Part shown: piece after piece, positions 1 to 64,000 of the stretch
Position numbering within the stretch: position 1 is the first letter of the stretch
How the letters are laid out: each line of letters opens with the position of its first letter
Assembly: GCA_036338635.1 (NCBI GenBank)
Contig: JAYZBS010000045.1
Coordinates: 4,601 to 68,600, forward strand
Source of the DNA: Pseudomonadota bacterium
GTDB taxonomy: Bacteria > Pseudomonadota > Alphaproteobacteria > Rhodobacterales > Rhodobacteraceae
Length of the DNA: 64,000 nt
Reading direction: 5' to 3'
Notes under the pieces: model-generated
What the model was told of the DNA's origin: nothing
The model's input: the letters and a program-made list of their open reading frames with translations, nothing else
The model's database searches: none
Translations under genes and position numbers: made by a program

Positions 1-645
1 AAGGATCCCGACAGCTACGGCAAGGGCAATCCGGACGGCGTGGCGGCGGCGGAATCGGCAAACTCGTCGTCCGAAGGCGGCTCGATGGTCGGGCTGCTCG
101 CTCTGGGCATCCCCTCAAGCGCGGCAACCGCGATCATGCTCAGCGCTTTCGCGATGCACAATGTCACCGGTGGGCCGCGATTCATCTCGGACAACAAGGG
201 CGTGGTCTATGCCATCATCGCGGGCAACCTTCTTCAGGCGATCCTGCTGGTGGTGGTCGGCATCCTGTTCATCCGGCTCGCGGTCTACCTGGTCCGGGTG
301 CCGTTGGCCTTCCTGCTACCGCCCATCGTGATCTGCACGGTCCTCGGCTCATATGCCCTGACGATGAGCCTGAACGGCCCGGCCACGCTGTTCGTGTTCT
401 CGGTGCTGGGTGTCGTCATGAAGCGTTACGGCTATTCGGTCGTGGCGGTCGTGATCGGCCTGCTGTTGGGATCCATGATGGAGGGCAATCTGGTCCGCAC
501 GTGGCAGCTGGGTCGCAGCAGCCTGATGCCCTTGGTCGAACGCCCCCTGTCGCTGATCATCATGGCGCTGATCGTAACGACTGCCGCGGGGGCCTTCCTT
601 GCAGCCCGCCAGGCAGCCCGGCGCCGTTCCATCACAGGCAAATAG
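1..645 (+). CDS. tctA: Tripartite tricarboxylate transporter permease TctA, C-terminal part (5' end outside window)
   Basis: Frame 1 is open from base 1 and reads KDPDSYGKGNPDGVAAAESANSSSEGGSM..LGIP..., the TctA motif, followed by multiple TM helices. Confidence 0.85.
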   Translation, partial: KDPDSYGKGNPDGVAAAESANSSSEGGSMVGLLALGIPSSAATAIMLSAFAMHNVTGGPRFISDNKGVVYAIIAGNLLQAILLVVVGILFIRLAVYLVRVPLAFLLPPIVICTVLGSYALTMSLNGPATLFVFSVLGVVMKRYGYSVVAVVIGLLLGSMMEGNLVRTWQLGRSSLMPLVERPLSLIIMALIVTTAAGAFLAARQAARRRSITGK

Positions 646-680
646 GCAAGGGAAATAGCTTTTCATGAAGAGGAGACATC

Positions 681-1541
681 ATGGCTGACAAGCGGCTCAA
701 GACGGCCATCGAGGCAAAGGAATTCGTGCTGGCCCCCGGAGTGTTCGACCTGATTTCGGCGCTCGTCGCGGACCGGATGAACTTTCCCGCCCTTTATGTC
801 ACCGGATACGGCACCGTCGCCTCGCATCTGGGCATTCCCGATGCAGGCATCGCGACCTATCGCGACATGCTCGAGCGCATCGCCCAGATCTGCAAGCGCA
901 CCGACCGGCCTGTCATCGCCGATGCCGATACCGGATATGGCGGCTTACTGAACGTGCGCAGCACGGTCGAGGGCTACGAGGCTGCCGGCGTCTCGGCGAT
1001 CCAGCTCGAGGATCAGGAATTTCCCAAGAAATGCGGCCACACGCCCGGCCGCCGGGTCATCCCCGCCGCCGAGATGCAGCGGAAGATCGAGGTTGCGGCA
1101 CAGACCCGGCAGTCCGACGATTTCTTGATCATCGCGCGCACTGACAGCCGAACATCCTTGGGCATTGACGAAGCAATCCGGCGCGGCAAGGCCTATGCCG
1201 AAGTCGGCGCGGATATCATCTTTGTGGAATCGCCGGAAAGCGTCGATGAGATGCGACAGGTCGCGGCCGAGATCAGCACGCCCTTGCTCGCCAACATGGT
1301 CAATGGGGGGCGCACACCGCTCGTTCCGGTCGGCGAGCTTGGGCAGATGGGATATGCCGTAGCCATTCATCCGGCACTGGGCTTTCTCGCCACGGCGCGC
1401 GCTCTCGAGACGGCGTTCTCCGACCTTCTTGCGCATGGCGAGACGACGGACGCGGTCGAACTTTACGATTTCGCCCGCATGAACGAGCTTCTGGGATTTG
1501 AAGAGATCTGGCAGTTCGAACAAAAGTGGCGGGACAAATAG
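681..1541 (+). CDS. Isocitrate lyase/PEP mutase family lyase (2,3-dimethylmalate lyase / oxaloacetate hydrolase-like), copy 1
   Basis: DADTGYGG, QLEDQ, catalytic PKKCGH and IIARTD motifs; RBS GAGGAG upstream. Confidence 0.9.
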   Translation: MADKRLKTAIEAKEFVLAPGVFDLISALVADRMNFPALYVTGYGTVASHLGIPDAGIATYRDMLERIAQICKRTDRPVIADADTGYGGLLNVRSTVEGYEAAGVSAIQLEDQEFPKKCGHTPGRRVIPAAEMQRKIEVAAQTRQSDDFLIIARTDSRTSLGIDEAIRRGKAYAEVGADIIFVESPESVDEMRQVAAEISTPLLANMVNGGRTPLVPVGELGQMGYAVAIHPALGFLATARALETAFSDLLAHGETTDAVELYDFARMNELLGFEEIWQFEQKWRDK

Positions 1542-1668
1542 GACCCTAGCGCGGCGGCGGCTTTTGGGCGGCGAACGGCAATCGTCCGAGTGGGCCTGCG
1601 AACAGGGATCTTCGCCTGCATGATGATGAGGCTGGCTTCCCACTGGCGGCGCCGTGAAGGGTGTCTTC

Positions 1669-1796
1669 TTGATACAACTTGTCCAAAAATGCACTGCAGC
1701 CTTAAGCCTGAGGCAGATTGCATGCGAAAAGTCTGTTACATGTCGCTTTGAAGTTATTTTTGCCGCATATTGCATGCCAATTGCGGTTTGTATAAC
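1669..1796. promoter_or_regulatory. Putative GntR/FCD operator-like sites upstream of gntR
   Basis: TTGATACAA (1669), TTGCATGC (~1718 and ~1770) and TTGTATAAC (1788) resemble TTGTATACAA/TTGCATGCAA-type GntR boxes in an AT-richer spacer. Confidence 0.35.
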
Positions 1797-1821
1797 GCTC
1801 AGATGCGACAACGAGGATGCG

Positions 1822-2481
1822 ATGAAGCGACCTATTTCGATTACAGCGACCGACAAGGTCTATGCTCATGTTCGCGACCAGATCCTCGCAGGTGTGTACG
1901 GCGCCGCGACCCGCCTCGGCGAGGCGGCGCTGGCAGAGGAGCTGGGCATCAGTCGGACACCGGTCCGCGAGGCGCTGCGAAAGCTGTCATCTGATGGTTA
2001 TGTTGATCTTCGGCCCCATGTCGGAGCCGTCGTCAAGCCATGGAACCCTGAGGAGGTGCAATCGAGCTTCCTCATCCGCGCCGATATCGAAAGCCAGGCA
2101 GCCGCGCGTGCGGCAGAGCGGATCGCCCTTGCCGACCTCGCCGCGCTGGAGGATATCTGCGAGCGGATCGAGGCGGCTACCGACACTTCGGGCGAAGCAA
2201 TGCGTAGCGCGCTGAATCGTGAGCTACACGCGCGCATTCTCGAGATTTCAGGATTGTCCCATGCGGAAAAGATCGTGACGCAGCTGATGGATCTTGCGGT
2301 GCTGACCTTCACCTTCGGCAGCTTCACGGCCGAAGAGGTCGCGCGCAGCAATTCTGATCACCGCCTTCTTATGCGCGCCTTTCGCGCCCGCGACGCGCAG
2401 CTGGCCCAGTCCGTCATGCGCACGCATATCCTGACGGCCGCTGTCGTCCACGACGAGCGCCGCGCCGGCCTGCGGCGCTGA
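1822..2481 (+). CDS. GntR family (FCD) transcriptional regulator
   Basis: ATG at 1822 after GAGG; HTH LGISRTPVREALRKL; FCD motifs LNRELH and DHRLL. Confidence 0.9.
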   Translation: MKRPISITATDKVYAHVRDQILAGVYGAATRLGEAALAEELGISRTPVREALRKLSSDGYVDLRPHVGAVVKPWNPEEVQSSFLIRADIESQAAARAAERIALADLAALEDICERIEAATDTSGEAMRSALNRELHARILEISGLSHAEKIVTQLMDLAVLTFTFGSFTAEEVARSNSDHRLLMRAFRARDAQLAQSVMRTHILTAAVVHDERRAGLRR

Positions 2482-2508
2482 CTTCAACAAAGAGGAACTG
2501 GACAGGGA

Positions 2509-3138
2509 ATGACCGACGACCTGGATGAGAACTATGCCCGCGCCTATGGCGGCCGGCTCGGCTTCGGCAAGCGGCCCGCGCTGATCCTGATCGATCTGGT
2601 GCGCGGCTACTTCGACCGCGACTGCGATCTGTGGGCCGATTGCGACGACGCGCTGGCCTCGGCGATCCGGTTGCGCGACGCGGCGCGGGTGGCGGGCATT
2701 CCGGTCATCTACACCAATGTCGTCTATCACCCCAAGGCGCTGGACGGGGGGCGCTTTTATCAAAAGGCACTGCCGCTGCGCCATTTCCTCAAGGGCAGCC
2801 CCTGGGGGGAATGGGCGCCGGGCCTTGAGCCGTCTGAGGACGAGCTGGTCATCTCGAAGCAGTATGCCAGCGTGTTCTTCGGCACATCGCTGTCCTCGAC
2901 GCTGACCGCGCAGGGGATCGACACGGTGATCCTGACCGGGGTGTCGACCTCGGGCTGCGTGCGGGCGTCCTGCGTGGACGCCAATTCCCACGGCTTCATC
3001 CCGATCATCCCGCGCGAGGCGGTGGGCGACCGCCACCCCGCCCCGCACGAGGCCAACCTCTTCGACATGAATGCCAAATACGGCGACGTCGTCTCCGAGG
3101 CTGAAACGCTGACCTATCTTTCAGGATTGAACCGATGA
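2509..3138 (+). CDS. Isochorismatase-family cysteine hydrolase (maleamate amidohydrolase NicF / N-carbamoylsarcosine amidase-like)
   Basis: Asp-Lys-Cys triad in ILIDL, ISKQYAS and TGVSTSGCVRAS. Confidence 0.85.
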   Translation: MTDDLDENYARAYGGRLGFGKRPALILIDLVRGYFDRDCDLWADCDDALASAIRLRDAARVAGIPVIYTNVVYHPKALDGGRFYQKALPLRHFLKGSPWGEWAPGLEPSEDELVISKQYASVFFGTSLSSTLTAQGIDTVILTGVSTSGCVRASCVDANSHGFIPIIPREAVGDRHPAPHEANLFDMNAKYGDVVSEAETLTYLSGLNR

Positions 3139-4004
3139 CCAAAGCCAGTTTGAAAGCCGCCCTCGCCTCGGGCAAATTCGTCGCCGCACCGGGGCTGCAT
3201 GACATGATCACCGCCGCGGTCGCGAACAAGTTCAACCTGCCCTTCGCCTATGCCTCGGGCTACTGGCTGACCGCCTCGACCCATGGCCTGCCCGATGCCG
3301 GGATCGCGACCTATACGCAGATGGTGGACCGCATCGCCACGCTCTGCCGGGTCAGCAATTCCGCCATCATCGCCGATGCGGACACGGGCTATGGCGGACT
3401 TCTGAACGTGCACCATACCGTGCGCGGCTACGAGGAAGCGGGCGTCATCGCCGTTCAGATCGAGGATCAGGAATTTCCCAAGAAATGCGGCCACACGCCC
3501 TTCAAGCGGGTGATTTCGCTGCAGGACATGACCGACAAGATCAAGGTCGCCTGCGAGGCACGCCGCTCGGACGAGACGCTGATCATCGCCCGCACCGACG
3601 CCCGCCAGACCGAGGGGTTCGAAGGCGCGCTGGCCCGCGGTCAGGCCTTCGCCGATGCCGGCGCCGACGTGGTCTTCGTCGAGGCGCTGGAAAGTGTGGA
3701 CGAGATGCGCGAGGCCTGCCGCCGCATCGATGCTCCGATGATGGCCAACATGGCCGATGGGGGCAAGACGCCGATCCTGCCCGCCGCCGAGCTTCAGGCG
3801 ATCGGCTACTCCATGGCCATCTATCCGGCGATGACCGGCCTTGCCGCCGCACAGGCCGCCGAGAACGCTTTGGCTGCCTTCATTCAGCACGGCACCTCGG
3901 TCACCCCCGCCCAGCCCCTGTTCGACTTCGCGGAGTTCAACGGCCTGATCGGCTTCCCGGAAGTCTGGGAGTTCGAACGCAAATGGGCGCGCGAGCGGGC
4001 ATGA
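3135..4004 (+). CDS. Isocitrate lyase/PEP mutase family lyase, copy 2
   Basis: DADTGYGG, IEDQ, PKKCGH, IIARTD; ATGA overlap with the upstream gene. Confidence 0.9.
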   Translation: MTKASLKAALASGKFVAAPGLHDMITAAVANKFNLPFAYASGYWLTASTHGLPDAGIATYTQMVDRIATLCRVSNSAIIADADTGYGGLLNVHHTVRGYEEAGVIAVQIEDQEFPKKCGHTPFKRVISLQDMTDKIKVACEARRSDETLIIARTDARQTEGFEGALARGQAFADAGADVVFVEALESVDEMREACRRIDAPMMANMADGGKTPILPAAELQAIGYSMAIYPAMTGLAAAQAAENALAAFIQHGTSVTPAQPLFDFAEFNGLIGFPEVWEFERKWARERA

Positions 4005-4759
4005 CTGCTACCCTGCCTCGCCGCGTCCTGGTCGCGGGCGGTTGCGGCGGGATCGGCCGCGCTGTGGTCACGGCGCTTCTGGCCCAGGGGGATGAGGTGG
4101 CGATCCTCGATCTGCCCCTGTCGCTGGACCGGCACCCACCGCCGCCGGGCGTGCTGTCCTGGCCCGTCGACGCCTCCGACCCGGCCAGCGTCACGGCGGC
4201 CGTCGGCGCGCTTGGCGGGGAATGGCCCGCGCTGGACGGCATGGTGAACCTAGTCGGCTTCGCGCCGCCGCCGGTGCCGGTCAGCGATCTGGCGCCCGAG
4301 ATCTGGTCCGAGACGATCGCCGGCAACCTCGGCGCCGGCTTCCTGCTGGCGCGTGCCGCGCTGCCGCTTCTGCGCAAGGGCCGGCAGGCGTCGATGGTCA
4401 ACGTCGCTTCGGGCCTCGCACTGAAATCGACGCCGGGCTACGGCGCCTATGCCGCCGCCAAGGCCGGGATGCTGGCCCTGACGCGCGTCCTTGCGCAGGA
4501 AAATGCGCCGGGCGTGCGAGTGAACGCCGTCGCCCCCTCGGCCGTGGACACCGCTTTCCTGTCGGGCGGCACCGGCCGCGGCGGCGAAGATGGTGCGCCT
4601 GTGATGCTGGACACCGAGGCTTATCTTCGCACGATCCCGATGGGCCGGCTGGCCACGCCCGAGGACGTGCTGGGCCCGATCCTCTTTCTTCTTTCCCCTG
4701 CCGCCGGCTACGTGACGGGCCAGACGCTGCACGTCAATGGCGGCACCCTGATGGTGTAG
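4001..4759 (+). CDS. SDR oxidoreductase
   Basis: ATGA-coupled start at 4001; AGGCGGIG nucleotide-binding motif; YAAAK; VTGQTLHVNGG. Confidence 0.85.
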   Translation: MTATLPRRVLVAGGCGGIGRAVVTALLAQGDEVAILDLPLSLDRHPPPPGVLSWPVDASDPASVTAAVGALGGEWPALDGMVNLVGFAPPPVPVSDLAPEIWSETIAGNLGAGFLLARAALPLLRKGRQASMVNVASGLALKSTPGYGAYAAAKAGMLALTRVLAQENAPGVRVNAVAPSAVDTAFLSGGTGRGGEDGAPVMLDTEAYLRTIPMGRLATPEDVLGPILFLLSPAAGYVTGQTLHVNGGTLMV

Positions 4760-4762
4760 GCA

Positions 4763-6274
4763 ATGACCAAGATGACGATCCCCCACGCCCTGCCGCAGCG
4801 CGTCGGCAGCCTGATCGACGGCCGCGACGCCCCCGGCGCGGGCCATGAGATCCCGGTCTTCTATCCCGCGACCGGCCGCCAGATCAGCACCCTGATCGAG
4901 GCGGATGCAGCCGAGGTGGACCGCGCCGTCACTGCCGCCCGCCGCGCCTTCGACCGCACCGACTGGCCGCGCTGGAGCGTCGATCGCCGCCAGGCCCTGC
5001 TGATGCGCATCAACGAGGTGCTGCTGGCCCATGCCGATGAACTGGCGCTGCTGGAATGCTTGAACCTCGGGGTGTCGCTGCGCGAGCTTCGCGAGATCCA
5101 GATGACCCGCGCCGCCTACAACTTCCGCTTCTTCGCCGAGTATATCAGCCAGCGGCAGGGCGAGGTCTATGATCAGGTGACCGGCTACCGCTCGATCGTG
5201 GTGAAGGAACCGGTAGGCGTCGCCGCCCTGATCGCACCTTGGAACGCGCCGACAGCGCTGGCCTCGATGAAGGTCGCCGCCGCGCTGGCTTTCGGCAATA
5301 CCTGTGTGTTGAAACCCTCCGAGCAGACCCCGCTTGCCCTGCGCCGCTTCGTCGAGCTGCTGCACGAGGCCGGTGTGCCTGAGGGTGTCGTGAACCTGGT
5401 GAACGGCCGCGGGCAGGTCACGGGCGAGGCGCTGGTCGCCCATCCCGGCATCGATCTGGTCAGCTTCACCGGCGGGACGGGAACGGGACGACGGATCATG
5501 GCCTCGGCCGCGCAACGCCTCAAGCCCAGCTCGCTGGAGCTGGGGGGCAAAAGCGCCAACGTGATCTTCGCCTCGGCCGATCTGGATCGGGCGCTGGACG
5601 GCGCGCTGCTCAGCATCTTTTCGGGCAACGGGCAGCAATGCTTGGCCGGATCGCGCATCCTTCTGGAAAAGTCGATCAGCGCCGATTTCATCGACCGTTT
5701 CGTCGCGCGCGCCCGCCAGCTGCGGATCGGCGATCCGATGCTGGACGCGACCGAGATGGGGCCGCTTGGCTCGGCGGCGCATCGCGACCGGGTGCTGTCC
5801 TATGTGGACATCGCCAAGGCCGACGGCGCCCAGATCCTGACCGGCGGCGGCCCCGCCGCGCTTGAGGGCGATCTGGCGGGCGGCTACTTCGTGCAGCCGA
5901 CGGCGGTGCTGGCGCCCTCGAATGCCAGCCGCGTCTGCCAGGAGGAGATCTTCGGCCCCTTCGCGACCTTCGTCACTTTCGACGGCTATGATCAGGCGAT
6001 GCAGATCGCCAATGACACCGAGTTCGGCCTGGTGTCCTATGTCTGGTCGGACCACCTGCCGACGGTCGAGGCCGCCTCGCGCGATCTTCAGGCGGGGGTG
6101 GTCTGGGTCAACACGCCGATGACCCGCGATCTGCGCGCGCCCTTCGGCGGCTACAAGAATTCGGGCGTGGGGCGCGAAAGCGGCGCCTCCAGCGAGGCGT
6201 TCTACACCGAGCTGAAGACCGTCACGATCCCCGAGCGTCCCCTGACCCTGCGCCGGATCGGCCTGCCGGAGTAA
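4763..6274 (+). CDS. Aldehyde dehydrogenase, 2-hydroxymuconic-semialdehyde DH-like subfamily
   Basis: PWN, LKPSE, LELGGKS, catalytic GQQCLAGSR, EEIFGP, RDLRAPFGGYKNSGVGRE. Confidence 0.9.
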   Translation: MTKMTIPHALPQRVGSLIDGRDAPGAGHEIPVFYPATGRQISTLIEADAAEVDRAVTAARRAFDRTDWPRWSVDRRQALLMRINEVLLAHADELALLECLNLGVSLRELREIQMTRAAYNFRFFAEYISQRQGEVYDQVTGYRSIVVKEPVGVAALIAPWNAPTALASMKVAAALAFGNTCVLKPSEQTPLALRRFVELLHEAGVPEGVVNLVNGRGQVTGEALVAHPGIDLVSFTGGTGTGRRIMASAAQRLKPSSLELGGKSANVIFASADLDRALDGALLSIFSGNGQQCLAGSRILLEKSISADFIDRFVARARQLRIGDPMLDATEMGPLGSAAHRDRVLSYVDIAKADGAQILTGGGPAALEGDLAGGYFVQPTAVLAPSNASRVCQEEIFGPFATFVTFDGYDQAMQIANDTEFGLVSYVWSDHLPTVEAASRDLQAGVVWVNTPMTRDLRAPFGGYKNSGVGRESGASSEAFYTELKTVTIPERPLTLRRIGLPE

Positions 6275-6283
6275 GGCGCATGA

Positions 6284-6326
6284 GAAAGGGCCGCGCCTGC
6301 CATCCGGCGGGCGCGGCCCTTTTTTC
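6284..6326. terminator. Bidirectional intrinsic terminator
   Basis: AAAGGGCCGCGCCTGC-catcc-GGCGGGCGCGGCCCTTTTTT between convergent genes. Confidence 0.85.
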
Positions 6327-6337
6327 GTGTCCGCGGT

Positions 6338-8323
6338 TCAGGCCGGGGCGGTCGCCGTCCGGCGCGTCAGGCCCAGATGGTGCAGGACCAAACCCAGCCC
6401 GATGGCGGCGATGCCATATTCCAACGCGCGCCCGCCGATCTGCATCAGCGGCAGGATCGTCAGCACGCCGACCGCCACCCAGGCCACTCGCAGCGCCCCG
6501 CGCACCGGCACGAAGCCGTGCCCCATCCAGCCCCCGCAGACCAGCGCTAACGCGATCACCGACGAGACGGCGACATAGACGATCTCGGGCAGGTTGCCCT
6601 CCATCAGAAGCGCCGGCTTGTAGATGAAGAGGAACGGCAGCAGATAGGCGACCCAGCCCACCTTGAAGGATTCCACCGCCGTCTCGACCTGCCCGGCCCC
6701 CGAGATGGTCGCGGCGGCGAACGAGGCCAACGCGATGGGTGGCGTGATCATCGACAGCATGCCGAAGTAGAAGACGAACATATGCGCGGCCAGCGGCGGG
6801 ATGCCCATCTGGACCAAGGCGGGCGCGGCCAACGAGGCCAGCAGCAGATAGACCGCCGTGGTCGGCAGGCCCAGCCCCAGCACGATGGCGACGAAGGCCG
6901 TGACGACCAGCATCCCCAGCAAGCTCGCCCCGCCCAGATCCAGCAGCACCATCGACAGCGAGAAGCCCAGCCCTGTCACCGACAGGATGCCGACGATCAT
7001 CCCGGCGGCGGCGGTGACCAGCAGCACCTCGGCGGTGGCCATGCCGGTGGTGGCCAACGCCTCCCACGCCTTGCGGGGCGAGATCGAGCCGGGCAGCCCC
7101 GGCCGCACCAGATGCGCGATCAGCGCCGCACCCAGCAACACGAAGATCGTCCAGGTCGCCGCCAGCTGCGCCTGCAGGTTCAGCCAGAAGATCCCCGCCA
7201 GCAACGAGATGAACCCCAGGATCGGCGTCCAACCCTGTGCCAGCACGCGGCCCATAGCGACTCGCCGTTCCCCGCGCAGGGTGCCGACACCGTCGCGCCG
7301 GGACAGGAAGTCGATCTGCAGGAAGATCGACAGGTAATACAACAGTGCCGGCAGCAGCGCGGCAACCAGAACGTCGCGATAGGGGACCTGCACGATCTCG
7401 GCCATCAGGAAGGCGGCCGCGCCCATGATCGGCGGCATCAGCTGCCCCCCGGTCGAGGCGACGGCCTCGATCGCGCCCGCCTGCCGCGCGGTGATCCCCG
7501 AGCGGCGCATCATCTGGATCGTGACGACCCCCGTGGACATCACGTTCGACACCGCGCTGCCCGAGACCGAACCGAAGAGCCCCGAGGCCGTCACCGCGAT
7601 CTTCGCCGCCCCGCCCGGCCCCTTGCCGGCGACGCGCATCGACAGCTGGGTGAAGAAATCCCCGCCGCCGACTGCGATCAGAAAGCCCCCGAATAGCACG
7701 AAGACCGCGACCACGAAGGCACCGACCTGCAACGAGGCGCCCCAGGTCGCCGAGCTGTCGCTGCCCAGAAAGCGCAACACCTGCGGCAGCGCGATGGCCC
7801 GGCCCGACAGCGCGCCCGGCACATGGTTGCCCCAGAGCGCATAGGCGAAGAACAACCCGAAGATCACCACCAGCGTCCAGCCGACGACCCGGCGCAGCAC
7901 GTCCATCACCAGCACGACGACGAAGGCGCCCAGGATCAGCGCCTCGGTCGGGTGAAAGGCCGCCATCTCGGACAGGACCTGAAAGCGAGCATAGACCCAA
8001 GCCCCGACGCCAAGGGCGACCAGCGCCAGCCCGATGTCGCAGACGGCGGGAAAGCCCGCCCGGCCCCGCGTGCGCAGATAGATCGCCGCCATGGAAACGG
8101 TCAGCATGACGGCGGCGATCTGCTCGGGGAAGACCAGCATGCTCGCGCGCATAGGCAGGCGCAGGACCCAGACCAAGGCCAGCAGCGGCACCAGCGCGCC
8201 CAGCACGGCCGAGATCCGGTCGGCAAGGCCGTTGCCTGCGGTCGGCATGGCGGGAAGTTCGCCAGCGGGGCTGGCGGCGGGTGGGATCTTGGAGCTCATC
8301 GCATCGCTCACGCTGAGGGGCAT
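6338..8323 (-). CDS. TRAP transporter fused 4TM/12TM permease (TAXI-associated), copy 1; start may be 8299
   Basis: GSVSGSAVSNV, AIEAVASTGGQLMPPIMGAAAFLMAE, LGLGLPTT and MITPPIALA motifs. Confidence 0.92.
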   Translation of the reverse strand: MPLSVSDAMSSKIPPAASPAGELPAMPTAGNGLADRISAVLGALVPLLALVWVLRLPMRASMLVFPEQIAAVMLTVSMAAIYLRTRGRAGFPAVCDIGLALVALGVGAWVYARFQVLSEMAAFHPTEALILGAFVVVLVMDVLRRVVGWTLVVIFGLFFAYALWGNHVPGALSGRAIALPQVLRFLGSDSSATWGASLQVGAFVVAVFVLFGGFLIAVGGGDFFTQLSMRVAGKGPGGAAKIAVTASGLFGSVSGSAVSNVMSTGVVTIQMMRRSGITARQAGAIEAVASTGGQLMPPIMGAAAFLMAEIVQVPYRDVLVAALLPALLYYLSIFLQIDFLSRRDGVGTLRGERRVAMGRVLAQGWTPILGFISLLAGIFWLNLQAQLAATWTIFVLLGAALIAHLVRPGLPGSISPRKAWEALATTGMATAEVLLVTAAAGMIVGILSVTGLGFSLSMVLLDLGGASLLGMLVVTAFVAIVLGLGLPTTAVYLLLASLAAPALVQMGIPPLAAHMFVFYFGMLSMITPPIALASFAAATISGAGQVETAVESFKVGWVAYLLPFLFIYKPALLMEGNLPEIVYVAVSSVIALALVCGGWMGHGFVPVRGALRVAWVAVGVLTILPLMQIGGRALEYGIAAIGLGLVLHHLGLTRRTATAPA

Positions 8324-8360
8324 CGAGGAGCGCCGGCACGGGCAGCACCGGCGGTGTGGA

Positions 8361-9308
8361 TCACTCGGCGACGGGCACGCCCTGCGCCTGATAGAAGGCC
8401 AGCGCGCCGGGGTGATAGGTCATCCCGCCGGCCCGGCCCATCGTTTCGGGATCGAAACTGTTCCACATGGGGCTGGTCGCCAGCAGCGCGTCCTCGCCCT
8501 CGTAGAGGGCCTTGACCATCGCCGTCACGACCTCGTCCGAGACATCGGCATTGGCGAACAGCAGGTATTCATAGCCGAAGACCTTGGTGTCCTCGGTCAC
8601 CGCCGCCTCGCCCGAATCCGAGACGTCGAAGATGCGCGTGCCGGGCAGGATCTCGGCCATCACGGCCTCATCTTCTTCGGACATCGGCAGGTAGCGTACC
8701 TCGCCGACGCTGGCCTGCATGTCCATCACGAAGGCCGAGCCGACGGTCGCGATGGAAGTGTCCAGGATCCCGTCGCGGAAGCCGTCATACATCGACACGA
8801 AGTTGGCCGTGGGGATGGCGCGCACATCGTCATAGCTCATGTCCCCCGTCGCCAGCACCGCCCGCATGACGTAATCGCCAAGCGAGCCGTCGGGGAAGCG
8901 CGGCACGTTGCGGCCGGCCAGATCCTCAAGCTCGCGGATGCCCGAGCTTTCCAGCACCAGCATCCCCGAGGTGAAATCCATCAGCGAGGCGACCAGCCGC
9001 AGGTTGTCACCCGGCTGCCCCTCGGACAGGCCCGTGCCGGTCATGGCGAAATAGGTCTGGGGATAGTTCGCGATGCCGAATTCCAGCTGCCCCTGATCGA
9101 CCAGCGGGATGTATTGCGCGGTGTTCGCCGTCTCTTGCGGGATCACGCGGATCTCGCCGCCCGCGGTCGCCACGCTGGCGATCGCCAGCCCGATCTGCCC
9201 GGTCGCCGCGCCGCTCAGCGTGCCAAGGGCCACGTTCTCGGCGGCCGCAAAAGGCGCGGCTGCCAAGGACAGCAGGGCAGCGGCGGCCGTGTTCCGAATG
9301 AAGGACAT
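8361..9308 (-). CDS. TAXI-family TRAP solute receptor, copy 1
   Basis: ATG at 9308 after AGGAG; signal peptide; GQLEFGIAN; HPGALAFY C-terminus. Confidence 0.85.
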   Translation of the reverse strand: MSFIRNTAAAALLSLAAAPFAAAENVALGTLSGAATGQIGLAIASVATAGGEIRVIPQETANTAQYIPLVDQGQLEFGIANYPQTYFAMTGTGLSEGQPGDNLRLVASLMDFTSGMLVLESSGIRELEDLAGRNVPRFPDGSLGDYVMRAVLATGDMSYDDVRAIPTANFVSMYDGFRDGILDTSIATVGSAFVMDMQASVGEVRYLPMSEEDEAVMAEILPGTRIFDVSDSGEAAVTEDTKVFGYEYLLFANADVSDEVVTAMVKALYEGEDALLATSPMWNSFDPETMGRAGGMTYHPGALAFYQAQGVPVAE

Positions 9309-9350
9309 CTCATCTCTCCTAATGGACCGAAAGGAACTCATGCCCGTCTC

Positions 9351-9561
9351 TTGTGTACGAACTTGTATGCAGGCAGCCACGACCTGCATGCATCTGTCAA
9401 GCGCGACATTCGCCCGTTTGCATAAATTCGACCTGCCGAACTGTCCTGCTACTTAATGCGTATACGCTGCCTTCGACGGCAGCATTACCGGTGCTCCGGC
9501 ATCCGAATCCAAGCAGGACGCAAAAAAACATTTGCAGTATCATCCGTCTCTTTGCATACAA
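9351..9561. promoter_or_regulatory. Divergent promoter region with several GntR-type operator candidates
   Basis: TTGTGTACGA (9351), TTGTATGCAG (9363), perfect palindrome GCGTATACGC (9458) and TTGCATACAA (9552). Confidence 0.5.
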
Positions 9562-9622
9562 TGGGAACAAGAGAGCGCGCACCAACCGCCTTTATGTGCA
9601 CAAGCGCGACGGAGAAAATGCC

Positions 9623-10291
9623 GTGTCCTACATCCGCCTCGAGCAAGACCCCGCGATACGGCCGGCGCTGCGGGCCTATATGGTGATCCGCGACGCGATC
9701 CTGTCCGGCACGCTGCGCTCGGGCACGCATCTGCGCGAAGAGACGCTGGCCGAGATGACCGAGACCAGCCGCACCCCGGTCCGCGAGGCGCTGAGCCGCC
9801 TTGTTGCCGAGGGCCTGGCGATCGAGGAGAACCGCAGCCGCTACGTCGCTGATTTCTCGCCCTCCGAGATCATGGTGATGTTCGACATGCGCGCCCGGCT
9901 GGAGGGCTACGCAGGCCGCTTGGCTGCCGCCCATGTCACGCCGCCCGAATTGGACGAGATGGCGCGGCTGATCGACCAGATCGACGCGCTGGATGTCGAC
10001 AGCAGCCCCACCGCAACCGACGATTTCCTGGCGCTGAACGACCGCTTCCACGCCTGCATCCTGACGGCCGCCCGCTCGGCCCAACTGAAGATTATGATCC
10101 GCCCCGTGATGACCGCGCCCGTGGCGCTGCTCAAGCGTCACGTGATGGCGCAGCCGATCGGCGTGCGCGCCTCGAACGCGCAGCACCGGGAGATCCATCG
10201 AGCGCTGTCCAGCGGCGATCCGGATTGGTCGGAAACGGCGGTGCGGCTGCACGTCCTGTCCACGAAACCCGTCCCCACGGCCCGCGCATGA
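9623..10291 (+). CDS. GntR family (FCD) transcriptional regulator
   Basis: GTG at 9623 after GGAGA; TSRTPVREALSRL HTH; LNDRFH and QHREI. Confidence 0.88.
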   Translation: MSYIRLEQDPAIRPALRAYMVIRDAILSGTLRSGTHLREETLAEMTETSRTPVREALSRLVAEGLAIEENRSRYVADFSPSEIMVMFDMRARLEGYAGRLAAAHVTPPELDEMARLIDQIDALDVDSSPTATDDFLALNDRFHACILTAARSAQLKIMIRPVMTAPVALLKRHVMAQPIGVRASNAQHREIHRALSSGDPDWSETAVRLHVLSTKPVPTARA

Positions 10292-11112
10292 CTGGTCTTA
10301 CGGGTCTGAAGGGGCGCAGCGTCCTGATCACCGGCGGCGGCCGCGGCCTTGGTCGCGCCATGGCGCTGGCGCTGGCGCCCCACGGCGTGCGGCTGGCGCT
10401 GAGCGCCCGCGCGCCCTCCACCGCGCTGGACCAGACGCTGGCCGAGTGCCGCGCGCTCGGCGCCAAGGCGGCCATTGGGATCACGCTGGATGTCGGCGAT
10501 GCGGCCGCCTGCGCCGCTGCCGTGGCTCAGGTCGAGCCAACGATCGGCCTGCTGGACGTGCTGGTGAACAACGCCGGTCAGGGGATGCGGCTCGTCTCCG
10601 AGACGTTCAACACGCGCCCGACCCGATTCTGGGAGACCGCGCCCGAAGCCTGGGCGTCCATCATCGCCAGCAACGTGAACGGTCCCTTCAACATGGCCCG
10701 GGCGGCAGTGCCGGGCATGGTGGCGCGGGGGCGGGGCAAAGTGATCAACATCTCGACCTCGGACCAGACAATGGTGCGGAAGGGCTATGCGCCTTACGGC
10801 CCGTCCAAGGCCGCGCTGGAGGCCGCAAGCCGGATCTGGGCGCAGGATCTGGCCGGCACCGGCGTCACGGTCAACGTCTTCCTGCCCGGCGGGGCGGCCG
10901 ATACCGACCTGCTGCCGCCTGCGCCGGACAAGAAGGGCGCCGACGGCAAGCTGCTGTCTCCGCAGGTTATGGCGCCGGGCATCCGCTGGCTCTGCTCGGA
11001 CGCCTCGGACGGGACCACCGGCGCGCGCTTCATCGCCGCGCTCTGGGGCGATGCCGATGCGCCTGCCCCGGCCGCGATGTCGGCCCATGCGCCCAAGCCG
11101 GCGATCATGTGA
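10288..11112 (+). CDS. SDR oxidoreductase
   Basis: TGGGRGLG, LVNNAG, YGPSK; ATGA-coupled start. Confidence 0.88.
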   Translation: MTGLTGLKGRSVLITGGGRGLGRAMALALAPHGVRLALSARAPSTALDQTLAECRALGAKAAIGITLDVGDAAACAAAVAQVEPTIGLLDVLVNNAGQGMRLVSETFNTRPTRFWETAPEAWASIIASNVNGPFNMARAAVPGMVARGRGKVINISTSDQTMVRKGYAPYGPSKAALEAASRIWAQDLAGTGVTVNVFLPGGAADTDLLPPAPDKKGADGKLLSPQVMAPGIRWLCSDASDGTTGARFIAALWGDADAPAPAAMSAHAPKPAIM

Positions 11113-11121
11113 GGGCCCCAA

Positions 11122-12018
11122 ATGTTCCCCCCAAAGCCCTTGCGCCAGACCGACCTTCTGACACTGGGCGACGCCCGGATCAGCCGGATCACGGACATGG
11201 ACCCTTTCGCCTTGCCGCTGACATTCCTCTTCCCCGGCGCCGTCCCCGAGGCGCTGGAGGCGCATCGCAGCAGCCTTGCCCCATGGCACGTGGATTTCGC
11301 GGCCGGCTCGGTCCTTCTAGGCGTGCACAGCCTGCTGCTGCAGGCGGGCGGGCTGAACATCCTGATCGACACCTGCGTCGGCGCCTGCAAGCCCCGCCCC
11401 GCCCGGCCGGAATGGCACCAGCGCAGGGCCGCCGGTTATCTGGCAGCGCTGTCCCGCGCCGGCCTTGCGCCCGAGGATATCGACATCGTCCTTTGCACGC
11501 ATCTGCACGCCGATCATGTCGGCTGGAACACCCGACTGCAGGACGGGCGGTGGGTGCCCACCTTCCCCCGCGCCCGCTACGTGATCGGCCGGCAAGAGCT
11601 TCAGGACGCAGCCTCCGCGCATCAGGCGGGCCACAACCATGGCGCCTATGCTGACAGCGTCCTGCCGGTGATCGAAGCTGGCCTCGTGCAGCCCGTGGAT
11701 GGCGGGGCGGAGCTCCAGCGCGGCATGACCCTGACGCCGCTGCCGGGGCACACTGCCGGGCAGCTGGGTCTTGCCCTCAGCGTCGCCGGGCGCCGCGTCC
11801 TTTTCTGCGGCGATGCGCTGCATTCGCCCGTGCAGGTCCACCACCCGGACTGGAGCAGCCGCTTCTGCGCCGACCCCGCCCAGGCCGCCCGCACCCGTCG
11901 CACCCTGCTGGAGACCGTGGCCGAGGACGCCGCCCTTCTGGTCCCCGCCCATCTGCGCGGCGATCTGGCCCTGTCTGTCCGCCGCCAAGGCGACGCCTTT
12001 CATCCCGCGCCGGCATGA
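11122..12018 (+). CDS. Metallo-beta-lactamase-fold hydrolase (lactonase/hydrolase-like)
   Basis: THLHADHVGWN, PGHTAG, GDALH. Confidence 0.9.
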   Translation: MFPPKPLRQTDLLTLGDARISRITDMDPFALPLTFLFPGAVPEALEAHRSSLAPWHVDFAAGSVLLGVHSLLLQAGGLNILIDTCVGACKPRPARPEWHQRRAAGYLAALSRAGLAPEDIDIVLCTHLHADHVGWNTRLQDGRWVPTFPRARYVIGRQELQDAASAHQAGHNHGAYADSVLPVIEAGLVQPVDGGAELQRGMTLTPLPGHTAGQLGLALSVAGRRVLFCGDALHSPVQVHHPDWSSRFCADPAQAARTRRTLLETVAEDAALLVPAHLRGDLALSVRRQGDAFHPAPA

Positions 12019-12061
12019 CCTGCTGCCGCGCCTCCCGTTTCGAAGAAGAAGGTAAGAACCG

Positions 12062-13258
12062 ATGAGCCACGAATCCGTCATCATCGTCGGCGCCGGGCCG
12101 GTCGGGCTGGTGTCGGCCCTCAGCCTCGCCGAGGCCGGCATCCCCGTCACCGTGATCGAGGCGCATGGCGAGGTGCCGCGCGACCTGCGCGCTTCGACCT
12201 TTCATCCGCCGACCCTGGACATGCTGGACCGCTTCGGCATCTCGGACGAGCTGGTGGCGCGCGGGCTGATATGCCCCACCTGGCAGTTCCGCGACCGGGC
12301 CGAGGGCGTGGTGGCCGAATTCGATCTTGGCCTTCTGAAGGACGAAACCCGCCACCCCTATCGCCTGCAATGCGAACAGTGGAAGCTGGCCGAGGCGCTG
12401 CGCGACCGCATCGCGAAACTTGACAAGGTCGAGGTCCGCTACCACACCCGCGCGACCGAGGTGGCGCAGGATGACCTGGGCGTCAGCCTTACCGTCGCCG
12501 ACGCGGATGGCCGGACCGAGACCCTTCGCGCCCGCTACCTGATCGCCGCGGACGGCGCACACAGCGTCACACGCAAGGCGCTTGGCATCGCCTTCGACGG
12601 TTTGACCATTCCCGAGATCTTCCTGTCCATGTCCACCAGCTTCGATTTTTCCGAAGCCATCGGCGATTTGGCCCCCATCGCCTATATCACCGACCCGGAC
12701 GAATGGGCCGTCCTGCTGCGCACGCCGACCCTGTGGCGCGTGCTGCTGCCGACCGATCCCACGCTCAGCGACGCCGAGATCAAGGACCCCGCCGTGATGG
12801 AGGCGCGGATGCAGCAGATCTGCCCCAAGGATGGGCCCTATGACATCGTCCACGCCACCGCCTATCGCGTCCATCAGCGGGTGGCCGAGCGCTATGTCGA
12901 GGGGCGCATCTTCCTCGCCGGCGACGCCGCACATCTGAACAACCCGCTTGGCGGGATGGGGATGAACGGCGGCATCCATGATGCCGTGAACCTGACCGAT
13001 AAGCTGGTCCGCATCTGGAACGGCGCCCCCCTGTCCGAGATGGGCCGCTACGAGCGGCAGCGCCGCAAGGTCGCCATCGACACGGTGCAGGAGCAGTCCC
13101 TGCGCAACCGCAAGATCATGGCCGAGAACGACCCCGCCGCCCGCGCCGCCCATCACGACGAGCTGCGTGCCATCGCCGCCGATCCGGTGCGGCACAAGGC
13201 CTATCTGATGCGCTCGTCCATGCTGCAATCGCTGCACGAGCTGGAAGACGTCGCCTGA
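12062..13258 (+). CDS. FAD-dependent monooxygenase (group A aromatic hydroxylase-like)
   Basis: GAGPVG, IAADGAHS, LAGDAAHLNNPLGGMGMNGGIHDA. Confidence 0.9.
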   Translation: MSHESVIIVGAGPVGLVSALSLAEAGIPVTVIEAHGEVPRDLRASTFHPPTLDMLDRFGISDELVARGLICPTWQFRDRAEGVVAEFDLGLLKDETRHPYRLQCEQWKLAEALRDRIAKLDKVEVRYHTRATEVAQDDLGVSLTVADADGRTETLRARYLIAADGAHSVTRKALGIAFDGLTIPEIFLSMSTSFDFSEAIGDLAPIAYITDPDEWAVLLRTPTLWRVLLPTDPTLSDAEIKDPAVMEARMQQICPKDGPYDIVHATAYRVHQRVAERYVEGRIFLAGDAAHLNNPLGGMGMNGGIHDAVNLTDKLVRIWNGAPLSEMGRYERQRRKVAIDTVQEQSLRNRKIMAENDPAARAAHHDELRAIAADPVRHKAYLMRSSMLQSLHELEDVA

Positions 13259-13285
13259 ACGGGCACAAGTGAAAGGAACTGACAT

Positions 13286-14032
13286 ATGACCGACAGCCTG
13301 GGCTATCGCATGAAATTCGGGGTCATCGCGCCCTCGACCAACACCTCGGTGCAGCCGGAGTTCGACGACATGCGCCCGGTGGGGGTGACGAACCACTTCT
13401 CGCGCATCTCGATCCCGGACGATCCCGTCCACAGCGATGACGACTTCAACGAGCTGGTGATGCGCATCCGCGCCGCCACGATGGAGGCGTTCGACGTGGT
13501 CAAGACCTGCTCGCCCGACGCGCTGGTCATGGGCATGTCGGCCGAAACCTTCTGGGACGGCAAATCCCGCGCCGACGAGCTGAAGCGCGAGATCGAGGAC
13601 CGCGCAGGCATGCCCGTCGCCATGGGCTCGGACGCCTGCCAGGCGGCTTTGTCCTGCTATGGGAACATCAAGCGCATCGCGGTCGTCACCCCCTATATGC
13701 CGGTGGGCGACGAACAGGTGCGCCGCTTCTTCGAAGATTGCGGCTACGAGGTCGTCACGATCAAGGGCCTCAAATGCAAAAGCCCGATGCTGATCGCGCA
13801 CGAGACCGAGCAGACTTTGCGCGACGCGATCATCGAGGTGAACGATCCCTCCGTCGACGCCATCGTGCAGGCGGGCACCAACCTTGCGATGGCCCGTGTC
13901 GGCGCCATGGCCGAGTTCTGGCTGGACAAGCCCGTGATCGCCATCAACACCGCGACCTACTGGCACGCGCTGCGGATGAACGGGATCAAGGACAAGGTGC
14001 AGGGCTTCGGCTCGCTTCTGTCCCATCACTGA
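13286..14032 (+). CDS. Asp/Glu racemase superfamily (arylmalonate decarboxylase/maleate isomerase-like) protein lacking both catalytic Cys
   Basis: FGVIAPSTNT and VVTPY motifs present; the catalytic positions read VMGMSAETF and VQAGTNL. Confidence 0.8.
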   Translation: MTDSLGYRMKFGVIAPSTNTSVQPEFDDMRPVGVTNHFSRISIPDDPVHSDDDFNELVMRIRAATMEAFDVVKTCSPDALVMGMSAETFWDGKSRADELKREIEDRAGMPVAMGSDACQAALSCYGNIKRIAVVTPYMPVGDEQVRRFFEDCGYEVVTIKGLKCKSPMLIAHETEQTLRDAIIEVNDPSVDAIVQAGTNLAMARVGAMAEFWLDKPVIAINTATYWHALRMNGIKDKVQGFGSLLSHH

Positions 14033-14051
14033 GCCGGCGGAGCCCCAGCCT

Positions 14052-14798
14052 ATGCGCCACGCATCCGTGTACAGCCATCGCGGCAAGATCGGCCTCGTCA
14101 CCCCCGCGACCAACACCGTCAACGAGGCCGAATGGACCCGCCTGATGCCGGACGGCGTCACCTTCCACGCGCAGCGGATGGTGCTGCGCGGGGGCAGCCA
14201 TTCAGAGGCCGAGGTCCTGGACCAAATTGCGGATGCCGGTGAGGTGCTGGCGCGGGCGGATGTGGACGTGATCGCCTATGCCTGCACCGCAGGCTCGATG
14301 GTGACCCCGGCCGGTGGCTTGGAGCAGGCGGCCTCGGCCCGCGCGGGGCGGCCGGTGGTGACCACCGCCGCCGCCATCGTCGCGGCCCTCGGGGCACTTG
14401 GCGCCACGCGGGTCGCGATCGCAACGCCCTATCACGAGGCGCTGAACGATCACGAACGCGACTTCCTTTCCGGCCATGGCATCCGGACGCTGGCGATCCG
14501 CGGCCTCGGGATCGGGGCGGGCGGGCCGGCGGAATACCCGCAGATTGCCCGCACGCCGCTGGACCGGGTCCGCGCCCTGGCGCTCGAGGTGCATGACCCG
14601 GACGCCGAGGCGCTGCTGCTGACCTGCACCGATTTCCCGACCCTGCCGCTGATCCCCGAGCTGGAGGCCGAGCTTGGGATTCCGGTCGTCAGTTCGAACA
14701 CGGTGACGCTCTGGGCGGCGCTGCGCGCAGCCGGGATCAACGACCGGATCAATGATGCAGGGCGGCTTCTGACCCTGACAAGCGCCCGAAAGGACTGA
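14052..14798 (+). CDS. Maleate cis-trans isomerase-like protein (two-Cys type)
   Basis: IGLVTPATNT, AYACTAGS, ATPY, LLTCTDFP. Confidence 0.85.
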   Translation: MRHASVYSHRGKIGLVTPATNTVNEAEWTRLMPDGVTFHAQRMVLRGGSHSEAEVLDQIADAGEVLARADVDVIAYACTAGSMVTPAGGLEQAASARAGRPVVTTAAAIVAALGALGATRVAIATPYHEALNDHERDFLSGHGIRTLAIRGLGIGAGGPAEYPQIARTPLDRVRALALEVHDPDAEALLLTCTDFPTLPLIPELEAELGIPVVSSNTVTLWAALRAAGINDRINDAGRLLTLTSARKD

Positions 14799-14801
14799 TC
14801 G

Positions 14802-15044
14802 ATGACCCTGCCGCCCCCGACCTGCGCCGCGCTTGCCGAGGACGCTGCGGCGGAGGTGCGCTTCACGTTCGACATCCCGGCGCTGCGCCCGACAATCCGC
14901 CACATCTGCGACTTGCAGCTGAGCTCGGCGCAGCAGGCGCTGCTGAACGGGATCGATGTGATCCTCAACCGCGACCTGCCGGACATCCGCGCCTTCGAGG
15001 CCGAGCGCGCACGCCGCCAGCCATGGTTCTTCGCCGCCGGCTGA
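14802..15044 (+). CDS. 80-aa hypothetical protein
   Basis: Starts just after the previous stop, fills the gap in the operon, GC-rich third codon positions; no motif recognised. Confidence 0.6.
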   Translation: MTLPPPTCAALAEDAAAEVRFTFDIPALRPTIRHICDLQLSSAQQALLNGIDVILNRDLPDIRAFEAERARRQPWFFAAG

Positions 15045-15082
15045 CGGCCCAACACGATAAAAACCAACACGGAGAGAAAAAG

Positions 15083-16024
15083 ATGAACATCCTGACCCCG
15101 ATTGCCGCTTTGGCCCTCAGCGTGGCCGCCGTTCCCGCCTCGGCGCAGATGGTGGGGCTTGCCACCACGACCGGCGGCGCGACCGAACAGATCGGCCTGC
15201 ACCTCGCCACGATCCTGTCCGATCACAGCGGGCTGACCATCCGCCCGCAGGTGATGGCCAACACCTCGCAATACGTGCCGATGGTCAATGCCGGCAGGAT
15301 CGAGTTCGGCATCGCCAACTACCCCCAGATCGCCCATGCGATCGAAGGCATCGGCATGTCCGAAGGCGACGCGAACCCGGACCTGCGCATGGTCGCGACG
15401 ATCCTGCCCTTCAATGCGGGTCTCGTGGTGCCCGTCGACACCGGGATCGAGCAGCTGTCGGATCTGGCCGGCCATGCGGTCCCGCGCTTTCCGGCCAATT
15501 CGCTTGGCGAGTTCTTCTTCACCGCCGCGATGGAGACGGCGGGCGTGAGCTATGACGACGTGCGCCCCGTGCCGACCGCGAATTTCGGCGAGCAGTTCAA
15601 CAACATCAAGGCGGGGCTGACGGACGTGACCATCGGTTCGGTCGGGGCGCAGTCGATCATGGATGTCGAGGCCTCGCGCGGCGAGGTCCGATATCTGTCG
15701 TTCTCCGAGGGCGACGACGAAATCCTGTCGAGGTATCTGCCCGGGACCAGTCTGACCACATGGGGCGACCGCCCCGCAGCGGCGGGGGTGACGCCCGAAA
15801 CGGTAGTGTTGTTCTACGACTACACGCTGTTTGCCCACAAGGACGTGCCCGACGAGGTCGTCACCGCCGCGCTCGAGGCGCTTTACAGCCAGCCCGAGGC
15901 CGCCCGGTCCGGCGGCGCGCTGTGGTCGGAATATGACGAGACGCAGCTGGCCCGCGTGACCACCCTGCCCTATCACCCGGCCGCCGAAGCCTTCTTCCGC
16001 GACCGCGGCATCTGGGCCGACTGA
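15083..16024 (+). CDS. TAXI-family TRAP solute receptor, copy 2
   Basis: ATG at 15083 after GGAGAG; signal peptide; GRIEFGIANYPQ; PYHPAAEAFF. Confidence 0.85.
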   Translation: MNILTPIAALALSVAAVPASAQMVGLATTTGGATEQIGLHLATILSDHSGLTIRPQVMANTSQYVPMVNAGRIEFGIANYPQIAHAIEGIGMSEGDANPDLRMVATILPFNAGLVVPVDTGIEQLSDLAGHAVPRFPANSLGEFFFTAAMETAGVSYDDVRPVPTANFGEQFNNIKAGLTDVTIGSVGAQSIMDVEASRGEVRYLSFSEGDDEILSRYLPGTSLTTWGDRPAAAGVTPETVVLFYDYTLFAHKDVPDEVVTAALEALYSQPEAARSGGALWSEYDETQLARVTTLPYHPAAEAFFRDRGIWAD

Positions 16025-16083
16025 CGCCGCAGCGACGGCGGGCCGCGCCCCGCCGGCTCACCCTCTTGGCGAAGGAGCCCTCG

Positions 16084-18012
16084 ATGTCCGATCTTACGGG
16101 AACCGGGCCGCGCGCGGTCCGGATCGCGGCCGCCGTTCTGGCCGTCGCGGTGCCGCTGCTGGCCATGGCCTGGGTCCTGGCGCTTCCGCAGCGCGCCGGG
16201 TTGATGATCTTTCCACAGCAGACCGTGGCGCTGATGCTGGGCCTGTCGCTGGCGGTCTGCTTCCTGCGCGGCGGGCCGGATCGGGGGCCGAACGCCCTGG
16301 ACATCGCGCTGGCGCTGGCCTCGCTGGCGCTGGCGGCGCATGTCTTCTGGCGCTTTCCACTTCTGTCCGAACGCGCCTGGAGCCATCCGACCGAGGCAAC
16401 GATCCTCGGCATCGCGGTCATCCTTCTGGTGATGGAGGGCCTGCGCCGCGTTATCGGCGCAATGCTGATCGTGATCTTTGCGATTCTGGTTCTTTACGCC
16501 GTCGCCGGCCAGCATGTTCCGGGCGCGCTGCAAGGCCGGGCGCAGCCCATCGGTGACGTGCTGCAATACATCGGCAGCGATTCCTCGGCCACATGGGGGC
16601 AGTCCTTGCAGATCGCCGCCTTCGTCGTAGTGCTGTTCGTCCTGTTCGCGGCGTTCCTGATGGGCACGGGCGGGTCGGACTTCTTCTCCAGCCTGGCGGG
16701 GCGGGTGTCGGGCAAGGGGCCGGGCGGGTCGGCCAAGGTCGCCGTCACGGCCTCGGGGCTGACGGGCATGATCTCGGGCAGCGCGGTCTCAAACGTGATG
16801 ACGACCGGCGTCATCACCATCCCGGTGATGAAACGCGCGGGCTTCAGCCCCGCCAACGCCTCGGCGATCGAGGCCGTCTCGTCGACCGGCGGCCAGCTGA
16901 TGCCGCCGATCATGGGCGCCGCCGCCTTCCTGATGGCCGAGTTCCTGCAGGTCCCCTACCGCGAAATCATCATCGCTGCCGCCCTGCCGGCGCTGCTCTA
17001 TTTCCTGTCGCTTTACATCCAGATCGACTTCCTCGCCCGCCGCGACCGCCTGCCCGCGGGCGAGGACGGCCCGCGCCGCAGCCTAGGCGCGATCCTGCTG
17101 CGCGGTTGGGTCAGCCTGGCCGCCATCGCGGCGCTGATGAGCGGGATCTTCGCCTTCAACCTGCCGGCCGAGATCTCGGTCGTCTATGCCACGCTGGCGG
17201 TGATGGCGCTGGCCTTGGGGGCCTGGGCGCTCCGTCTGCCCTATGGAGGCATGGCCCCGCGCAAGGTGCTGGACGCGCTGATCGAGGCCGGCCGTTCGAC
17301 CTGCGACATCCTGCTGATCTGCGCGGCGGCAGGGATGATCATCGGGCTGATGACGCTGACCGGCCTCGGCTTCACGCTGAGCTACTACCTGATGTCCTTC
17401 GGCTCGGGCAGCCTGTTCCTACTGCTTCTGCTGGCGGCGGCGATCGGGCTGGTGCTGGGGCTGGGCCTGCCGACGACGGCGGTCTATCTGCTGCTGGCGA
17501 CGCTAGCCGCACCCGCGCTGACGCAGCTGGGCGTTCCGGCCATGTCGGCGCATATGTTCCTGCTGTATTTCGGGATGCTTTCGATGATCACCCCGCCCAT
17601 CGCCATCGCCGCCTATGCCGCTGCCAGCATCGGTGGGGCGGACCAGTACCGCACGGCCTTCGCCGCCTTCCGCTTTGGCTGGGCGTCCTACATCCTGCCC
17701 TTCTACTTCATTTACAAGCCGGGGCTGCTGCTGGATACCGGCTGGATGCAATCGGCCTATGTCTTCGTGTCGACCGCCGTGTCGCTGGCCCTGATCGCCG
17801 GCGCGGTGATCGGCTTCGGCCACAGGCGCCTCAGCGCGGCTGAACGCGGCCTTTGGCTCCTGCTGGGCGCCGGCGTTATCGTGCCGCTGCACGGCATCAC
17901 GCCGCTGGCCGAATATGCCGTCGCGCTGCTGGCGGCGATCGTGCTGGGCCATCACCTGATCGCCAGCCGGCCCGCCCCGGCCCTCCGATCCCACCCTCAG
18001 GAGAACACATGA
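16084..18012 (+). CDS. TRAP fused 4TM/12TM permease, copy 2
   Basis: GMISGSAVSNV, STGGQLMPPIMGAAAFLMAE, LGLGLPTT, MITPPIAIA. Confidence 0.92.
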   Translation: MSDLTGTGPRAVRIAAAVLAVAVPLLAMAWVLALPQRAGLMIFPQQTVALMLGLSLAVCFLRGGPDRGPNALDIALALASLALAAHVFWRFPLLSERAWSHPTEATILGIAVILLVMEGLRRVIGAMLIVIFAILVLYAVAGQHVPGALQGRAQPIGDVLQYIGSDSSATWGQSLQIAAFVVVLFVLFAAFLMGTGGSDFFSSLAGRVSGKGPGGSAKVAVTASGLTGMISGSAVSNVMTTGVITIPVMKRAGFSPANASAIEAVSSTGGQLMPPIMGAAAFLMAEFLQVPYREIIIAAALPALLYFLSLYIQIDFLARRDRLPAGEDGPRRSLGAILLRGWVSLAAIAALMSGIFAFNLPAEISVVYATLAVMALALGAWALRLPYGGMAPRKVLDALIEAGRSTCDILLICAAAGMIIGLMTLTGLGFTLSYYLMSFGSGSLFLLLLLAAAIGLVLGLGLPTTAVYLLLATLAAPALTQLGVPAMSAHMFLLYFGMLSMITPPIAIAAYAAASIGGADQYRTAFAAFRFGWASYILPFYFIYKPGLLLDTGWMQSAYVFVSTAVSLALIAGAVIGFGHRRLSAAERGLWLLLGAGVIVPLHGITPLAEYAVALLAAIVLGHHLIASRPAPALRSHPQENT

Positions 18013-19178
18013 CCGACCCCCACCCCACGGCTCAGTTCAGCTTCGACACACCCGGCGCGCTTTTGATGGAATGGGACGGGGCCGCGCGGCTTGGCGAGTT
18101 GATGGCCGGCTGGTTCCCCGAGCGCGAGCTGTTGATCGTCACTGACGCTTTCCTACACGACGCGGGTCTTCTTGAGCCTGCGAAGGCCTCGCTTCTGGCG
18201 GCAGGATTCCGGATCACGGTCTTCGACGCAGTCGCCGCCGACCCGCCCGAGGCGGTGATGCTGGCCTGCGTTGACACTGGCATTGCCGCGGGGGCAAATG
18301 CCGTCCTGGGCCTTGGCGGCGGCTCGTCGATGGATGTCGCAAAACTCGCGGCGTTCCTGATCCGGAACCCGCAGCCGCTGGCGCCACTTTACGGGATCGG
18401 CAAGCTGCAGGGTGCACGCGCGCCGCTGGTGCAGGTGCCGACGACCTCGGGCACCGGATCCGAAGTGACGAACATCACCATCCTGACCACGGGCGAGACG
18501 ACCAAGATGGGGATCGTTGCCCCGCAGCTTTACGCCGATAAGGTGCTGCTGGACGCGGCGCTGACCGTCGGGCTGCCCCCCGCGCAGACCGCCGCCACAG
18601 GCATCGACGCTATGGTCCACGCGATCGAGGCCTTCACCAGCCGCCATCGCAAGAACCCCGTCTCGGACATGCACGCGCGCGAAGCCCTGCGGCTGCTGGC
18701 GGCCAATCTGGTCATCGCCTGCACTGACGGCGCGCACCGACCTGCGCGCGAGGCGATGCTGCTCGGCGCCGCGCTGGCGGGGCAGGCATTCGCCAACAGC
18801 CCTGTCGCGGCGGTCCATGCGCTGGCCTATCCCTTGGGCGGGCATTTCCACTTGGCCCACGGGCTGACGAACGCGCTGATGCTGGGTCCGGTCCTGCGCC
18901 ACAACCTTCCGGCCGCCGCCCCGCTATATGCCCAGTTGGCCGATACGTTGGGCGTAGGCGAAGGGACGGACGCCGACCGCGCGGCCGCCTTCATCGCCCA
19001 TCTGGAAGGGTTGATGGACGCGGCCGGCTTCAAACGGCACCTGCGCGATCACGCCGTGCCCGAAGAGAGCCTGCCGATGCTGGCGCGCGACGCGATGCTG
19101 CAGACGCGGCTTCTGGTCAACAACCCCGTCGAGGTGACCGAGGCGGACGCCCTGTCGCTGTACCGGCAGGCCTACTAG
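18009..19178 (+). CDS. Iron-containing alcohol dehydrogenase
   Basis: GLGGGSSMD, PTTSGTGSE, DAMVHAIE, HALA..HFHLAHG. Confidence 0.92.
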   Translation: MTDPHPTAQFSFDTPGALLMEWDGAARLGELMAGWFPERELLIVTDAFLHDAGLLEPAKASLLAAGFRITVFDAVAADPPEAVMLACVDTGIAAGANAVLGLGGGSSMDVAKLAAFLIRNPQPLAPLYGIGKLQGARAPLVQVPTTSGTGSEVTNITILTTGETTKMGIVAPQLYADKVLLDAALTVGLPPAQTAATGIDAMVHAIEAFTSRHRKNPVSDMHAREALRLLAANLVIACTDGAHRPAREAMLLGAALAGQAFANSPVAAVHALAYPLGGHFHLAHGLTNALMLGPVLRHNLPAAAPLYAQLADTLGVGEGTDADRAAAFIAHLEGLMDAAGFKRHLRDHAVPEESLPMLARDAMLQTRLLVNNPVEVTEADALSLYRQAY

Positions 19179-19207
19179 CGACTACGCGGCACCGATGCAG
19201 GGCGCGC

Positions 19208-19585
19208 TCACCATCGCCTCGTCATCTGGTCGAAGGTCACGACGGGCATTCCGCGCGCCTGCGCGAAGTCCGGCAGATCGCCAAGGCGCACCATGCACCC
19301 GTCATCGGTCATCGCCTCGCACAGAACGCCGGCGGGCCGCAGTCCCGCCAGCGCCATCAGCGCCAGCGTCGCCTCCGTATGGCCGCGGCGGGCGGCCAGT
19401 CCCTCGGGACGGGCGATCAGCGGGAAGACATGCCCTGGCCGCGACAGGTCCGAGGGGACCGCAGCCGGCGCCGTCAGCGCCGCCATCGTCCGGCAGCGGT
19501 CGGCGGCCGAAACGCCGGTGCTGACCCCCGCCGCCGCCTCGACCGAGACGGTGAACAGCGTCAGATAGGGAGAGCCGTTCCGCAC
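19208..19585 (-). pseudogene. ribB: 3,4-dihydroxy-2-butanone-4-phosphate synthase, 5'-truncated by an IS
   Basis: FTVSVEA..GVSTGVSAADR, RPGHVFPL, RRGHTEA, GVLCE; the N-terminus is replaced at the IS inverted repeat at 19586. Confidence 0.85.
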
Positions 19586-20260
19586 GGCTCTATTGCGCAA
19601 AGCGCATAAGAAATTCATGCACTGAATTCAGCGTGGTAGCTGCAATGCAAGAGCAAACCTGCACCAACGACCTACAAGACCAGGAACTGGCCTACCTATA
19701 GCGAAGCGCTCAAGCGCCGGGGCTCGCTGACGATTTGGTTCGATCCCGAGATGAGGTGGGGGGTCGCGGCGACAGGCAAGCGTGGCCGCCGGCAGAGCTA
19801 CAGCGATGCCACCATCCAAACCTGCCTTTTCATGAAGGTGCTGTTCGGAATGGTGGACATCGGAGCGCCATTGGTCCGAGCGACAATGTCGACCAGGCAG
19901 ACGACAGGATTTGTCGAAAGACTGTTGCGTCAGGTCGGCCTTGACTGGTCGGTGCCCGACTTCAGTACCCTGAGCCGCCGCCAGAAGACTGTCGCCGTCA
20001 ACATCCCGTATCGTGGCTGCAAAGGGCTGTTGCACCTGCTGATAGACAGCACCGGCATCAAGGTCGAGGGCGAAGGCGAGTGGCGCATCGTCACCGGTCC
20101 GAGCGTGCCGCGAACGTCCTACCCGACCTGCTCAGCCAGATCCCGGCCGACGAGGAAATCGGCAGGGGTGAGCCCCGCGAACGCTGATGGCGCCTATGGT
20201 TCGCGCAAGTGCTATGATGCGATCGCTGACTGCGGCGCCCACGCGATCATCCCGCCCCAC
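19586..20260 (+). mobile_element. Degenerate IS5-family (IS903 group) element
   Basis: Left IR GGCTCTATTGCGCAAA (14/16 identity to the intact copy at 44505); YKTRNW..LKRRGSLTIWFDP, DSTG, DGAY; internal deletion and frameshifts. Confidence 0.85.
19850..19893. repeat. Palindromic mini-insert, copy 1 (in-frame, in the IS5 transposase)
   Basis: ATGG + 32 nt (TGGACATCGGAGCGCCATTGGTCCGAGCGACA) + ATGT; net +12 codons versus the intact transposase at 44569. Confidence 0.75.
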
Positions 20261-20722
20261 CGTATTGGCAGCTCGCGCACCCGAAAGACCATGGCCGCGC
20301 CTTGGACCTTTCCGCTCTTGACCGGAACAAAGCGCATCGTGGGTTGCATAGCTGCCTCGCAGATGGCCTCCGCATTGGCGGCATCATCCTTCTGGCGCCT
20401 CACATAGGGCTTCACATAAGCAGGCGGGATCAACCGCACGTGATGGCCCAGCTTGCCGATCTCGCGACTCCAAAAATGGGCACCGCCACAGGCCTCCATC
20501 GCCAATGCAAGCGGGCAGCTAGCCGAAAAATTCCAGCACCTGAGCCCGCCGTATCTTCTTGCGCAGGACGGCCCCCCTGCGCCGTCGGCTCCATGCACTC
20601 GGAAAACATTCTCTGCCAGGTCGAGCCCGACCGTGATAATCTTCGACATGACCGCTCCCCTCTGTGGATCGTTGCAGACCCACCTTGGCATACAGATGCC
20701 GTCGGGGGGCGGTCACATCATC
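20261..20722 (-). mobile_element. IS110-family transposase 5' fragment with upstream end
   Basis: MSKIITVGLDLA (ATG 20649), MEACGGAHFW, IPPAYVKPY, DAANAEAICEA (DEDD N-terminal domain); frameshifted and truncated. Confidence 0.85.
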
Positions 20723-20870
20723 AGAGCCGTCTGAAGGCGCGATTTGCGCATCCCTCGAGCCACGACCGGCAGCTAAGGGCCGGTGTGAATGGCTAAAGCG
20801 GGAAGCCCAACTCACGAAATATTAGCCACTCAGGTCTGCCGCCGTTGCTCGTGACGGTCGACCATTCCGA

Positions 20871-21626
20871 TCAGCCCGCTGACCAGCCTCCGTCCAGCAT
20901 CAGTGCGCTGCCGGTCATCAGGTTCGAGGCGTCTGAGGCAAGGAAGATCGCGGCGCCGATGATGTCGTCTACCGTGCCGAGGCGGCCGAGCTTGATCTTT
21001 GACAGAACCTCTTCGCGGAATGCGGTATCTTTGAAATAGGGCCGGGTCAGGGGCGTGTCGATGAAGGTCGGGCAGATGGTGTTGACGCGGATGTTATGCG
21101 GACCTAGTTCGATCGCGGCGGCCTTGGTGAAGCCTTCAAGCCCCCATTTCGACGCGCAGTAGAGCGCGCGGCTTGCGGCGCCGACATGGCCCATCTGGCT
21201 CGACATGTTGATGATCGAGCCGGCAATCCCCTCACCCAGCATGCGACGCGTCACCGCCTGCAGCACGAAGATCGCGGCGCGCAGGTTCAGGCCCATGATG
21301 AGGTCGTAATCCTCGGCTGTCAGTTCGGTCAGTGGGCGGGGACGGTTGGTGCCGGCGTTGTTGACCAGGACGTGGAAGGCTGGCCGCGCCTCGATCAGGG
21401 CGGTGAAGGCGGCGATGTCGGTGACGTCAGCCACCATCGCCTCTGCATCGAGGCCGCGAGCGCGCAGGTTCTCCGCGGCGGCCGTCACCTCGTCCTCGCT
21501 GCGGGCGCAGAGGGTGACGGCGGCACCGCGCTCGGCATAGGCGCGCGCGATCGCAAGCCCGATGCCCCGCCCCGCGCCCGTCACCAACGCGCGCTTGCCG
21601 TAAAGGCGGAAGATGTCGCCGCTCAT
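20871..21626 (-). CDS. SDR oxidoreductase
   Basis: [24 protein letters not shown]. Confidence 0.9.
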
Positions 21627-22933
21627 TCTGCCGCCTCGCCATAGGCCACGTTCTGCCCGCCATAGCGGCGCACGCGGATGTTGCACTGCTCGGCATGGCC
21701 GACGAACCCTTCTAGCACGCACAGGCGAGAGCCGTAGGCGCCGATGCTGGCCGCCGCCTCGTCCGTCGTGATGCGCTGGTAGCTGTGGGTCTTGAGGAAC
21801 TTGCCGACCCAGAGCCCGCCGGTATAGCGCCCCGCCTTCTTCGTCGGCAGCGTGTGGTTCGTGCCGATCACCTTGTCGCCATTCGCGACATTGGTGCGCG
21901 GCCCGAGGAACAGCGCGCCATAGCTGTGCATCTGCTCCAGATACCAGTCGTCGCGGTCGGTCATCACCTGCACATGCTCATATGCCATGTCGTTGGCGAC
22001 CTGCAGCATCTCGTCATGGCTGTCGCAGAGGATCACATCGCCATAGTCGCGCCAGCTCGCCGCCGCCGTCTCGGCCGTCGGCAGGATGGTCAGCAGGCGG
22101 TCCACCTCGGCCAGCGCTTCTTCGGCGAGGCGGCGAGAATTGGTGATGAGGCAGGCGGGCGAGTTGTAGCCATGCTCGGCCTGGCCCAGAAGGTCGGTGG
22201 CCACGAGTTCAGCGTCCACGGTGTCGTCGGCGATCACCATCGTCTCGGTCGGCCCGGCGAAGAGGTCGATGCCGACGCGCCCGTAGAGCTGGCGTTTCGC
22301 CTCGGCCACGAAGGCATTGCCGGGACCGACCAGCATATCGACCGGCGCGATCCTCTCGGTGCCAAGGGCCATGGCGCCGACCGCCTGGATGCCGCCGAGC
22401 ACATAAATCTCGTGCGCGCCGGCCATGTGCATGGCGGCGATGACGGCCGGGTTCGGCGCGCCCTTGAAGGGAGGAGTCGCCGCGATGATCCGCGGCACGC
22501 CCGCGACAGCGGCCGTCAGGACTGACATGTGCGCCGAGGCGACCATCGGGAACTTGCCGCCGGGCACGTAGCAGCCGACCGACTGCACGGGGATATTGCG
22601 GTGGCCAAGGACGACGCCGGGCAGCGTCTCGATCTCGATGTCCTGCATCGAGGCGCGCTGTGCCTCGGCGAAGCGGCGCACCTGAGCCTGTGCGAAGTGG
22701 ATATCCTCCAGATCGTGCGGCGAGACCTGGCCGATCAGCGCCTGGATCTGGTCCTCCGTCAGGCGGAAGCTTTCGGGCGTGTAGCCGTCGAACTTCGCGG
22801 CCATCTCGCGCACGGCGGCATCGCCGCGGGTCTCGATGTCCGCCAGCGCCGCTTCGACACTGGCGCGGACGGCCGCGTCATCCTGACTACGCTCGCCCTC
22901 GGGCTTGCCGGTCTTCAGGTGGTGAGTCGCCAT
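21623..22933 (-). CDS. Histidinol-dehydrogenase-family (HpsN-like) dehydrogenase, probably catabolic
   Basis: [54 protein letters not shown]; outside any his operon. Confidence 0.85.
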
Positions 22934-22959
22934 GGTCTCTCCTTCTTTGCTTGCGGGGC

Positions 22960-23727
22960 TCAGCCCAGCATTCCTGTGTCGCCGCAGACGGACAGTGCTT
23001 GTCCCGATATCGTTCGACCGCGCGGGCTGGCGAGGAAGAGGATCTGGTCCGCGATCTGCTGCGGGCTTACGTAGTCCCGGATCGAGGTATAGGAAAACGC
23101 CTCGGTCTCGGCCTCGGCGAAGCCGATTCCGCGTGCATCGGCGCGGGATTGCAGCACCCGCCGCTGCCGTTCACCTGCCACGAGGCCGGGCAGGACTGCG
23201 TTGACGCGGATGCGGTCATCGCCCAGCTCCGCCGCCATGGATTTGGTCAGGCCGATCACCCCCCATTTCGCCGCCGCATAAGGGCTGCGGAGCCGGAACC
23301 CGAGCCGGCCGGCGAGCGAGGAGATGTTCACGATAGACGGGTTTTCGCTGCGCCGCAGATGCGGCACTGCGCGGCCGATGGTGACGAACTGGCTGGTCAG
23401 GCAGACGGAAAGGCAACGCTCAATCTCGATGAGGTCCAGCTCTTCGATCCGGCCCGTCGGCCCTGCGATACCGGCGTTGTTCACAAGGCAGTCGAGGCCG
23501 CCCAGTTGGTCCGCCGTCCGCGTCACGAAAGCGCCAAGGGCTGCGTGGTCCGAGACATCGACCATCTCACGCAGGACCTCGACCGGCAGGGCGGCCAGTG
23601 CGTCCGCGTCGATGTCGCAGGTGGCGACGCGTGCGCCTTCGGCGAGAAAAGCCTCGACGATGGCGCGGCCGATGCCCCCGGCGCCTGCCGTCACGATCAC
23701 CCGTGCGCCTTGCAATTGCATATCCAT
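22960..23727 (-). CDS. SDR oxidoreductase
   Basis: [29 protein letters not shown]. Confidence 0.9.
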
Positions 23728-23746
23728 GTCGGGTCCTTTCGAAAGG

Positions 23747-25002
23747 TCAGCGGCCGGTCAGCGCCAGCGACAGCCAAGGCACGAAGCTGATGATCACCAA
23801 AAGCCCCAGCATCAGCGCCACGAAGGGCAGCACCACCACGGACAGCCGCGCAATGGGAAACTTGGCCAGGGTGGACGCAATGAAGAAGTTCAGCCCTACC
23901 GGCGGCGTGAACATCCCCATTGCCAAGTTCACCACCATGATAATCCCGAAATGCACCGGGTGGATGCCGAAGTTGATGGCGATGAGCAGAAGGATGGGGG
24001 TGAAGATCAGGATCGCGGCCGCCGCCTCCAGGAACATCCCGACGAAGAGCAGGAGCAGGTTCACCAGGATGATGAAGAGCCAGGGGCTCTCGATGGCGCC
24101 GATTACGAAGTCAGAGATGGCGGCCGGCACCTGCAGCGACAGGATGATGCGGCCGTAGAGGCCGGCCGTCGCGATGATCGACAGCACCACCGCCGAGGTG
24201 ATGGCGCTGTCTCTGAGGATTACTGGCAGGGCGCGCACCGGCAGCTCGCGGTAGATCAGGACGCCGACCAGCAGCGAATAGACGACGGCGATGACGGCTG
24301 CCTCCGTCGGCGTGACGACGCCGCCATAAATGCCGCCCAAGATAAGCGCAGGCATCAGCAGCGCCAGGATGGCCTTGCGACCGGCGCGGCCGATCTCGGC
24401 CAAGCTGGCGCGCTCGTCGCGGACCGCCGGGTGACGAAGGGCATGCAGCCAGGCGAAGATCATCAGCCCGCCGACGACGACGAAGCCGGGCAGAAAGCCC
24501 GCTGCGAACATATCGCCGACGGACTGGTTCGCCGAGATCGCATAAAGGATCAGCGGGATCGAGGGCGGGATGATGACGCCGAGCGCGCCCGAGGCCGCCT
24601 GGTTCGCTGCCGCATAGGAGGCGCTGTAGCCCTGCGCGACCATGGCCGGGATCAGGATCGCGCCCACGGCGGCCGTGGTCGCCGCGCCCGAGCCCGAGAT
24701 GGCGGCGAAGAAGGCCGAGGTGACGATGGCAACCATGGCGAGCCCGCCATTCATGCTGCCGACCAAGGTGCGCGAGAAGGCGACCACCCGCTGCGAGATG
24801 CCGCCCTGTTGCATCAGGTTGCCGGCCAGGATGAAGAACGGGATCGCCAGAAGGGGGAACGAGTTGATCGAGCGGATCATCTCTTGCGGGACGATCAGCA
24901 TGGGCATCAGATCGTCGCGATGGCGGCGAGGCCAAGCGCGAAGGCTACGGGCACGCCCGCGAGCAGCAACACCAGGAGGACGCCAAAGAGGATCGCGGTC
25001 AT
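23747..25002 (-). pseudogene. dctM: TRAP large permease DctM, frameshifted near 24910
   Basis: ATG at 25002 gives MTAILFGV...LAAIATI-stop; the rest (SFPLLAIPFF, SGSGAA, IIPPSI, TPTEAA, TPPVG) continues in another frame. Confidence 0.85.
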
Positions 25003-25499
25003 GCCGTCTGCTCCTGCCGCGTGCGCAGGCTATCCGCGATCACCGCCAGCGCGTTCAGCACGATCATTGCGGCCCCGGCAGGCATGGCGGCATATAGCCA
25101 AGCCATCGAGACGCGGGTGCTTGGGGCGGTTTGCGGCAGCACGCGCTGTGTGATCGCCAGCCCTTCGCGCAGTAGCACCAACGCAAAGAGTGCGGATGCG
25201 AGCGCGACGACGATCCTCAGCACCGTGACCATACGCGGGCCCATCAGGCTGGGCAGCAGCTCGACCGCGATAAGGGCGCCGTAGCGGTAGGCATAGGCTG
25301 CGCCCAGCATTGTCAGCCAGACCGTCGAGAAGCGCGCGACCTCCTCCGAGAAGGTCAGCGAGTTGCCCATCACGTAGCGGGCGAAGACCTGCCAGCTGAT
25401 CAGCACCGTCATCACGGCCATCAGCGCCGCCATGAGCCAGCCGATCACCCAGTTGACCCCGTCAACGCCGCGCACGAAGGCGCCCAGAACAGCCTGCAT
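24999..25499 (-). CDS. dctQ: TRAP small permease DctQ
   Basis: QVFARYV..SLTFSEEVARF; four TM helices. Confidence 0.88.
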   Translation of the reverse strand: MQAVLGAFVRGVDGVNWVIGWLMAALMAVMTVLISWQVFARYVMGNSLTFSEEVARFSTVWLTMLGAAYAYRYGALIAVELLPSLMGPRMVTVLRIVVALASALFALVLLREGLAITQRVLPQTAPSTRVSMAWLYAAMPAGAAMIVLNALAVIADSLRTRQEQTA

Positions 25500-25557
25500 C
25501 GTCACCCCTCTCGTAGTTGTGGGTGTGGCCGGAGCAGGGCGCCCCGGCCGTGCCGCC

Positions 25558-26532
25558 TCAGGACGAGGTCGCTTGCGCCGCTTCGACCAGTTCGGCGCCG
25601 ACCGTGTCCTTCCACTGCTCGATCACGGGCTGCACCCGCTCGCGGAACGGCTCGAGATCGGGGCGGGTCACGGTCATGCCCAAGGTTTCCAGCTCAGCAA
25701 TCAGCTCCTCTTCCATCCGCTACAAGGCTTCGCGCTGGACCGGCACGGCCAGGGCCGCGGCCTCCATCACGATGGCCTTGTCCTCTTCGGACAACGAGTT
25801 GAAGAGCTGCGCGCCCATCATCAGCGGCGCAGGGGAATAGACGTGCTGCGTCAGGTTCAGGTAGCGCTGCACGTCGTAGAACTTGACGTCGTAAATGGTC
25901 GGGATCGGGTTCTCTTGGCTGTCCATCACGCCCTGCTGCAGCGCGGTGAACACCTCGGTCCAGGCCATAGGCGAGGCGTTGGCGCCAAGCGCGGTCCAGG
26001 TGTCCACCTGCACGCGGCTTTCCTGCGTGCGGTGGCGGATGCCGTTCAGATCGTCCGGGCTATTCAGCGGCCGCACGTTGTTTGTGTTATGCCGGAAGCC
26101 GTTCTCCATCCAGCCGAGGATCTTCACGCCGGCATCGTTCTCCAGCTTCTCGGCCAGCGCCTCGCCATGCTCGCCGTCGAGGAAGCCATAAGCCGCCTCG
26201 GCGCTGGTGAAGATATATGGCAGGTCGAACAACAGGAAATCGTTGACGAAGCCACCCATCGGCCCGGTCGAGGTGATGCCCATGTCGATGAGACCGAAAC
26301 CCATTCCCTCGACCACCTCGCGCTCGGCGCCCAAGGCATTGTCGTATTGCGGGCGGATGGTCAGGCGGCCGTCGGAAAGCCGCTCCAGCTCCTCACCAAA
26401 CTTGTGGACGCCCACGGCCTGGTGTGATTCCGGACCGAGGGGCAGGCTGACCTCGAAAGTCCGCGTCTCCTGCGCACCGGCAGCGCCTGCCGCCAGCAAA
26501 AGCACCGGAATGATCGTGGTGAAGTGCCGCAT
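25558..26532 (-). pseudogene. dctP: TRAP solute-binding protein DctP with in-frame TAG at 25720-25722
   Basis: DLNGIRHRT, SPMAWTEVFTALQQGVMDSQEN; the frame continues past TAG (RMEEELIAELETLGMTV...) to TGA at 25558. Confidence 0.88.
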
Positions 26533-26710
26533 GATATCTCCTCTCGTCGATGGACTGGCACCCCCTCCTCAGGGCATTCCGCCAGCAGCTACACCGTGAT
26601 CTCACTTAAGCGTAAGGCTGCCGAATGTAGATCGTCAACAGGTATATTTACCCTATTATTGCTGGAAAAAGCGCTGACTGAAAGACATTATCACCAGAAA
26701 TAAGCAATAA

Positions 26711-27448
26711 GTGAGGTCACGGTTGCAAGACGCAGCGGCGGCAGCGGCGCAGAGCGACGGTTGGTCCCGAATCGGCCCCCTTGCCCTGCGCGAGGGGCAG
26801 ACGGCGCAGGCCCAGATCTACTCCGCGCTGCGTGAGGCGTTGATCAGCGGCTACTTTCGCCCCGGCGAAGAGATCAGCCTGCGCCGCGCCGCCGCCGTTC
26901 TTGGAACCAGCGTCACGCCCGTGCGCGAGGCGCTGCGCCAACTGGAAAGCGACGGCGGGCTCGAGGTCTTCGGCGGCAACCGGGTCCTGCGCGTCCCGGT
27001 GCTCGGCCCGGCCGAGCTGCTGGACATCCGCGACATCCGGATCAACCTCGAGGGCTTTGCCGCCGAAGTGGCAATCGGGGGCATGCGTCCCTCACGGCTT
27101 CGTCTGATCGAGAACGCGTGCCGATTGATGCAGCGTGCTGCGGATGCCGGGGATGCGGACATGTATCTGGAGAACAACTGGCGCTTTCATTCGCTGATCT
27201 ACGAGGCGGCCGAGCGGCCGGTGCTGATGGGACTGATCCGCGGCATGTGGCTGCGCGTCGGTCCGCTGATCCGCACCGCCGTCACGGCACCGCTGCATTT
27301 CGACCGCTCGATGAGCAGCCACGACGCGGCCATGGAGGCGCTGCGTCGGGGCGACGGCGCCGCGCTGCGGGACGCGATCATCCGCGACATCAGTGATGCG
27401 GCCGCCGACCTGACTGCCGCGCCCGCCGGCGCAGCGCGGTCGGCATGA
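26711..27448 (+). CDS. GntR family (FCD) regulator
   Basis: GTSVTPVREALRQL; NWRFH; divergent from dctP. Confidence 0.88.
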   Translation: MRSRLQDAAAAAAQSDGWSRIGPLALREGQTAQAQIYSALREALISGYFRPGEEISLRRAAAVLGTSVTPVREALRQLESDGGLEVFGGNRVLRVPVLGPAELLDIRDIRINLEGFAAEVAIGGMRPSRLRLIENACRLMQRAADAGDADMYLENNWRFHSLIYEAAERPVLMGLIRGMWLRVGPLIRTAVTAPLHFDRSMSSHDAAMEALRRGDGAALRDAIIRDISDAAADLTAAPAGAARSA

Positions 27449-27470
27449 CCGGCAAAGGGAGAGGGAAACC

Positions 27471-28379
27471 ATGTCACGAAGCATCGCCGTCATCGGCTGC
27501 GGCCTGATCGGCCGCGCCTGGAGCATCGTCTTTGCGCGCGCAGGCTGCGACGTCCGCCTGTGGGACCCTGTCCCCGCGGTGCGCGACGCGCTGCCGGGCC
27601 TTCTGGAGGCGACGATTCAGGTCAGCGGTGACGATCCGGATGCCCTGCAGCGAATTCAGATCGTCGACACGCTGCAGGACGCCCTAGCCGGCGCCGAGTG
27701 GGTGCAAGAAAACGGCCCCGAGCAGCTGGACATCAAGCGCGACCTCTACGCGCAGATGGACGCCGTCGCCGCGCCGGACACGATCCTCGCCTCGTCCAGT
27801 TCGGCGCTGGTCGCCTCCAGCTTCGCGGCGGGCCTTGCGGGGCGGAGCAGAATCCTCGTCGCTCATCCCGTCAACCCGCCGCATGTGATCCCCGTGGTTG
27901 AGCTGTGCCCCGCGCCCGACACTGCGCCCGAGGTGGTGGACCGGGCCGAGGCGCTGATGCGCGACGTGGCGCAGGTGCCCGTCCGCATGACCCGCGAGGT
28001 AGACGGCTTCGTGCTGAACCGCCTGCAGGCGGTCGTGCTGGCCGAGGCGCTGTCGCTGATCGAGCAGGGCATCGTCACCCCGCAGGGACTGGACGACACG
28101 ATGGCCCACGGGCTCGGCCGCCGCTGGACGCTGATGGGGCCGATGGCGACGATCAACCTGAATGCACCGGGCGGCGTGGCGGATTATCTGAACCGCTACG
28201 GCCCCACCATGGCGCGCCTTTCCGATAGCGCCGCGCGGGGCGGGGCGTTCACCGCCAGTGCCGCGCAGATGGTGGCCGAGGCGATGCCCAGCCCGGCAGA
28301 GGTGCCGGTCCTCAGCATGGCGCGCGACCGCCGGCTGGCCGCCCTGACCCGCCACCTGAACGCAGAAAAGGAGACGTAA
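27471..28379 (+). CDS. 3-hydroxyacyl-CoA dehydrogenase family (L-gulonate 3-DH / carnitine DH-like)
   Basis: GCGLIG, QENGPE, SSSS, AHPVNPPH, GFVLNRLQ. Confidence 0.88.
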   Translation: MSRSIAVIGCGLIGRAWSIVFARAGCDVRLWDPVPAVRDALPGLLEATIQVSGDDPDALQRIQIVDTLQDALAGAEWVQENGPEQLDIKRDLYAQMDAVAAPDTILASSSSALVASSFAAGLAGRSRILVAHPVNPPHVIPVVELCPAPDTAPEVVDRAEALMRDVAQVPVRMTREVDGFVLNRLQAVVLAEALSLIEQGIVTPQGLDDTMAHGLGRRWTLMGPMATINLNAPGGVADYLNRYGPTMARLSDSAARGGAFTASAAQMVAEAMPSPAEVPVLSMARDRRLAALTRHLNAEKET

Positions 28380-28380
28380 G

Positions 28381-29312
28381 ATGCCCGCAGCCCGCAAGGT
28401 CGTCATCACCTGCGCCGTCACTGGCGCGATCCACACCCCGTCCATGTCCCCGCACCTGCCGGTCAGCGCCAGCGAGATCGCCGAAGCCGCCATCGGAGCG
28501 GCCGAGGCCGGTGCCGCCATCGTCCACCTGCACGCCCGCGACCCCGATGACGGTCGCCCCGACCAGACGCCGGAGGCCTTTGAGCCGTTCCTGCGGGTGA
28601 TCAAGCAACGCTCGGACTGCGTCGTGAATATCACCACGGGCGGGGCGCCAACGATGAGCATCGCCGAGCGCGTCCGTCCTGCCGCCACTTGGAAGCCCGA
28701 GCTCGCCTCGCTGAACATGGGCTCGATGAATTTTGGCCTCTTCCCGATGCTGAAGCGGTTCGAGTCGGACCTGAAGCATGAGTGGGAACGGACCTACCTC
28801 GCCGACAAGGGCATCCTCTTCCGCAACACATTTGCGGACATCGAGCACATCCTGACGACGCTCGGCGCCAATGGCACCCGCTTCGAGTTCGAGTGCTATG
28901 ACACCGCCCATCTCTACAACCTCAAGCATTCGTCGATGCGGGGCTGGTCGAGGGGCCGCTGTTCATCCAGACGGTCTTTGGCCTGATGGGCGGGATCGGC
29001 GCCCATCCCGACGACGTCATGCACATGAAGCGCACGGCGGACCGGCTGTTTGGCGACAACTACCGCTGGTCCGTCCTCGGCGCTGGCCGCAACCAGTTGC
29101 CCCTCGCGGCCATGGCGGCCGCCATCGGTGGTCATGTGCGTGTGGGCCTCGAGGACTCGATCTGGGCCGGGCCGGGCAAGCTTGCAGAGAGCAACGCCCA
29201 GCAGGTCCGCGCGGCGCGTCAGATCATCGAAGGGCTGGGGCTCGAGGTCGCGACCCCCGACGAGGCGCGCGGCCTGCTAGCGCTGATGGGGAGAGACAAG
29301 ACATCCTTTTGA
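28381..29312 (+). pseudogene. Beta-keto acid cleavage enzyme (BKACE/Kce, DUF849), -1 frameshift at ~28930
   Basis: ITCAVTG, IVHLHARD, ECYD, RVGLED; CATTCGTC where CATTTCGTC would restore HFVDAGL..PLFIQTVFG. Confidence 0.88.
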
Positions 29313-29370
29313 GTGAGGCATTCGGATGGCGGCTAGTCGGAGACGACTAGCAGAACTGAAGGAGCTTCAA

Positions 29371-29575
29371 TGTTAATTAGGTGTTTGATCCCATGGTTTG
29401 ATGGTGCGATCCTTTCCGCGGAATGGAAGGAAGCATTATGGGCCAAGTTCGTCACGGAAGCGCCACGACCACGCACGCCGTCAGAGCTGCAATACAGCGA
29501 TCGCAAGCTTCGCTCGCAAGGCTGAGCCGGGAGCTTGGCATCAACCCAAAGACAGTGGCGAAATGGCGCAAGCCC
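29371..29575 (+). mobile_element. IS481-family 5' fragment
   Basis: TGT-starting end; MGQVRHGSATTTHAVRAAIQRSQAS..GINPKTVAKWRK from ATG 29438. Confidence 0.75.
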
Positions 29576-29645
29576 GCAAATCATCGCCTTGTTCTGGATG
29601 GAATTTTCTGGATCGCGCGGACCGGCTCTCCTTGGCGTGACTGTA
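29576..29645 (+). mobile_element. IS5-family (DUF4096-type) N-terminal fragment
   Basis: NHRLVLDGIFWIARTGSPWRD. Confidence 0.65.
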
Positions 29646-29691
29646 TCGACCCAGTGAAACCTGCTCATGCTACAAGGAGTAAAACGTAGCG

Positions 29692-30305
29692 ATGAGTGGA
29701 CCATTGGAAGACGTCGACAAGCGGTGGACGGCCAAGCGTAAGTCGGCGCTGGTCATCGAGATCATTCAGGGCAAGACGACGGTGGCGGAAGCCAGCCGCA
29801 GCTATGACCCTTCTCCATCGGAGATCGAAGGCTGGGTTGGTGATGCCCGTCGGGGCATGGAGAACGCACTGCGGACAAACCCGCTCGATGTTCGCCAGGA
29901 ATACGAGAAGCGGTTCCGGGATCTACAGGAAGCCTATGGCGAGGCTATGCTGGAGCTGCGCGCGCGATAAAGTTGGCGGCCCTCATGGTGAGCCATTGAG
30001 CCGCCATCGGTCCGAGGCCAATGGCGAACGGAGGACGACAATTGATCCGGACGCTTCATGAGGGCCTTCTGGCGGATGGCATCAGAGTGTCGCTGGTGAA
30101 GCTCTGCGCCTGGTTCGGCGTCCCGCGGCGGACGGTGTATTACAAACCCGTCAAGGCCGCGCCGGAGGTCGATCCCCGCTTCGCCGAGCCGATCAAGGCC
30201 ATGATCGAGGAAAACCCGTCGTTCGGCTATCGGACGGTGGCATTTCTGCTGGGCTTCAACAAGAACACCGTGCAGCGGATCTTCCAGCTGAAGAACTTGC
30301 AGTGA
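29692..30305 (+). mobile_element. IS3-family remnant: DUF1153 orfA plus truncated orfB
   Basis: RWTAKRKSALVIEIIQGKTTVAEASR; orfB LCAWFGVPRRTVYY..PSFGYRTVA..NKNTVQRI. Confidence 0.85.
29985..30029. repeat. Palindromic mini-insert, copy 2 (IS3 orfA/orfB junction)
   Basis: ATGG + 32 nt (TGAGCCATTGAGCCGCCATCGGTCCGAGGCCA) + ATGG; GCCATTG/CAATGGC stem. Confidence 0.75.
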
Positions 30306-30397
30306 CCTGCCCCTCGGAACGTCTCTCGGTTTAATGTAGAGTTTGCTTCATCACGAAGGAGCAGATGACATGAGAAAAAGCCGCTTCACCGAGGCGC
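30303..30397 (+). mobile_element. Second IS3-family left end with orfA stub
   Basis: TGACCTGCCCC end; MRKSRFTEA from ATG 30370. Confidence 0.7.
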
Positions 30398-30770
30398 GGC
30401 ATTGTTGCAGAACTCGGCGTTGAGGCGTGATTTTCCCTTACCCATTAAACCCATGCCACGTGCTCAATCTCGGCGGTGCCGAGGGCGTTGAAGCGGTTCA
30501 TGAGTGCGATGCGGATGTGGATCTCGGCCGCTTGTCTGTCGGGGTCTCGCGAAGCAATCCTTTCGCCAAAGGATTTGAGGCAGCGCATCTTCGCCTCGAT
30601 CCGACTTCGCATGTCATAGCCAGCCCAGTGCTTCCAGTTCGTCCGGCCAAAGCGTTTGCTCGCCCGCAGGATGTCGTTGCGGGCGCGGGCAGCAGGGCAG
30701 TCCTCCTTCCAGAGGCGTCCGTTCTTGCGGATCGGGATGACGGCCGTGCCGCCGCCGCGATCCACGATTG
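30398..30770 (-). mobile_element. IS5 (IS903 group) 3' fragment with right IR
   Basis: IPIRKNGRLWKEDC..RSRIEAKMRCLK..GERIASRDPDRQ; IR GGCATTGTTGCAGAA at 30398. Confidence 0.8.
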
Positions 30771-30784
30771 CGCTGCGCCAGCCG

Positions 30785-31033
30785 ATCGGTGCTCTTCTCG
30801 CCGTAGTCCGCGCCGGTCTTGGCGCCGACCTCCAGTTCCATCAGTCGCTCGGCCACGAAGCCGATCATCTCACGAAGCACGTCGGCGTCTGCGCTCTGTT
30901 CGACATGCGCACGCAGGTCCATCATGGGTTTGGTCATCGGGTATTGTCCTTGGTTCAGGTTGGTTCTCACAACCCGACCCTACCGGGAAACCCGATGGCC
31001 ACCGAAAGCTACACCACGTCCGTGGACGTCACC
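30785..31033 (-). mobile_element. IS256-family 5' fragment
   Basis: MTKPMMDLR..DADVLREMIGFVAERLMELEV..RLAQRN from ATG 30937; end sequence CTACACCACGTCCGTGGACG. Confidence 0.8.
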
Positions 31034-31794
31034 TCCCGCAAGGGAGCCACCCGAGCCGATGCGCACTGGGAATTGCACGGGGACGAGCTGCAGGCCAACC
31101 AGAGCCCCGGAACGTTGCGCATGCCACAGGAGGGCAGCTTAGCGATATTCGGACCCACCGCGTGTCGCAGGGGCGGTCAGTTCGACCGCGCGAGATCTTG
31201 GACGCCCGCGATGGCAAGCGCCAAGCTGCTTGCGCGAGCCAACGCCGGAGTGGCGCTGGAGACGTCCAACAACCGGGCGGCGCCACTCGGAACGCACAGA
31301 CAATACAAGCCGCCCGGTTGTTGATTGAGTGATCGCTCAACCATTGCTTCTTGAACAGCTGTCTTAATCGACACCCGCCCGCCGCCGCACTGGATGTGAC
31401 AGGGAAAGCAGCATGGCCAGCGGGCGCTTAAGGCGCAGGATGAGCGCCCGCCGCTGCCGGTCCGCAGAATTGCATCCTACGACGCGTCCTCGGCCTAGAT
31501 GACGTCACCGGGCATACACTTGGCGACCACAAGAAATGGGCCGACGAGCGGAGCTGCAGCCGAAGCCTCCCCGGCCGCATAAGAATTCAGCCCGATGTTG
31601 TCGTCAGGCTCGGTCATTCCGTCTGCCGGTAGCCAAGCCGGAACTGTGCCAGTCCCAGATCGCTGACATGGCCGTGCCTGCTGCCGCTCGTCATCATCTC
31701 CCGCCGACCGGACGGTGGCCGCAAAAGCATACCCTGCTCATTCGGGATCGGCTGTAGATGGGGGCCGTGACGCGGCGCGACTGGCTGTTTTACC

Positions 31795-31925
31795 CATGCG
31801 GATGAATGGATTTTATCCCAATGGATGAACGCACTCCCCCTGCTGCCAATCCTGCGCATGACGAAAACGCCGGCGGCATTTCATTGTGGACGGCCGAACT
31901 AATCATTCTGACTTTTCGCAGGATC
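31795..31925. other. Candidate oriT (RP4/IncP-type nic-like)
   Basis: AATCCTG|C at 31848-31855; inverted ATCCTGCG/CGCAGGAT (31849/31917); direct repeat CCCA..GGATGAA; sits upstream of the mob genes. Confidence 0.4.
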
Positions 31926-31973
31926 TGCATAATTTACCTGTCGGAACATCCCCATGAAGGAGACGCACCGACG

Positions 31974-32375
31974 ATGACCCTGATCACCGAAACCCAGCTG
32001 ACGGCCATGCGCGCGGCGCTCGCGGCGCTCGAGGCGAAGCCGAAGACGCAGTTCACCAATCCCGAGGTGGTGGAGGCACTCGCCCGCGAGATCCGCCACG
32101 CGCAGGACAAGCTCGGCTACAGTCTGACCGACATTGCGCTGCTGCTGCAGAAGCACGGCATGAGCATCCAGCCGACGACGCTGCGCGGCTATCTGCGCAG
32201 GCTGAAGGAGGCGGCGCCGAAGCCGAAGGCGCGCAAGACGCGGACCTCCACGGCAAGGACGATGCCCGCTGCGGCGGGGCCGGCCGTGGTGGTTGACGGG
32301 ACTGCGCCGCTTTCCGGCGAAACGATGGCGGATGATGACGTTGTGCTGGAGGTGGTCGATGGCCAGGGCGGGTGA
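31974..32375 (+). CDS. Mobilisation accessory protein, resembling pTF-FC2/pTC-F14-type MobC
   Basis: EVVEALAREIRHAQDKLGYSLTDIALLL..GMSIQPTTLRGYLRR pattern with a Pro/Lys/Ala tail; RBS AAGGAG. Confidence 0.6.
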   Translation: MTLITETQLTAMRAALAALEAKPKTQFTNPEVVEALAREIRHAQDKLGYSLTDIALLLQKHGMSIQPTTLRGYLRRLKEAAPKPKARKTRTSTARTMPAAAGPAVVVDGTAPLSGETMADDDVVLEVVDGQGG

Positions 32376-32706
32376 CGGGCGGCCCCGCTCGGCGGCGCGT
32401 CAGAGAACGGTGGTCCTGCGGTTTCGCGTCAGCGACGAGGAGCACGGGCGGATCCGCGCGGCCGCTGCTGCGGGCCGTCATGCCAACACGGCTGCCTATC
32501 TGCGCGCCTGCGCGCTGCACGCCGGGCCCCGCCCGGTGCCCGCAGCTCGCCTTGTCGGCGGGCTCGGGCTGATCGCGGGGCGGCTCGCCGCGATCACCCG
32601 GCTGGCCGAGCGGGGCGGGATGGCCGCGATCATCGCGGAGGCGAACGAAGCCGAGGCCGCGCTGGCGGCCTGTCTGCGGGACGTGATGGCGGAGGATGCA
32701 GGATGA
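32359..32706 (+). CDS. Ribbon-helix-helix relaxosome accessory protein (MobC/TraJ-like)
   Basis: RTVVLRFRVSDEEHGRIRAAA..AAYLRACAL; overlaps the relaxase start. Confidence 0.75.
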   Translation: MARAGDGRPRSAARQRTVVLRFRVSDEEHGRIRAAAAAGRHANTAAYLRACALHAGPRPVPAARLVGGLGLIAGRLAAITRLAERGGMAAIIAEANEAEAALAACLRDVMAEDAG

Positions 32707-34517
32707 TCGCGAAGGTGATCCACCCGAAGCGCCGCGCATGTGCCGGCGCCGAGGACCGCTTTGCCGCGCGCCTGCGCTATGCCTGCGGCAAGGCCGCGGC
32801 CATCGAGACGGGCAATCTGGTCGGCACCTGGCCGGCGGCGGCGGTGCAGATGCGCGTGGTTGCGGCGGCAAGCGCGCGGGTGCGCCAGCCCTGCCACCAT
32901 GTCGTCCTGTCTTGGGGCGACGGGGAGGCGCCGTCCGACACGGCGGCCCTCGCCGCGGGCCGGATGGTGGTGCTGCGGATGGGCTGGCAGGACCATCAGC
33001 ATGTGCTGGCCGTGCACCGCGATCGCCCGAACCTGCATGTCCATCTGGTGTTGAACCGGGTCCATCCGCGGACCGGAAGAGCCTGCTCGCTCGGCCATGA
33101 CTATGCCCGGCTCGAGCATGCCTGCCGCAGCACCGAGATGGTCTTCGGCTGGCCCCCGGATCGCGGCCGGTTCCAGACGGAAATGAGTAAGGGCGTGCTG
33201 CGGCTGGTGCCGATGCCGGAGGCGCATTGGCGGGCCCGCCATGCGGCGCGGGAGGCCGGGCTGCGCACCGATCCGCTCAGCGTGCGCGGACCCGAACGGC
33301 GTTCGGGCACGGCACCCCTGCGCGACCGGCTGCCGGCCTCGATCCTGCAGCGCGCGCAACAGCTGCTTGCGGATGTGGCCAGTTGGGCGGGGCTTCATGC
33401 GGGTCTTGCCGCACTCGGCCTGCGCTATCTGCGCCATGGCAGCGGGGCGCGCGTGACGGAGAGGGACGGCAGCGGCGCCATGCCGGCCTGTCATCTGGGC
33501 GCCGCCTTCGGATTGGCCCGCATGGTAGCGCGGCTCGGGCGCTTCCGCCCTGCCCCGACACCAGACGCCGTTCTGCCGGTTGTGGCTCGGCCGGAAGCCG
33601 CAGCGCGCGCGGCGTATGACCGCGCCCGCGCCGAACGTCGGGCGCGGCGGGCCGACCTTGGCCGCGAGCACAAGGCCGAACGCAGTGGGCTGGGCCATGC
33701 GCTGCGCGGGCTCGATCCCGTCATTGCCGACGCCTTTCGGGTGGCGCTGCAGGCCGAGCAGCGCGCGGCGCGGACGGCGTTCCGCGCCATCCCGCTGCCG
33801 CGCCTGGCCGATTACGGGATGACGATCCCGGCCCCGACCTCATGGGCATCCCGCGACAGCCGGCATCGGCATCTGCGGCGCGAGGCGCAATGCTGGCAGG
33901 CGGATCCCACCTTCCCGCGCCCACCGCTCGATCACACCCGCGCCCGCCAATTGTGGCACTTGGCAAGTGCGCAGGCGGGGCCTGACGACCGTCATGTCCA
34001 TGCCGATGATGGGGCGGGTCTGCGGCGCGTCGCCAAGAGCCGGATGCTGCTGGCCCGGCGCAGCCCGGACGAGGCGGTGCTCGGCTATGACTTGATCACC
34101 GAGACGCGCGACGGACGCCTGATCGCCACTCCGATCTCCGGCATGCACCACGCCCTCGGGCTGATCGGCCCGCGCCGGGCGCGGCACTGCCTGGTGACGA
34201 CGGATGCGGGCATGGGCGCGAGGCTCGCGGTCGCAAGGCCGACCGAGCTGGTGATCGTCGCGTCCCCCTCCCCTGCCCCGCGACTGGCCGGCTGGTTGCG
34301 GAAGCTCGTGGGGGGCCGCTCGGCCTCTCTCGACTGCGCAGCAGGTTCGGATGATGCGGCGCAGCTGCGCGCCTGCTTGCCGCAGGCTGTCCTGTCCGAC
34401 GCTGGTGCCCCCGGACCTGTGGCACTACCGCCGCGACAGGACATGCATGCTGCCGAGATAGAGAGCGACGCGCGCGCTGCGACGGACCCCGGGGATGATC
34501 CCCCTGCCCCGGGCTGA
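32703..34517 (+). CDS. MOBP-type relaxase
   Basis: Motif I Tyr (RLRYAC), motif II CHHVVLSW, motif III AVHRDRPNLHVHLVLNRVHP. Confidence 0.88.
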   Translation: MIAKVIHPKRRACAGAEDRFAARLRYACGKAAAIETGNLVGTWPAAAVQMRVVAAASARVRQPCHHVVLSWGDGEAPSDTAALAAGRMVVLRMGWQDHQHVLAVHRDRPNLHVHLVLNRVHPRTGRACSLGHDYARLEHACRSTEMVFGWPPDRGRFQTEMSKGVLRLVPMPEAHWRARHAAREAGLRTDPLSVRGPERRSGTAPLRDRLPASILQRAQQLLADVASWAGLHAGLAALGLRYLRHGSGARVTERDGSGAMPACHLGAAFGLARMVARLGRFRPAPTPDAVLPVVARPEAAARAAYDRARAERRARRADLGREHKAERSGLGHALRGLDPVIADAFRVALQAEQRAARTAFRAIPLPRLADYGMTIPAPTSWASRDSRHRHLRREAQCWQADPTFPRPPLDHTRARQLWHLASAQAGPDDRHVHADDGAGLRRVAKSRMLLARRSPDEAVLGYDLITETRDGRLIATPISGMHHALGLIGPRRARHCLVTTDAGMGARLAVARPTELVIVASPSPAPRLAGWLRKLVGGRSASLDCAAGSDDAAQLRACLPQAVLSDAGAPGPVALPPRQDMHAAEIESDARAATDPGDDPPAPG

Positions 34518-34805
34518 GCCAAGGCAATGGAGATAAGAGGACAGCCGCGAAGCGGTCGCCCGGAGAAAGCTGCGCGGAGCCGAAGCGGCCAAGGGCGCGA
34601 CGCTGCACGGCCGGGGCGCACTTGAGACGCCGTCCCGAGAACGCCCTCGTCGCCGTCCACATAAATCCGACTGACGACAGGCGCAGAGCCCTGCGCATGT
34701 CGACGATCGAGCTTAGACTGTCGCCACCACGGAAAGAATTCCGGCCCCACCTGAGAACCCTTCGACCCCCGGCGCCTGCCCCGCAGGTGCAGACGACGCG
34801 AGGCC

Positions 34806-36824
34806 ATGCCCATGACCATCACCCGGACCATCAACACCAGCGATGGCACGCAGATCTCCGAGAACAGGTCGATGTGCTGCCGGCATGTGTCGAGCCTTCT
34901 GCCCGAACTGACCGACCCGGAGCGTGTCGTCGAGGCCAGTCATGAGGAGACGAGCGCAGCTGCTGTCTCTCCCGTCCATTCGGAGGAACCGTTCAGCAGC
35001 TTGTCCCGCGACAAGGCCTTTGCAGAGGCGGCAGGGCCGACTGTGGAAGACACCGCCCACCCCGACAGGGTGCCCTTGCGGACCTCCGCGGCGTCAGGTG
35101 CGCGAGGCCCGGATGGGCAGGTAGCCGAAGGCGACGCGGACCTGCGCCGCTTCTTCGAGGATATCCATCGCACCCTGCCGACGAACTTTACCCTGAATGA
35201 GAACATCCCATGCATTCTCTACAAGGGCATGAGGTTCTGCGACCCGCTGCGTGTCGTGTCTCACGCCCGTCGCATCGATGGCACGGGCTGGATGCTCGAT
35301 CTGGAGATCCTCGACGGCGACATGACGCCCCGCCGGATGCCGGTGTCGCGGATGGATCTCAAATCCAAGCCGACCATGCTGCTCAGCGCGCTCGCCGATC
35401 GCGGCTTCCGGCTCTTTTGCCTGCGGGAGGACTTTTTCGAGTTCTTGAACATCTGGGACCGCGCGCCGAGAAGTTGGCGCGCGGATCACCCCGGGTGGTT
35501 CGAGGCGCCCTCGGATGCGCCCAGCTATCTGCGCCCCGATGGGACCCGGCACGCCCCGGCCAGGGCGCAGGCAGAGGCCGTTCTGGCCGAACCGCTGCGT
35601 GATCCCTACGGCCGGTCCGGCAGCCTGGCCGGCTGGCAGACGGAGATCGCCCGCCGGGCGATCGACAATCCGGCCCTCGTCTTTGCCATCTCGGCGGCGC
35701 TCGCCGGCCCGCTGCCGCGACTGGTCGGGCTTCAGACCGCGGGCTTCAATTTCTTTGGCACCGCGGCCAGCGGCAAGTCGCTCCTGCTCCATGTGGCAGC
35801 GAGCGTGCTTGGCCACCCGGAGGGGGTCAGCCCCTGGTCGGCAGCCACCACCGGTCTGCATCGGCTGAGCGCGGAGGCGCAGGACAGCCTGCTGGCGCTC
35901 GATGGCTACCCGCTCCGGCCCGACGGCCAGCACCGGCGCGCTCTGCTCGCGATCGGCAATGATGCCGGGGCCGGCCGGGCGCTGTCTGCGCGCGATCCGC
36001 ATGGCAGCAAGCGCTGGCGGCGGGTGATCCTGTCCACTTCGGAGACCCCGCTTCGCAGCAGCCTCGGGCAAGGCAAGCAGGCGCCCCCTGCCCCGCTCTT
36101 GCGCCGCATGATCGATCTGCCGGCTGAAATCCACGCGCACGGAGCTTTTGCGGCTCTTCACGGCGCCGCGGATGGCGCCAGTTTCACGCGCGGGCTGGAA
36201 CGCGCGCTACGCCGGCATCACGGCCATCTTCTTCCGGCATTTCTGGAACGGTTGATTGCAGATCTCGACCGGCATGCCGAGACCCTCGACGCCGATCTTC
36301 AGCGCCTCACCACCCGGATCATGGCGCATGCGCAGCGTGCGGCGCCATCCTCCCCCGCCGCCGACGCCCCCGGCGCCGAGCGCCTCGCCCTTGTCGGCTG
36401 CGCCGGCGAGATGGCCATCCGCTTCGGGTTGCTGCCCTGGCCAGACGGCACGGCAAGCGAGGCCACACATGCGATGGCCAACCTGGCGCAACACTTACCG
36501 ACGGGATCAGGCTGGGACGCCTCACGGGCCCGGGCCGAACTGCGCCGCTATGCCGAGAAGAACGACACCCGGATCGTCGATCTCGACGCGGCCCCGCGGC
36601 CTACCGGCGATGTCCCTCTCGTCGGCTGGCAGGATCGCGATCATCTCTACCTGTCCGGCGATCCGCTGCGGGGCGAAGTCGAGGCGCTCGACGACTTGCT
36701 GGCCGCCGTCGATCATATCCTGAAGCCCGGCGGCGAGGCCCGATCAAAGCAATACCGCATGCCCGCGACGAAGGTCCCCGACCGGCCCCGGGTCTATCGC
36801 TTCGACAAGGCAAAGCTCGGATAG
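34806..36824 (+). CDS. DUF927 (Cch-like) P-loop helicase-family protein
   Basis: GSLAGWQ..LVFAISAALAGPL, Walker A GTAASGKS, WRRVILSTSE, RMIDLP. Confidence 0.82.
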   Translation: MPMTITRTINTSDGTQISENRSMCCRHVSSLLPELTDPERVVEASHEETSAAAVSPVHSEEPFSSLSRDKAFAEAAGPTVEDTAHPDRVPLRTSAASGARGPDGQVAEGDADLRRFFEDIHRTLPTNFTLNENIPCILYKGMRFCDPLRVVSHARRIDGTGWMLDLEILDGDMTPRRMPVSRMDLKSKPTMLLSALADRGFRLFCLREDFFEFLNIWDRAPRSWRADHPGWFEAPSDAPSYLRPDGTRHAPARAQAEAVLAEPLRDPYGRSGSLAGWQTEIARRAIDNPALVFAISAALAGPLPRLVGLQTAGFNFFGTAASGKSLLLHVAASVLGHPEGVSPWSAATTGLHRLSAEAQDSLLALDGYPLRPDGQHRRALLAIGNDAGAGRALSARDPHGSKRWRRVILSTSETPLRSSLGQGKQAPPAPLLRRMIDLPAEIHAHGAFAALHGAADGASFTRGLERALRRHHGHLLPAFLERLIADLDRHAETLDADLQRLTTRIMAHAQRAAPSSPAADAPGAERLALVGCAGEMAIRFGLLPWPDGTASEATHAMANLAQHLPTGSGWDASRARAELRRYAEKNDTRIVDLDAAPRPTGDVPLVGWQDRDHLYLSGDPLRGEVEALDDLLAAVDHILKPGGEARSKQYRMPATKVPDRPRVYRFDKAKLG

Positions 36825-36830
36825 GCCCTC

Positions 36831-36858
36831 AACCGTCCAACCGTCCAACCGTCCAACC
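36831..36858 (+). repeat. Tandem 8-mer (AACCGTCC)x3.5, iteron-like
   Basis: AACCGTCC AACCGTCC AACCGTCC AACC, 6 nt after the DUF927 stop. Confidence 0.9.
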
Positions 36859-37413
36859 ACGACAGCTTCTCGGCCGGTTCTGCAAGAGGTTCTCGGTGCT
36901 AAGGGCCATGATCTCCACTGTGGCGCGGCCCTTTATGTCAGGCAGTCGGGGGGCAGTGTCCATGTCCCATTGTGCCGGCGGAACGGTATCCGGTTCGAGT
37001 CGCAAGGGGCAGTCCAGCAAGCCCACCATGTCTCATCTGGTCCACCGCCTGGACATCTCTATCGCCATTCCAACCTCGACCGGCGCTTCAGTCGCCCACT
37101 CGTCTCGGCGCTCCCGCAGCGCGGCCATCATTCACCGTGGTCAAACCTTCGCCGGGTCGTTTCCAACCGTTGGGCTAGCAATTTGTGGGTCATCCAAAGA
37201 CGTGTGGCGATGTCCATCTTGGCGTATCGTATGTCATCAACTGCCAGCACGTCCGATTTTCCCGCAACGTAGTTTTTTCCTGCTGCGGTGTTGACATGCC
37301 GATTCGCGACCGCCAGAATCACCCCATGTCGCGGCAAATGCCCGACGGGCCTCAGCGGGGCATCCTACCTCCCCGCCGAGACCCTGACCAGCCAATCTGA
37401 TGTGGAGACTGAC

Positions 37414-37917
37414 ATGGCTACCGATACCCCTACCACCGCGCCTAGCGCGGCGAAAGCGCCGTTCTGGTCCGCCAGCTTCTACGGCTTGCAGTTCATTTCT
37501 CTCCTCGACGCATGGGGCGAGCATATCACGGCTCAGCGCATCCTGGAATGGACCGACCCTGCCGATCCCGGTTACGAGCGTGCGGCGGCTTGGGCCGAGA
37601 TGGCGCTGCCGAGCTTTCATCAGACTCTCCTCAACGCGCTCGAGGCCGCGCCGAAGGAGCCGCTCGATCTGCCCCTGCGCCGGATGACGCTTCTCGTCGC
37701 GACGCTGGTCCGGGAGGACCGCGGCTCGGCTTTTATTCGCTACGAAGCGTTGAAGAGCGAGTTTGCGCCGTTCTTCGTCGTCACGGGCGGAGGTCCTGCG
37801 GCGGATGAAGTGCGTGCGATGCTCGCTTCCGCCGAACGGCGTCTGACGTTGATGTCGCGGCTGTCCTGCTATCGCACCGAGAGTGCGGCGTGCGAAGCCG
37901 AGCTGCTCGCAGCCTGA
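37414..37917 (+). CDS. Hypothetical protein (167 aa)
   Basis: RBS GGAGA before ATG 37414; GC-rich third codon positions; no motif recognised. Confidence 0.7.
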   Translation: MATDTPTTAPSAAKAPFWSASFYGLQFISLLDAWGEHITAQRILEWTDPADPGYERAAAWAEMALPSFHQTLLNALEAAPKEPLDLPLRRMTLLVATLVREDRGSAFIRYEALKSEFAPFFVVTGGGPAADEVRAMLASAERRLTLMSRLSCYRTESAACEAELLAA

Positions 37918-38068
37918 CACTTCTCCTGATTCCTGACAGCCTGGGCTGACGCCTTCCGGATCTGCGGGTGGCGCCATCTCGCGCGTCGATGTCCGCGTTT
38001 CGACATCGGTGCCCCCACGCGTGTCCGGCTGTCCCTTTTTTTTCCCATTCCAAACGGGAGGACCACGC

Positions 38069-39115
38069 ATGTCCTTTTATGACCTTGCCCCGGCCGACAC
38101 CAACGGCGGGGAATTCCATCCCATCTACGCGCACCCCATCCCGGATCACTGGCATGATTGGGCTGAGGACAAGGGCTTCGAGATCGTCGAGCGCGTCCTG
38201 GACAAGAACCATCTCCAGCTGCGTTGCGACAGCTGCGGCGGAGACATGGTTTCAAAGGTCTTCGTGTTGCGCTCCGCGACGCCGCGCTGTCCGCACTGTC
38301 TCAATGACCGACGCGAGCGCTTGTGCGCCGAGGCTGGCGTCACCTTTATCGAGGCCGACGGATCGCATGACTTCTGGATCCGCTTGCCATGCGGTCATGA
38401 GACGGGCCGGCAGCAGTCGCTCCTGGAACGCGTCAGGGCGGTCGAGGTCAATATCCGCTGCGAAGACTGCCTCGACGCGCGGCTGGAGGCGGAGGCGGAA
38501 GCCCGCGGGTGGCGGGTCATCGATGGTGATCCCGACGGCGACCATGATTACCTGCTTTATCGGCACGGCTGCGGTCATGAGCAGCGGGCTGCAATCATCA
38601 ACATGCGCACGGGACGCCTGACATGCCATGGCTGCAGCGACGCGTGGACCAGCGCTCCGAGCTACATCTATGCGATGCGTTTCGGTCTTAAGAGCGGGCG
38701 GAATGCAATCAAGGTCGGATATTCCCGTGATCCGTGGTCGCGCCTGCGCCATCAGCTGGTGACCGACCTCGAGCAAGACGCCGAACTGGTTCGGGTCATC
38801 CCGATCCGCACCGGCCATGACGCTATCCGGCGCGAGAAGCGCCTGCATGCCATGCTGCGCGATCTTCATCCCGAGGCCGTGCTGGAGCCGGCTGAGTTCG
38901 CCGGTCAGGTCAAGGTCAGGTCGGAGCTCTACTGCGCCAGCATTGAACCCGAGATCATGGCCCTGCTGGACGACATCGAGCTGCGCGTCAGGTCGCTGGC
39001 GAAGCGTGCCAAAAGGCTCGCCCGCCGCCGCGCGCGGCAGGAGGCTCGGCGCGCCAGGAACCATCAGCGCCGCAAGCGGAACGGTGGCTGCGGCGCCCGC
39101 GCCGCCATCGTCTGA
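38069..39115 (+). CDS. Triple Zn-finger-repeat protein with C-terminal GIY-YIG (T5orf172-like) nuclease
   Basis: RBS GGGAGG; CDSC..CPHC / CGH..CEDC / CGH..CHGC repeats; YIY..IKVGYSRDPWSRL..REKRLH..SELY. Confidence 0.82.
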   Translation: MSFYDLAPADTNGGEFHPIYAHPIPDHWHDWAEDKGFEIVERVLDKNHLQLRCDSCGGDMVSKVFVLRSATPRCPHCLNDRRERLCAEAGVTFIEADGSHDFWIRLPCGHETGRQQSLLERVRAVEVNIRCEDCLDARLEAEAEARGWRVIDGDPDGDHDYLLYRHGCGHEQRAAIINMRTGRLTCHGCSDAWTSAPSYIYAMRFGLKSGRNAIKVGYSRDPWSRLRHQLVTDLEQDAELVRVIPIRTGHDAIRREKRLHAMLRDLHPEAVLEPAEFAGQVKVRSELYCASIEPEIMALLDDIELRVRSLAKRAKRLARRRARQEARRARNHQRRKRNGGCGARAAIV

Positions 39116-39163
39116 CGACGCCCACCGATCACGCAATCCGATCCAATTCATATGGAGGTCCCG

Positions 39164-41293
39164 ATGACCGATCCTGACACGCCGGCAGCCGTTCCGCCTT
39201 GCCCCGAATGGCGCACTTACGCCGCCGAGATCCTCGACCGCGCGCGCGAGGAGGAGAAGCGCAATGACGCCGAGCGGGCAATCCTGCTTCAGGAGCATGG
39301 CGAGGCCGCTGACGACCTGCCCCCGCTGCGCGGCGAAGGCGCGGTGTCGTATACGTCCCGCCGGCAGCAGATGATGATCCTCTGCCTCGCGGCGACCGTC
39401 GGCAGCGAAGCCCGGCTGCGGGAGGAGCTGGAGCGCAAAGCCGTCGTCGCGATCACCGGCCTGCCGGATGATCTCCTCAAAGATGCGCGCCGGCTCCTGC
39501 CGCTCCTCCTCCCGCCTGGCTGGCAGATTGCGCGGACGGAGCACGAGCGCCGACGTCCCGGCGCGGTCGCGGTGATCGAACCCGGACAGAGCTACAGCGG
39601 CTACGCCCGAGAACAAATGGAGAAAAATCTGGTGGAGGCCCTGACGCTGGATGTGCCGCTTATCCTGCTGCTGCCTGACGCGATATCGGCCGGAGAGATC
39701 CTTGGTGCGGCGGAGGTTCCGCGCTGGCCGTATCGCAGAATGGATCGCGAGATCGCCGCGGAGCTGCTTGCGCTGAGCTGGCCGCAATCCGACCCTGCGG
39801 CCCTTCGCGAGGAGCTGCCGTCAGATGATCAGCTCACGGCGACACCGATGCTGGCTCTCATGCTCGCACTGCGCAGCGACAACATCGAAGAGGCCGCAAA
39901 GGTGCTCCGCGACACGCCCCGGGAGCCGAACCCCGGGACCTTCAAGGACAAGTTCAAAGCGATCGCGCCCGACAAGGCGAAGGCGGAGGCGCGGAAACAG
40001 ACCGGCATTCGCCTCGCTGATCTCGCGGGCCTCGGCGCAGCGCGCGATGTGGCTCTCGGCATCGTCGAGGACCTGAAGGCGTGGCAGGCTGGCGAGCTCT
40101 CCTGGGACGCAGTCCATCGCGGCACGCTCGTCGCCGGCCCTCCCGGCGTCGGCAAAACAGAGTTGGCCCGCGCGATGGCACGCGAACGTGGCATCCACCT
40201 TGAGAGCGGCAGCTACGCTCAGTGGCAATCTCGCGGCGCCCTGGGGGATATGCTCAAGGCGATGCGCGCCAGCTTCGCGACGGCGGCCGACCAGGCGCCG
40301 TCGATCCTTTTTTTGGACGAGCTCGACGCCTTCGGGTCGCGGACGAGCGCGCGAACCAGCCAGCATCAGAGCTACGACACCAAAGTGATTGCCGCCTTGC
40401 TGGAGCAGCTCGACGGCGTCGAGGGGCGGGAGGGTGTCGTAGTGCTGGGCGCGTGCAACCATCCGGACCACATCGACCCCGCAATCCTGCGCGCGGGGCG
40501 TTTCGACACGTGCGTCGAGATATCCCGACCCGACGCCGTGGCCCTCGCGATCATCCTGCGCCAACACCTCGAAAATGACCTGCCCGAGGCCGACCTCACC
40601 GCGCTCGGGCAGATGGCCTTCGGCCTCTCGGGCGCGGACTGCGCGGCCGCCGTTCGGGCGGCACGAGGCGTTGCCCGCCGCGCGGGGCGGCCGCTGACGC
40701 CCGACGATCTGCGCACGGCGCTGGTCCCGAACCATCTCGCGCTGCCCCCGGACATGCGCCGCCGCGCGGCTGTTCATGAAGCCGGCCACGCCGTGGTAAT
40801 GACCGCGCTCGGCGTGGGCGAGGTGAAGGTCCTTCGCCTCAGCCCGGACGGCGGCGAAACGCAACTGCGCTGGTTCAACATGGACGTGACGCGGAACATG
40901 CTGCAGCAGCGCTGCGCCGCGCATCTCGCGGGGCGCGCCGCCGAAATCCTGCTGCTGGGAGAGCCAAGCGGCGGCGCTGGTGGCACCGACGACAGCGATC
41001 TGCACGCCGCGACCGTGCTCATGCTGCAGTGCCACTTGAGCCTCGGCTTGGGGGACGTGGGCCATCTCTCGCTTGGCGCGCCACCCGCGGCAACGACGCT
41101 GCTCGCGCTGCCGGGGTTCATGCGGCAGAACATGCAGCGCGACCTCGACCGGGCGCTCACACTGGCACTGGAAGTTCTCCAACGGCATCGGCCGACCTTG
41201 GAAAGCCTCGCGCGGGATCTCGAGATCCGAGGCTTCCTGGTGGAAGCGGATCTGACAGCGGCGCTGGCCCCAATCGGGGAGAAACTGCCATAA
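39164..41293 (+). CDS. Soluble FtsH-like AAA+ ATPase / peptidase M41
   Basis: GGAGG RBS before ATG 39164; GPPGVGKT, FLDELD, ACNH, ILRAGRFD, HEAGH, SDLHAAT; no TM helix. Confidence 0.88.
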   Translation: MTDPDTPAAVPPCPEWRTYAAEILDRAREEEKRNDAERAILLQEHGEAADDLPPLRGEGAVSYTSRRQQMMILCLAATVGSEARLREELERKAVVAITGLPDDLLKDARRLLPLLLPPGWQIARTEHERRRPGAVAVIEPGQSYSGYAREQMEKNLVEALTLDVPLILLLPDAISAGEILGAAEVPRWPYRRMDREIAAELLALSWPQSDPAALREELPSDDQLTATPMLALMLALRSDNIEEAAKVLRDTPREPNPGTFKDKFKAIAPDKAKAEARKQTGIRLADLAGLGAARDVALGIVEDLKAWQAGELSWDAVHRGTLVAGPPGVGKTELARAMARERGIHLESGSYAQWQSRGALGDMLKAMRASFATAADQAPSILFLDELDAFGSRTSARTSQHQSYDTKVIAALLEQLDGVEGREGVVVLGACNHPDHIDPAILRAGRFDTCVEISRPDAVALAIILRQHLENDLPEADLTALGQMAFGLSGADCAAAVRAARGVARRAGRPLTPDDLRTALVPNHLALPPDMRRRAAVHEAGHAVVMTALGVGEVKVLRLSPDGGETQLRWFNMDVTRNMLQQRCAAHLAGRAAEILLLGEPSGGAGGTDDSDLHAATVLMLQCHLSLGLGDVGHLSLGAPPAATTLLALPGFMRQNMQRDLDRALTLALEVLQRHRPTLESLARDLEIRGFLVEADLTAALAPIGEKLP

Positions 41294-41756
41294 ACGTCCT
41301 GATGCCGTCCCGATGAGACGATGATTGGCTACGACGGAGGCTGCATGACCATTGCGGGCTCTCAAGCGGCAAGCCCCGGCCGTCGCCATTGCTCAATCGA
41401 TCAAAGCGAGAGACTGCGCCCCGGAGGGGGTAAATGCTGCGAGATTGCCGGGACGAGACTGCCCGGCGGCGCCCTGCCCGGGATTTCGCCCGCAACACTC
41501 GTATGGCTGCGTGAAGGTCCCGGCGCCGCGTGCTTCTTGCCTTCCCTCACCAAGTCGTTATGTTCTGGCGCGCCCGGCCGGGAAGGCCGGGCCTGTTGCG
41601 CGTGCATCCGCATGCGCCGACGCGCGGCCTTTCGTGGCGCGCCTTCGGCCTGAACGCCGATCCGGATAAAGCCGCGGCCTGCGGCATTCGCAAACAGCGG
41701 TTGCCGCCTGCGGCATCGCCTTGGGCCGCTTTGTGTCAACAACGACGACAGGTGCA

Positions 41757-43394
41757 ATGCAACCCTATACACTTGGAACACCGCTGATCCTTTCGCTGAT
41801 GCTTCTGTTCTTCGGCGGGACCTTTTTTCTTTCGCTTTCCGTCGGCCGCAGACGCGAGAACGCCGACAACTACATGACTGCGGGCAATCAGGTCGGCTTC
41901 GGCATCTCTGCCGCCTCGATGACTGCGACCTGGATCTGGGCCTCATCGCTCTATGCCTCCGCCACATCCGGATACACCTATGGGATTTCCGGCCCGATCC
42001 ATTACGGATTGTGGGGCGCGCTGATGATCCTGTTCATCTATCCCTTCGGCCGTCGTATCCGCAGTCTGGCACCAGAGGCGCATACGCTGGCCGAGATCCT
42101 GCACGCGCGGCATGGCCGGTCCAGCCAGCTGATCCTTGCAGGGTCCAACGTGCTCGGCAGCCTGCTCAGCCTGACATCCAACTTCATCGCCGGCGGCGCG
42201 CTGATCGCGATGCTGTCGCCCTTGTCCTTCAGCGCGGGCATCCTGATGATCGCGAGCGGCGTGCTGCTTTACACGCTGTGGTCGGGGGTGCGGGCGTCGA
42301 TCCTGACCGACTTCATTCAGGTCTGCGCGATGTTGGGGGCCGTCGTGGTGATCGTGCCGGCGGTGTTCTTCGCAGCGGGCGGTCCGGCGATCTTCACCGA
42401 AGGGGCCATGAACCTGACCCCCTCGCAGCAGAACTTCTTTTCTTCCGATGCGTTTTTCAATCAGGGCGCGCCCTATATCGCGGCAGTTCTGGCCTATGCG
42501 ATCGGCAACCAGACCATCGCGCAGCGCCTGTTTGCCGTGCGCGAGGACAAGATCAAGCAGACCTTCGTCACCGCGACAGTCGGTTATGGCGCAACGGTGA
42601 TCGGCGTCGGCGTGCTGGGCGTGCTGGCACTCTATCTGGGCGTCGACCCGGCCGGAGGCGATACGAACAACCTGATCCCGCAGCTTGCCTCGACCTATCT
42701 GGGGCCACTTCTTCTGTGCGTGTTCTTCGTGATGGTCATCGGATCGCTGGCCTCGACGGCGGATTCGGATCTGGCGGCTATGTCGTCGATCGTGATGACC
42801 GACATCTATGGCCGCAACATCGCCAAGGGCGATGCGGACCCGCGCCTGATGCTGCTGATCGGGCGCGTCACGATGATCATCGCCACCGGCGCCGCGCTGT
42901 TCTTTGCCAGCGCGAAGTTCAACATTCTTGAGCTGCTGGTTCTGGTCGGGGCGATCTGGGGGGCACTGGTCTTTCCCGTGATCGCCAGCTTCTATTGGGC
43001 CAAGGTCACCAACCGCGCCTTCACCGTGTCGGTTCTAGCTGCATTGGCGGCGTTCTTTCCCGTGCGCTTCGGGCTGATCCCGCTGGAGGGTGGCTTGGCC
43101 ATCGTCACCGACGTTCTGGCAGTGATCGGCGTCGGCGTGATCGCGGGGCTGATGATCTTCGGCTTTCTGGGCGCCCGCGCCGGCGTCTCGGCCGGGATCA
43201 TGGCGACACTGGTCGTCCTGCCCTTCGGGATCGGTTTTCTGCATCTCTATCCGGTGCTGACGGCCTCGCTGCTGGCCTATGCCATCAGCATGATCCTGTG
43301 CGTCGCCCTGTCCTGGGGCAGTGACGAGCAGTTCGACTTCAAACGCATCAGCCGCAAGACCGGCAGCTTCGACCAAAACAAAGTCACAGCCTGA
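41757..43394 (+). CDS. Sodium:solute symporter family protein (DUR3/urea-transporter-like)
   Basis: YMTAG..SMTATWIWASS, SILTDFIQ, LASTADSDL; many TM helices. Confidence 0.85.
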   Translation: MQPYTLGTPLILSLMLLFFGGTFFLSLSVGRRRENADNYMTAGNQVGFGISAASMTATWIWASSLYASATSGYTYGISGPIHYGLWGALMILFIYPFGRRIRSLAPEAHTLAEILHARHGRSSQLILAGSNVLGSLLSLTSNFIAGGALIAMLSPLSFSAGILMIASGVLLYTLWSGVRASILTDFIQVCAMLGAVVVIVPAVFFAAGGPAIFTEGAMNLTPSQQNFFSSDAFFNQGAPYIAAVLAYAIGNQTIAQRLFAVREDKIKQTFVTATVGYGATVIGVGVLGVLALYLGVDPAGGDTNNLIPQLASTYLGPLLLCVFFVMVIGSLASTADSDLAAMSSIVMTDIYGRNIAKGDADPRLMLLIGRVTMIIATGAALFFASAKFNILELLVLVGAIWGALVFPVIASFYWAKVTNRAFTVSVLAALAAFFPVRFGLIPLEGGLAIVTDVLAVIGVGVIAGLMIFGFLGARAGVSAGIMATLVVLPFGIGFLHLYPVLTASLLAYAISMILCVALSWGSDEQFDFKRISRKTGSFDQNKVTA

Positions 43395-43405
43395 GAGGAG
43401 CCAAG

Positions 43406-43537
43406 ATGACACCGACGTTTCTGACCGCATATGTCCTGATCTGCCCGGTCATCGTGGCAGTCGTCCTGTTCGTACTCGTTCGCGCGTTCTGGAGCGAATG
43501 GCGCAAGGCCAGACGACAGGGCCGAAGCATCATCTAA
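43406..43537 (+). CDS. 43-aa single-TM small protein, probable transporter small subunit (absent from the ORF track)
   Basis: GAGGAG RBS; MTPTFLTAYVLICPVIVAVVLFVLVRAFWSEWRKARRQGRSII; followed by a terminator. Confidence 0.8.
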   Translation: MTPTFLTAYVLICPVIVAVVLFVLVRAFWSEWRKARRQGRSII

Positions 43538-43547
43538 CTACCAAAGG

Positions 43548-43574
43548 GGGCGCCTCAGGGCGCCCATTTTATTT
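43548..43574 (+). terminator. Intrinsic terminator
   Basis: GGGCGCC-tcag-GGCGCCC followed by ATTTTATTT. Confidence 0.75.
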
Positions 43575-43829
43575 CGCGGGGCTCTCCGGGATCCTGCACT
43601 TTCGGAAGGTCGATCCTGCATTTGACAGCTTGCACGACGCAGAAGGTGAGGCTCTTTGAAGGCCTGTCAACGGCTGCTCCGAGCTGGCGGCGCAGGCGCC
43701 ATAATTCCGGTCCGAGCTCTGTCCTTCCAGCAGTTCTGTCGGATCGCCGCCTGAAGGCCGAGGCGGTTGTCGCCCTCCTCCGTCATGTCTTGCGGTCTGC
43801 GACAGATCCTGTCGATCATCCCCCCGGCC

Positions 43830-43892
43830 TAAATTTTAAAGATCTATTATGTATATTTATCAGGTACTTAATATGCTTTAGGTATGATATGA
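43830..43892. other. AT-rich tract (possible unwinding element or promoter relic)
   Basis: AAATTTTAAAGATCTATTATGTATATTTAT..TTAATATGCTTTAGG within otherwise GC-rich DNA. Confidence 0.5.
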
Positions 43893-43998
43893 GGTTCGCG
43901 GTGATCACCCGGCGTACTTGGCAATGCCTTTAACCCGGCCCTCGCCAGCGACCTCCGGCTTGGCGCCGGAAGCCATACGCCTGCCCCCTCGTAAGGGT

Positions 43999-44018
43999 GG
44001 GTAACCCGCGGGTTACCC
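43999..44018. repeat. Perfect 20-bp palindrome, candidate parS
   Basis: GGGTAACCCGCGGGTTACCC overlaps the parB stop; half-site TTAACCCG at 43930. Confidence 0.7.
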
Positions 44019-44504
44019 TTCCCCAAGAACCCTGTGAAAGGCCTCGATCGCGCTTTGCAGTCGCTTCCGGTCGATCGACGAAAAGTCCGTGTCCGAGAGG
44101 ATACGGCATTCCCCTTTGCGGGCAGTCACCTTTGCTGCCCCGACATGAAACTCGTACTTGACCGCCTTTTTCTGATCTGCAGCCCGCCCAGGAGCACCTC
44201 GATCAACTGGGGAGGCGAAGAAGCGCGAAAGCACATCGACCTGCTCGTCCGCCGAGCGCACCGACGCCAATGCGTCCCGAAGGTGTTGGGCGGTTTCCGG
44301 CGACGCCTGAATGCGCCTGGCAACCTCCACCCCAGATTGCGCGAGATGGCCTTGGGATAGGGAAGGACGTCGCCGAGTTCCTGCAGCAGGAAGACGAAGC
44401 TGCGGATATAGGACCGTTTCATCTTGTGAAGCGATGCAAAGATCCGACCGAAAAGGACATCCGGGCCCTGCCCGTCCAGCCCGGAATCCCCCGCCGCGGT
44501 GATG
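44013..44504 (-). pseudogene. Plasmid ParB-like partition protein, C-terminal remnant
   Basis: SLHKMKRSYIRSF..PKAISRNLG|VEVAR..YEFHVGAAKVTARKGECRI; cut by the IS at 44505; -1 in a G-run near 44330. Confidence 0.6.
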
Positions 44505-45555
44505 GGCTTTGTTGCGCAAAGTCTGAAGGGGGATTCAGCTGTCGACTCCAGCGTGGTAACCGTGCTGCATGAGCAGACCCACCCCGCCGAGCTACAAGAC
44601 CAAGAACTGGCCAGCGTATAACGAAGCCCTCAAGCAGCGCGGCTCTCTGACCATCTGGTTCGACCCGGACATGGCGTGGGTGCCGCCACCGACCGGCATG
44701 CGAGGCCGGCAGCCGCAGTATAGCGATGCCGCGATCCAGACGTGCCTGACGATGAAGGTGCTCTTCGGCATGGCGCTCCGTCAGACGAGCGGCTTCGTCG
44801 AGAGCCTGCTGCGCCTGGCCGGCCTCGATTGGACGGTGCCGGATTTCAGCACGCTGAGCAGGCGCCAGAAGACGTTGGCCGTGTCCATTCCCTACCGGGG
44901 CTCACAGGGGCCGCTGAACCTGCTGATCGACAGCACCGGCATCAAGGCGGAGGGCGAAGGCGAGTGGAATGCCCGCAAGCACGGCGGCGCGAAACGCCGC
45001 CTCTGGCGCAAGATCCACATCGGCGTCGATGAACAGACGCTGGAAATTCGAGCCATCGAGGTTACCGGTAGCAGCGTCGGCGATGCGCCCATGCTGCCTG
45101 AACTGCTCAGCCAGATCCCCGCCGGTGTGGAGCTCGGCACGGTCACCGCGGATGGCGCCTACGACACGCGCAAGTGCCATGACGCCGTCGCCGACCGAGG
45201 CGCCCATGCGATCATTCCGCCGCGCAGGAACGCCAGGCCCTGGAAGCCATCGACAGCGGGCGCGATCGCCCGGAACGAAGCACTGCGCGCATCGAAATAC
45301 CTCGGCCGCGCGATTTGGCGAAAGTGGAGCGGTTACCATCGCCGAAGCCGCGCCGAGACGAAGATGCATTGCGTGAAGCTGCTCGGGCAGAGCCTCATGG
45401 CACGCGACTTCGACCGCCAAGTCGCTGAACTCCAAATCCGCGCCGCCGTGCTCAACGGCTACACCGCGCTCGGCATACCTGTCACAGAACTCGTGGGATA
45501 AGCCCGCCAGGGGAAAGGGGAAGCCCGGCCTTCAAGCTCTTTGCGCAACAAAGCC
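44505..45555 (+). mobile_element. Intact IS5-family (IS903 group) element, 1051 bp
   Basis: Perfect 16-bp TIR GGCTTTGTTGCGCAAA at 44505-44520 and 45540-45555; no flanking direct repeat. Confidence 0.95.
44569..45501 (+). CDS. IS5-family DDE transposase
   Basis: IDSTG, ADGAYD, RSRAETKM; uninterrupted 310 aa. Confidence 0.95.
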   Translation: MSRPTPPSYKTKNWPAYNEALKQRGSLTIWFDPDMAWVPPPTGMRGRQPQYSDAAIQTCLTMKVLFGMALRQTSGFVESLLRLAGLDWTVPDFSTLSRRQKTLAVSIPYRGSQGPLNLLIDSTGIKAEGEGEWNARKHGGAKRRLWRKIHIGVDEQTLEIRAIEVTGSSVGDAPMLPELLSQIPAGVELGTVTADGAYDTRKCHDAVADRGAHAIIPPRRNARPWKPSTAGAIARNEALRASKYLGRAIWRKWSGYHRRSRAETKMHCVKLLGQSLMARDFDRQVAELQIRAAVLNGYTALGIPVTELVG

Positions 45556-46042
45556 GCTTGCGGGTCGAGATCGTCGCCCAATCCGTGGCCGCCGCCCGCG
45601 CGATGGCAGTCGAGGATCTGGGCCCGGCCTTGGGGGTGACGGTAGGTGCACGCCCTTTTGGCGCCTACCCGGGGCCGCCGCTTGCGCCGCCATGATTACA
45701 AGTAATCAGACTGTGGTCATTGGTTCTGTCGGAGGATTTGGCTGTCCCACATTTGGATCTGTCCGAATACCAAGAGTGTAGAAAGAAGCGTCGGTATGGT
45801 CTCGGCACAGATACATTCTGGCCGCTGCATCTCAGTTAGGCAGTGTTTTCCCGTAACCAAAGTCCGTTGGCTATAGGAGCATTCTCTGTTCGCCGTATGA
45901 GCATCGGCCCAGTTCGAATTGCGTTTCACCTTGATCGTCAGGCATTCGCGACCGCGCTCATCCAGGCTTTGGCCATGACAGCTGGATGAGGTGTGGCCGC
46001 CTTTGGCAATCGTTTCAGTTTTTGGGTTGACCAAGCCAGCTG

Positions 46043-47047
46043 TCAAAGATCGCTTCGCTCTTCCGATGTGACCGGTGGAGCCCAATAGGCAGCAGAGGTG
46101 ATTTGCTTGCGCGGCAGACCACGTTTCAGAAGAAGGGCGCGCGCGGCGCGGGCCTCAGGCGCGCTGGCAGCGAACCAGACATGCATATCTGCCGCGATCT
46201 CGGTTTCCTCCAGCGCGGCCAAGAGATTGCCGCAGCGGCTGACCCGAGGATCAGCGTCAAGCGCGCCCAGATCGTCTCTGTCACAACGCAGGATCGCGCG
46301 CGCGCAGCCTTGCGTCAGCGACAGGATTCGCGCAACGGCAGGCAGCGCCGTCTGATCGCCCATCAGCAGCAGACTGGGTGCATCGGGGCACCAGCCGCCC
46401 CCCGGCCCCAGAACGCCGACCGTCTGGCCCACCGGGTCGGACGCCACCCAGTCACATGTTGGGCTGGGGGTATGGTGGAAGATGTCGAATTCCAGCCAGT
46501 CAGGGCCATAACCCAAAACAGTATAGACCGGGCGGTGCAGCGCGTCACTCCCCTCGGGCCAGAGGGTGCGGCCCGTGGCGGCGACGCGAGGCCACACCGC
46601 AATGCGGCCAGCCGGGGGCAACAGCAGGCGGAAATGCAGGCCCCCATGGCCAAAGCGTCCGGCGTCCGGGCCTGTCAGCCGCACCCGCCGGAACCCCGTC
46701 ACCGGACGCGTGACGGCGGATACCGTCATCAGCGACAATCCCGGAGCAAGGGCGCCTGCCTGAACGTTTTCCCACGCGACCTGCAGGCCCGCCTCGGCCA
46801 TGATCTCGGTCGCGCTGTCGCGCAGGATGCCGATCAGCCGATCCTCCGGGGCCAGCAGGTCGATGCGCAGTGCGCCCGCATCGGGGATCAACCGCAGCTC
46901 GGCCCCCCAGATGTGCAGGCAAAGACCGTCGGTGGTCTCGGTCAGCGGCACATCCCATGCCGCAGCCCGCGCCTTCAGCGCCGCCACCGCCGCACCCGAC
47001 GCGGGCGCAATCAGGCCGGTTCCGTGATAGTTGCGCAGGTGGGTCAT
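46043..47047 (-). CDS. Siderophore-interacting protein (FAD-binding ferric reductase) with N-terminal DUF2218-like extension
   Basis: GLHFRLLLPP, RPVYTV, GPGGG, GDQTALPA, AAYW. Confidence 0.88.
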   Translation of the reverse strand: MTHLRNYHGTGLIAPASGAAVAALKARAAAWDVPLTETTDGLCLHIWGAELRLIPDAGALRIDLLAPEDRLIGILRDSATEIMAEAGLQVAWENVQAGALAPGLSLMTVSAVTRPVTGFRRVRLTGPDAGRFGHGGLHFRLLLPPAGRIAVWPRVAATGRTLWPEGSDALHRPVYTVLGYGPDWLEFDIFHHTPSPTCDWVASDPVGQTVGVLGPGGGWCPDAPSLLLMGDQTALPAVARILSLTQGCARAILRCDRDDLGALDADPRVSRCGNLLAALEETEIAADMHVWFAASAPEARAARALLLKRGLPRKQITSAAYWAPPVTSEERSDL

Positions 47048-47109
47048 GGGCACCACGTCGGGAAAAGCGGACGGTCGGATTTGAGAATCCGCCGGAGAGA
47101 TTGGCAGAT

Positions 47110-47152
47110 TGACGAATCCGACAGAAAAGATCAGATATGATCAAACGTGTCA
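47110..47152. promoter_or_regulatory. Tandem Iron-Rhodo-box-like sites in the divergent promoter
   Basis: TGAT-N7-GTCA (47138-47152) and CGAC-N7-ATCA (47119-47133) versus the TGAC-N7-GTCA consensus. Confidence 0.4.
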
Positions 47153-47167
47153 ATCCAGCAGGCGATC

Positions 47168-49261
47168 ATGACCTCCCTCCACCCCCGCCCCCTCTTTCTT
47201 GCCGGCGCCAGCGTCTTGGCCCTGTCCTCCGGCGCCGCCTGGTCGCAGCAGGAGGTCCAGCCAATCCTTCTGGACGAGATTGTGCTGACCGCGACCTCGG
47301 ACGTCTCGGTCCAGGCAGACGGCTATGTCGGCACGCAGGCGCAGGTCGCCACCAAGTCGAACACCCCCGTGGCCGAGACGCAGCAGTCAATCTCGGTTGT
47401 GACCAGCCAGCAGATCGAGGATCAGGGCGCCCAGAACCTTGGCCAGGCGCTGAACTATACAGCGGGCGTGCTGGGCCAGCCCTTCGGCGCAGACCCGCGC
47501 TTCGACAGCCCCACAGTACGCGGTTTCGAGGCGCGCGGGTCGCAATACGTCAACGGCCTGCGTCAGCTGCGCGATTTCGGCGCTCCGGCCTATGAGGTCT
47601 ACGGCCTCCAGCAGGTCGAAGTCCTTAAGGGGCCGAACTCGTCGCTCTATGGCGCCGGATCGCCGGCGGGGATCATCAACCAGGTGCAGAAGCGTGCCCA
47701 GGATCGCGATTTCTCGGAGATCGGGGCGGGCTTCGACAGCTTCGGAAGCGCGCAGAGCTTCTTCGACGTGAACCGCGTGGCGGGCCCGGAACTCTCCTGG
47801 CGCCTGACCGGCATCCTGCGCGACAGCCAGACGCAGATCGACGAGTTGACCAACGAACGCGGCTATCTGGGTGCGGCGCTACGCTATGCACCCAGCAACG
47901 AGACGACGCTGGACGTGATCGCCTCCTATACGAAGGATTCGCCCATCTCCCCGCCGGGCGTGCCCTTTGCCCTGACGCAGGCGGGCGATGTCGAGGCGCT
48001 GCGCGAACGTTACTTTGGCGAGCCCTCCTTCGACGACAGCAACCGGGAGATGGCCAATCTGGGCGTCGAGATCAGCCACCAGCTGGACAATGGCTGGACC
48101 CTGTCGCAGGGCTTTCGGGTCGAACGGTTCGACTGGACCTATACCGGCCATTATGTCACCGGCCTGACTGCGGACGGGCAGTCGGTGACGCGCGGCGCGA
48201 ACTTCCAAGACGAATCGACCCAAGGGTTGAACTTGGACACGCGGCTGTCGAACCGCATCACTACGGGCGAGGTCACGCATGACGTGCTGGTCGGACTGGA
48301 CATCCGTCAATACGACGCCGACACGACGACGCAGTTCTTCTTCGGCCAGCCCATCGACGCGTCCGACCCGGTCTATGGTGGCCTGCCCGACGCGGAGGCG
48401 TGGTTCACCAGCTCCAGCGACCTGACCCAGAAGCAGATCGGCATCTATGCCCAGGACGAGATCACGCTCGGCAACTGGCGTGGCAGCCTGGCGTTGCGCC
48501 ATGACTGGACTGAACAGACCGGCACCGAGTTGACCAATTTTGCGGGCGGCAGCACCATCGACCAGTCTGACAGCGCCACGACTGGCCGCGTCGGTCTGGG
48601 CTATGTGATGGCGAACGGCGTGATGCCCTATGCCAGCTATTCGACCTCGTTCGACCCGACTATCGGCACCGATACCACCATCGGCGAGGCGCTGAAGCCC
48701 ACCCAGGGCAAACAGTGGGAGGTCGGCGTCAAATATCAGCCCGCGGGCTTCGACGGGCTGTTCAGCGCCGCGATCTACGACCTGACGCAGGAGAACTTGG
48801 TCCGCAACTTGGGCCAGGGCCAGAACCGCCAGGTGGGCGAGGTCCGCTCCAAGGGGCTGGAACTGGAGGCCACCGGCGCTCTGAGCGCGGATTGGGACCT
48901 GCGCGCCAGCTATGCCTTCAACGAGACCGAGCAGAAGGGCGGCCCCGAGGACGGGCTGGAGATGCCCAATGCCCCGCGCCAACTGGCCAGCCTGTGGCTG
49001 GACCGCGATTTCGGCAACGGGCTGCGCGCTGGCGGCGGCATCCGCCATATCGGCGAGCGCAAGGGCGATTTCGCCAACACCTTCGATCTGGACGCGGTCA
49101 CGCTGGTCGACTTGGCCACGACCTATACCCGCGGCAACATCGAAGCCAGCGTGAACCTGAACAACCTGACCGACGAGGTCTATCTGGCCAATTGCGGCAA
49201 TTTCGGCTGTTATTACGGCGAGGGGCGCAGCATCGCGGCCAAGGTCGCCTACACGTGGTAG
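47168..49261 (+). CDS. TonB-dependent ferric-hydroxamate siderophore receptor (FhuA-like); start may be 47147
   Basis: Signal peptide; TonB box DEIVLTA; EVLKGPNSSLYG; NLNNLTDE; terminal aromatic YTW. Confidence 0.92.
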   Translation: MTSLHPRPLFLAGASVLALSSGAAWSQQEVQPILLDEIVLTATSDVSVQADGYVGTQAQVATKSNTPVAETQQSISVVTSQQIEDQGAQNLGQALNYTAGVLGQPFGADPRFDSPTVRGFEARGSQYVNGLRQLRDFGAPAYEVYGLQQVEVLKGPNSSLYGAGSPAGIINQVQKRAQDRDFSEIGAGFDSFGSAQSFFDVNRVAGPELSWRLTGILRDSQTQIDELTNERGYLGAALRYAPSNETTLDVIASYTKDSPISPPGVPFALTQAGDVEALRERYFGEPSFDDSNREMANLGVEISHQLDNGWTLSQGFRVERFDWTYTGHYVTGLTADGQSVTRGANFQDESTQGLNLDTRLSNRITTGEVTHDVLVGLDIRQYDADTTTQFFFGQPIDASDPVYGGLPDAEAWFTSSSDLTQKQIGIYAQDEITLGNWRGSLALRHDWTEQTGTELTNFAGGSTIDQSDSATTGRVGLGYVMANGVMPYASYSTSFDPTIGTDTTIGEALKPTQGKQWEVGVKYQPAGFDGLFSAAIYDLTQENLVRNLGQGQNRQVGEVRSKGLELEATGALSADWDLRASYAFNETEQKGGPEDGLEMPNAPRQLASLWLDRDFGNGLRAGGGIRHIGERKGDFANTFDLDAVTLVDLATTYTRGNIEASVNLNNLTDEVYLANCGNFGCYYGEGRSIAAKVAYTW

Positions 49262-50142
49262 GGCGCGGAGCCCTATCACCCCGGCCCAACCGCCGCGCCG
49301 TTTTGACGGCCGTCGGCATCCTGCTGGCGGCGGGCCTGCCCCTGCGCGCGGATACGGTCCCGCGCCTGGCCGCCATAGACTGGGCGATGCTGGAAACCGC
49401 GACCGCCCTCGGCCACATGCCGGTGGCCGCGGCCGAACTGATCCGCTTTCGCGCCGACGTGGCGATCCCCGCCATCCCTGACACGGTCACCGATCTGGGC
49501 CTGCGCGGCGCGCCCAATTTCGAACTGCTGCAGCTGGTCCGCCCGACGCTGATCCTCAGCTCTCCGTACTATACCCGCTATCAGGCACGGATGGAGGCGA
49601 TCGCCCCGGTTCTGTCCCTGCCCTTCTACCTGCCCGATGAAGCGCCTCTGCCCAAGGCGATGGAGGCGCTGGACACGCTGGCCCGGCGGATCGGTGATCC
49701 TGCTTCAGGCACGCGCGCACGGGCGCGGGCCGATGCGCATCTGGACCGGCTGGCCGCGCGGGTCGCACGCCATGCGGACCGTCCGCTGGCGCTGGTCGAC
49801 ATCGGCGATGCGCGCCACCTGCGCGCATTCGGGTTCGACAGCTTGTTCGGCAGCACCCTGACCCGTATGGGCCTGCGCAACGCCTGGTCCGACGCGACGG
49901 CTTTCAGCTTCCTGGCCCCGGTGCCCCTGGAACGCTTGGCCGACATGCCCGACGCGCGGCTGGTCATTACCGGTCCCATTCCCCCGCAGGCGCGGGGCGC
50001 GCTGGCCCGCAGCCGGCTGTGGCAGGCCCTGCCGCAGGTGGCGCAGGGCCGCGTGCATCAGCTGTCGCGGATGAACGCCTTTGGCGGAGTGCCCGCCGCC
50101 CTTCATTTTGGCGACCTGCTGGCCGACGCCTTGGACGCATGA
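49255..50142 (+). CDS. fhuD: Ferric-hydroxamate periplasmic binding protein
   Basis: RR-like leader; IDWAMLETATALG; GLRGAPNFELL; start overlaps the receptor stop. Confidence 0.82.
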   Translation: MVGRGALSPRPNRRAVLTAVGILLAAGLPLRADTVPRLAAIDWAMLETATALGHMPVAAAELIRFRADVAIPAIPDTVTDLGLRGAPNFELLQLVRPTLILSSPYYTRYQARMEAIAPVLSLPFYLPDEAPLPKAMEALDTLARRIGDPASGTRARARADAHLDRLAARVARHADRPLALVDIGDARHLRAFGFDSLFGSTLTRMGLRNAWSDATAFSFLAPVPLERLADMPDARLVITGPIPPQARGALARSRLWQALPQVAQGRVHQLSRMNAFGGVPAALHFGDLLADALDA

Positions 50143-50146
50143 AGTG

Positions 50147-52102
50147 ATGACGACCCGGACCCTTGCGCCCTGTGCGGCCCTGATCGCCATGGCGCTGTGG
50201 TGGCTGGCGGCGCGCGCGCTGCCCATGCCCGCCCTGCCCTGGGACCCGCAGACGATGAGCCTGGACCAGATCCGCATGGCCTTTGGTCTGATGCCGCGCG
50301 GGGTCATCGCGCTGCTGGCGGGGGCGATGCTGGGCCTGTCGGGCGCGATCCTGCAGGTGGTGCTGCGCAACCCGGTGGCCGACCCCACGACCTTGGGCAT
50401 CAGCGCGGGCGCGCAGCTGGCGCTGGTGCTGGCCACGATCCTGCAGCCCACCCTGCTGGAAACGGGGCGCTGGCCGGTTGCCATGGCGGGCGCGGGCGCG
50501 GCCGCAGGACTGGTAATGGCCATCGGCGCGCGGCGCGCCTTCCAGCCGGTGACGATGGTCATTGCGGGCATGCTGGTCGGGCTGACAGCCAGCGCCGTCG
50601 CGGGCGCGGTTACGCTGGCGCAGGGACAGTATCTGCTGTCGCTGGTCATCTGGAACGGCGGGTCGCTGGTCCAGCAGGACTGGTCCGGGGTCGCGGCGCT
50701 GGCCGTGGTGCTGGCCCTGGGTGCGCTGGCCGCGGCGGCGCTGGCCCGGCCGCTGCGCCTGCTGTCCCTGGGGGCCGAGGGCGCGCAGGGTCTGGGCCTG
50801 AACGTGGCCGCGATGCGGCTGGCGGCGGTGACCGTCGCGGTGGTGCTGGCGGCGGCTGTGTCGGCGGAACTGGGGCTGATCGGATTCGTCGGGCTGGCCG
50901 CCCCTGCCTTGGTGCGCAGCCTGGGGGTCCGGACCATCGCCGGGCTGCTGGCGTGGTCACCGGTTCTGGGCGCGCTGATCCTGTCGATCTGCGACGGGCT
51001 GATCCTGACCCTGGCGGGCCTTGGGGCCGAAATGTTTCCCACCGGCGCGCTGACCGGCCTGGTGGGCGGGCCGCTGCTGATCTGGTTGCTGCCGCGGCTG
51101 CGCGGGACGACCCCGCCCGGCGCTGAATCGGGCGACCGCCCTGCCCCGCGGCTGACCCGCCCGGGGCCGCTGTTGGCGGCGATGTCGGTGGCCTTGGTCC
51201 TCGCAGGGCTGGTCCTGTTGTGGATCGGGCGGGTGCCGGGGGGCTGGGCGGTGCTGGACCGCGCGAACCTGGCGGCGTTTCTGCCCATGCGCCTGCCCCG
51301 CCTGCTGGCGGCGGCGGCGTCGGGGGCGGCGCTGGCGCTGGCCGGGGCGATCCTGCAGCGGCTGACCGTGAACCCCTTGGCCTCGCCCGAGGTGCTGGGC
51401 GTGTCGGGCGGCGCCTCGCTTGGCTACGCGGCGGTGGTCTTTGGCCTGGCCGCCCCTGGCGCGCTGGCGCTGGCTCTTGGGACGATGGCGGGGGGCGCGC
51501 TGGCGCTGGCGGTGCTGGTGGCCTTCACAGCGCGCCGAGACATGCCGGCGGAACGCGTGCTGCTGGCGGGCATCGCGGTGTCGGCCCTGGCCTCGGCCGT
51601 GCTGTCGGCGATGATGGCGGTGGGCGACGCGCGGGCTTGGGCCATCCTGTCCTGGCTGTCGGGATCGGCCGCCGCCGTGCCGATGGCGGGCGCCGTCGCA
51701 CTGGCCGGGCTAGCCACAGCCGTCTGGCTGGTGGCGTTGGCGCTCAGGCGCTGGCTAGCGCTGCTGCCACTTGGGGCGGGGGTCGCGCGCGGGGTGGGGC
51801 TGGGCCTGCCGCCCGCACGGCTGGCTCTGATCGTGCTGGCGGGGCTGGCCACGGGTGCCGCGACCATGGTCACCGGTCCCTTGTCCTTTGTCGGGCTGAT
51901 GGCCCCGCATCTGGCCCGCCGCGTCGGTCTGGCGCGACCCGGCGACCACTTGACCGGATCGGCGCTGATCGGGGCAGGGCTGATGCTGGCCGCCGATTTC
52001 GGCGCGCGCATGGCCGGCTTCCCCTATGAACTGCCGCTTGGGCTGTTCGCCTCGCTCATCGGGGCGCCTTGGCTGATCTGGCTGATGACGAGGCACCGAT
52101 GA
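50147..52102 (+). CDS. fhuB: Fused ferric-hydroxamate ABC permease
   Basis: Two FecCD halves: NPVADPTTLGISAG and NPLASPEVLGVSGG. Confidence 0.9.
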   Translation: MTTRTLAPCAALIAMALWWLAARALPMPALPWDPQTMSLDQIRMAFGLMPRGVIALLAGAMLGLSGAILQVVLRNPVADPTTLGISAGAQLALVLATILQPTLLETGRWPVAMAGAGAAAGLVMAIGARRAFQPVTMVIAGMLVGLTASAVAGAVTLAQGQYLLSLVIWNGGSLVQQDWSGVAALAVVLALGALAAAALARPLRLLSLGAEGAQGLGLNVAAMRLAAVTVAVVLAAAVSAELGLIGFVGLAAPALVRSLGVRTIAGLLAWSPVLGALILSICDGLILTLAGLGAEMFPTGALTGLVGGPLLIWLLPRLRGTTPPGAESGDRPAPRLTRPGPLLAAMSVALVLAGLVLLWIGRVPGGWAVLDRANLAAFLPMRLPRLLAAAASGAALALAGAILQRLTVNPLASPEVLGVSGGASLGYAAVVFGLAAPGALALALGTMAGGALALAVLVAFTARRDMPAERVLLAGIAVSALASAVLSAMMAVGDARAWAILSWLSGSAAAVPMAGAVALAGLATAVWLVALALRRWLALLPLGAGVARGVGLGLPPARLALIVLAGLATGAATMVTGPLSFVGLMAPHLARRVGLARPGDHLTGSALIGAGLMLAADFGARMAGFPYELPLGLFASLIGAPWLIWLMTRHR

Positions 52103-52866
52103 CCCTCTTCCACCTGTCCGGCCTGTCGGTCGACGTTCCCGGTCGCCGCCTGCTGGACGACATCACGCTGGACCTGCCTGCGGGCCGCACGACCGCGCTG
52201 ATCGGCCATAACGGGTCGGGCAAGTCGACGCTGCTGCGCGCGCTGGCCCGCCAGATCCCCGCCCAGGGCACCGCCACGTTCGAGGGGCGCGCCCTGACCG
52301 CCTGGCCCGCCCGCGATCTGGCCCGCCGCATGGCCTTCCTGCCCCAGACCACCCCCCCGGCCGATGGCATGCTGGTGCGCGAACTGGTGGCGCTTGGCCG
52401 CTATCCTTGGCACGGCGCTCTGGGCCGCTTTGGTCCCCCCGATCACGCCGCCGTCGCCCGCGCTCTGGTCGAATGCGGGGTCGAGGCCTTTGCCGACCGG
52501 CTGGTCGACACCCTGTCGGGCGGTGAACGCCAGCGCGCCTGGCTGGCCATGATGGTCGCGCAACAGGCAGGCACCCTGCTGCTGGACGAACCGATCAGCG
52601 CGCTGGACATCGCCCACCAGGTCGAGGTGCTGGCCCTGGTCGCCGCAATGTGCCACGACCAAGGGCGCAGTGCTGTCATCGTGCTGCATGACGTGAACAT
52701 GGCCGCGCGGTTCTGCGATCATGTCGTGGCGCTGAAAGCCGGGCAGTTGGTCTGGCAGGGCGGCCCGGACACCCTGATGCGCCCCGACACGCTGCACGAC
52801 ATCTATGGCCTGCCGATGCAGGTTTTGACCCGCCCGGACGGACGCCCCGTCGCCATTCCCGCCTGA
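52099..52866 (+). CDS. fhuC: Ferric-hydroxamate ABC ATPase
   Basis: GHNGSGKS, LSGGERQRAW, LLDEP, LHD. Confidence 0.9.
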   Translation: MTLFHLSGLSVDVPGRRLLDDITLDLPAGRTTALIGHNGSGKSTLLRALARQIPAQGTATFEGRALTAWPARDLARRMAFLPQTTPPADGMLVRELVALGRYPWHGALGRFGPPDHAAVARALVECGVEAFADRLVDTLSGGERQRAWLAMMVAQQAGTLLLDEPISALDIAHQVEVLALVAAMCHDQGRSAVIVLHDVNMAARFCDHVVALKAGQLVWQGGPDTLMRPDTLHDIYGLPMQVLTRPDGRPVAIPA

Positions 52867-52874
52867 GAGGCCGC

Positions 52875-54575
52875 ATGCTGAAAGACTTCTTTTCCTACTA
52901 TCGTCCGCATCTGGGCCTCTTCTGGCTGGATTTCGGCTGCGCCGTCATCTCGGGCCTGCTGGAACTGGCCTTTCCGCTGGCCGTCACCGCCTTCATCGAC
53001 CACCTGCTGCCGCAGGGCGACTGGACGCTGACGGTGGCCGCGGCCTGTGGTCTGCTGGCGCTGTATGCAGTCAACACCGGCCTTTTGACAGTGGTGATCT
53101 ACTGGGGGCACAAGCTGGGCATCAACATCGAGACCGCGATGCGGGCCCGCGCCTTCGACCACCTGACGCGGCTGTCCTGGCGCTGGTACGACCGTGCGCG
53201 CACCGGCAAGCTGGTCGCCCGCGTCACCCGCGACCTGGAGGAGATCGGAGAGGTCGCCCATCACGGCCCCGAGGACGCCTTTATCGCGCTGATGACCTTT
53301 GTAGGGGCCTTCGGGCTGATGTACTGGATCAACCCGCAGCTGGCGATCATCGTGGCGCTGATCGTGCCTGCCATGCTGACGCTGGTTATCGTTTATGGCG
53401 GGCGCATGACGCGGACCTGGCGCGCGATCTACTCCCGCGTGGGCGATTTCAACGTGCGCCTGGAGGAGACCTTGGGCGGCGTCCGTGTCGTGCAGGCCTT
53501 CGGCAACGAGGCGCATGAAAGCCACCTCTTCGCCGCTGACAACGCCCGCTATCGCCAGGCGAAGCTGGACGCCTATCGCGTGATGGCTGCATCCTCGGCG
53601 CTGCAATACATGGGCCTGCGGCTGGTGCAGGTGATTGTCATGGTCATGGGCGCGGGGTTCGTGCTGTCGGGCGACCTGACCACAGGCGGCTTCGTTGGGT
53701 TCCTGCTGCTGGTCAGCGTCTTTTACCGCCCGCTGGAAAAAATCGCCGCCGTCATCGAGACCTATCCCCGCGGCATCGCCGGGTTCCGTCGCTATCAGGA
53801 ACTGTTGGCGACCGATCCAGAAATCGCGGATACCCCCGACGCCACCCCCGCCCCCGCCCTGCGCGGGGACATCCGGTTCGAGGGGGTGGGCTTTGCCTAC
53901 GACCCAAACTGCCCAATCCTGTCGGGGATCGACCTGTCGATCCGCGCCGGAGAAACCGTAGCCTTTGTCGGCCCGTCGGGGGCGGGCAAGACCACGCTGC
54001 TGGCGCTGCTGCCGCGATTCTACGAGCCGACCGAGGGGAGGATCGTCGTCGACGGGCTCGCCCTGCCCGCGATGCGGCTGCACAGCCTGCGCCGCCAGAT
54101 CGGGTTGGTCAGCCAGGACGTGTTTTTGTTCGGTGGCACGCTGCGCGAGAACATTGCCTATGGTCGGCTGGATGCGACCGACATGGACATCGCGCAGGCT
54201 GCCGCCAAGGCGCAGCTGTCAGCGATGATCGAAAAATTGCCACAGGGGCTGGACACGATCGTAGGCGAACGCGGGGTGATGCTGTCGGGCGGCCAGAAAC
54301 AGCGTGTCGCAATCGCGCGGGCCTTCCTGAAGAACCCGCCGATCCTGATCCTGGACGAGGCGACCAGCGCCCTGGACAGCCAGACCGAACGTGAGATCCA
54401 GTTGGCGCTGGACGCGCTGTCGGTGGGCCGCACCACGCTGGTGATCGCCCACAGGCTTGGCACGATCCGCAACGCCGACAGGATCGTGGTGATGGACCAA
54501 GGCCGCATTGTAGAAACTGGTACCCATGTCGATCTTGTGTCGCAGGGTGGCATCTATGCCAGTCTTGCCGCCTAA
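52875..54575 (+). CDS. Fused ABC exporter (TMD + ATPase)
   Basis: TM domain followed by GPSGAGKT, LSGGQKQR, ILDEATSALD. Confidence 0.92.
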   Translation: MLKDFFSYYRPHLGLFWLDFGCAVISGLLELAFPLAVTAFIDHLLPQGDWTLTVAAACGLLALYAVNTGLLTVVIYWGHKLGINIETAMRARAFDHLTRLSWRWYDRARTGKLVARVTRDLEEIGEVAHHGPEDAFIALMTFVGAFGLMYWINPQLAIIVALIVPAMLTLVIVYGGRMTRTWRAIYSRVGDFNVRLEETLGGVRVVQAFGNEAHESHLFAADNARYRQAKLDAYRVMAASSALQYMGLRLVQVIVMVMGAGFVLSGDLTTGGFVGFLLLVSVFYRPLEKIAAVIETYPRGIAGFRRYQELLATDPEIADTPDATPAPALRGDIRFEGVGFAYDPNCPILSGIDLSIRAGETVAFVGPSGAGKTTLLALLPRFYEPTEGRIVVDGLALPAMRLHSLRRQIGLVSQDVFLFGGTLRENIAYGRLDATDMDIAQAAAKAQLSAMIEKLPQGLDTIVGERGVMLSGGQKQRVAIARAFLKNPPILILDEATSALDSQTEREIQLALDALSVGRTTLVIAHRLGTIRNADRIVVMDQGRIVETGTHVDLVSQGGIYASLAA

Positions 54576-54956
54576 GCCTTCCGATTAACTAATGGAACGA
54601 CCTTCGCAACAAAGTATCGGCCAGACAATCTGGAGCTCGGACACCGCTTACGAAGTTGCACTGGATCACTTGCCAAATTGTCGACCGGAGAGAGTGGGAG
54701 ACGACACCAGGAGGGAACGTCTCGATCCGCATAAGCCCAAAAATTGTCCGTAACACGGCCTCCGTCAAGGATAATCGCTGGCAACGGCTTTGGTATGCAC
54801 GTGATCTTGCGCGAGTTACAGGCATGCACAAGTCCATGATCCATGCAGCGGACAGCAAAGCACCGCAATCTAGACTTTTTAGTAAGTGTTTCTAACCTGC
54901 AGCCGTAACACCCGAAGCCGCCCATGATTCCGGCGTTGCGGCAGCCGAAGGACACA

Positions 54957-55643
54957 ATGATGGACAACCTCTCGCAGACCCTTTCCAGCCTGCCGCTGTT
55001 CGGTCTAATCCGTGACGGCGGCTGGACGATGTGGCTGATCGCGGCTCTCTCGGTCATCACGCTCACCATCGTCCTGTGGAGGCTCTTCGCGCTGTGGCGG
55101 CTCGGGGTCTGGGGCGGGCGCCATTCGCGCCGGGCGTTGCAGCTCTGGTCCGCCGGTCGCCCGGCCGAGGCCATTGCCAAGGTCCGCGGCCGCCCCTCGG
55201 CTCGCGCTCGCGTCGCGCAGGCGGCCATCGGCACGTCGCTGGACCCGCATTTCGATGAGGCCGCAGCGCGCGAGGAAACTGCACGGGTCGCCCGCAACAC
55301 ACTCTACCGGGCGCGCGGGGGGCTGCGGGCGCTTGAGCTGATCGCAACTATCGCGCCGCTGCTGGGCCTTCTGGGAACGGTTCTGGGGATTATCACTGCC
55401 TTCCAGGTGCTGCAGACCTCGGGCAATCAGGCCGATCCGGCCGATCTTGCGGGCGGTATCTGGGTCGCGCTGCTGACCACGGCGGCCGGCATGGCCGTGG
55501 CGATCCCGGCGGGGGTCGCGCTGTCCTGGTTTGAAAGCATTGCCGACCGCCTGCAGGCCGATCTCGAGGATCTGGCAACCCGCATCTTTGTCGCCGCTTC
55601 CGCACATGACGCCCGTCCCTTCCTGCGCGAGGCCGCGGAATGA
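54957..55643 (+). CDS. exbB: MotA/TolQ/ExbB proton channel
   Basis: IATIAPLLGLLGTVLG, GGIWVALLTTAAG. Confidence 0.9.
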   Translation: MMDNLSQTLSSLPLFGLIRDGGWTMWLIAALSVITLTIVLWRLFALWRLGVWGGRHSRRALQLWSAGRPAEAIAKVRGRPSARARVAQAAIGTSLDPHFDEAAAREETARVARNTLYRARGGLRALELIATIAPLLGLLGTVLGIITAFQVLQTSGNQADPADLAGGIWVALLTTAAGMAVAIPAGVALSWFESIADRLQADLEDLATRIFVAASAHDARPFLREAAE

Positions 55644-56038
55644 GCCTGCAGGTAGGGTTCGATCTCGGCCCGCGCCGACGCCCCCGGCGCATGTCGCTGA
55701 CGCCGATGATCGACGTCGTCTTCCTGCTGCTGATCTTTTTCATGCTTGCCTCGCGCTTTGGCATGGACGCGGTCCTCCCCATCGCGGGCGGCGCCGAAGG
55801 GGCGGGCAGCGATTGGCAGGGCGCTCCGCGCCTCGTGGACATTGCCCCGGTCGAGCTGCGCCTCAACGGCGCTCCGGTGACGCCCGAAACCCTGCCTGAG
55901 GCACTCTCCGACCTGCTGCCCAACCCCGCCGCCGCCGTGATCCTGCGCCCGCAAGAGGGAGCAGACCTCCAGCGCCTCGTCGATGTGATGGACCTGCTGA
56001 CGGCAGCGGGCCTGACGAATCTCATCCTGATCGAGTAG
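55640..56038 (+). CDS. exbD: ExbD/TolR biopolymer transporter
   Basis: SLTPMIDVVFLLLIFFML. Confidence 0.9.
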   Translation: MSLQVGFDLGPRRRPRRMSLTPMIDVVFLLLIFFMLASRFGMDAVLPIAGGAEGAGSDWQGAPRLVDIAPVELRLNGAPVTPETLPEALSDLLPNPAAAVILRPQEGADLQRLVDVMDLLTAAGLTNLILIE

Positions 56039-56042
56039 TTAG

Positions 56043-56427
56043 ATGCGCATCGACATGCCCCCAGGCGCCCGCGCGGCGAGTCCATCATCCCCATGATCAA
56101 CGTGGTCTTCCTGCTGCTGATCTTTTTCCTGCTGACTGCCCAGATCGCCCCCTCGACCCCCTTTCCGCTGACGCCGCCCGACAGCGCCTCGGACCTGCCG
56201 GCCGAGGGGCGCGACGTCCTCTTCGTTTCCGCTGACGGGGAGCTTGCTTGGAACGAGGCGAGGGGCAAGGCAGTCTGGGACGCCATCGCCGCGCGGACGG
56301 GCGAGAGCCCGCTCGAAATCCGCACCGATGCCGCGGCCGATGCCGCTGCCTTGGTCGCCCATCTGAAACGCCTGCGCGAGCTGTCGGAGAGCGGCGCGCG
56401 TCTCGTGGTCAGCGGAGGATGCCATGA
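56043..56427 (+). pseudogene. exbD: Second ExbD, frameshifted near 56060 and near its stop (~56420)
   Basis: MRIDMP|PRRPRGESIIPMINVVFLLLIFF; the C-run is one base short; the ORF reads through its expected stop. Confidence 0.75.
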
Positions 56428-57336
56428 TCTCACGCCGCACGCTGGAAACCGCCGGCTTCTTCACAATCGCTGCCGCCCTGCACGTCTCGACCGCCGCGAT
56501 CATGCTGCCCGAGCAACTGGAACGCGGCGAGCCCGCAGACGCGCCCCCCGCCGCCCTCGCGGCGGGGGGCGTCGAAGTGCAGGCGATGGTCGAGGCTTGG
56601 GAACCGCACCCGAACTAGCCGCACCCGCCGACATGCCCGAACCCATGCCCATGCCCGAGCCGGAACTGTCACCACCCGTACCGGAAGCGCCACCCGAGAT
56701 CGCACTGGCCCTCGCTCCGCCCCCGTCGATGACGCTGCCCGAAGCAGCGCCGACGCGACCCAACCTGCCCGAGCCTCCGGCCCCGCCGCGGATCAACCCG
56801 GCCCATTTGGACCTGCCTAAGCTGCAGGAACTCACCCCGCCGCAGATCGAGCCGCCCCTCGCGCTCGCCGCTTCGAACCGCCCCGAGCGACACCCGGAAC
56901 GCCGCGCCGCCCGATCTGCGCGCGACCCAGAGCCCCGCCGCCAGCAACAGGCCGAGCGCCTGTCCGCACCTGCTCCGGCCCCCTATCAAACCGGCCAAAG
57001 CGGTCAGTCCCAAGCCGCCAGCGCGGGCGGAGGCGGGGGCGGCGTCAGCGCGCCAGCCTGATGTCACAACGGGGCGGCCAGATCCGCAGCTGCATCAATC
57101 GCCGCGCCCGCGCCCCGCGCGGCCTGCGCGAGGGCGGGCAAGTCGTTCTCGCCCTGACCATCGGCCGCGACGGCGCGGTCCGCGGCGTAGGCCTGGCAGC
57201 CTCCTCGGGCCAGCCGGCTCTCGATCAGGCCGCCACCGATGCGGCCCGCCGTGCCGGCCGCTGCCCGGCCGCTCCAACGGGACTGAACGATGCGAGCTAC
57301 AGCTTCGAGCTGCCCCTCAGCCTCAACGTCAGGTGA
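56424..57336 (+). pseudogene. tonB: TonB, split into three pieces
   Basis: TM anchor with ALHVS (56424-56618); Pro-rich linker in another frame; TonB_C domain (GQIRSCI..LTIGRDG..SSGQPALDQAA) at 57061-57336. Confidence 0.82.
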
Positions 57337-57354
57337 CAGCCGCCTGCCCTATCC

Positions 57355-57407
57355 CATCTTCTGTGCCCAAATATCCTACGGGAGTGCGGGGGGTGTGAAA
57401 CCCCTGC
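57355..57407. repeat. REP-like intergenic element with GC hairpin
   Basis: CATCTTCTGTGCCCAAATATCC..GCGGGGGGTGTGAAACCCCTGC; resembles short repeats I recall from Rhodobacteraceae, but only one copy is in this window. Confidence 0.4.
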
Positions 57408-57800
57408 TTCTGCCCAAGCCGCAGGCGTGGTGCAGCACCAAGGGCCGCACCGCGTGCCCGCCCAGCCAGATAAGCGCGTCGTAAAGCGGCGAAGAGGACA
57501 AGCTTGCTTGAGCGTTCCGGTGGGCGTTGATGAGTAACCGCCTCCGACGGCATCTCTGTGCCACTGTGGAGGCGAAAAGTTTGATTTATGTCATGCTTAG
57601 CATGTGATCGACAGAATGGTTGTTTCTTCGCAATCGCTAGCATTCTTGGCCGGTCCTATGCCTGAGCAGCCTCGTGATTAGCTTCATGAACCGCAGCACT
57701 GATACCTATATGGCGAGATCAAGCATCAAGTTCTGTTTGGCGCGCTGACAGCCGGATTATTCGGATGTAGTAGTAGCAGACTCAAAGTGCGGGGGCTCGA

Positions 57801-58370
57801 GTGACGACATCAGATTTACGGACACTGCTGCGTCGCGAGAGTGCTGTTTTGCACGCTACGCTGGACAAGGGCATCGGTCATCTGACCGACGCGGCGGACT
57901 ACCGGCGTTACGTCCTTGGTAGTCACGCCTTTCGCGCCTCACTCGAACCAGCGCTTTCCAACGCCGAAGCCGCGACGGGCTGGCAACCGCTGCTGCTGGA
58001 GGCGGAACTCTACGGTGATCTTGCCGCCCTTGGCCTCTGCGCCATGACGCCTCTCGTGGCGCCGCCGCTGGAGAGCGAGGCCTCGCTGATCGGTGCGCTC
58101 TATGTGCTTGAAGGCTCTTCGCTTGGTGCGGTGCTATTGTCTCGGCAGGCCGCCGTACTGGGGTTTGACGCGACGCGGGGTGCGCTGCATCTGGCACGGC
58201 AGACTCATGATCCGCGTCGCTGGACTGCCTTCCAGCATGTGCTGCAGCAGCCAAATGTTGATCGCGACGAGGCATGTACCGCTGCGCGGGCGGTATTCCG
58301 GCTGGCGCTGGCGGCGTTCAGCGTGTCGGCGCCTGCCACCGTCGAAGTCTGTCTCGACGACTGTCGATAA
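57801..58370 (+). CDS. bphO: Biliverdin-producing heme oxygenase
   Basis: LRRES..LHATLD, LYVLEGSSLG; directly upstream of the phytochrome. Confidence 0.88.
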   Translation: MTTSDLRTLLRRESAVLHATLDKGIGHLTDAADYRRYVLGSHAFRASLEPALSNAEAATGWQPLLLEAELYGDLAALGLCAMTPLVAPPLESEASLIGALYVLEGSSLGAVLLSRQAAVLGFDATRGALHLARQTHDPRRWTAFQHVLQQPNVDRDEACTAARAVFRLALAAFSVSAPATVEVCLDDCR

Positions 58371-58411
58371 GCAATTGAACGTGCTGCTTGCCGCGGCCAT
58401 AGAGCGTTGGA

Positions 58412-60562
58412 ATGACCAAGCCACCTGACACCGAGACCGCCGCCGCCTTTCGCGCCGAACTGACCGCGTGCGACCTGGAGCCGATCCATATCCCTGGATC
58501 GATTCAATCCCACGGCCACTTGCTGATCTTTGGTCACGACCTGACGCTGCACGGCGTCGCCAGCCGGGATGCCGCTTTGGCCGGTGCCGCTTCGGGCATG
58601 CCCCTGAACCAGCTTCTCGACGGGGCATTGGCGCATTTGAAGCTTGAAACCCTTGGTCCGCACGAAGGCACGCAGGTCATGCAGAGCGTTCACGCGCTCG
58701 GGCAGAACTGGGATGTCGTAGCCTATAGAAGTGGCGCCTATATCATGGTCGAGCTTCTGCCCACCGACGCGACGGAGACGCTGGATGCGCGCTTCATCGG
58801 CCGGATGCAGGCGCTGGACGGCGTATTGGAGCGGTCAGCGTCGTTGGTCGATCTCTATCGCAACGCGGCCGAGGTGTTCCGGCAACTGACCGGCTATGCC
58901 CGGGTGATGGTATACCGTTTTCTTGCAGGAGAAGCCGGCGTCGTGGTCGGCGAAAGCCGCGCCGGCGATTCGGGCAGCTTCATGAACCACCACTTCCCAG
59001 CCAGCGACATTCCCGCTCAGGCGCGGGCGCTTTATGTGCGCAACCGAATTCGGGTCATTGCCGATGCGAGGGCGGACGTGCAGCCGATCATCGGGAAGGA
59101 TGCCGGCATCGCCGAGGTCGATCTGAGCGATTCAATGCTCCGCAGCGTGTCTCCCATTCATCTGCAGTATCTACAAAACATGGGGGTCCGGGCGTCGGCC
59201 TCAATGTCGATCGTGCAGAACGGCATGCTGTGGGGGCTGATTGCCTGCCACGATCCCGAACCGCGAAACGTGTCTTTGACCACGCGGCTGGCCTGCGTCA
59301 GCCTTGCAGAAAGCCTCTCGCGCCAGATCCGCCTGCGCGAGGAGACGCTGCTTTACCGCGAACGTATCCGGCTGCGCTCGGCCGAGGATGCCATCATGGC
59401 AAAGCTGGGCAAGGATGAGGGGCTGAACAACTTCTTTGCAGATGCGGCACCCGGGCTGAGGGAGCTGGTGGACGCAACCGGCTTTGCCGCCGTGCAGGGC
59501 AGCGAAATATTCACCCACGGCGAATGCCCGCCGCACGAGGACTTACGCAAGATCGCCGAGCGACTGCGCAACGGGGCAGCGGTCCGTCCCTTCGCCACTG
59601 CACGACTCGGCACCGATCTTCCGGACGCGACCATCCGCCTGGACATCGCCTCTGGTCTTCTGGCGGTGACGATGTCGACCGAAGTGCCGACCGTCCTCAT
59701 CTGGCTACGCGCCGAAGAGCTTCAGGTTCTGACTTGGGCCGGGAACCCACACAAGGACGTGGCGATGCGGCCGGGGGCCGAGTTGGAACCGCGCGCATCT
59801 TTCGAGGCGTGGTCTGAACAGGTGCGTGGCCGCGCACGCCCGTGGAGTACTGCCGAGATCGAGGCGGCGGGCCGGCTGGTGCGGCTGCTGCTGGAAGCGC
59901 GCAACGCGCTTCGCATCCGACGCCTGCACTCGGAGCTGTCGGTTGTGGTGCGCGAGAACGAGAGCCTGCTGCGCCAGAAGGACTTTCTGCTGAAAGAGGT
60001 GAACCATCGCGTCCAGAACAGCCTCTCGCTTGTTGGGTCGTTCCTTCGCATGCAGGCGCGCGGCGCTGAGCCTTCGGTGCGCGCCCAGCTTGAAGAGGCG
60101 CAGGGCCGATTGGCGGCGGTAAGCCTGGTCCATCGCCGTCTCTATCAGGACGACCGCGCCGAAATCGTGGACCTGTCCATCTATCTGGACGATCTGCTGC
60201 GCGACATGCGTGCGGCGCTGGATCCTCGCTGGAGCACGCTGATCGAAGGAGAGTTCGCGCCGATCCTGGTTTCCGCAGATGCGGCGGTGACCATCGGATT
60301 GCTGGTGAATGAGCTGGTCGCCAACGCGATCAAATATGCCTATGGCGGAGAGCCAGGGCCGATTGCCGTGACGCTGGCCGCCTGGCGCGACGGCTTCCGG
60401 CTACAGGTTGCCGATCGCGGGGTCGGATCTGGCGGAGCGGTGCAGGGCACAGGGTTCGGGACACGGATGATCGACGCACTAGTCTCGCAGCTTGGCGGAA
60501 CGGTCCAGTCAGAAGCAAACGAACCGGGTCTACGCATCTCGGTTGTCGGGGTGCTTAGCTGA
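58412..60562 (+). CDS. bphP: Bacteriophytochrome PAS-GAF-PHY-HisKA_2-HATPase
   Basis: Chromophore Cys in CDLEPIHIPGSIQ; HFPASDIP; PIHLQYL; PRASF; KEVNHRVQN; NELVANAIKY; DRGVG; GFG. Confidence 0.95.
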   Translation: MTKPPDTETAAAFRAELTACDLEPIHIPGSIQSHGHLLIFGHDLTLHGVASRDAALAGAASGMPLNQLLDGALAHLKLETLGPHEGTQVMQSVHALGQNWDVVAYRSGAYIMVELLPTDATETLDARFIGRMQALDGVLERSASLVDLYRNAAEVFRQLTGYARVMVYRFLAGEAGVVVGESRAGDSGSFMNHHFPASDIPAQARALYVRNRIRVIADARADVQPIIGKDAGIAEVDLSDSMLRSVSPIHLQYLQNMGVRASASMSIVQNGMLWGLIACHDPEPRNVSLTTRLACVSLAESLSRQIRLREETLLYRERIRLRSAEDAIMAKLGKDEGLNNFFADAAPGLRELVDATGFAAVQGSEIFTHGECPPHEDLRKIAERLRNGAAVRPFATARLGTDLPDATIRLDIASGLLAVTMSTEVPTVLIWLRAEELQVLTWAGNPHKDVAMRPGAELEPRASFEAWSEQVRGRARPWSTAEIEAAGRLVRLLLEARNALRIRRLHSELSVVVRENESLLRQKDFLLKEVNHRVQNSLSLVGSFLRMQARGAEPSVRAQLEEAQGRLAAVSLVHRRLYQDDRAEIVDLSIYLDDLLRDMRAALDPRWSTLIEGEFAPILVSADAAVTIGLLVNELVANAIKYAYGGEPGPIAVTLAAWRDGFRLQVADRGVGSGGAVQGTGFGTRMIDALVSQLGGTVQSEANEPGLRISVVGVLS

Positions 60563-60611
60563 AGCCCCGCCTCGACTTGGAGATACATGCCGGCTGCGCG
60601 CCGATCGTCGT

Positions 60612-61049
60612 TCAGGCCACCCGGGGCACGGGACTGAAACCTGCCGGAACGCTCTGATCGTCAGCTGTGCCTCTGAGCAACTGCTGGATATATTGAAGCG
60701 CCGCCGCGAAGCCGGTTGCCGAAAAGGGTTTCCCGATCACACCGATGGCGCCATCGCAGCCTTCGGGAACCTTTTTCGGATTGGCCGTCACGAAGATGAT
60801 CGCGGTGTCGGGCCAGCGTGCGCGGATCTCGGCACTTGCCTCCAGACCATTCGACCCGCCGGCCAGGTTCATGTCGACAAGAGCCAGATCGGGCGCCGCT
60901 GCCGCGGACAATGCCTTGATGTCATCCAGCGAAGTGCAGGTTGCGACGGGCTGATGGCCGGCGTCCTCGATCATCATTTCGATGTCCATGGCAATGATGA
61001 GCTCGTCCTCGACCACGAGGATGGACAGCGGTGGCGCCTTGTCGTTCAT
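60612..61049 (-). CDS. Single-domain response regulator receiver
   Basis: VVEDE, ALVDMNL (phospho-Asp), IFVTAN, GKPF; ATGA-coupled to the LOV gene. Confidence 0.9.
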   Translation of the reverse strand: MNDKAPPLSILVVEDELIIAMDIEMMIEDAGHQPVATCTSLDDIKALSAAAAPDLALVDMNLAGGSNGLEASAEIRARWPDTAIIFVTANPKKVPEGCDGAIGVIGKPFSATGFAAALQYIQQLLRGTADDQSVPAGFSPVPRVA

Positions 61050-62164
61050 GAATGATCTCTCGCAATGGAAAGTATGACCTCGAGGTCCCCGCCGTCGGCC
61101 TGGGACCACTCGACGCGCGTGCGCGTCTGAGCCGCAAGGCGCGTGATGATCTGTGCGGTGATGCCGCTCGGCGAAAAGCTTGATGGCGATTCTCCTGCGG
61201 CCTGCCCCGAGACCCGGATCCGCAACTCGACCTTCCTGACATCTGCAGAAGAGGAGATATCCAGATAGCCCCCCTCGCGCCCGGCTATCATATGGTTGAG
61301 CACTTCGTTGACCACGAGCCCGCTGGCCGAGGCTTGACCGGCCGGGATCTCCGCGCGGCCAAGATCCGCCCGCACGCGCAGCTCTGCACCGGTCTGGCCT
61401 TGCGCTAGATCCGACGCCAGACCGACAGCGTAGGACCCGATATCGAAGCGTGTCACATCCTCGGCCTGATAGAGATGACGATGCACGCTGGCGATCGCGT
61501 CAATTCTAGACATCATCAGCCGCAGCAGATCTGCGGTCGCGGAATCCTGGGCCACACGCAGCTGCATGCGCAGGATCGAACCGATCATCGTCATGTTGTT
61601 CTTCACGCGGTGGTCAACTTCGTGCAGCAGCAGTCGCTGTGCGTCCAGCGCGTCACGCAGTTCGGCCACGCGCCGGGCGACCTCGGCCTCGACCAGTGCC
61701 TTCTCTCGCATCACGCGGGCCTGCTGATCGATCCGGTCGGTGATATCCACCTGTGACGCGAAGTGAAAACGGATGACCCCCGCGTCGTCCCGAACCGGGC
61801 TGACGTAGAGAGCGTTCCAGAACGGCGTGCCGTCCTTGCGGTAGTTCAGCAGGTCGACCGACGTGTCCTCGCCAGTCGCGATCGCTTGCCGAACCTTCGC
61901 AACGGCCGTGGGATCTGTGTTCGGGCCCTGCAGAAAACGGCAGTTCCGTCCAATCAGTTCTTCGCGCGTGTATCCGGTCAGCTTCTGGAAGGACGCGTTC
62001 GCAAAGACGATCGGGTTGTCGGACTGGTTGGGGTCCGTGATGATCATCGGCATTCGGGTCGCCCGAACAGCTGCAGCAAAGGGATCGCCGCGCCCATGCT
62101 CGTGGTGCAGCGCCTCCGTCAGCGTCCAATCGTCTTGCTGTCTCACCAGTTCATCCCGATTCAA
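61046..62164 (-). CDS. LOV-domain HisKA_2 sensor with degenerate HATPase domain
   Basis: GRNCRFLQ, NYRKDGTPFWN, SQVD; H-box HEVDHRVKNN; N/G1/G2 boxes eroded. Start is TTG 62164 or GTG ~62146. Confidence 0.9.
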   Translation of the reverse strand: MNRDELVRQQDDWTLTEALHHEHGRGDPFAAAVRATRMPMIITDPNQSDNPIVFANASFQKLTGYTREELIGRNCRFLQGPNTDPTAVAKVRQAIATGEDTSVDLLNYRKDGTPFWNALYVSPVRDDAGVIRFHFASQVDITDRIDQQARVMREKALVEAEVARRVAELRDALDAQRLLLHEVDHRVKNNMTMIGSILRMQLRVAQDSATADLLRLMMSRIDAIASVHRHLYQAEDVTRFDIGSYAVGLASDLAQGQTGAELRVRADLGRAEIPAGQASASGLVVNEVLNHMIAGREGGYLDISSSADVRKVELRIRVSGQAAGESPSSFSPSGITAQIITRLAAQTRTRVEWSQADGGDLEVILSIARDHS

Positions 62165-62390
62165 CCACCGCCTTCGTCAAGCCGGCAGGGGCTCTTTAGT
62201 TTCATGCTACGTCCGGTGCAGGCACAAACACCTGCGCCGGCTACAGAACAATTCCGTCAGCGGCAAGAGAGGCGGATCACGATAGACCTGCATCTGCTGA
62301 TCGTCAGGCGGGCGATCTTGACCGCCTCGGCCAAGTCCGTTCCGTCCGATCAGCGAACTGATGTCGTGTTCCGGTCATGTCTCCAGACAA

Positions 62391-64000
62391 TCAATCGGGA
62401 ACGCGCTGACCCAGAATGCTACGAGGCGCTGCAGGCTCCTCTCGCCGGGGTTCTGGGGCCACCGCGTTCTCTTTTGTCATGACAGCGACGACATCAGCTG
62501 CGATCTTGTCGAGCAGGTCCAATTCGGCATCTTCAATCCGGCGCGGCGAACGATCCACGATGGAGAGCGCGCCCAACACATGCCCTTCTAGAGTGCGGAG
62601 TGGTACGCTGGCGTAAAAGCGTCCCTGCCACTGCCGCACCGACTGATTGTCAGAGAAGCGCGGGTCGCGTTCCGTGTCCGGCACAACAAGCGAGTCGTTG
62701 GATGCGACGACATGGCTGCAAAGCGACTCAGCGCGCGGCATGTAGGTCATGCTCGCCTTGGTCGCAGTCCGCTGTCCGGGCAGATCCATACTCTGTCCTA
62801 GGATGTATTCCGCGTCGGCGTCGAGGGCGGAAATGAAGGCGAAGCTGACATCGAAAACATCTGAGGCGCGCGAGGCCAGCTCATCCAGATCCTCGCGCGC
62901 ATGGCCGTCCAGAATGTCGGTGGGGGCCAGTGCTTTCAGTCGCGCAGTCTCGGTTTCAGAGGATGCGGGCAGGCTTGCTGTAGCCATATGCTCGGGCTGC
63001 ATCAGCGACATGCGGCGCACGGCTTCGTCCATCGACAGCACGATCTGATCAACGCCGAGAGCTTCGGCCCGATGAGCAAACTCTGCGCCATCGGGTGCGT
63101 TCCACAACGCCAGAATGATCCGCACGTCGGGCCAGCGACGGCGGATACGGCGCACGAAGCCACGTACTGCCGTGTCGGGATCCCGGCTGAGATAGCCGAT
63201 ATAGACCGTGTCGACGCCCTCCAGCTCCAGCCCGTCGACGTAGCGTGCAGTAACGACGCCAGTCGCCCGCAGTTCTGCGGGGACGCCTGCAAGCGCCAGC
63301 GCGTGGACCAGCATCTCGGCCGCAATGGCAACGACCTGCCACTTGCCGCCGATACAGATCGTAGAGGCGTGACCGGCCTCAGGGGCAGGTGGTCCTCGCG
63401 GATTTTTTCCAGAAGGCGGTCCATGCCGGCGACAACGCGCAGGCGATGCTTCACGCGGGCATGCGAATGATAGCCCTTGCTGGTCTGGCGCAGGACTTCG
63501 AGCTCGATATCGTCATAGAACTCGGTCACTATGCTGGCACTTATTGACTCTGACGCAAGCTCATAGGCCTCTTCGGGATCGCTGGCGATCAGGCGTTGAT
63601 AGATGCGCCTCGGAAGGTTCAGCGCCGGGGCTGAGCCAGGTAGTGTTCCAAAGAACGCCATCTGGGGCACGTTGCGGCCTTGGACCAGCAGGCAAACCGT
63701 CAGCGGCGTGGACAGGATCAGGCCAAGCGGCCCCCAGAGGGCGGTCCAGAAGGTTGCCGCCGCGATCGACGACAGTGCCGACAACCCGGTCGAGGTCCCA
63801 CAAAGAAACGGCTCCACGATGTTGTTGCTGACCAGCTCCAGGAACAGGATCAGCGCTGGTGCCATCAGCACCATCTGCCAGCCCGGATCGACAGCGAAGG
63901 CCAAAGCCAGCAGGAAGGCGGCCGACAGCAACGGTCCAACGTAGGGAATAAACCGCATGATCGCGGCCAAGGTGCCCCACAGAACCCGACCCGGCACGCC
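62391..64000 (-). pseudogene. AI-2E family transporter fused to a C-terminal GAF domain; frameshift near 63390; 5' end outside window
   Basis: RFIPYVGP..EP...TGLS..FWTALWGPLGLILSTPLTVCL; the downstream frame has a GAF domain (CSHVV..VPDTERDPRF..FYASVPL). Confidence 0.75.

What the first reader, a model, noticed from the sequence alone, without database searches (positions are those of the whole stretch)
1..19178. Intact 19-kb catabolic supercluster of unassigned substrate (maleamate-type lower pathway with lyases)
The sequence shows an amidohydrolase, two maleate-isomerase-family genes, two PKKCGH lyases, an HMSA-type ALDH, an FAD monooxygenase, an MBL hydrolase, two SDRs, an Fe-ADH, TctA, two TAXI-TRAPs and two GntRs, none visibly broken. 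It is established that NicF plus maleate isomerase form the maleamate route of pyridine-ring degradation, and that 2,3-dimethylmalate lyase acts in nicotinate fermentation. I infer a pathway for a substituted N-heterocycle or aromatic acid that yields substituted maleamate/malate. No ring-cleavage dioxygenase lies in the window, so the ring may be opened by the monooxygenase plus hydrolases, or by genes upstream.
Basis: partly seen in the sequence, partly recalled or inferred. Interest (0 to 1): 0.6.

Follow-up and report, generated by a model that had tools for sequence, protein, structure and literature searches.

The report
Widespread uncharacterised heterocycle-degradation gene cluster
This stretch is a real, nearly intact set of about twenty genes that many marine and soil bacteria keep together, probably to take up and break down a nitrogen-containing ring acid without the usual ring-splitting dioxygenase; no published pathway matches it, so its substrate is still unknown.

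Summary
The enzymes are co-conserved: around the Cys-less AMDase-fold gene (at least 577 relatives), 81 loci from alpha-, beta- and gammaproteobacteria repeatedly carry the FAD monooxygenase (74), second isomerase-like gene (60), SDR (56), ICL-type lyase (47), Cys-amidase (43), MBL hydrolase (43) and TAXI transporter, in at least five gene orders. No characterised pathway matches end to end.

Three corrections. The cluster runs at least 4.6 kb further upstream, to the contig end: tctCB plus a LeuCD-type hydratase. A 79-codon leuD relic (14802-15038) marks a rearrangement. This copy lacks a PuuE-like hydrolase, ABC transporter and second regulator found in about 60% of full-length relatives.

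Best reading (about 0.45): dioxygenase-free catabolism of a hydroxylated N-heterocyclic carboxylate. The steps are hydroxylation or ring opening, AMDase-fold step, lactol oxidation and lactone hydrolysis, Cys-amidase, cis-trans isomerase or hydratase, then PrpB/dimethylmalate-lyase-like cleavage. The leading specific guess is vitamin-B6 catabolites such as 4-pyridoxate; this is untested.

Earlier notes of this scan flagged the Cys-less protein in other genomes, with no follow-up verdict shown.

The parts
1..645 (+). tctA, 3' part (TTT transporter large subunit). The gene starts upstream of the window; tctC and tctB precede it.
   Evidence: PF01970, 136 bits, profile positions 272-422. Upstream tctC/tctB on the same contig.
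681..1541 (+). Lyase 1, ICL/PEP-mutase superfamily, with the FPKKCGH catalytic loop. This is the orthologue conserved in relatives.
   Evidence: PF13714. prpB model 259 bits against a 354 cut-off. PDB best hits: petal death protein 1e-59, methylisocitrate lyase 1e-51, dimethylmalate lyase 1e-46. Present in 47 of 81 loci.
1822..2481 (+). GntR/FCD regulator 1 (accessory).
   Evidence: PF00392 plus PF07729. Start inferred from orthologue alignment and an RBS. 62% orthologues in Falsirhodobacter loci L006 and L012.
2509..3138 (+). Isochorismatase-fold cysteine amidohydrolase of the CSHase/maleamate-amidase clade.
   Evidence: PF00857. PDB: 26st 2e-48, 4l07 1e-35, 3uao 3e-32. Asp29-Lys117-Cys150 aligned. 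Present in 43 of 81 loci.
3135..4004 (+). Lyase 2, a paralogue of lyase 1 (54% identity), translationally coupled on both sides.
   Evidence: An orthologue at 80% is found only in Salipiger marinus L003. ATGA overlaps at 3135 and 4001.
4001..4759 (+). SDR 1.
   Evidence: PF13561, 164 bits. Present in 37 of 81 loci.
4763..6274 (+). NAD(P) aldehyde dehydrogenase, like ring-fission semialdehyde dehydrogenases.
   Evidence: PF00171, 524 bits. HpaE model 504 against 638; hydroxymuconic semialdehyde DH 439 against 693. Present in 27 of 81 loci.
6285..6325 (.). GC-rich hairpin followed by a T-run, between the convergent ALDH and TAXI permease genes. Probable bidirectional terminator.
   Evidence: Read directly from the spacer sequence.
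6338..8323 (-). TAXI-TRAP fused permease 1.
   Evidence: TIGR02123, 494 bits against a 321 cut-off.
8361..9389 (-). TAXI solute-binding protein 1 (longest ORF; the true start is probably later).
   Evidence: TIGR02122, 130 bits against an 84 cut-off..
9418..9561 (.). Divergent promoter region with TTGCATA(A) and TTGCATACAA boxes of GntR operator type.
   Evidence: TTGCATAC occurs 11 times in the 3.5-Mb genome. Three of these lie in this cluster's two divergent promoters.
9623..10291 (+). GntR/FCD regulator 2 (conserved; 41 of 81 loci).
10288..11112 (+). SDR 2, conserved next to the MBL gene.
   Evidence: PF00106, 146 bits. Present in 56 of 81 loci. No solved relative at E 1e-25 or better.
11122..12018 (+). 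MBL-fold hydrolase, lactonase-like, with the HLHADH motif.
   Evidence: PF00753. AidB lactonase 94 bits and 4-pyridoxolactonase 66 bits, both far below cut-off. PDB: dihydrocoumarin hydrolase/MPH ancestors 5e-15, 4-pyridoxolactonase 1.5e-11. Present in 43 of 81 loci.
12062..13258 (+). Single-component group-A FAD monooxygenase with no C-terminal extension.
   Evidence: PF01494, 220 bits. PDB: PnpA 7e-70, HspB 3e-53. GxGxxG, DG and GD motifs present. Found within 10 kb of AMD1 in 74 of 81 loci, typically directly upstream.
13286..14032 (+). AMD1: AMDase/maleate-isomerase-fold protein lacking both catalytic Cys (GMSAETF, QAGTNL). The most conserved gene of the cluster.
   Evidence: PF17645, 67 bits. 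Alignment A1. 70-91% identity across 80 loci; at least 577 relatives.
14052..14798 (+). AMD2: two-Cys member of the same fold (YACTAGS, LTCTDF), maleate cis-trans isomerase-like.
   Evidence: PF17645, 110 bits. PDB: AMDase 2e-19, maleate isomerase 2e-19. Present in 60 of 81 loci.
14802..15038 (+). Relic of the 3' end of a leuD-like hydratase small-subunit gene (a deletion scar).
   Evidence: 76% identity to residues 120-203 of the genome's own intact copy upstream, and 49% to Salipiger L003, where the order is AMD2-leuC-leuD-TAXI.
15083..16024 (+). TAXI solute-binding protein 2 (44% identical to SBP1).
   Evidence: TIGR02122, 118 bits. Start at the second Met, behind an RBS..
16066..18012 (+). 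TAXI-TRAP fused permease 2.
   Evidence: TIGR02123, 508 bits.
18009..19178 (+). Fe-dependent alcohol dehydrogenase (accessory), coupled to the permease by an ATGA overlap.
   Evidence: PF00465 plus PF25137. All NCBIfam equivalogs are below cut-off. About 50% orthologue upstream of the monooxygenase in L006 and L012.
19208..19618 (-). 5'-truncated ribB (right border, not part of the pathway), followed by a DDE transposase fragment at 19751-20407.
   Evidence: PF00926 matched from profile position 69 only. PF13737.

Best explanation
The region is one functional catabolic island, at least 23.8 kb counting the upstream genes. It is a rearranged variant of a widely conserved but uncharacterised cluster.

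Proposed working (only the gene content and co-conservation are shown; every chemical step is inferred):
1. An anionic, already hydroxylated N-heterocyclic carboxylate, and a related lactol or lactone form, enter through the two TAXI-TRAP systems and TctCBA.
2. SDR2 and the MBL lactonase-like enzyme convert a lactol through a lactone to the acid. SDR1 or the Fe-ADH, together with the ALDH, oxidise alcohol and aldehyde functions.
3. The PnpA/HspB-like FAD monooxygenase hydroxylates the ring and so destabilises or opens it.
4. AMD1, the Cys-less AMDase-fold protein that almost always accompanies the monooxygenase, holds the resulting carboxylate or enolate. It decarboxylates or tautomerises it. 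An MHPCO-like opening of a 3-hydroxy-4-carboxypyridine would give a 2-alkenylmalonate, which is the substrate class of this fold.
5. The Asp-Lys-Cys amidase releases the nitrogen as ammonia, from an amide, enamide or carbamoyl group.
6. The remaining cis-unsaturated di- or tricarboxylate is isomerised by the two-Cys AMD2, or hydrated by the LeuCD-type hydratase, to a 2-hydroxy acid.
7. The PrpB/dimethylmalate-lyase-like lyases split that acid into a 2-oxo acid plus a carboxylic acid.

No dioxygenase takes part.
For: - Co-conservation. Within 10 kb of AMD1 in 81 loci: FADMO 74, AMD2 60, SDR2 56, lyase 47, amidase 43, MBL 43, GntR/FCD 41, TAXI about 45, SDR1 37, ALDH 27. These occur in at least five different gene orders and in three proteobacterial classes.
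- Of 58 loci of 19 kb or more, 24 carry all six of FADMO, AMD1, AMD2, SDR2, amidase and lyase.
- The accessory genes of this window (TctA, GntR1, Fe-ADH, lyase 2) recur with the core in Falsirhodobacter and Salipiger.
- A shared TTGCATAC box occurs in the promoters of both halves: 3 of the 11 genomic copies.
- Operon structure with overlapping stop and start codons.
- Four families that act on maleate/malate-type skeletons occur together: a NicF/CSHase-clade amidase with an intact triad, a two-Cys isomerase-like protein, a LeuCD-type hydratase next to AMD2 in 7 loci and just upstream here, and KKCGH lyases.
- Relatives that lack the ICL-type lyase carry a CoA-transferase plus a TPP enzyme or an HMG-CoA-lyase-like gene instead. 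These are other ways to cleave a hydroxy acid.
- No dioxygenase family is conserved in any arrangement. No Peptidase_M29 gene is found in the genome.
- A hydrolytic, dioxygenase-free pyridone route with the same logic (FAD monooxygenase, SDR, cyclic imidase, amidase) is documented in Aspergillus nidulans (PMC9304392).
Against: - No step has biochemical support and no substrate is identified.
- The monooxygenase's nearest solved relatives (PnpA, HspB) hydroxylate with loss of a substituent. They do not open rings and normally feed a dioxygenase.
- AMD1 lacks the proton-donor Cys of true AMDases and the nucleophile Cys of maleate isomerases, so any activity assigned to it is a guess.
- The amidase is closer to a carbamoyl-amine hydrolase than to the maleamate amidases.
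- The LeuCD pair passes NCBI's biosynthetic LeuC/LeuD cut-offs. It could be an ordinary leucine gene pair, although a second copy exists on another contig.
- This window lacks the PuuE-like hydrolase and ABC transporter present in about 60% of full-length relatives, so its pathway may be partial.
Confidence: 0.45

Rival explanations
1. It degrades vitamin-B6 catabolites (pyridoxal, 4-pyridoxolactone, 4-pyridoxate) or another 3-hydroxypyridine carboxylate. SDR2 plus MBL would act as pyridoxal dehydrogenase plus pyridoxolactonase. SDR1 or Fe-ADH plus ALDH would oxidise the 5'-hydroxymethyl group. FADMO would open the ring as MHPC oxygenase does. AMD1 would decarboxylate the alkenylmalonate formed, AMD2 would interconvert E and Z forms, and the Cys-amidase would cleave the enamide. 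This is a specific version of the best explanation.
For: - Reaction types map one to one onto the Mesorhizobium pathway (established knowledge).
- SDR-type pyridoxal dehydrogenase and MBL-type pyridoxolactonase are documented.
- The MBL protein does hit the pyridoxolactonase model and structure, weakly.
- Diatoms exude 4-pyridoxolactone and pyridoxal. Lactonase homologues are dominated by Rhodobacteraceae, Phyllobacteriaceae, Aurantimonadaceae, Alcaligenaceae and Rhodospirillaceae (bioRxiv 10.64898/2026.01.20.700305). These are the same taxa that carry this cluster.
- It gives a chemical reason for the near-invariant FADMO-AMD1 pairing.
Against: - The MBL scores 66 bits against a 325-bit cut-off for 4-pyridoxolactonase.
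- MHPC oxygenase is not among solved relatives of the FADMO at E 1e-10 or better.
- SDR2 has no solved relative at 1e-25 or better.
- The LeuCD-type hydratase and the lyases are not needed in the known B6 routes.
- B6 is a scarce nutrient for so large a cluster with two or three transporters.
Confidence: 0.17
2. It degrades a cyclic imide, ureide or hydantoin-type compound, for example a substituted maleimide from tetrapyrrole oxidation, or an orotate/hydantoin-like ring. A PuuE-like or MBL enzyme would open the ring hydrolytically. The CSHase-like enzyme would remove the amide or carbamoyl group. AMD2 would act as a racemase or isomerase, and the hydratase and lyase would finish the carbon chain. 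The monooxygenase and AMD1 would only prepare the ring.
For: - A PuuE-allantoinase-like NodB-fold hydrolase (3cl6, 1e-39) follows AMD1 in 38 relatives.
- This family includes cyclic imide hydrolases (PMC9304392).
- The amidase's best solved relative is an N-carbamoylsarcosine amidase.
- AMD2 has the two Cys of racemases and isomerases.
- Dialkylmaleate hydratase plus dialkylmalate lyase would suit methyl-substituted maleimides. Hematinic acid is a known tetrapyrrole oxidation product (papers listed).
Against: - The window and its own genome have no orthologue of the PuuE-like gene; the best match is 33% identical. Yet the rest of the cluster is intact.
- PuuE travels with the ABC transporter (33 loci have both, 1 each alone). 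It therefore looks like an optional entry module rather than the core step.
- This reading gives no clear role to the most conserved pair, FADMO and AMD1.
- No literature on bacterial maleimide or hematinic acid catabolism was found.
Confidence: 0.15
3. It is the classical nicotinate, nicotine or picolinate lower pathway. 2,5-dihydroxypyridine would go to N-formylmaleamate, maleamate, maleate and fumarate, using a dioxygenase encoded elsewhere.
For: - An HspB-like monooxygenase (3e-53).
- An Ami/NicF-like amidase.
- A two-Cys maleate-isomerase-like protein.
Against: - No NicX/Hpo-type (Peptidase_M29; the family assignment is from memory) gene in a genome that is 95.9% complete.
- No alpha/beta-hydrolase deformylase in the cluster.
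- No dioxygenase is conserved in any of 81 loci.
- The lyases, hydratase, SDRs, MBL and AMD1 have no role in that pathway.
- All published maleamate pathways retrieved include the dioxygenase.
Confidence: 0.05
4. The substrate has no nitrogen. It would be a hydroxy-aromatic, pyrone, furanone or butenolide acid. The isochorismatase-fold enzyme would act as an ester or ether hydrolase, and SDR2 plus MBL would oxidise a lactol to a lactone or anhydride that yields a substituted maleate.
For: - The MBL resembles lactonases.
- PnpA is a phenol monooxygenase.
- The ALDH resembles ring-fission semialdehyde dehydrogenases.
- The logic of SDR, lactonase, isomerase, hydratase and lyase parallels the protocatechuate 4,5-cleavage pathway (established knowledge).
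Against: - The Asp-Lys-Cys hydrolases nearest to this protein are all amidases.
- PuuE-like C-N hydrolases and LIV/amide-type ABC transporters accompany the cluster in most relatives.
- An aromatic carbocycle could not be opened without a dioxygenase.
Confidence: 0.1
5. It is several unrelated operons that happen to lie side by side on a transposon-rich plasmid-like contig, with no common pathway.
For: - Three transcription units with separate regulators and transporters.
- A transposase and a truncated ribB at the border.
- A leuD relic shows recent rearrangement.
- gntR1 has atypically low GC3.
Against: - Genes of both halves are neighbours in dozens of unrelated genomes, in different orders.
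- Both halves share a rare operator-like box.
Confidence: 0.06

Closest known systems
Maleamate pathway of nicotinate and nicotine degradation (Pseudomonas putida NicC/X/D/F/E; strain S16 HspB/Hpo/Nfo/Ami/Iso)
   Same: - An FAD monooxygenase related to HspB.
- An isochorismatase-fold Cys amidase related to Ami and NicF.
- A two-Cys maleate-isomerase-fold protein.
- Nitrogen presumably leaves as ammonia from an amide.
   Different: - No 2,5-dihydroxypyridine dioxygenase and no alpha/beta-hydrolase deformylase.
- The monooxygenase is not NicC-like.
- Extra conserved genes with no counterpart: Cys-less AMD1, SDR plus MBL, ICL-type lyase(s), LeuCD-type hydratase, ALDH.
Lower part of nicotinate fermentation in Eubacterium barkeri (dimethylmaleate hydratase DmdAB plus 2,3-dimethylmalate lyase Dml)
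   Same: A two-subunit aconitase-family hydratase plus a KKCGH lyase of the ICL/PEP-mutase superfamily, acting (by inference) on a substituted maleate and malate.
   Different: - The organisms here are aerobic proteobacteria.
- There is no enamidase, B12 mutase or methylitaconate isomerase.
- The hydratase scores as bacterial LeuCD.
- The lyases are nearer to petal death protein and PrpB than to dimethylmalate lyase.
Hydrolytic nicotinate pathway of Aspergillus nidulans (HxnX/V monooxygenases, HxnW SDR, HxnM cyclic imidase, HxnN amidase; PMC9304392)
   Same: - Dioxygenase-free logic.
- Order of steps: flavin hydroxylation, SDR oxidation of a carbinol next to N, hydrolytic ring opening, then amidase.
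- Relatives of this cluster carry an HxnM/PuuE-family hydrolase.
   Different: - No Old Yellow Enzyme reductase.
- The amidase belongs to a different fold.
- The end product there is 2-hydroxyglutarate, with no lyase, hydratase or isomerase.
- That pathway is fungal.
Vitamin B6 degradation pathway I of Mesorhizobium (pyridoxal dehydrogenase, 4-pyridoxolactonase, two dehydrogenases, decarboxylase, MHPC oxygenase, acetamidomethylenesuccinate hydrolase)
   Same: The same series of reaction types can be mapped onto SDR2, MBL, SDR1/Fe-ADH, ALDH, AMD1, FADMO and the amidase. The SDR and MBL folds are shared.
   Different: - None of the proteins reaches orthologue-level similarity.
- The decarboxylase and the final hydrolase would be of different folds.
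- The lyases, hydratase and AMD2 are extra.
Arylmalonate decarboxylase and maleate cis-trans isomerase (Asp/Glu racemase superfamily)
   Same: AMD1 and AMD2 have this fold. AMD2 keeps both Cys of the isomerase. Both keep the TNT and TPY carboxylate-binding segments.
   Different: AMD1 has Gly at both Cys positions, so it fits neither known mechanism. Both score far below NCBI's AMDase cut-off (61 and 113 bits against 225).

Membership tests
Nicotinate/2,5-dihydroxypyridine maleamate pathway | Maleamate amidohydrolase: isochorismatase fold with an Asp-Lys-Cys triad | tested here: met
   Asp29, Lys117 and Cys150 align with Ami (4l07) and NicF (3uao). The C-to-A variant 4l08 marks the nucleophile. 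The closest solved protein is an N-carbamoylsarcosine amidase, so the substrate is open.
Nicotinate/2,5-dihydroxypyridine maleamate pathway | Two-Cys maleate cis-trans isomerase | tested here: met
   AMD2 has Cys78 and Cys192 in the YACTAGS and LTCTDF motifs. 4fq7 matches at 2e-19. This holds at fold and motif level only.
Nicotinate/2,5-dihydroxypyridine maleamate pathway | 2,5-dihydroxypyridine 5,6-dioxygenase (NicX/Hpo) | tested here: not met
   All ORFs of the cluster are assigned to other families. There is no PF02073 match in the whole genome, which is 95.9% complete. That NicX belongs to this Pfam family is from memory.
Nicotinate/2,5-dihydroxypyridine maleamate pathway | N-formylmaleamate deformylase (alpha/beta hydrolase) | tested here: not met
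   No alpha/beta-hydrolase gene in the window cluster or in the conserved families of 81 loci.
Nicotinate fermentation lower pathway (DmdAB/Dml) | ICL/PEP-mutase lyase with a catalytic Cys loop | tested here: met
   FPKKCGH in both lyases. Dimethylmalate lyase 3fa3 matches at 1e-46 and 3e-42, but other family members score better.
Nicotinate fermentation lower pathway (DmdAB/Dml) | Two-subunit aconitase-family hydratase | tested here: met
   G000:C45:719-2134 and 99-716 (upstream of the window). 81% and 70% identical to the pair that follows AMD2 in Salipiger L003.
Nicotinate fermentation lower pathway (DmdAB/Dml) | Enamidase, 2-methyleneglutarate mutase and methylitaconate isomerase | tested here: not met
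   None among the cluster's genes or the conserved neighbour families.
Methylcitrate cycle methylisocitrate lyase PrpB | Score above the equivalog cut-off of TIGR02317 | tested here: not met
   259 and 253 bits against a 354 cut-off.
Vitamin B6 degradation pathway I | 4-pyridoxolactonase equivalog | tested here: not met
   NF047925 scores 65.7 bits against a 325 cut-off. 3aj3 matches at 1.5e-11. The fold is shared only.
Vitamin B6 degradation pathway I | MHPC oxygenase-type ring-opening flavoprotein | tested here: inconclusive
   It is a group-A flavoprotein, but MHPC oxygenase is not among solved relatives at E 1e-10 or better. The nearest are PnpA and HspB. Ring-opening ability cannot be read from sequence.
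Arylmalonate decarboxylase (EC 4.1.1.76) | Catalytic Cys (Cys188 of the Bordetella enzyme) with Gly at the first site | tested here: not met
   AMD1 has Gly at both sites and AMD2 has Cys at both. NF052327 scores 61 and 113 bits against a 225 cut-off.
TAXI-type TRAP transporter | TAXI binding protein plus fused DctQM permease above the curated cut-offs | tested here: met
   TIGR02122 scores 130 and 118 bits (cut-off 84). TIGR02123 scores 494 and 508 bits (cut-off 321).
PuuE-type NodB-fold cyclic amide hydrolase module (present in relatives) | The gene is present in this cluster or genome | tested here: not met
   No match in the window. The best genome match is 33% identical. The gene is present in 34 of 58 full-length relatives, nearly always with the ABC transporter.

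The most novel reading that the evidence does not exclude
The cluster encodes a so far undescribed, widespread route that mineralises vitamin-B6 catabolites (4-pyridoxolactone, 4-pyridoxate) or similar 3-hydroxypyridine carboxylates exuded by algae and plants. A PnpA/HspB-like flavoprotein would open the pyridine ring. A new, thiol-free branch of the arylmalonate-decarboxylase fold would remove the carboxyl group from the alkenylmalonate so formed. The carbon would then drain through an isomerase or LeuCD-type hydratase and a PrpB-like lyase.
Probability: 0.15. Interest if true: 0.85.

Novelty: new variant of a known kind. Interest (0 to 1): 0.58.

Why it matters
A gene set kept together in at least several hundred species of marine and rhizosphere proteobacteria, with two or three dedicated transporters, must serve a common natural compound. 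Yet all its proteins carry only generic family-level names or none, and no published pathway fits.

It combines familiar end-steps of pyridine degradation with three unusual features:
- no ring-cleavage dioxygenase;
- a thiol-free member of the racemase/AMDase fold that almost always accompanies a flavin monooxygenase;
- a C-C lyase of the isocitrate-lyase family.

Finding the substrate would assign functions to about ten enzyme families at once. It would define a new activity for the AMDase fold. It could also explain how phycosphere and rhizosphere bacteria recycle an N-heterocyclic exudate, possibly vitamin-B6 breakdown products that were recently proposed as signals.

Tried and rejected
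- **Published pathway.** I looked for a published pathway with this enzyme set. Only classical maleamate pathways with a dioxygenase turned up.
- **Homarine operon.** homABCDER (PMC13236597) has a different gene set (HomA/HomB pair, peptidase, ALDH). Rejected.
- **Near-identical DNA in plasmids**. Only short pieces matched. This did lead to the Allorhizobium plasmid locus L001.
- **Names in the 5.8-billion protein set** for the monooxygenase. Only generic names appeared.
- **Operator conservation.** I tested whether the TTGCATA box is a conserved operator in the 80 related loci. It is not, so it is lineage-specific.
- **PuuE-like gene elsewhere in the genome**. Only distant paralogues.
- **SDR2 against solved structures** with a strict threshold. 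Nothing at 1e-25 or better.
- **MBL protein against plasmids**, to find the Pseudosulfitobacter pyridoxolactonase. It is not in that collection, so orthology with that enzyme could not be tested.
- **Earlier notes of this scan**. They flag the Cys-less protein and its pairing with PuuE-like genes in other genomes, but no follow-up verdict was shown for those notes.

Full report
**1. What is in the sequence**

Six-frame ORFs filtered by third-position GC and scanned against Pfam and NCBIfam give the following map.

| Coordinates | Strand | Gene |
|---|---|---|
| 1-645 | + | tctA, 3' end |
| 681-1541 | + | lyase 1 |
| 1822-2481 | + | gntR1 |
| 2509-3138 | + | isochorismatase-fold hydrolase |
| 3135-4004 | + | lyase 2 |
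| 4001-4759 | + | SDR1 |
| 4763-6274 | + | ALDH |
| about 6285-6325 | . | terminator-like hairpin |
| 6338-8323 | - | TAXI permease 1 |
| 8361-9389 | - | TAXI binding protein 1 |
| 9623-10291 | + | gntR2 |
| 10288-11112 | + | SDR2 |
| 11122-12018 | + | MBL hydrolase |
| 12062-13258 | + | FAD monooxygenase |
| 13286-14032 | + | AMD1 |
| 14052-14798 | + | AMD2 |
| 15083-16024 | + | TAXI binding protein 2 |
| 16066-18012 | + | TAXI permease 2 |
| 18009-19178 | + | Fe-ADH |

- Four junctions are ATGA stop/start overlaps.
- Orthologues align over full length, so none of the listed genes is truncated.
- Expected motifs are present:
  - FPKKCGH in both lyases;
  - HLHADH in the MBL protein;
  - GxGxxG, DG and GD in the flavoprotein;
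  - Asp29/Lys117/Cys150 in the hydrolase;
  - Cys78 and Cys192 in AMD2;
  - Gly at both of those positions in AMD1.
- No enzyme except the TAXI components reaches an NCBIfam equivalog cut-off. All names are therefore family-level.

**2. Limits of the cluster**

- The window is G000:C45:4601-68600.
- Upstream on the same contig lie tctB, tctC and, divergently, a two-subunit aconitase-family hydratase, reaching the contig end. The large subunit is at C45:719-2134 and the small subunit at 99-716. The island is therefore at least 23.8 kb.
- The hydratase is 81% and 70% identical to a pair that follows AMD2 directly in Salipiger marinus (L003).
- In the window, the 'spacer' after AMD2 still encodes 79 residues. 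They are 76% identical to the C-terminus of the genome's own small subunit.
- This is a scar showing that leuC and the 5' part of leuD were lost from that place. The present layout is a rearrangement.
- The right border is a 5'-truncated ribB and a transposase fragment.

**3. Co-conservation**

- A first clue came from an unannotated Allorhizobium plasmid. There, ten of the enzymes lie together in a different order.
- A scan of species-representative genomes with AMD1 found at least 577 relatives. The 80 best loci are 69-91% identical. They come from Rhodobacterales, Hyphomicrobiales, other Alphaproteobacteria, Pigmentiphaga (beta) and Granulosicoccaceae/Halioglobus (gamma).
- Within 10 kb of AMD1, counting 81 loci with the Allorhizobium one:

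| Gene | Loci with it (of 81) |
|---|---|
| FAD monooxygenase | 74, typically directly upstream |
| AMD2 | 60 |
| SDR2 | 56 |
| lyase | 47 |
| amidase | 43 |
| MBL | 43 |
| GntR/FCD | 41 |
| TAXI | about 45 |
| SDR1 | 37 |
| ALDH | 27 |

- At least five arrangements occur.
- An unbiased clustering of all ORFs of these loci found no conserved dioxygenase. It did find three conserved items absent from the window:
  - a 304-aa NodB-fold hydrolase related to PuuE allantoinase (3cl6, 1e-39);
  - a GntR/UTRA regulator;
  - a five-gene LIV-type ABC transporter.
- The hydrolase and the ABC transporter travel together: 33 loci have both and 1 each has only one. I read them as an optional entry module.
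- The own genome has no orthologue of the hydrolase.
- The window's accessory genes recur with the core in Falsirhodobacter (TctA 80%, GntR1 62%, Fe-ADH 50%) and in Salipiger (lyase 2, 80%).

**4. One regulon?**

- The word TTGCATAC occurs 11 times in the 3.5-Mb genome. Two copies lie in the leuC|tctC spacer. One lies in the TAXI|gntR2 spacer, as TTGCATACAA, a near-palindrome of GntR/FadR type.
- The Salipiger counterpart has CTTGTATACGAA.
- The exact word is not conserved in other lineages.
- This is suggestive, not proof, of common control of both halves.

**5. What the enzymes point to**

- The flavoprotein's nearest solved relatives are p-nitrophenol monooxygenase PnpA (7e-70) and 6-hydroxy-3-succinoylpyridine monooxygenase HspB (3e-53). 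Both attack activated hydroxy-(hetero)aromatics.
- The hydrolase belongs to the clade of N-carbamoylsarcosine amidase (2e-48) and the maleamate amidases Ami and NicF (about 1e-35 to 1e-32).
- AMD2 resembles maleate isomerase and AMDase equally.
- The lyases are nearest petal death protein, a Bacillus 'CPEP mutase', methylisocitrate lyases and dimethylmalate lyase.
- The MBL protein is nearest lactonases.
- The ALDH is nearest ring-fission semialdehyde dehydrogenases.
- Four of these families (amidase, isomerase, LeuCD-type hydratase, ICL-type lyase) work on maleate/malate-type skeletons.
- Relatives that lack the lyase carry CoA-transferase plus a TPP enzyme, or CoA-transferase plus an HMG-CoA-lyase-like gene. 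These are alternative ways to split a hydroxy acid.
- In Falsirhodobacter, a PrpD-family gene and a TcuA-like flavoprotein are neighbours.
- Together this supports a lower pathway through a cis-unsaturated di- or tricarboxylate and a 2-hydroxy acid.

**6. Mechanism proposed**

- The steps are given under Best explanation. Gene content, order, motifs and co-conservation are shown. Every chemical step is inferred.
- The near-invariant FADMO-AMD1 pair is the least understood part.
- A chemically attractive idea is as follows. An MHPC-oxygenase-like opening of a 3-hydroxypyridine-4-carboxylate turns C3 into a carboxylate next to the C4 carboxylate. The product is a 2-alkenylmalonate, the substrate class of AMDase-fold decarboxylases. 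A proton-donating thiol may be dispensable when the product carbon is not chiral.
- This idea, the SDR plus MBL pair, and a recent preprint make B6 catabolites the leading specific candidate. The preprint shows that diatoms exude 4-pyridoxolactone and that lactonase homologues abound in the same bacterial families.
- The similarity scores do not support orthology with the known B6 enzymes.
- Cyclic imide or ureide substrates are the main alternative. They are favoured by the PuuE-like gene of relatives and by the CSHase-like amidase.
- A documented precedent for a dioxygenase-free pyridone route is the Aspergillus nidulans hxn pathway (PMC9304392).

**7. Comparison with the known**

- The set is not the classical maleamate pathway. 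It has no NicX-type dioxygenase in the cluster or genome and no deformylase.
- It is not the Eubacterium fermentation pathway, the Mesorhizobium B6 pathway or the homarine operon.
- All relatives whose source gives a name carry only generic ones.
- I therefore class it as a new variant of a known kind: N-heterocycle or cyclic-amide catabolic clusters ending in a maleamate-like route.

**8. Verdict**

- The substrate is unknown.
- Interest is moderate to high. The cluster is widespread, coherent and unassigned, and it contains a fold variant with no known mechanism.
- This particular copy is a rearranged, possibly reduced version.

Noticed in passing
window 14802-15038 (+): A 79-codon open remnant of a leuD-like small hydratase subunit lies in the spacer between AMD2 and the second TAXI binding-protein gene. 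It is 76% identical to the intact copy upstream of the window. It marks the loss of about 1.9 kb (leuC plus the 5' part of leuD) from the ancestral AMD2-leuCD-TAXI order seen in Salipiger.
   Followed up: yes
window 9418-9561; G000:C45:2196 and 2248 (upstream of the window); variants at window about 1720 and 1770: TTGCATAC boxes. There are 11 in the whole genome, and 3 of them lie in the two divergent promoter regions of this cluster. The form TTGCATACAA resembles GntR/FadR-type operators. The exact word is not conserved in other lineages.
   Followed up: partly
L001:15524-16438 and 37 other loci (e.g. L004:10766-11674): A highly conserved 304-aa PuuE-allantoinase-like NodB-fold hydrolase has no Pfam hit at E 1e-5 or better. 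It follows AMD1 in about half of the relatives and co-occurs almost perfectly with a LIV-type ABC transporter. It is absent from this genome.
   Followed up: partly
L035:1010-4990; L053:14476-15804; L091:13464-15616: In relatives without the ICL-type lyase, the cluster carries a family-III CoA-transferase together with a TPP enzyme, or an HMG-CoA-lyase-like gene. This looks like non-orthologous replacement of the C-C cleavage step.
   Followed up: no
L057:3042-4178 and two other divergent loci: A Rieske/VanA-type oxygenase gene lies directly upstream of the monooxygenase. It hints that some lineages first demethylate an N- or O-methylated form of the substrate.
   Followed up: no
window 19208-20407: A ribB fragment lacks its first 68 or so codons and abuts a DDE transposase fragment. 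The catabolic island ends at a transposition scar.
   Followed up: no
window 6338-9389 and 15083-18012: The two TAXI systems are only 44% (binding protein) and 53% (permease) identical. They correspond to two orthologue groups that relatives usually carry singly. This window and Salipiger carry both, which suggests two related substrates.
   Followed up: partly
L005:16541-17710, L019:4434-5552, L090:17850-18953: An AbrB-family (PF05145) membrane protein is attached to the cluster in about ten relatives. It may be yet another transporter.
   Followed up: no

What the first reader, a model, noticed from the sequence alone, without database searches (positions are those of the whole stretch)
19850..19893. 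A ~36-bp palindromic mini-element found in two unrelated transposase genes (second copy at 29985-30029)
Both inserts are ATGG + exactly 32 nt (TG...CA) + ATG(T/G) and share the core GAGC(C)GCCAT(T/C)GGTCCGAG and the flank CAATG(T/G)CGA. One sits in an IS5/IS903 transposase, where it adds 12 codons in frame relative to the intact copy at 44569 (MALRQ becomes MVDIGAPLVRATMSTRQ). The other sits at an IS3 orfA/orfB junction. The outer stem covaries (GACAT/ATGTC vs GCCAT/ATGGC), so structure appears to be conserved. A possible collapsed copy, GTGAGCCCCGCGAAC, matching the ends of copy 2 lies at 20168-20182. I infer a tiny non-autonomous element or scar that parasitises IS DNA and preserves reading frame, like the protein-coding palindromes of Rickettsia. 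Exact boundaries and whether ATGG is a true target duplication are uncertain.
Basis: partly seen in the sequence, partly recalled or inferred. Interest (0 to 1): 0.75.

Follow-up and report, generated by a model that had tools for sequence, protein, structure and literature searches.

The report
Mobile 42-base hairpin mini-insertion in transposons
The two small palindromes are copies of a tiny, apparently undescribed mobile DNA hairpin, about 42 bases long, that is spread through the Rhodobacterales and sits almost only inside jumping genes, prophage-like genes and conjugative elements.

Summary
Both inserts exist as described. They belong to a family of 39-43-nt hairpins (mode 42): 5'-N1N2GAG, a 7-10-nt stem of any sequence, the loop GCCAYYGGTYCRAG, the complementary stem, CGAN3N4-3'. 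N1N2 pairs with N3N4.

About 300 copies were collected from some 40 Rhodobacterales genera. Their stems differ almost completely yet stay paired (92%; 10 of 11 pairs show double changes). Pairing stops exactly at the unit's ends.

Identical 42-mers occur at unrelated sites in different genomes. In 42 of 43 filled/empty comparisons there is no target duplication; instead 4-6 target bases are replaced, for a net gain of 35-39 nt. So ATGG is not a duplication, and the reading frame is usually broken. Copy 1 is an in-frame 41-nt variant.

In this genome 10 of 13 copies lie in the 1.6% of DNA that is transposase-like; by eye the other three also lie in transposase genes. Elsewhere the hosts are IS3, IS5, IS21, IS66, IS110, IS256 and IS481 elements, a conjugative-element gene and the GTA tail gene.

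No IS200/RAYT-type transposase co-occurs, so the mobiliser is unknown. In Paracoccus rhizosphaerae every IS903-group copy found is interrupted, yet these ISs kept transposing; this is unexplained.

The parts
19853..19893 (+). Copy 1: a 41-nt hairpin unit (GTGGACATCGG AGC GCCATTGGTCCGAG CGACAATGTCGAC), in frame in a decayed IS5/IS903-group transposase gene. It gains 36 nt net and replaces GCGCT of the empty allele.
   Evidence: covariance-model E = 2e-7. An orthologous filled site is seen in locus L156.
29988..30029 (+). Copy 2: a 42-nt hairpin unit (GTGAG CCATTGAGCC GCCATCGGTCCGAG GCCAATGG CGAAC), between orfA and orfB of a decayed IS3 whose orfA is of the DUF1153 type.
   Evidence: (E = 5e-11). 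The same site is filled in a Thioclava plasmid and empty in P. marcusii, Thioclava FTW29 and Sagittula.
20168..20182 (+). Probable internally deleted copy. GTGAG-CCCCG-CGAAC stands in place of TCACC of the intact paralogue (net +10).
   Evidence: Alignment of the two IS5 copies. The flanks fit the family's purine-before, G-after rule.
19624..20380 (+). Host of copy 1: a decayed IS5 (IS903 group, ISPko1-like) with an 87-nt deletion, frameshifts and truncation.
29692..30305 (+). Host of copy 2: a decayed IS3. Its A6G slippery site is mutated to GATAAAG, and orfB is truncated.
44569..45501 (+). Intact IS5/IS903-group transposase gene. It serves as the empty-site reference for copy 1 (site at about 44773-44777, GCGCT) and for the collapsed copy.
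   Evidence: 310 aa, no stops.
20069..20118 (+). Weak model hit at the edge of the 87-nt deletion. It is not counted as a copy: pairing is poor and part of it aligns to native IS5 sequence.
   Evidence: (E = 0.006).

Best explanation
The two inserts are copies of a non-autonomous mobile DNA element. It is a single hairpin of 39-43 nt (mode 42): N1N2-GAG, a stem of any sequence, the 14-nt loop GCCAYYGGTYCRAG, the complementary stem, and CGA-N3N4.

Shown:
- The whole unit, and nothing beyond it, is copied to new places.
- Insertion removes 4-6 bases of the target and duplicates nothing.
- Sites have a purine just before the unit and G just after it.
- Copies survive almost only in mobile DNA (IS elements, a conjugative-element gene, the GTA tail gene). 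In genes that must stay functional, almost only the in-frame 41-nt form is seen.
- The family is spread over the Rhodobacterales and rides between genomes inside ISs.

Inferred:
- An enzyme supplied in trans recognises the folded DNA, meaning its shape, the loop and the G.A/A.G step. It exchanges a short target segment for the hairpin (cut and replace).
- The stems stay complementary at the DNA level, either because only foldable copies are moved or because one arm is corrected against the other during replication.

The enzyme is not identified.
For: Structure:
- In 47 distinct 42-mers, 92% of cells pair and 10 of 11 pairs have changes on both sides. There are 127 doubly changed cells against 33 in shuffles, with 0 of 500 shuffles reaching that value. 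The 12 own-genome copies give the same picture.
- Pairing is 95-98% at the outermost pairs and at chance level just outside the unit.

Mobility:
- Identical 42-mers occur at non-homologous sites in different genomes. One occupies 4 sites and another 3.
- 43 filled/empty comparisons were made at 80-96% flank identity. One family in a single genome has 4 filled and at least 8 empty copies.
- The empty state matches conserved motifs such as LLIDSTGIK, so the filled state is the derived one.

Target:
- Position -1 is a purine in 97% of copies and +1 is G in 85%.
- 4-6 nt are lost in 42 of 43 comparisons.

Context:
- 136 of 181 copies lie within 300 nt of ORFs in transposase clusters, seven of which were verified with Pfam.
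- In the own genome, 10 of 13 copies lie in 1.6% of the DNA (P = 4e-16).
- In-frame 41-nt copies sit in the GTA_TIM domain of the g15-like tail protein and in a gene next to a DUF3489 gene.
- 41-nt units make up 90% of copies in the viral, GTA and conjugative-element loci but 25% in the mostly IS loci.

DNA level rather than RNA level:
- Stem mismatches are G.T 55 and A.C 55.
- Both orientations occur relative to the host gene.

Range:
- 30 of 36 genomes of the genus have it.
- It is present in about 40 Rhodobacterales genera and in 107 viral contigs.
Against: - No mobilising gene was found. Y1 HUH transposases (PF01797) are missing from this genome and from the high-copy genomes, and no other candidate family was tested.
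- No insertion event was caught between near-identical strains, so present-day activity is inferred from identical units at different sites.
- The restriction to mobile DNA is not explained by the mechanism proposed.
- Orientation is biased 71 sense to 31 antisense. A purely DNA-level parasite does not predict that.
- IS copies carrying frame-breaking units kept transposing in a genome with no intact copy. This hints that the unit may be neutralised during expression.
Confidence: 0.72

Rival explanations
1. The hairpin acts, or is neutralised, at the RNA or translation level. Ribosomes shift frame or hop over it, or it is cut out of the transcript. Interrupted transposase genes would then still yield transposase, and the hairpin might even regulate IS expression.
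For: - In P. rhizosphaerae all of about 40 IS903-group copies are interrupted, and none of 100 protein matches spans residues 1-310.
- One subfamily there has 6 identical copies carrying a 40-nt, frame-shifting unit right after the catalytic Asp. At least 4 of them have their own 9-bp target duplications.
- Orientation is biased 71 sense to 31 antisense.
- Stems change in a compensating way at orthologous sites even when this alters amino acids.
- In that IS the unit is bracketed by matching AAT codons, one in the upstream frame and one in the downstream frame.
Against: - 30% of copies are antisense.
- G.T and A.C mismatches are equally common (55 each), unlike a selected RNA stem.
- Units of 39-43 nt put the downstream part in all three frames.
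- The TGA in GTGAG is in frame in only about 40% of the roughly 20 sense copies I phased by eye, and that phasing was unreliable. It is absent altogether from the CTGAG, TCGAG and GCGAG types.
- No slippery heptamer lies upstream.
- In functional genes almost only in-frame 41-nt units persist. That would not be needed if the unit were skipped.
- No Rfam family matches.
Confidence: 0.15
2. The hairpin is written into mobile DNA by a host system as a way of disabling it. It would be an anti-transposon or anti-phage insertion mechanism, not a selfish element.
For: - The unit is almost exclusively found in ISs, conjugative-element genes and prophage-derived genes.
- Most insertions break the frame.
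- The conserved loop across a whole order suggests a conserved cellular partner.
Against: - No such system is known, and no candidate gene was found.
- Interrupted ISs still multiply.
- Target preference is weak (purine ... G). Nothing in the sequence explains how unrelated IS families would be told apart from host genes.
- The same distribution can arise from selection combined with horizontal spread of ISs.
Confidence: 0.08
3. The units are scars or fragments: the joined ends of a larger excised element, or a piece of one IS end. On this view they are not mobile in their own right.
For: The native IS5 sequence GAGCCATCGAGGT resembles one arm of the unit.
Against: - No half-units flanking longer inserts were found in 4.4 Mb. 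'Solo' halves were chance matches or loop variants.
- The units sit inside coding regions of at least 7 unrelated IS families at many positions.
- The IS5 resemblance is not significant (P about 0.09).
- Identical units have unrelated flanks.
Confidence: 0.03

Closest known systems
REP / BIME / REPIN elements and their RAYT transposases (GTAG- and CGTC-tagged palindromes; Di Nocera et al. 2013, PMC3733652)
   Same: Both are 20-40-nt GC-rich palindromic repeats that are dispersed and non-coding in origin. Some REPs lie inside ORFs and are read as peptide.
   Different: - There is no GTAG or CGTC tag.
- The loop is conserved and the stem is free, whereas a REP family shares the whole sequence.
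- Copies are almost never extragenic and sit in mobile DNA.
- No Y1 (RAYT/IS200) gene is present in this genome or in the high-copy genomes.
- The target is deleted, not left intact.
Rickettsia palindromic elements (RPE)
   Same: Both are palindromic inserts found in frame inside protein genes of an alphaproteobacterium (from the literature as quoted, and from my own knowledge).
   Different: RPEs are longer (about 100-150 bp, from my own knowledge) and are found in housekeeping genes. Here most copies break the frame, and the hosts are mobile elements.
Integron attC sites and the ends of IS200/IS605 elements
   Same: In both, the recognised feature is a folded single strand, so structure is kept while sequence drifts (my own knowledge). 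This is the closest working analogy for 'free stem, fixed loop'.
   Different: There are no R/L boxes. No integron integrase or TnpA was found. The unit is both the site and the whole cargo. Insertion replaces 4-6 target bases.
Mitochondrial G+C clusters of yeasts and the translational-bypass elements ('byps') derived from them; T4 gene 60
   Same: These are tiny mobile GC-rich hairpins inside genes. Byps are skipped by ribosomes between matching codons (my own knowledge; Wu and Hao 2015, PMC4478555, was named in an earlier scan note and I did not read it).
   Different: - The setting here is bacterial and order-wide.
- Matching take-off and landing codons are seen in some copies only.
- No evidence of bypass could be obtained.
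- As far as I recall, G+C clusters duplicate a target dinucleotide; here target bases are lost.
Bacterial MITEs (Correia and others)
   Same: Both are non-autonomous, dispersed and moved in trans.
   Different: MITEs are 70-300 bp with terminal inverted repeats matching a parent IS, and they make target duplications. This unit is 42 nt, has no parent IS and makes no duplication.

Membership tests
REP/REPIN (RAYT-associated) | Conserved GTAG (or CGTC) tetranucleotide at one end of the palindrome | tested here: not met
   The ends are N1N2GAG and CGAN3N4. The combination is GT/AC in 95 of 178 copies and AT/AT in 42. Neither tag is present.
REP/REPIN (RAYT-associated) | A Y1 HUH transposase (RAYT, PF01797) in the same genome | tested here: not met
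   There are 0 hits in G000, and hits in only 5 of 36 genomes of the genus. There are none in the high-copy genomes G002, G006, G011 and G022.
REP/REPIN (RAYT-associated) | Mostly extragenic, often in inverted pairs | tested here: not met
   136 of 181 copies lie in or next to transposase ORFs. All 13 own-genome copies are in transposase genes: 10 by tblastn and 3 by my reading of the translations. Only a few are intergenic (L034, L037).
MITE | Target-site duplication and terminal inverted repeats of a parent IS | tested here: not met
   There is no duplication in 42 of 43 filled/empty comparisons; 4-6 nt are lost instead. No larger element has these ends.
Rickettsia palindromic elements | In-frame insertion kept as peptide in functional genes | tested here: inconclusive
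   This holds for the 41-nt copies in GTA g15, in the gene next to DUF3489, and for copy 1. It does not hold for most copies, whose net gains were 38 (15 cases), 37 (11), 36 (9) and 39 (5).
Programmed translational bypass (T4 gene 60, byps) | Matching take-off and landing codons, a stop after take-off, and a hairpin at the take-off site | tested here: inconclusive
   AAT...AAT brackets the unit in the multi-copy IS5 of P. rhizosphaerae and in L156 and L077. Other copies have no match. TGA is in frame in only about 40% of the roughly 20 sense copies phased by eye, and that phasing was unreliable.
Known structured RNA (Rfam 15) | Match to a curated covariance model | tested here: not met
   No hit reached the gathering score in the window. 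Only chance-level hits appeared in nine loci and in L083.
Integron attC | R''/L''-L'/R' boxes with extrahelical bases, and an IntI integrase | not tested
   By eye, the ends (GTGAG...CGAAC) do not read RYYYAAC...GTTRRRY in attC order. No search for IntI was run.

The most novel reading that the evidence does not exclude
The hairpin is moved by an unknown cut-and-replace enzyme that recognises folded DNA. Transposase genes interrupted by it remain productive because the unit is skipped or removed during expression. A whole IS family could then carry it and still transpose, as all IS903-group copies of Paracoccus rhizosphaerae appear to do.
Probability: 0.18. Interest if true: 0.85.

Novelty: new variant of a known kind. 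Interest (0 to 1): 0.62.

Why it matters
Tiny palindromic insertion elements are known, but this family combines several features I could not find described together:
- a fixed loop with a freely evolving, always complementary stem;
- replacement of a few target bases instead of duplication;
- no RAYT-type enzyme in the carrier genomes;
- near-exclusive residence in mobile DNA across a whole bacterial order.

It matters for four reasons.
- It is a frequent and so far unannotated cause of 'frameshifted' or 'split' transposase genes in Rhodobacterales genomes.
- It adds 12-residue loops to the GTA tail protein.
- It gives a clean natural data set for studying how DNA palindromes stay palindromic.
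- If interrupted ISs really remain autonomous, it points to an unknown way of expressing genes across a hairpin insert, or to an unknown DNA-exchanging enzyme.

Tried and rejected
- **tRNA or tmRNA fragment.** The consensus subfamily looks like a T arm (GGTTCGAGYCC). The variable stems pair with the 5' arm, not with the loop, and Rfam gives no tRNA hit at these sites.
- **Hammerhead, k-turn or SECIS readings of GTGAG...CGAAC.** The core does not fit a hammerhead. There is no 3-nt bulge. TGA is absent from many subtypes.
- **Origin from the native IS5 segment GAGCCATCGAGGT.** The similarity is not significant.
- **Stems templated by the target.** No flank similarity was seen in the filled/empty pairs.
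- **Footprint of a larger element.** No split halves were found.
- **RAYT/IS200 as mobiliser.** It does not co-occur.
- **dN/dS across the hairpin in the IS5 lineage.** I abandoned this. The units in the two P. rhizosphaerae subfamilies are 39/40 identical while their ISs are 73% identical, so a shared ancestral insertion cannot be assumed.
- **Automatic codon-phase assignment from the longest ORFs.** It proved unreliable in this high-GC DNA, because known sense copies were called antisense. I use those counts only loosely.
- **Literature.** Four full-text searches found no description of this family.

Full report
**1. The observation**

Reading the window confirms both inserts. Copy 1 lies in a decayed IS5/IS903-group gene. 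Aligned with the intact paralogue at 44569-45501, it adds exactly 36 nt. Copy 2 lies between orfA and orfB of a decayed IS3. The shared 14-mer GCCATYGGTCCGAG occurs five times in the 3.5-Mb genome, where I estimate about 0.13 by chance. Relaxed searches found more relatives.

**2. Anatomy**

Twelve copies from this genome align almost without gaps (A1). With about 300 copies from other genomes, the unit resolves as follows:
- 5'-N1N2-G-A-G;
- a stem of 7-10 nt;
- the loop (C)GCCAYYGGTYCRAG;
- the complementary stem;
- C-G-A-N3N4-3'.

The total is 39-43 nt, most often 42.

N1N2 pairs with N3N4: GT/AC in 95 copies, AT/AT in 42, then TC/GG, GC/GC and CT/AG. GA faces AG as a fixed non-Watson-Crick step.

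On 47 distinct 42-mers (A3), 92% of cells pair and 10 of 11 pairs have changes on both sides. There are 127 doubly changed cells against 33 in shuffles, with 0 of 500 shuffles as high. Slid partners give 27-40% pairing. Pairing is 95-98% at the outermost pairs and falls to chance immediately outside. The hairpin therefore defines the unit's ends.

In window coordinates the units are 19853-19893 (a 41-nt variant) and 29988-30029 (42 nt).

**3. It is copied as a unit**

Of 181 copies, 170 have different sequences. The few identical ones sit at unrelated sites in different genomes:
- ATGAGCCATGTCGCGCCATTGGTCCGAGCGACAATGGCGAAT occurs in L120, L123, L135 and L136/L140.
- GTGAGCCATTGATGCGCCATTGGTTCGAGCACAATGGCGAAC occurs in L050/L141, L086 and L162.

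In both cases identity ends exactly at N1 and N4.

**4. Filled and empty sites**

The copy 2 site is filled in this genome and in a Thioclava plasmid. It is empty in P. marcusii, Thioclava FTW29 and Sagittula plasmids.

Across the collected loci, 42 filled/empty pairs at 80-95% flank identity were found. In 41 of them the empty allele has 4-6 extra bases (5 nt in 23 cases, 4 nt in 16) where the unit sits. Nothing is duplicated.
- The best pair, at 95% identity, reads GGAGA-CAATC-GCAAAA against GGAGA-[42 nt]-GCAAAA.
- Within one genome (P. rhizosphaerae) an IS481-like family has 4 filled and at least 8 empty copies, and again 5 nt (CCATG) are replaced.

Net gain is therefore 35-39 nt: 38 in 15 cases, 37 in 11, 36 in 9 and 39 in 5. 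This shows no bias toward multiples of three.

The empty state matches motifs conserved in distant homologues (LLIDSTGIK, DNGxEFTS). The filled state is therefore derived.

Sites show a purine at -1 (97%) and at -3 (88%), and G at +1 (85%).

Copy 1 replaces GCGCT, and copy 2 replaces GAGCG or, on another placement of the gap, AGCG.

I accept it as a probable internally deleted unit. The weak hit at 20069-20118 I do not accept.

**5. Where it lives**

All 13 copies in this genome lie in transposase genes: IS3 orfA or orfB, IS5/IS903, an IS5/IS427-like element, IS256 and rve-type genes. DNA similar to the verified transposase clusters, plus 300 nt either side, makes up 1.6% of the assembly and holds 10 of the 13 copies (binomial P = 4e-16). 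The other three are in transposase genes by eye, near contig ends.

Over all loci, 136 of 181 copies are within 300 nt of ORFs in transposase clusters. Seven clusters were verified with Pfam (rve/rve_3, HTH_Tnp_1, DDE_Tnp_1, IstA, IstB, IS66, IS110) and two were assigned by eye.

The viral-contig scan shows the other habitat. Conserved 41-nt copies are read in frame as 12 extra residues in two places:
- inside the GTA_TIM domain of the RcGTA g15-like tail protein, with one or two copies per gene;
- in a small gene (phrog_14596) next to a DUF3489 gene, which I take to be a conjugative-element module.

A phage terminase also carries one (L025).

41-nt units make up 90% of copies in these loci but 25% in the mostly IS loci, where 42 nt is the mode. 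This is what selection for intact frames predicts if insertion costs 5 target bases (41 - 5 = 36).

**6. Range**

30 of 36 sampled genomes of the genus have the element, with up to 36 hits each. The genus is Paracoccus, judging from plasmid hits.

These covered about 40 genera of Paracoccaceae and Roseobacteraceae. There were a few Hyphomicrobiales and a few MAGs labelled as other phyla, which may be misbinned.

**7. DNA level or RNA level**

Three results argue for the DNA level:
- Both orientations relative to the host gene occur (71 sense, 31 antisense).
- Among stem mismatches, G.T and A.C are equally frequent (55 each). A selected RNA stem would favour G.U.
- No Rfam family matches.

Stems nevertheless change in a compensating way at orthologous sites. 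This is seen in the window against Thioclava at copy 2's site. It is also seen in many variants at the site next to DUF3489, even where amino acids change.

I read this as maintenance of a DNA palindrome. Either only foldable copies are propagated, or one arm is corrected against the other during replication. I cannot tell these apart.

**8. Mobiliser**

No mobiliser was found. Y1 HUH transposases are absent from this genome and from the high-copy genomes. No larger element carries the two halves.

The cut-and-replace mechanism is my inference from three observations: the missing 4-6 nt, the purine and G flanks, and the conserved junctions (R|N1 ... N4|G in the donor; R|Y...C|G in many targets).

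**9. An unexplained point**

In P. rhizosphaerae every IS903-group copy found is interrupted. There were 100 protein matches and none spans residues 1-310. The breaks fall at residue ~123, just after the catalytic Asp, or at ~216.

One subfamily has six identical 1088-bp copies, all with a 40-nt unit that shifts the frame by -1. At least four have their own 9-bp target duplications. They therefore transposed after acquiring the unit.

There are two possible explanations:
- A helper copy has since been lost or escaped detection.
- The interrupted gene is still expressed.

In this IS the unit is bracketed by AAT codons in the upstream and downstream frames, as bypass elements are. This is not general.

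**10. Comparison and verdict**

The nearest described kinds are REPs, including intragenic ones, and RPEs, together with mitochondrial G+C clusters. The family fails the defining REP tests (tag, RAYT, extragenic location) and the MITE tests (duplication, parent IS).

Four full-text searches found no description. An earlier first-stage note of this scan (e1-3196984) reports a similar mini-element breaking a transposase fragment in another genome, which agrees with this report. Checks on other mini-hairpin findings (e1-3678634) warn that the general kind is in print and that direction must be shown. Direction is shown here by the conserved empty state.

I rate this a new variant of a known kind, with one open puzzle that could raise its importance.

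Noticed in passing
L083:87-135 and L171 just after the GIKFLG codons (about 1950-2010): A second, unrelated GC-rich palindromic insert (for example GGGGCTTACGCGGCCCCATCAGGGGCCACGGTCCCC) also interrupts these IS5 genes. More than one family of mini-hairpins may therefore colonise the same ISs.
   Followed up: no
L040 (Thioclava sp. GXIMD4216 plasmid p3) 630-700; window 29960-30030: In the Thioclava IS3 the A6G slippery site is intact. The +37-nt unit puts orfA and orfB in the same frame, separated only by a stop inside the unit (TAG there, TGA in the window copy).
   Followed up: partly
window 20212-20691 (-): An IS110-type transposase N-terminal fragment (MSKIITVGLDLAENVFRVHG...) abuts the decayed IS5 that carries copy 1. 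The region is a nest of broken ISs.
   Followed up: no
window 20084-20090: The decayed IS5 lacks 87 nt relative to the intact paralogue. The edge of the deletion gives a weak model hit (E = 0.006) that is partly native sequence.
   Followed up: partly
L016:1480-1560 (G011): The copy in the IstB Walker A motif has a partial tandem duplication of its 5' arm (GAGCCATCGAG|GAGCCATCGAGGA). The units themselves can therefore suffer slippage.
   Followed up: no
L034:1500-1560 and L037:1500-1560: Two intergenic copies have GTCAG...CTGAC ends, where the G.A/A.G step is replaced by Watson-Crick pairs. They share the stem GCCGGYGGTT/AACCGCTGGC with the copy in an IS3 orfA of this genome (C175).
   Followed up: partly
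L051, L070, L102, L147 (output): Loop variants GCCAYCGGTCCGAAG / GGTTCGAAT with good stems exist. My patterns missed them, so copy numbers given here are lower bounds.
   Followed up: no
L074, L082, L096, L114, L128, L156: Copies occur on contigs of MAGs labelled Gammaproteobacteria, Dehalococcoidia, Pirellulaceae, Bacillaceae and Thiohalocapsa. Most look like Rhodobacterales IS DNA, so misbinning or horizontal transfer are both possible.
   Followed up: no

Follow-up and report, generated by a model that had tools for sequence, protein, structure and literature searches.

A probable mobile catabolic cassette around a BKACE15 orthologue, apparently inactivated in a Rhodobacteraceae genome

The stretch of DNA analysed here (the window, 64 kb of contig JAYZBS010000045.1) contains what is probably a discrete cassette of nine catabolic genes that moves horizontally and acts on a small hydroxylated organic anion, a TRAP version of the BKACE15 gene set that appears to be dead in this genome. 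We favour this reading with moderate confidence. An initial annotation had described the same genes as a candidate pathway of four-electron oxidation, C3 oxidation and beta-keto cleavage; its observation was confirmed, while its interpretation is supported in part only.

Extent, gene content and damage

In six-frame comparison with two genomes of the same genus (G022 and G019), homology begins at 20866-20871 and ends at 29312, and the flanks have no homology to either genome. The coordinates that the initial annotation gave to a single unit, 20871-29312, match these limits and therefore delimit a real conserved unit, exactly the stretch conserved in both congeners. Each of the two carries the nine genes intact, with identical boundaries and unrelated flanks. 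A third congener, G664, carries the unit with a dctM frameshift of its own, and G629, from another genus, has a rearranged copy in which the HisD-like gene is inverted. In a further congener, G641 (99% complete), TRAP-SDR2/GntR-HCDH-BKACE is present and the HisD-like gene and SDR1 are absent from the cassette, with no HisD-like gene anywhere in that genome. The initial annotation had allowed that the right-hand genes might not be co-conserved with the HisD-like gene; they are, in five cassette-carrying genomes and in P. denitrificans. Within the window, IS remnants flank the cassette on both sides.

The genes form two divergent operons, dctPQM-SDR2-HisD-like-SDR1 and gntR-HCDH-BKACE (Table 1), and every gene family named in the initial annotation was found in its place, the Pfam and NCBIfam scores being very strong. 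The dctQ stop overlaps the dctM start (ATGA). In the same way the SDR1 ATG, a start read from the sequence, overlaps the stop codon of the HisD-like gene (ATGA), and this pair is therefore translationally coupled. SDR1 is full length relative to its orthologues, with gluconate 5-dehydrogenases as best PDB matches (~150 bits), and the best match of SDR2 is an uncharacterised protein, 5UNL (222 bits). The GntR/FCD regulator is 76-82% identical to its orthologues and may truly start a few codons downstream of 26711.

Table 1. Features of the cassette and its flanks (positions in the window)
Feature	Coordinates	Strand	Assignment and state
IS5-family transposase remnant, left flank	19751..20407	+	PF13737 at 9e-29
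SDR1	20871..21626	-	gluconate-5-DH / L-xylulose-reductase type; Pfam adh_short_C2 at 6e-58
HisD-family four-electron dehydrogenase	21623..22933	-	PF00815, 447 bits; intact
SDR2	22960..23727	-	short-chain dehydrogenase by Pfam
dctM, TRAP large permease	23747..25002	-	PF06808; pseudogene
dctQ, TRAP small permease	24999..25505	-	PF04290 at 1e-30; intact
dctP, TRAP solute-binding protein	25558..26532	-	PF03480; pseudogene
Divergent control region	26596..26720		two candidate GntR operators
GntR/FCD regulator	26711..27448	+	PF00392 + PF07729
HCDH, 3-hydroxyacid dehydrogenase, lambda-crystallin / L-gulonate 3-dehydrogenase type	27471..28379	+	NF004783; intact
BKACE, orthologue of P. denitrificans BKACE15	28381..29312	+	NF053538 in two pieces; pseudogene
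Transposase fragments, right flank	29402..30305	+	IS4/5 DUF4096 + IS3-type HTH_Tnp_1

Compared with both intact orthologues, three genes (dctP, dctM and BKACE) out of nine are broken. In dctP a nonsense change (CAG to TAG at 25722-25720) replaces a codon that is sense in both orthologues (CAG in G022); the PF03480 match ends at position 241 of a 286-position profile, and beyond the stop the reading frame carries on unchanged. Alignment of dctM to the two orthologues places a 13-bp deletion near 24908-24911, the ATG at 25002 now reaching a stop after 31 codons and the PF06808 match starting only at profile position 34. A 1-bp deletion at ~28928 (AAGCA-TTCG against AAGCACTTCG) splits the BKACE gene into two frames, whose products score 307.8 and 177.5 bits on NF053538. 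Judged by these lesions, the copy in this genome is predicted to be non-functional. The assembly is a draft of 203 contigs, and one of the lesions removes a single base, so that sequencing or assembly errors in a functional cassette might be suspected; we consider this very unlikely, because the three lesions differ in kind (a C-to-T nonsense substitution, a deletion of 13 bp and, away from any homopolymer, one of 1 bp), are all concentrated within 8.4 kb bordered by IS debris, and have a counterpart in G664, where dctM carries an independent 10-bp insertion. The initial annotation, which called for an intact orthologue of DctP, had hinted at one lesion only and did not mention that the copy is non-functional.

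The dehydrogenase and BKACE pair

The HCDH passes the NF004783 cut-off narrowly (352.6 bits against 347). Its best PDB match is lambda-crystallin (3ADO, 206 bits), with 3-hydroxybutyryl-CoA dehydrogenases at ~70 bits. Intact orthologues of the BKACE score 535-543 bits on NF053538 (cut-off 430), and an intact orthologue scores 562 bits to 8RIO; on these matches the cassette BKACE is an orthologue of BKACE15 (PDB 8RIO). In vitro, BKACE15 acts on C5-C6 beta-keto acids and accepts 3,5-dioxohexanoate, and its physiological role is given as unknown (PMC11961710). Oxidation at C3 followed by acetyl-CoA-dependent beta-keto cleavage, as the initial annotation proposed, fits a lambda-crystallin-type HCDH paired with such an orthologue. 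The carnitine enzymes to which it likened the pair were not borne out and are excluded, carnitine dehydrogenase models scoring 154-179 bits, far under their cut-offs of 414-592.

The same enzymes can be read as part of a phloroglucinol/triacetate pathway, with SDR2 as phloroglucinol reductase, the HCDH as 3-hydroxy-5-oxohexanoate dehydrogenase and the BKACE as triacetate acetoacetate-lyase. These three enzyme families occur in the characterised pathway of Clostridium scatologenes, the NCBIfam title for the BKACE family is '3,5-dioxohexanoate:acetyl-CoA acetone transferase', and 3,5-dioxohexanoate is taken by BKACE15 in vitro. However, the obligatory ring-opening cyclase (PF04199) is absent from the cassette and was not found anywhere in the module carriers G022 (100% complete) and G003 (99% complete); moreover, an importer of TRAP or Liv type with an anion triad is ill suited to neutral phloroglucinol, and no phloroglucinol reductase is among the SDR2 PDB matches listed at E <= 1e-25. 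We regard this pathway as highly improbable.

The HisD-like protein and its place in the cassette

The HisD-like protein scores 382 bits to CpHpsN (8V35) and 372 to RpHpsN (8WWE), and <=249 to HisD structures. In a tree it sits in a sister clade of HpsN, outside the HpsN clade, with relatives 80-92% identical across Rhodobacterales and Rhizobiales. A separate true hisD lies elsewhere in this genome. Like HpsN (R-DHPS 3-dehydrogenase, EC 1.1.1.308), it has the HisD fold, the Zn ligands, Asp352/Lys353 and a catalytic Glu-His pair, and it is predicted to carry out the same four-electron alcohol-to-acid chemistry, but only about half of the residues are identical, and the published motif G-R-Y-A/S-H has become G-K-F-P-M with loss of the sulfonate-binding His. 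The initial annotation had left room for clustering with bona fide HpsN or HisD; by clade, bit scores and motif the protein is neither.

A genuine DHPS (or cysteinolate) cluster of hpsKLM-N-O-P type, making sulfolactate or cysteate, is extremely improbable here. HpsN enzymes are indeed the nearest solved structures, JGI labels members of the HisD-like family 'sulfopropanediol 3-dehydrogenase', Lys353 and the Zn and catalytic residues are conserved, and the layout, in which TRAP is joined by two SDRs and a regulator, recalls hps. Yet the diagnostic motif and His126 are absent, whereas both characterised HpsN enzymes have G-R-Y-A/S-H and the cysteinolate-active HpsN has substrate-binding residues identical to those of CpHpsN. 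Nor is the binding protein HpsK-like: R. pomeroyi HpsK is not among the best 60 structure matches of DctP, and B. wadsworthia HpsK scores just 116 bits to it. The nine genes are all accounted for, with no sulfo-lyase among them; relative to hpsKLMNOP the cassette is without a desulfonation gene and has an added HCDH and BKACE. We reject this reading on motif, clade and binding protein, and of the parallel with hpsKLM-N-O drawn in the initial annotation the layout alone stands.

The linear order of four-electron oxidation, C3 oxidation and cleavage is also unsupported. G641 is without the HisD-like gene; 20 other loci with a BKACE of this subfamily all lack one; and ~65 of 80 HisD-like loci lie in a LacI/CUT1-ABC/SnoaL/cupin context without BKACE. 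This makes HisD-like/SDR1 an optional module. SDR2-like, HCDH and BKACE genes are themselves adjacent in 9-10 of 20 alphaproteobacterial BKACE loci, with varying transporters. BKACE chemistry requires a C2 methylene, and the product of a HisD-type enzyme is a 2-hydroxy or 2-amino acid; the HisD-like protein and the BKACE must therefore work at the two ends of one molecule, or else on separate molecules.

Given G641 and the ~65 HisD-like loci without BKACE, the two modules could act on different compounds, and in the extreme they would be two unrelated operons carried together, HisD-like/SDR1 (with or without TRAP) serving one compound and GntR-HCDH-BKACE another. G641, which keeps the rest of the cassette, the BKACE loci without a HisD-like gene and the main home of that gene in the LacI/CUT1 ABC regulon all speak for this, as does G003, which has SDR2-GntR / Liv-ABC-HCDH-BKACE with no HisD-like gene nearby. 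Against it, the gene set recurs in three arrangements (the TRAP cassette, G629 with its inverted HisD-like gene, and a single-strand run in P. denitrificans), and an HCDH of the same NCBIfam family lies directly upstream of the HisD-like gene in at least 7 of 80 other HisD-like loci, in other orders and with BKACE absent. We regard two unrelated operons as unlikely, though as a more serious contender than the others weighed here, and retain a single cassette with an optional module.

Proposed route and related systems

The Arg168/Arg189/Asn229 anion-binding triad of DctP is invariant in all five copies compared, this one included, and is spaced like the published carboxylate/sulfonate triad (PMC11668362, PMC13335735); the nearest solved binding proteins include the open form 4P47 and the 2-keto-3-deoxygluconate binder 7BBR (PMC11668362). 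Family and conserved Arg-Arg-Asn triad indicate that the DctPQM ligand is an organic anion. The other near structures contain co-purified pantoate or erythronate. The control region contains two inverted copies of a palindrome-containing 14-bp site, CCGTGATCTCACTT at 26594-26607 and AAGTGAGGTCACGG at 26709-26722. The pattern GTGANNTCAC has just two matches in the 64-kb window, both in this region, and both sites are kept in G022 and G019, while the whole region is only 65% identical; they are candidate GntR operators.

In intact copies, a GntR/FCD repressor would act on these two sites between the divergent operons, and DctPQM would import the organic anion. Beyond family membership, we infer the catalytic steps from sequence. 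The lambda-crystallin-type dehydrogenase would turn the free acid into a beta-keto acid by oxidising its 3-hydroxyl; from this beta-keto acid the BKACE15 orthologue would form, with acetyl-CoA, acetoacetate and a shortened acyl-CoA, and SDR2 may oxidise or epimerise another secondary alcohol. The HisD-like/SDR1 add-on may carry out four-electron oxidation of a primary alcohol beside a hydroxyl or amino carbon in a non-sulfonate compound, either widening the range of compounds entering the core pathway or giving a second exit. It is tempting to speculate that the substrates are C4-C6 2-deoxy-aldonic or omega-hydroxy 3-hydroxy acids; 3,4-dihydroxybutanoate and 2-deoxyribonate would be examples.

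Parallels exist in several systems. Carnitine catabolism likewise combines a BKACE with a 3HCDH-fold dehydrogenase whose substrate is a free 3-hydroxy acid, but the best model for the cassette HCDH is the lambda-crystallin-like NF004783, and the cassette BKACE belongs to the BKACE15 family rather than to a carnitine group. The oxidative 2-deoxyribonate pathway of Pseudomonas simiae and Paraburkholderia (Price et al., bioRxiv 10.1101/205583) also takes up a hydroxy acid and, as we propose for the cassette, turns it into a beta-keto acid by oxidation at C3, which a BKACE then cleaves with acetyl-CoA to give acetoacetate and a hydroxyacyl-CoA; some cassette relatives also have a sugar ABC importer and SMP-30 lactonase. 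That pathway, however, uses an SDR as C3 dehydrogenase and an MFS transporter, and it contains no enzyme of the HisD family. Most HisD-like family members reside in an orphan LacI/CUT1-ABC/SnoaL/cupin/MetE-like/RraA regulon, in which an SDR comes after the HisD-like protein (80-87% identity) but TRAP, GntR, HCDH and BKACE are all missing; its SDR is only ~50% identical to SDR1, and SDR1 relatives adjoining an HCDH are 65-73% identical.

The closest system is the P. denitrificans cluster of BKACE15 (PDB 8RIO/8RIP/9HNF; NF053538), whose BKACE contains four peptides identical to 8RIO. There, HCDH-BKACE-HisD-like-SDR1 form a single contiguous run on the same strand, preceded by a Liv-type ABC importer in place of the TRAP system of the cassette, with GntR and SDR2 divergent. 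The GntR is merely 30% identical, but GntR, SDR2, HCDH, BKACE, HisD-like and SDR1 are all present, with identities to the G022 copy of 80% for BKACE, 81% for the HisD-like protein, 67% for SDR2, 64% for SDR1 and 58% for HCDH. We read the cassette as the TRAP-based counterpart of this Paracoccus denitrificans gene set.

Content, boundaries and decay of the cassette

The host genome (3.5 Mb in 203 contigs) belongs to a Rhodobacterales bacterium resembling Paracoccus, and the window lies on its contig C45. Between window positions 20871 and 29312 nine genes form two divergent operons (Table), their families assigned by unambiguous profile matches that bear out the gene content read here in the initial annotation. 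ATGA overlaps join dctQ to dctM and the HisD-like gene to SDR1 (the first of two short-chain dehydrogenases), while one base separates BKACE from HCDH, a lambda-crystallin-type 3-hydroxyacid dehydrogenase. In the whole 64-kb window GTGANNTCAC has two matches, at 26596-26605 and 26711-26720, both in the 178-bp divergent region and both within inverted 14-bp copies, CCGTGATCTCACTT and AAGTGAGGTCACGG. These 14-bp sites are kept in two other genomes in a divergent region that is overall only 65% identical, and they may be regarded as candidate GntR operators.

Table. Genes of the cassette and transposase remnants beside it (window coordinates)
Feature	Position	Strand	Family or remark
Broken transposase genes, left of cassette	19751-20407		IS5-type DDE
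SDR1	20871-21626	minus	
HisD-family gene	21623-22933	minus	PF00815, 447 bits
SDR2	22960-23727	minus	
dctM	23747-25002	minus	PF06808
dctQ	24999-25505	minus	PF04290
dctP	25558-26532	minus	PF03480
gntR/FCD	26711-27448	plus	
HCDH	27471-28379	plus	3HCDH-fold dehydrogenase
BKACE	28381-29312	plus	
Broken transposase genes, right of cassette	29402-30305		DUF4096 and IS3-type HTH

The cassette forms a self-contained, mobile unit. When 40 relatives were searched at the DNA level, the congeners G022 (79% identity) and G019 (76-77%) proved to carry all 8.4 kb collinearly, and six-frame comparison of the window with these two genomes placed the start of homology at 20866-20871 and its end at 29312; the flanking DNA of the three genomes is unrelated. 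Among 400 Rhodobacterales genomes the binding protein was found in only three more: G664, with a complete cassette; G641, with a cassette minus the HisD-like gene and SDR1; and G629, from a different genus, with all nine genes and the HisD-like gene inverted. The transposase remnants that bracket the cassette in the window come from different IS families. No PLSDB plasmid record matched the whole cassette at 80% coverage or more, the matches being to HisD-like/SDR1 only; the search led on to a cluster in P. denitrificans, in a record that carries no annotation over the stretch.

The window copy is a pseudogenised relic. Comparison with both intact orthologues reveals a CAG to TAG change in dctP (25722-25720), the loss of 13 bp in dctM near 24908, so that the frame opened by the ATG at 25002 ends after 31 codons, and a single missing base in BKACE at about 28928; the remaining six genes are full length. 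With these three lesions the cassette of the window strain would be unable to import or cleave its substrate. Assembly error is a minor alternative source of the lesions, and the base missing from BKACE is not within any homopolymer. Decay is also seen in G664, the closest copy of the cassette (HisD-like protein 93% identical, 86% nucleotide identity over the unit), where dctM is frameshifted by an independent 10-bp insertion at about 3530-3547 of locus L150 on contig C121, corresponding to window position ~24019, which argues that the transporter is being lost separately in a second lineage. We conclude that carriers are losing the cassette repeatedly; independent decay in two carriers beside IS elements illustrates on a small scale how mobile DNA sheds accessory catabolic genes.

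A dehydrogenase clade beside HpsN

The HisD-like protein has the HisD fold, including Zn ligands (Gln, His, Asp, His) and catalytic Glu318/His319. Its QAEH, EH, GDK and C-terminal His align with the characterised DHPS 3-dehydrogenase of C. pinatubonensis (CpHpsN, 8V35), and Asp352 and Lys353 are kept too. Among solved structures the protein is nearest to the two characterised HpsN, CpHpsN and that of R. pomeroyi (RpHpsN, 8WWE), at 382 and 372 bits, against at most 249 for HisD structures. The earlier label 'HpsN-like' is therefore accurate, yet the protein does not belong to HpsN by motif or by phylogeny. A loop reading G-R-Y-A/S-H in HpsN and G-S-A-P-L in HisD is diagnostic, its final His126 binding the sulfonate together with Lys353 (PMC11382572); at the aligned positions the window protein has GKFPM, against GRYAH in CpHpsN and GRYSH in RpHpsN. 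The initial annotation had named clustering with bona fide HpsN or HisD as the outcome that would count against it. In a quick maximum-likelihood tree (IQ-TREE) of sequences gathered by searching 1.84 billion cluster representatives exhaustively, the GK[FY]P[ML] group (SH-aLRT 93) is instead sister to the His-terminated HpsN-type group (SH-aLRT 98), both apart from true HisD.

Three assignments can be set aside. The protein is not the genome's biosynthetic HisD, since a separate hisD on contig C52 scores 555 bits against 447, with the loop GGQAAY and a place in a different clade. It is also unlikely to be an L-cysteinolate dehydrogenase, as the HpsN characterised with that activity shares with CpHpsN an identical set of substrate-binding residues that the HisD-like protein has not kept. 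A DHPS/HpsN function is very improbable given the loop motif, the tree and the binding protein. The cassette DctP differs from HpsK of R. pomeroyi and B. wadsworthia: the R. pomeroyi structures 24GC-24GF are absent from its best 60 PDB matches, and the B. wadsworthia protein scores 116 bits, compared with 216 for the best match, 4PDD. The proposed parallel to the DHPS hps cluster is thus not established.

The clade is strongly conserved and very widespread, with 80-92% identity across Rhodobacterales and Rhizobiales and at least 525 relatives confirmed. Its members are named 'hisD: histidinol dehydrogenase' at NCBI and 'sulfopropanediol 3-dehydrogenase' at JGI, both of which are probably wrong, and a literature search returned no paper on the G-K-F-P-M clade. 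Because such proteins fail the published HpsN motif, score-based surveys of marine DHPS genes could be inflated.

Neighbourhoods of the HisD-like gene were compared at 80 loci. Greedy longest-ORF calling proved noisy in the high-GC loci studied, so gene contexts rest on conservation-based clustering and tblastn. The commonest context is an orphan regulon with a CUT1 ABC importer and a LacI regulator (65 loci), together with SnoaL-fold proteins, a cupin, a MetE-like protein, a hydrolase and an RraA-like aldolase; TRAP, GntR and BKACE were all absent there. An SDR about 50% identical to SDR1 lies directly downstream of the HisD-like gene in 61 of the 80 loci. At no fewer than seven loci, Ancylobacter among them, the gene immediately upstream encodes an HCDH of the same NCBIfam family, and the SDR that follows shares 65-73% identity with SDR1; genes for a CUT2 sugar ABC importer, a LacI regulator and an MBL-fold hydrolase precede this group. 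This third context is laid out in an Ancylobacter sp. locus (L073, 1381-12069) as CUT2 importer, LacI, a 184-aa protein without Pfam match, MBL-fold hydrolase, lambda-crystallin-type HCDH, HisD-like and SDR1-type SDR, with similar arrangements in L063, L065, L081 and L082 and no BKACE. On an uncultured alphaproteobacterial contig (L007), two HisD-like/SDR pairs lie 8 kb apart (1862-4098 and 9944-12066), one in a cupin/hydrolase context with an SDR 52% identical to SDR1, the other with an SDR at 72%, so both SDR subtypes can coexist.

BKACE15 and the link between the two operons

Intact orthologues of the cassette BKACE score 535.5, 542.9 and 534.4 bits on NF053538 ('3,5-dioxohexanoate:acetyl-CoA acetone transferase'), above its curated cut-off of 430; the window gene, split by its frameshift, yields pieces of 307.8 and 177.5 bits. 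The G022 protein matches BKACE15 of P. denitrificans (8RIO) at 562 bits and ~80% identity. Structures of BKACE15 have been solved and a synthetic CO2-reduction cycle makes use of the enzyme, while its physiological role is stated to be unknown (PMC11961710). HCDH narrowly passes NF004783 (352.6 bits, cut-off 347) and is closest to lambda-crystallin (L-gulonate 3-dehydrogenase), a free-acid enzyme, scoring 206 bits against 3ADO and about 70 against 3-hydroxybutyryl-CoA dehydrogenases. The carnitine pathway is excluded, as HCDH scores far under the cut-offs of its dehydrogenase models (NF005716, 179.4 versus 592; NF005471, 154 versus 414).

The BKACE subfamily is present in 80 of 401 sampled alphaproteobacterial genomes, a count that takes in the unpublished genome G270, on which none of the conclusions depends. 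At 9-10 of 20 such loci SDR2-like, HCDH and BKACE genes are adjacent, often with GntR, behind importers that may be Liv-type ABC, CUT2 ABC with an SMP-30 lactonase, or TRAP; a HisD-like gene is missing from all 20. The NetSyn BKACE preprint makes no mention of TRAP, histidinol or hydroxyacyl contexts. In a further congener (G007:C1:499076-499979, L153), a BKACE 84% identical to that of the cassette has no HCDH, SDR2 or HisD-like gene within 10 kb, indicating that the BKACE15 type occurs in other contexts as well.

The two halves meet again on the 1.73-Mb replicon of P. denitrificans reached from the plasmid collection (L155, NZ_CP141053.1 204225-224203). Here HCDH (58%), BKACE (80%), HisD-like (81%) and SDR1 (64%) come in this order, all on a single strand, after the genes of a Liv-type ABC importer, with GntR and SDR2 (67%) divergent from that run; four peptides from the 8RIO alignment occur exactly in this BKACE, which identifies it as BKACE15. 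Downstream of SDR1 (L155 4109-8277) lie a gene without Pfam match, a further SDR, an FAD-linked oxidase of the D-arabinono-1,4-lactone oxidase type and a EutH-family permease, a set that hints at sugar-alcohol or lactone chemistry.

That the same six enzyme and regulator families recur in three gene orders, served by either of two importer types, speaks for their working in a single metabolic context. The HisD-like gene is absent from the entire genome of the cassette carrier G641 (99% complete), and the Liv-ABC form in G003 has none nearby; we accordingly treat HisD-like/SDR1 as an optional module, which may have been added to a core made up of importer, SDR2, HCDH and BKACE. The suggestion of a candidate uncharacterised pathway stands, although its linear three-step order, given the G641 cassette, is not established.

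Substrate and relation to known pathways

The DctP-type importer comprises P, Q and M components (P and M being pseudogenes in the window) and an invariant triad, Arg168/Arg189/Asn229, whose spacing of 21 and 40 residues is that of the published carboxylate/sulfonate triad (PMC11668362, PMC13335735). Among the solved relatives nearest to DctP are 4P47, an open form, and 7BBR, which binds 2-keto-3-deoxygluconate (PMC11668362). SDR1 resembles gluconate-5- and xylulose-type SDRs. In the rest of the nearest solved DctP set the ligand is co-purified pantoate or erythronate.

The phloroglucinol pathway (PGR, DPGC, TfD, TAL) employs the same three families as SDR2, HCDH and BKACE, but its obligatory ring-opening cyclase DPGC (PF04199) is missing from the cassette, which makes this reading improbable. 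PF04199 has no match anywhere in the genomes of two module carriers, G022 and G003, and occurs as single copies situated away from the module in G000, G019 and G007. Most likely the substrate is a small hydroxylated organic anion. 3,4-Dihydroxybutanoate and 2-deoxyribonate-like acids are attractive but no more than guesses, the former proposed because it is the carboxylate isostere of DHPS and would give malate. It is tempting, if improbable, to speculate that the G-K-F-P-M clade does for a compound without a sulfonate what HpsN does for DHPS (it might, for example, oxidise 3,4-dihydroxybutanoate to malate) and that with HCDH and BKACE15 it would form an undescribed pathway by which small 2-deoxy-aldonic or omega-hydroxy 3-hydroxy acids are catabolised; if so, the natural function of BKACE15 would be explained, and many genes now annotated as 'hisD' or 'hpsN' would be renamed.

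Most useful are the connection made with BKACE15 and the separation, by motif, of the G-K-F-P-M clade from HpsN. Placing BKACE15 in a recurring set with GntR, two SDRs, HCDH, an HpsN-sister enzyme and interchangeable importers narrows the search for its substrate. The cassette is a variant of BKACE-dependent hydroxy-acid catabolism, standing beside the carnitine, deoxyribonate and triacetate pathways, with an HpsN-sister dehydrogenase added.
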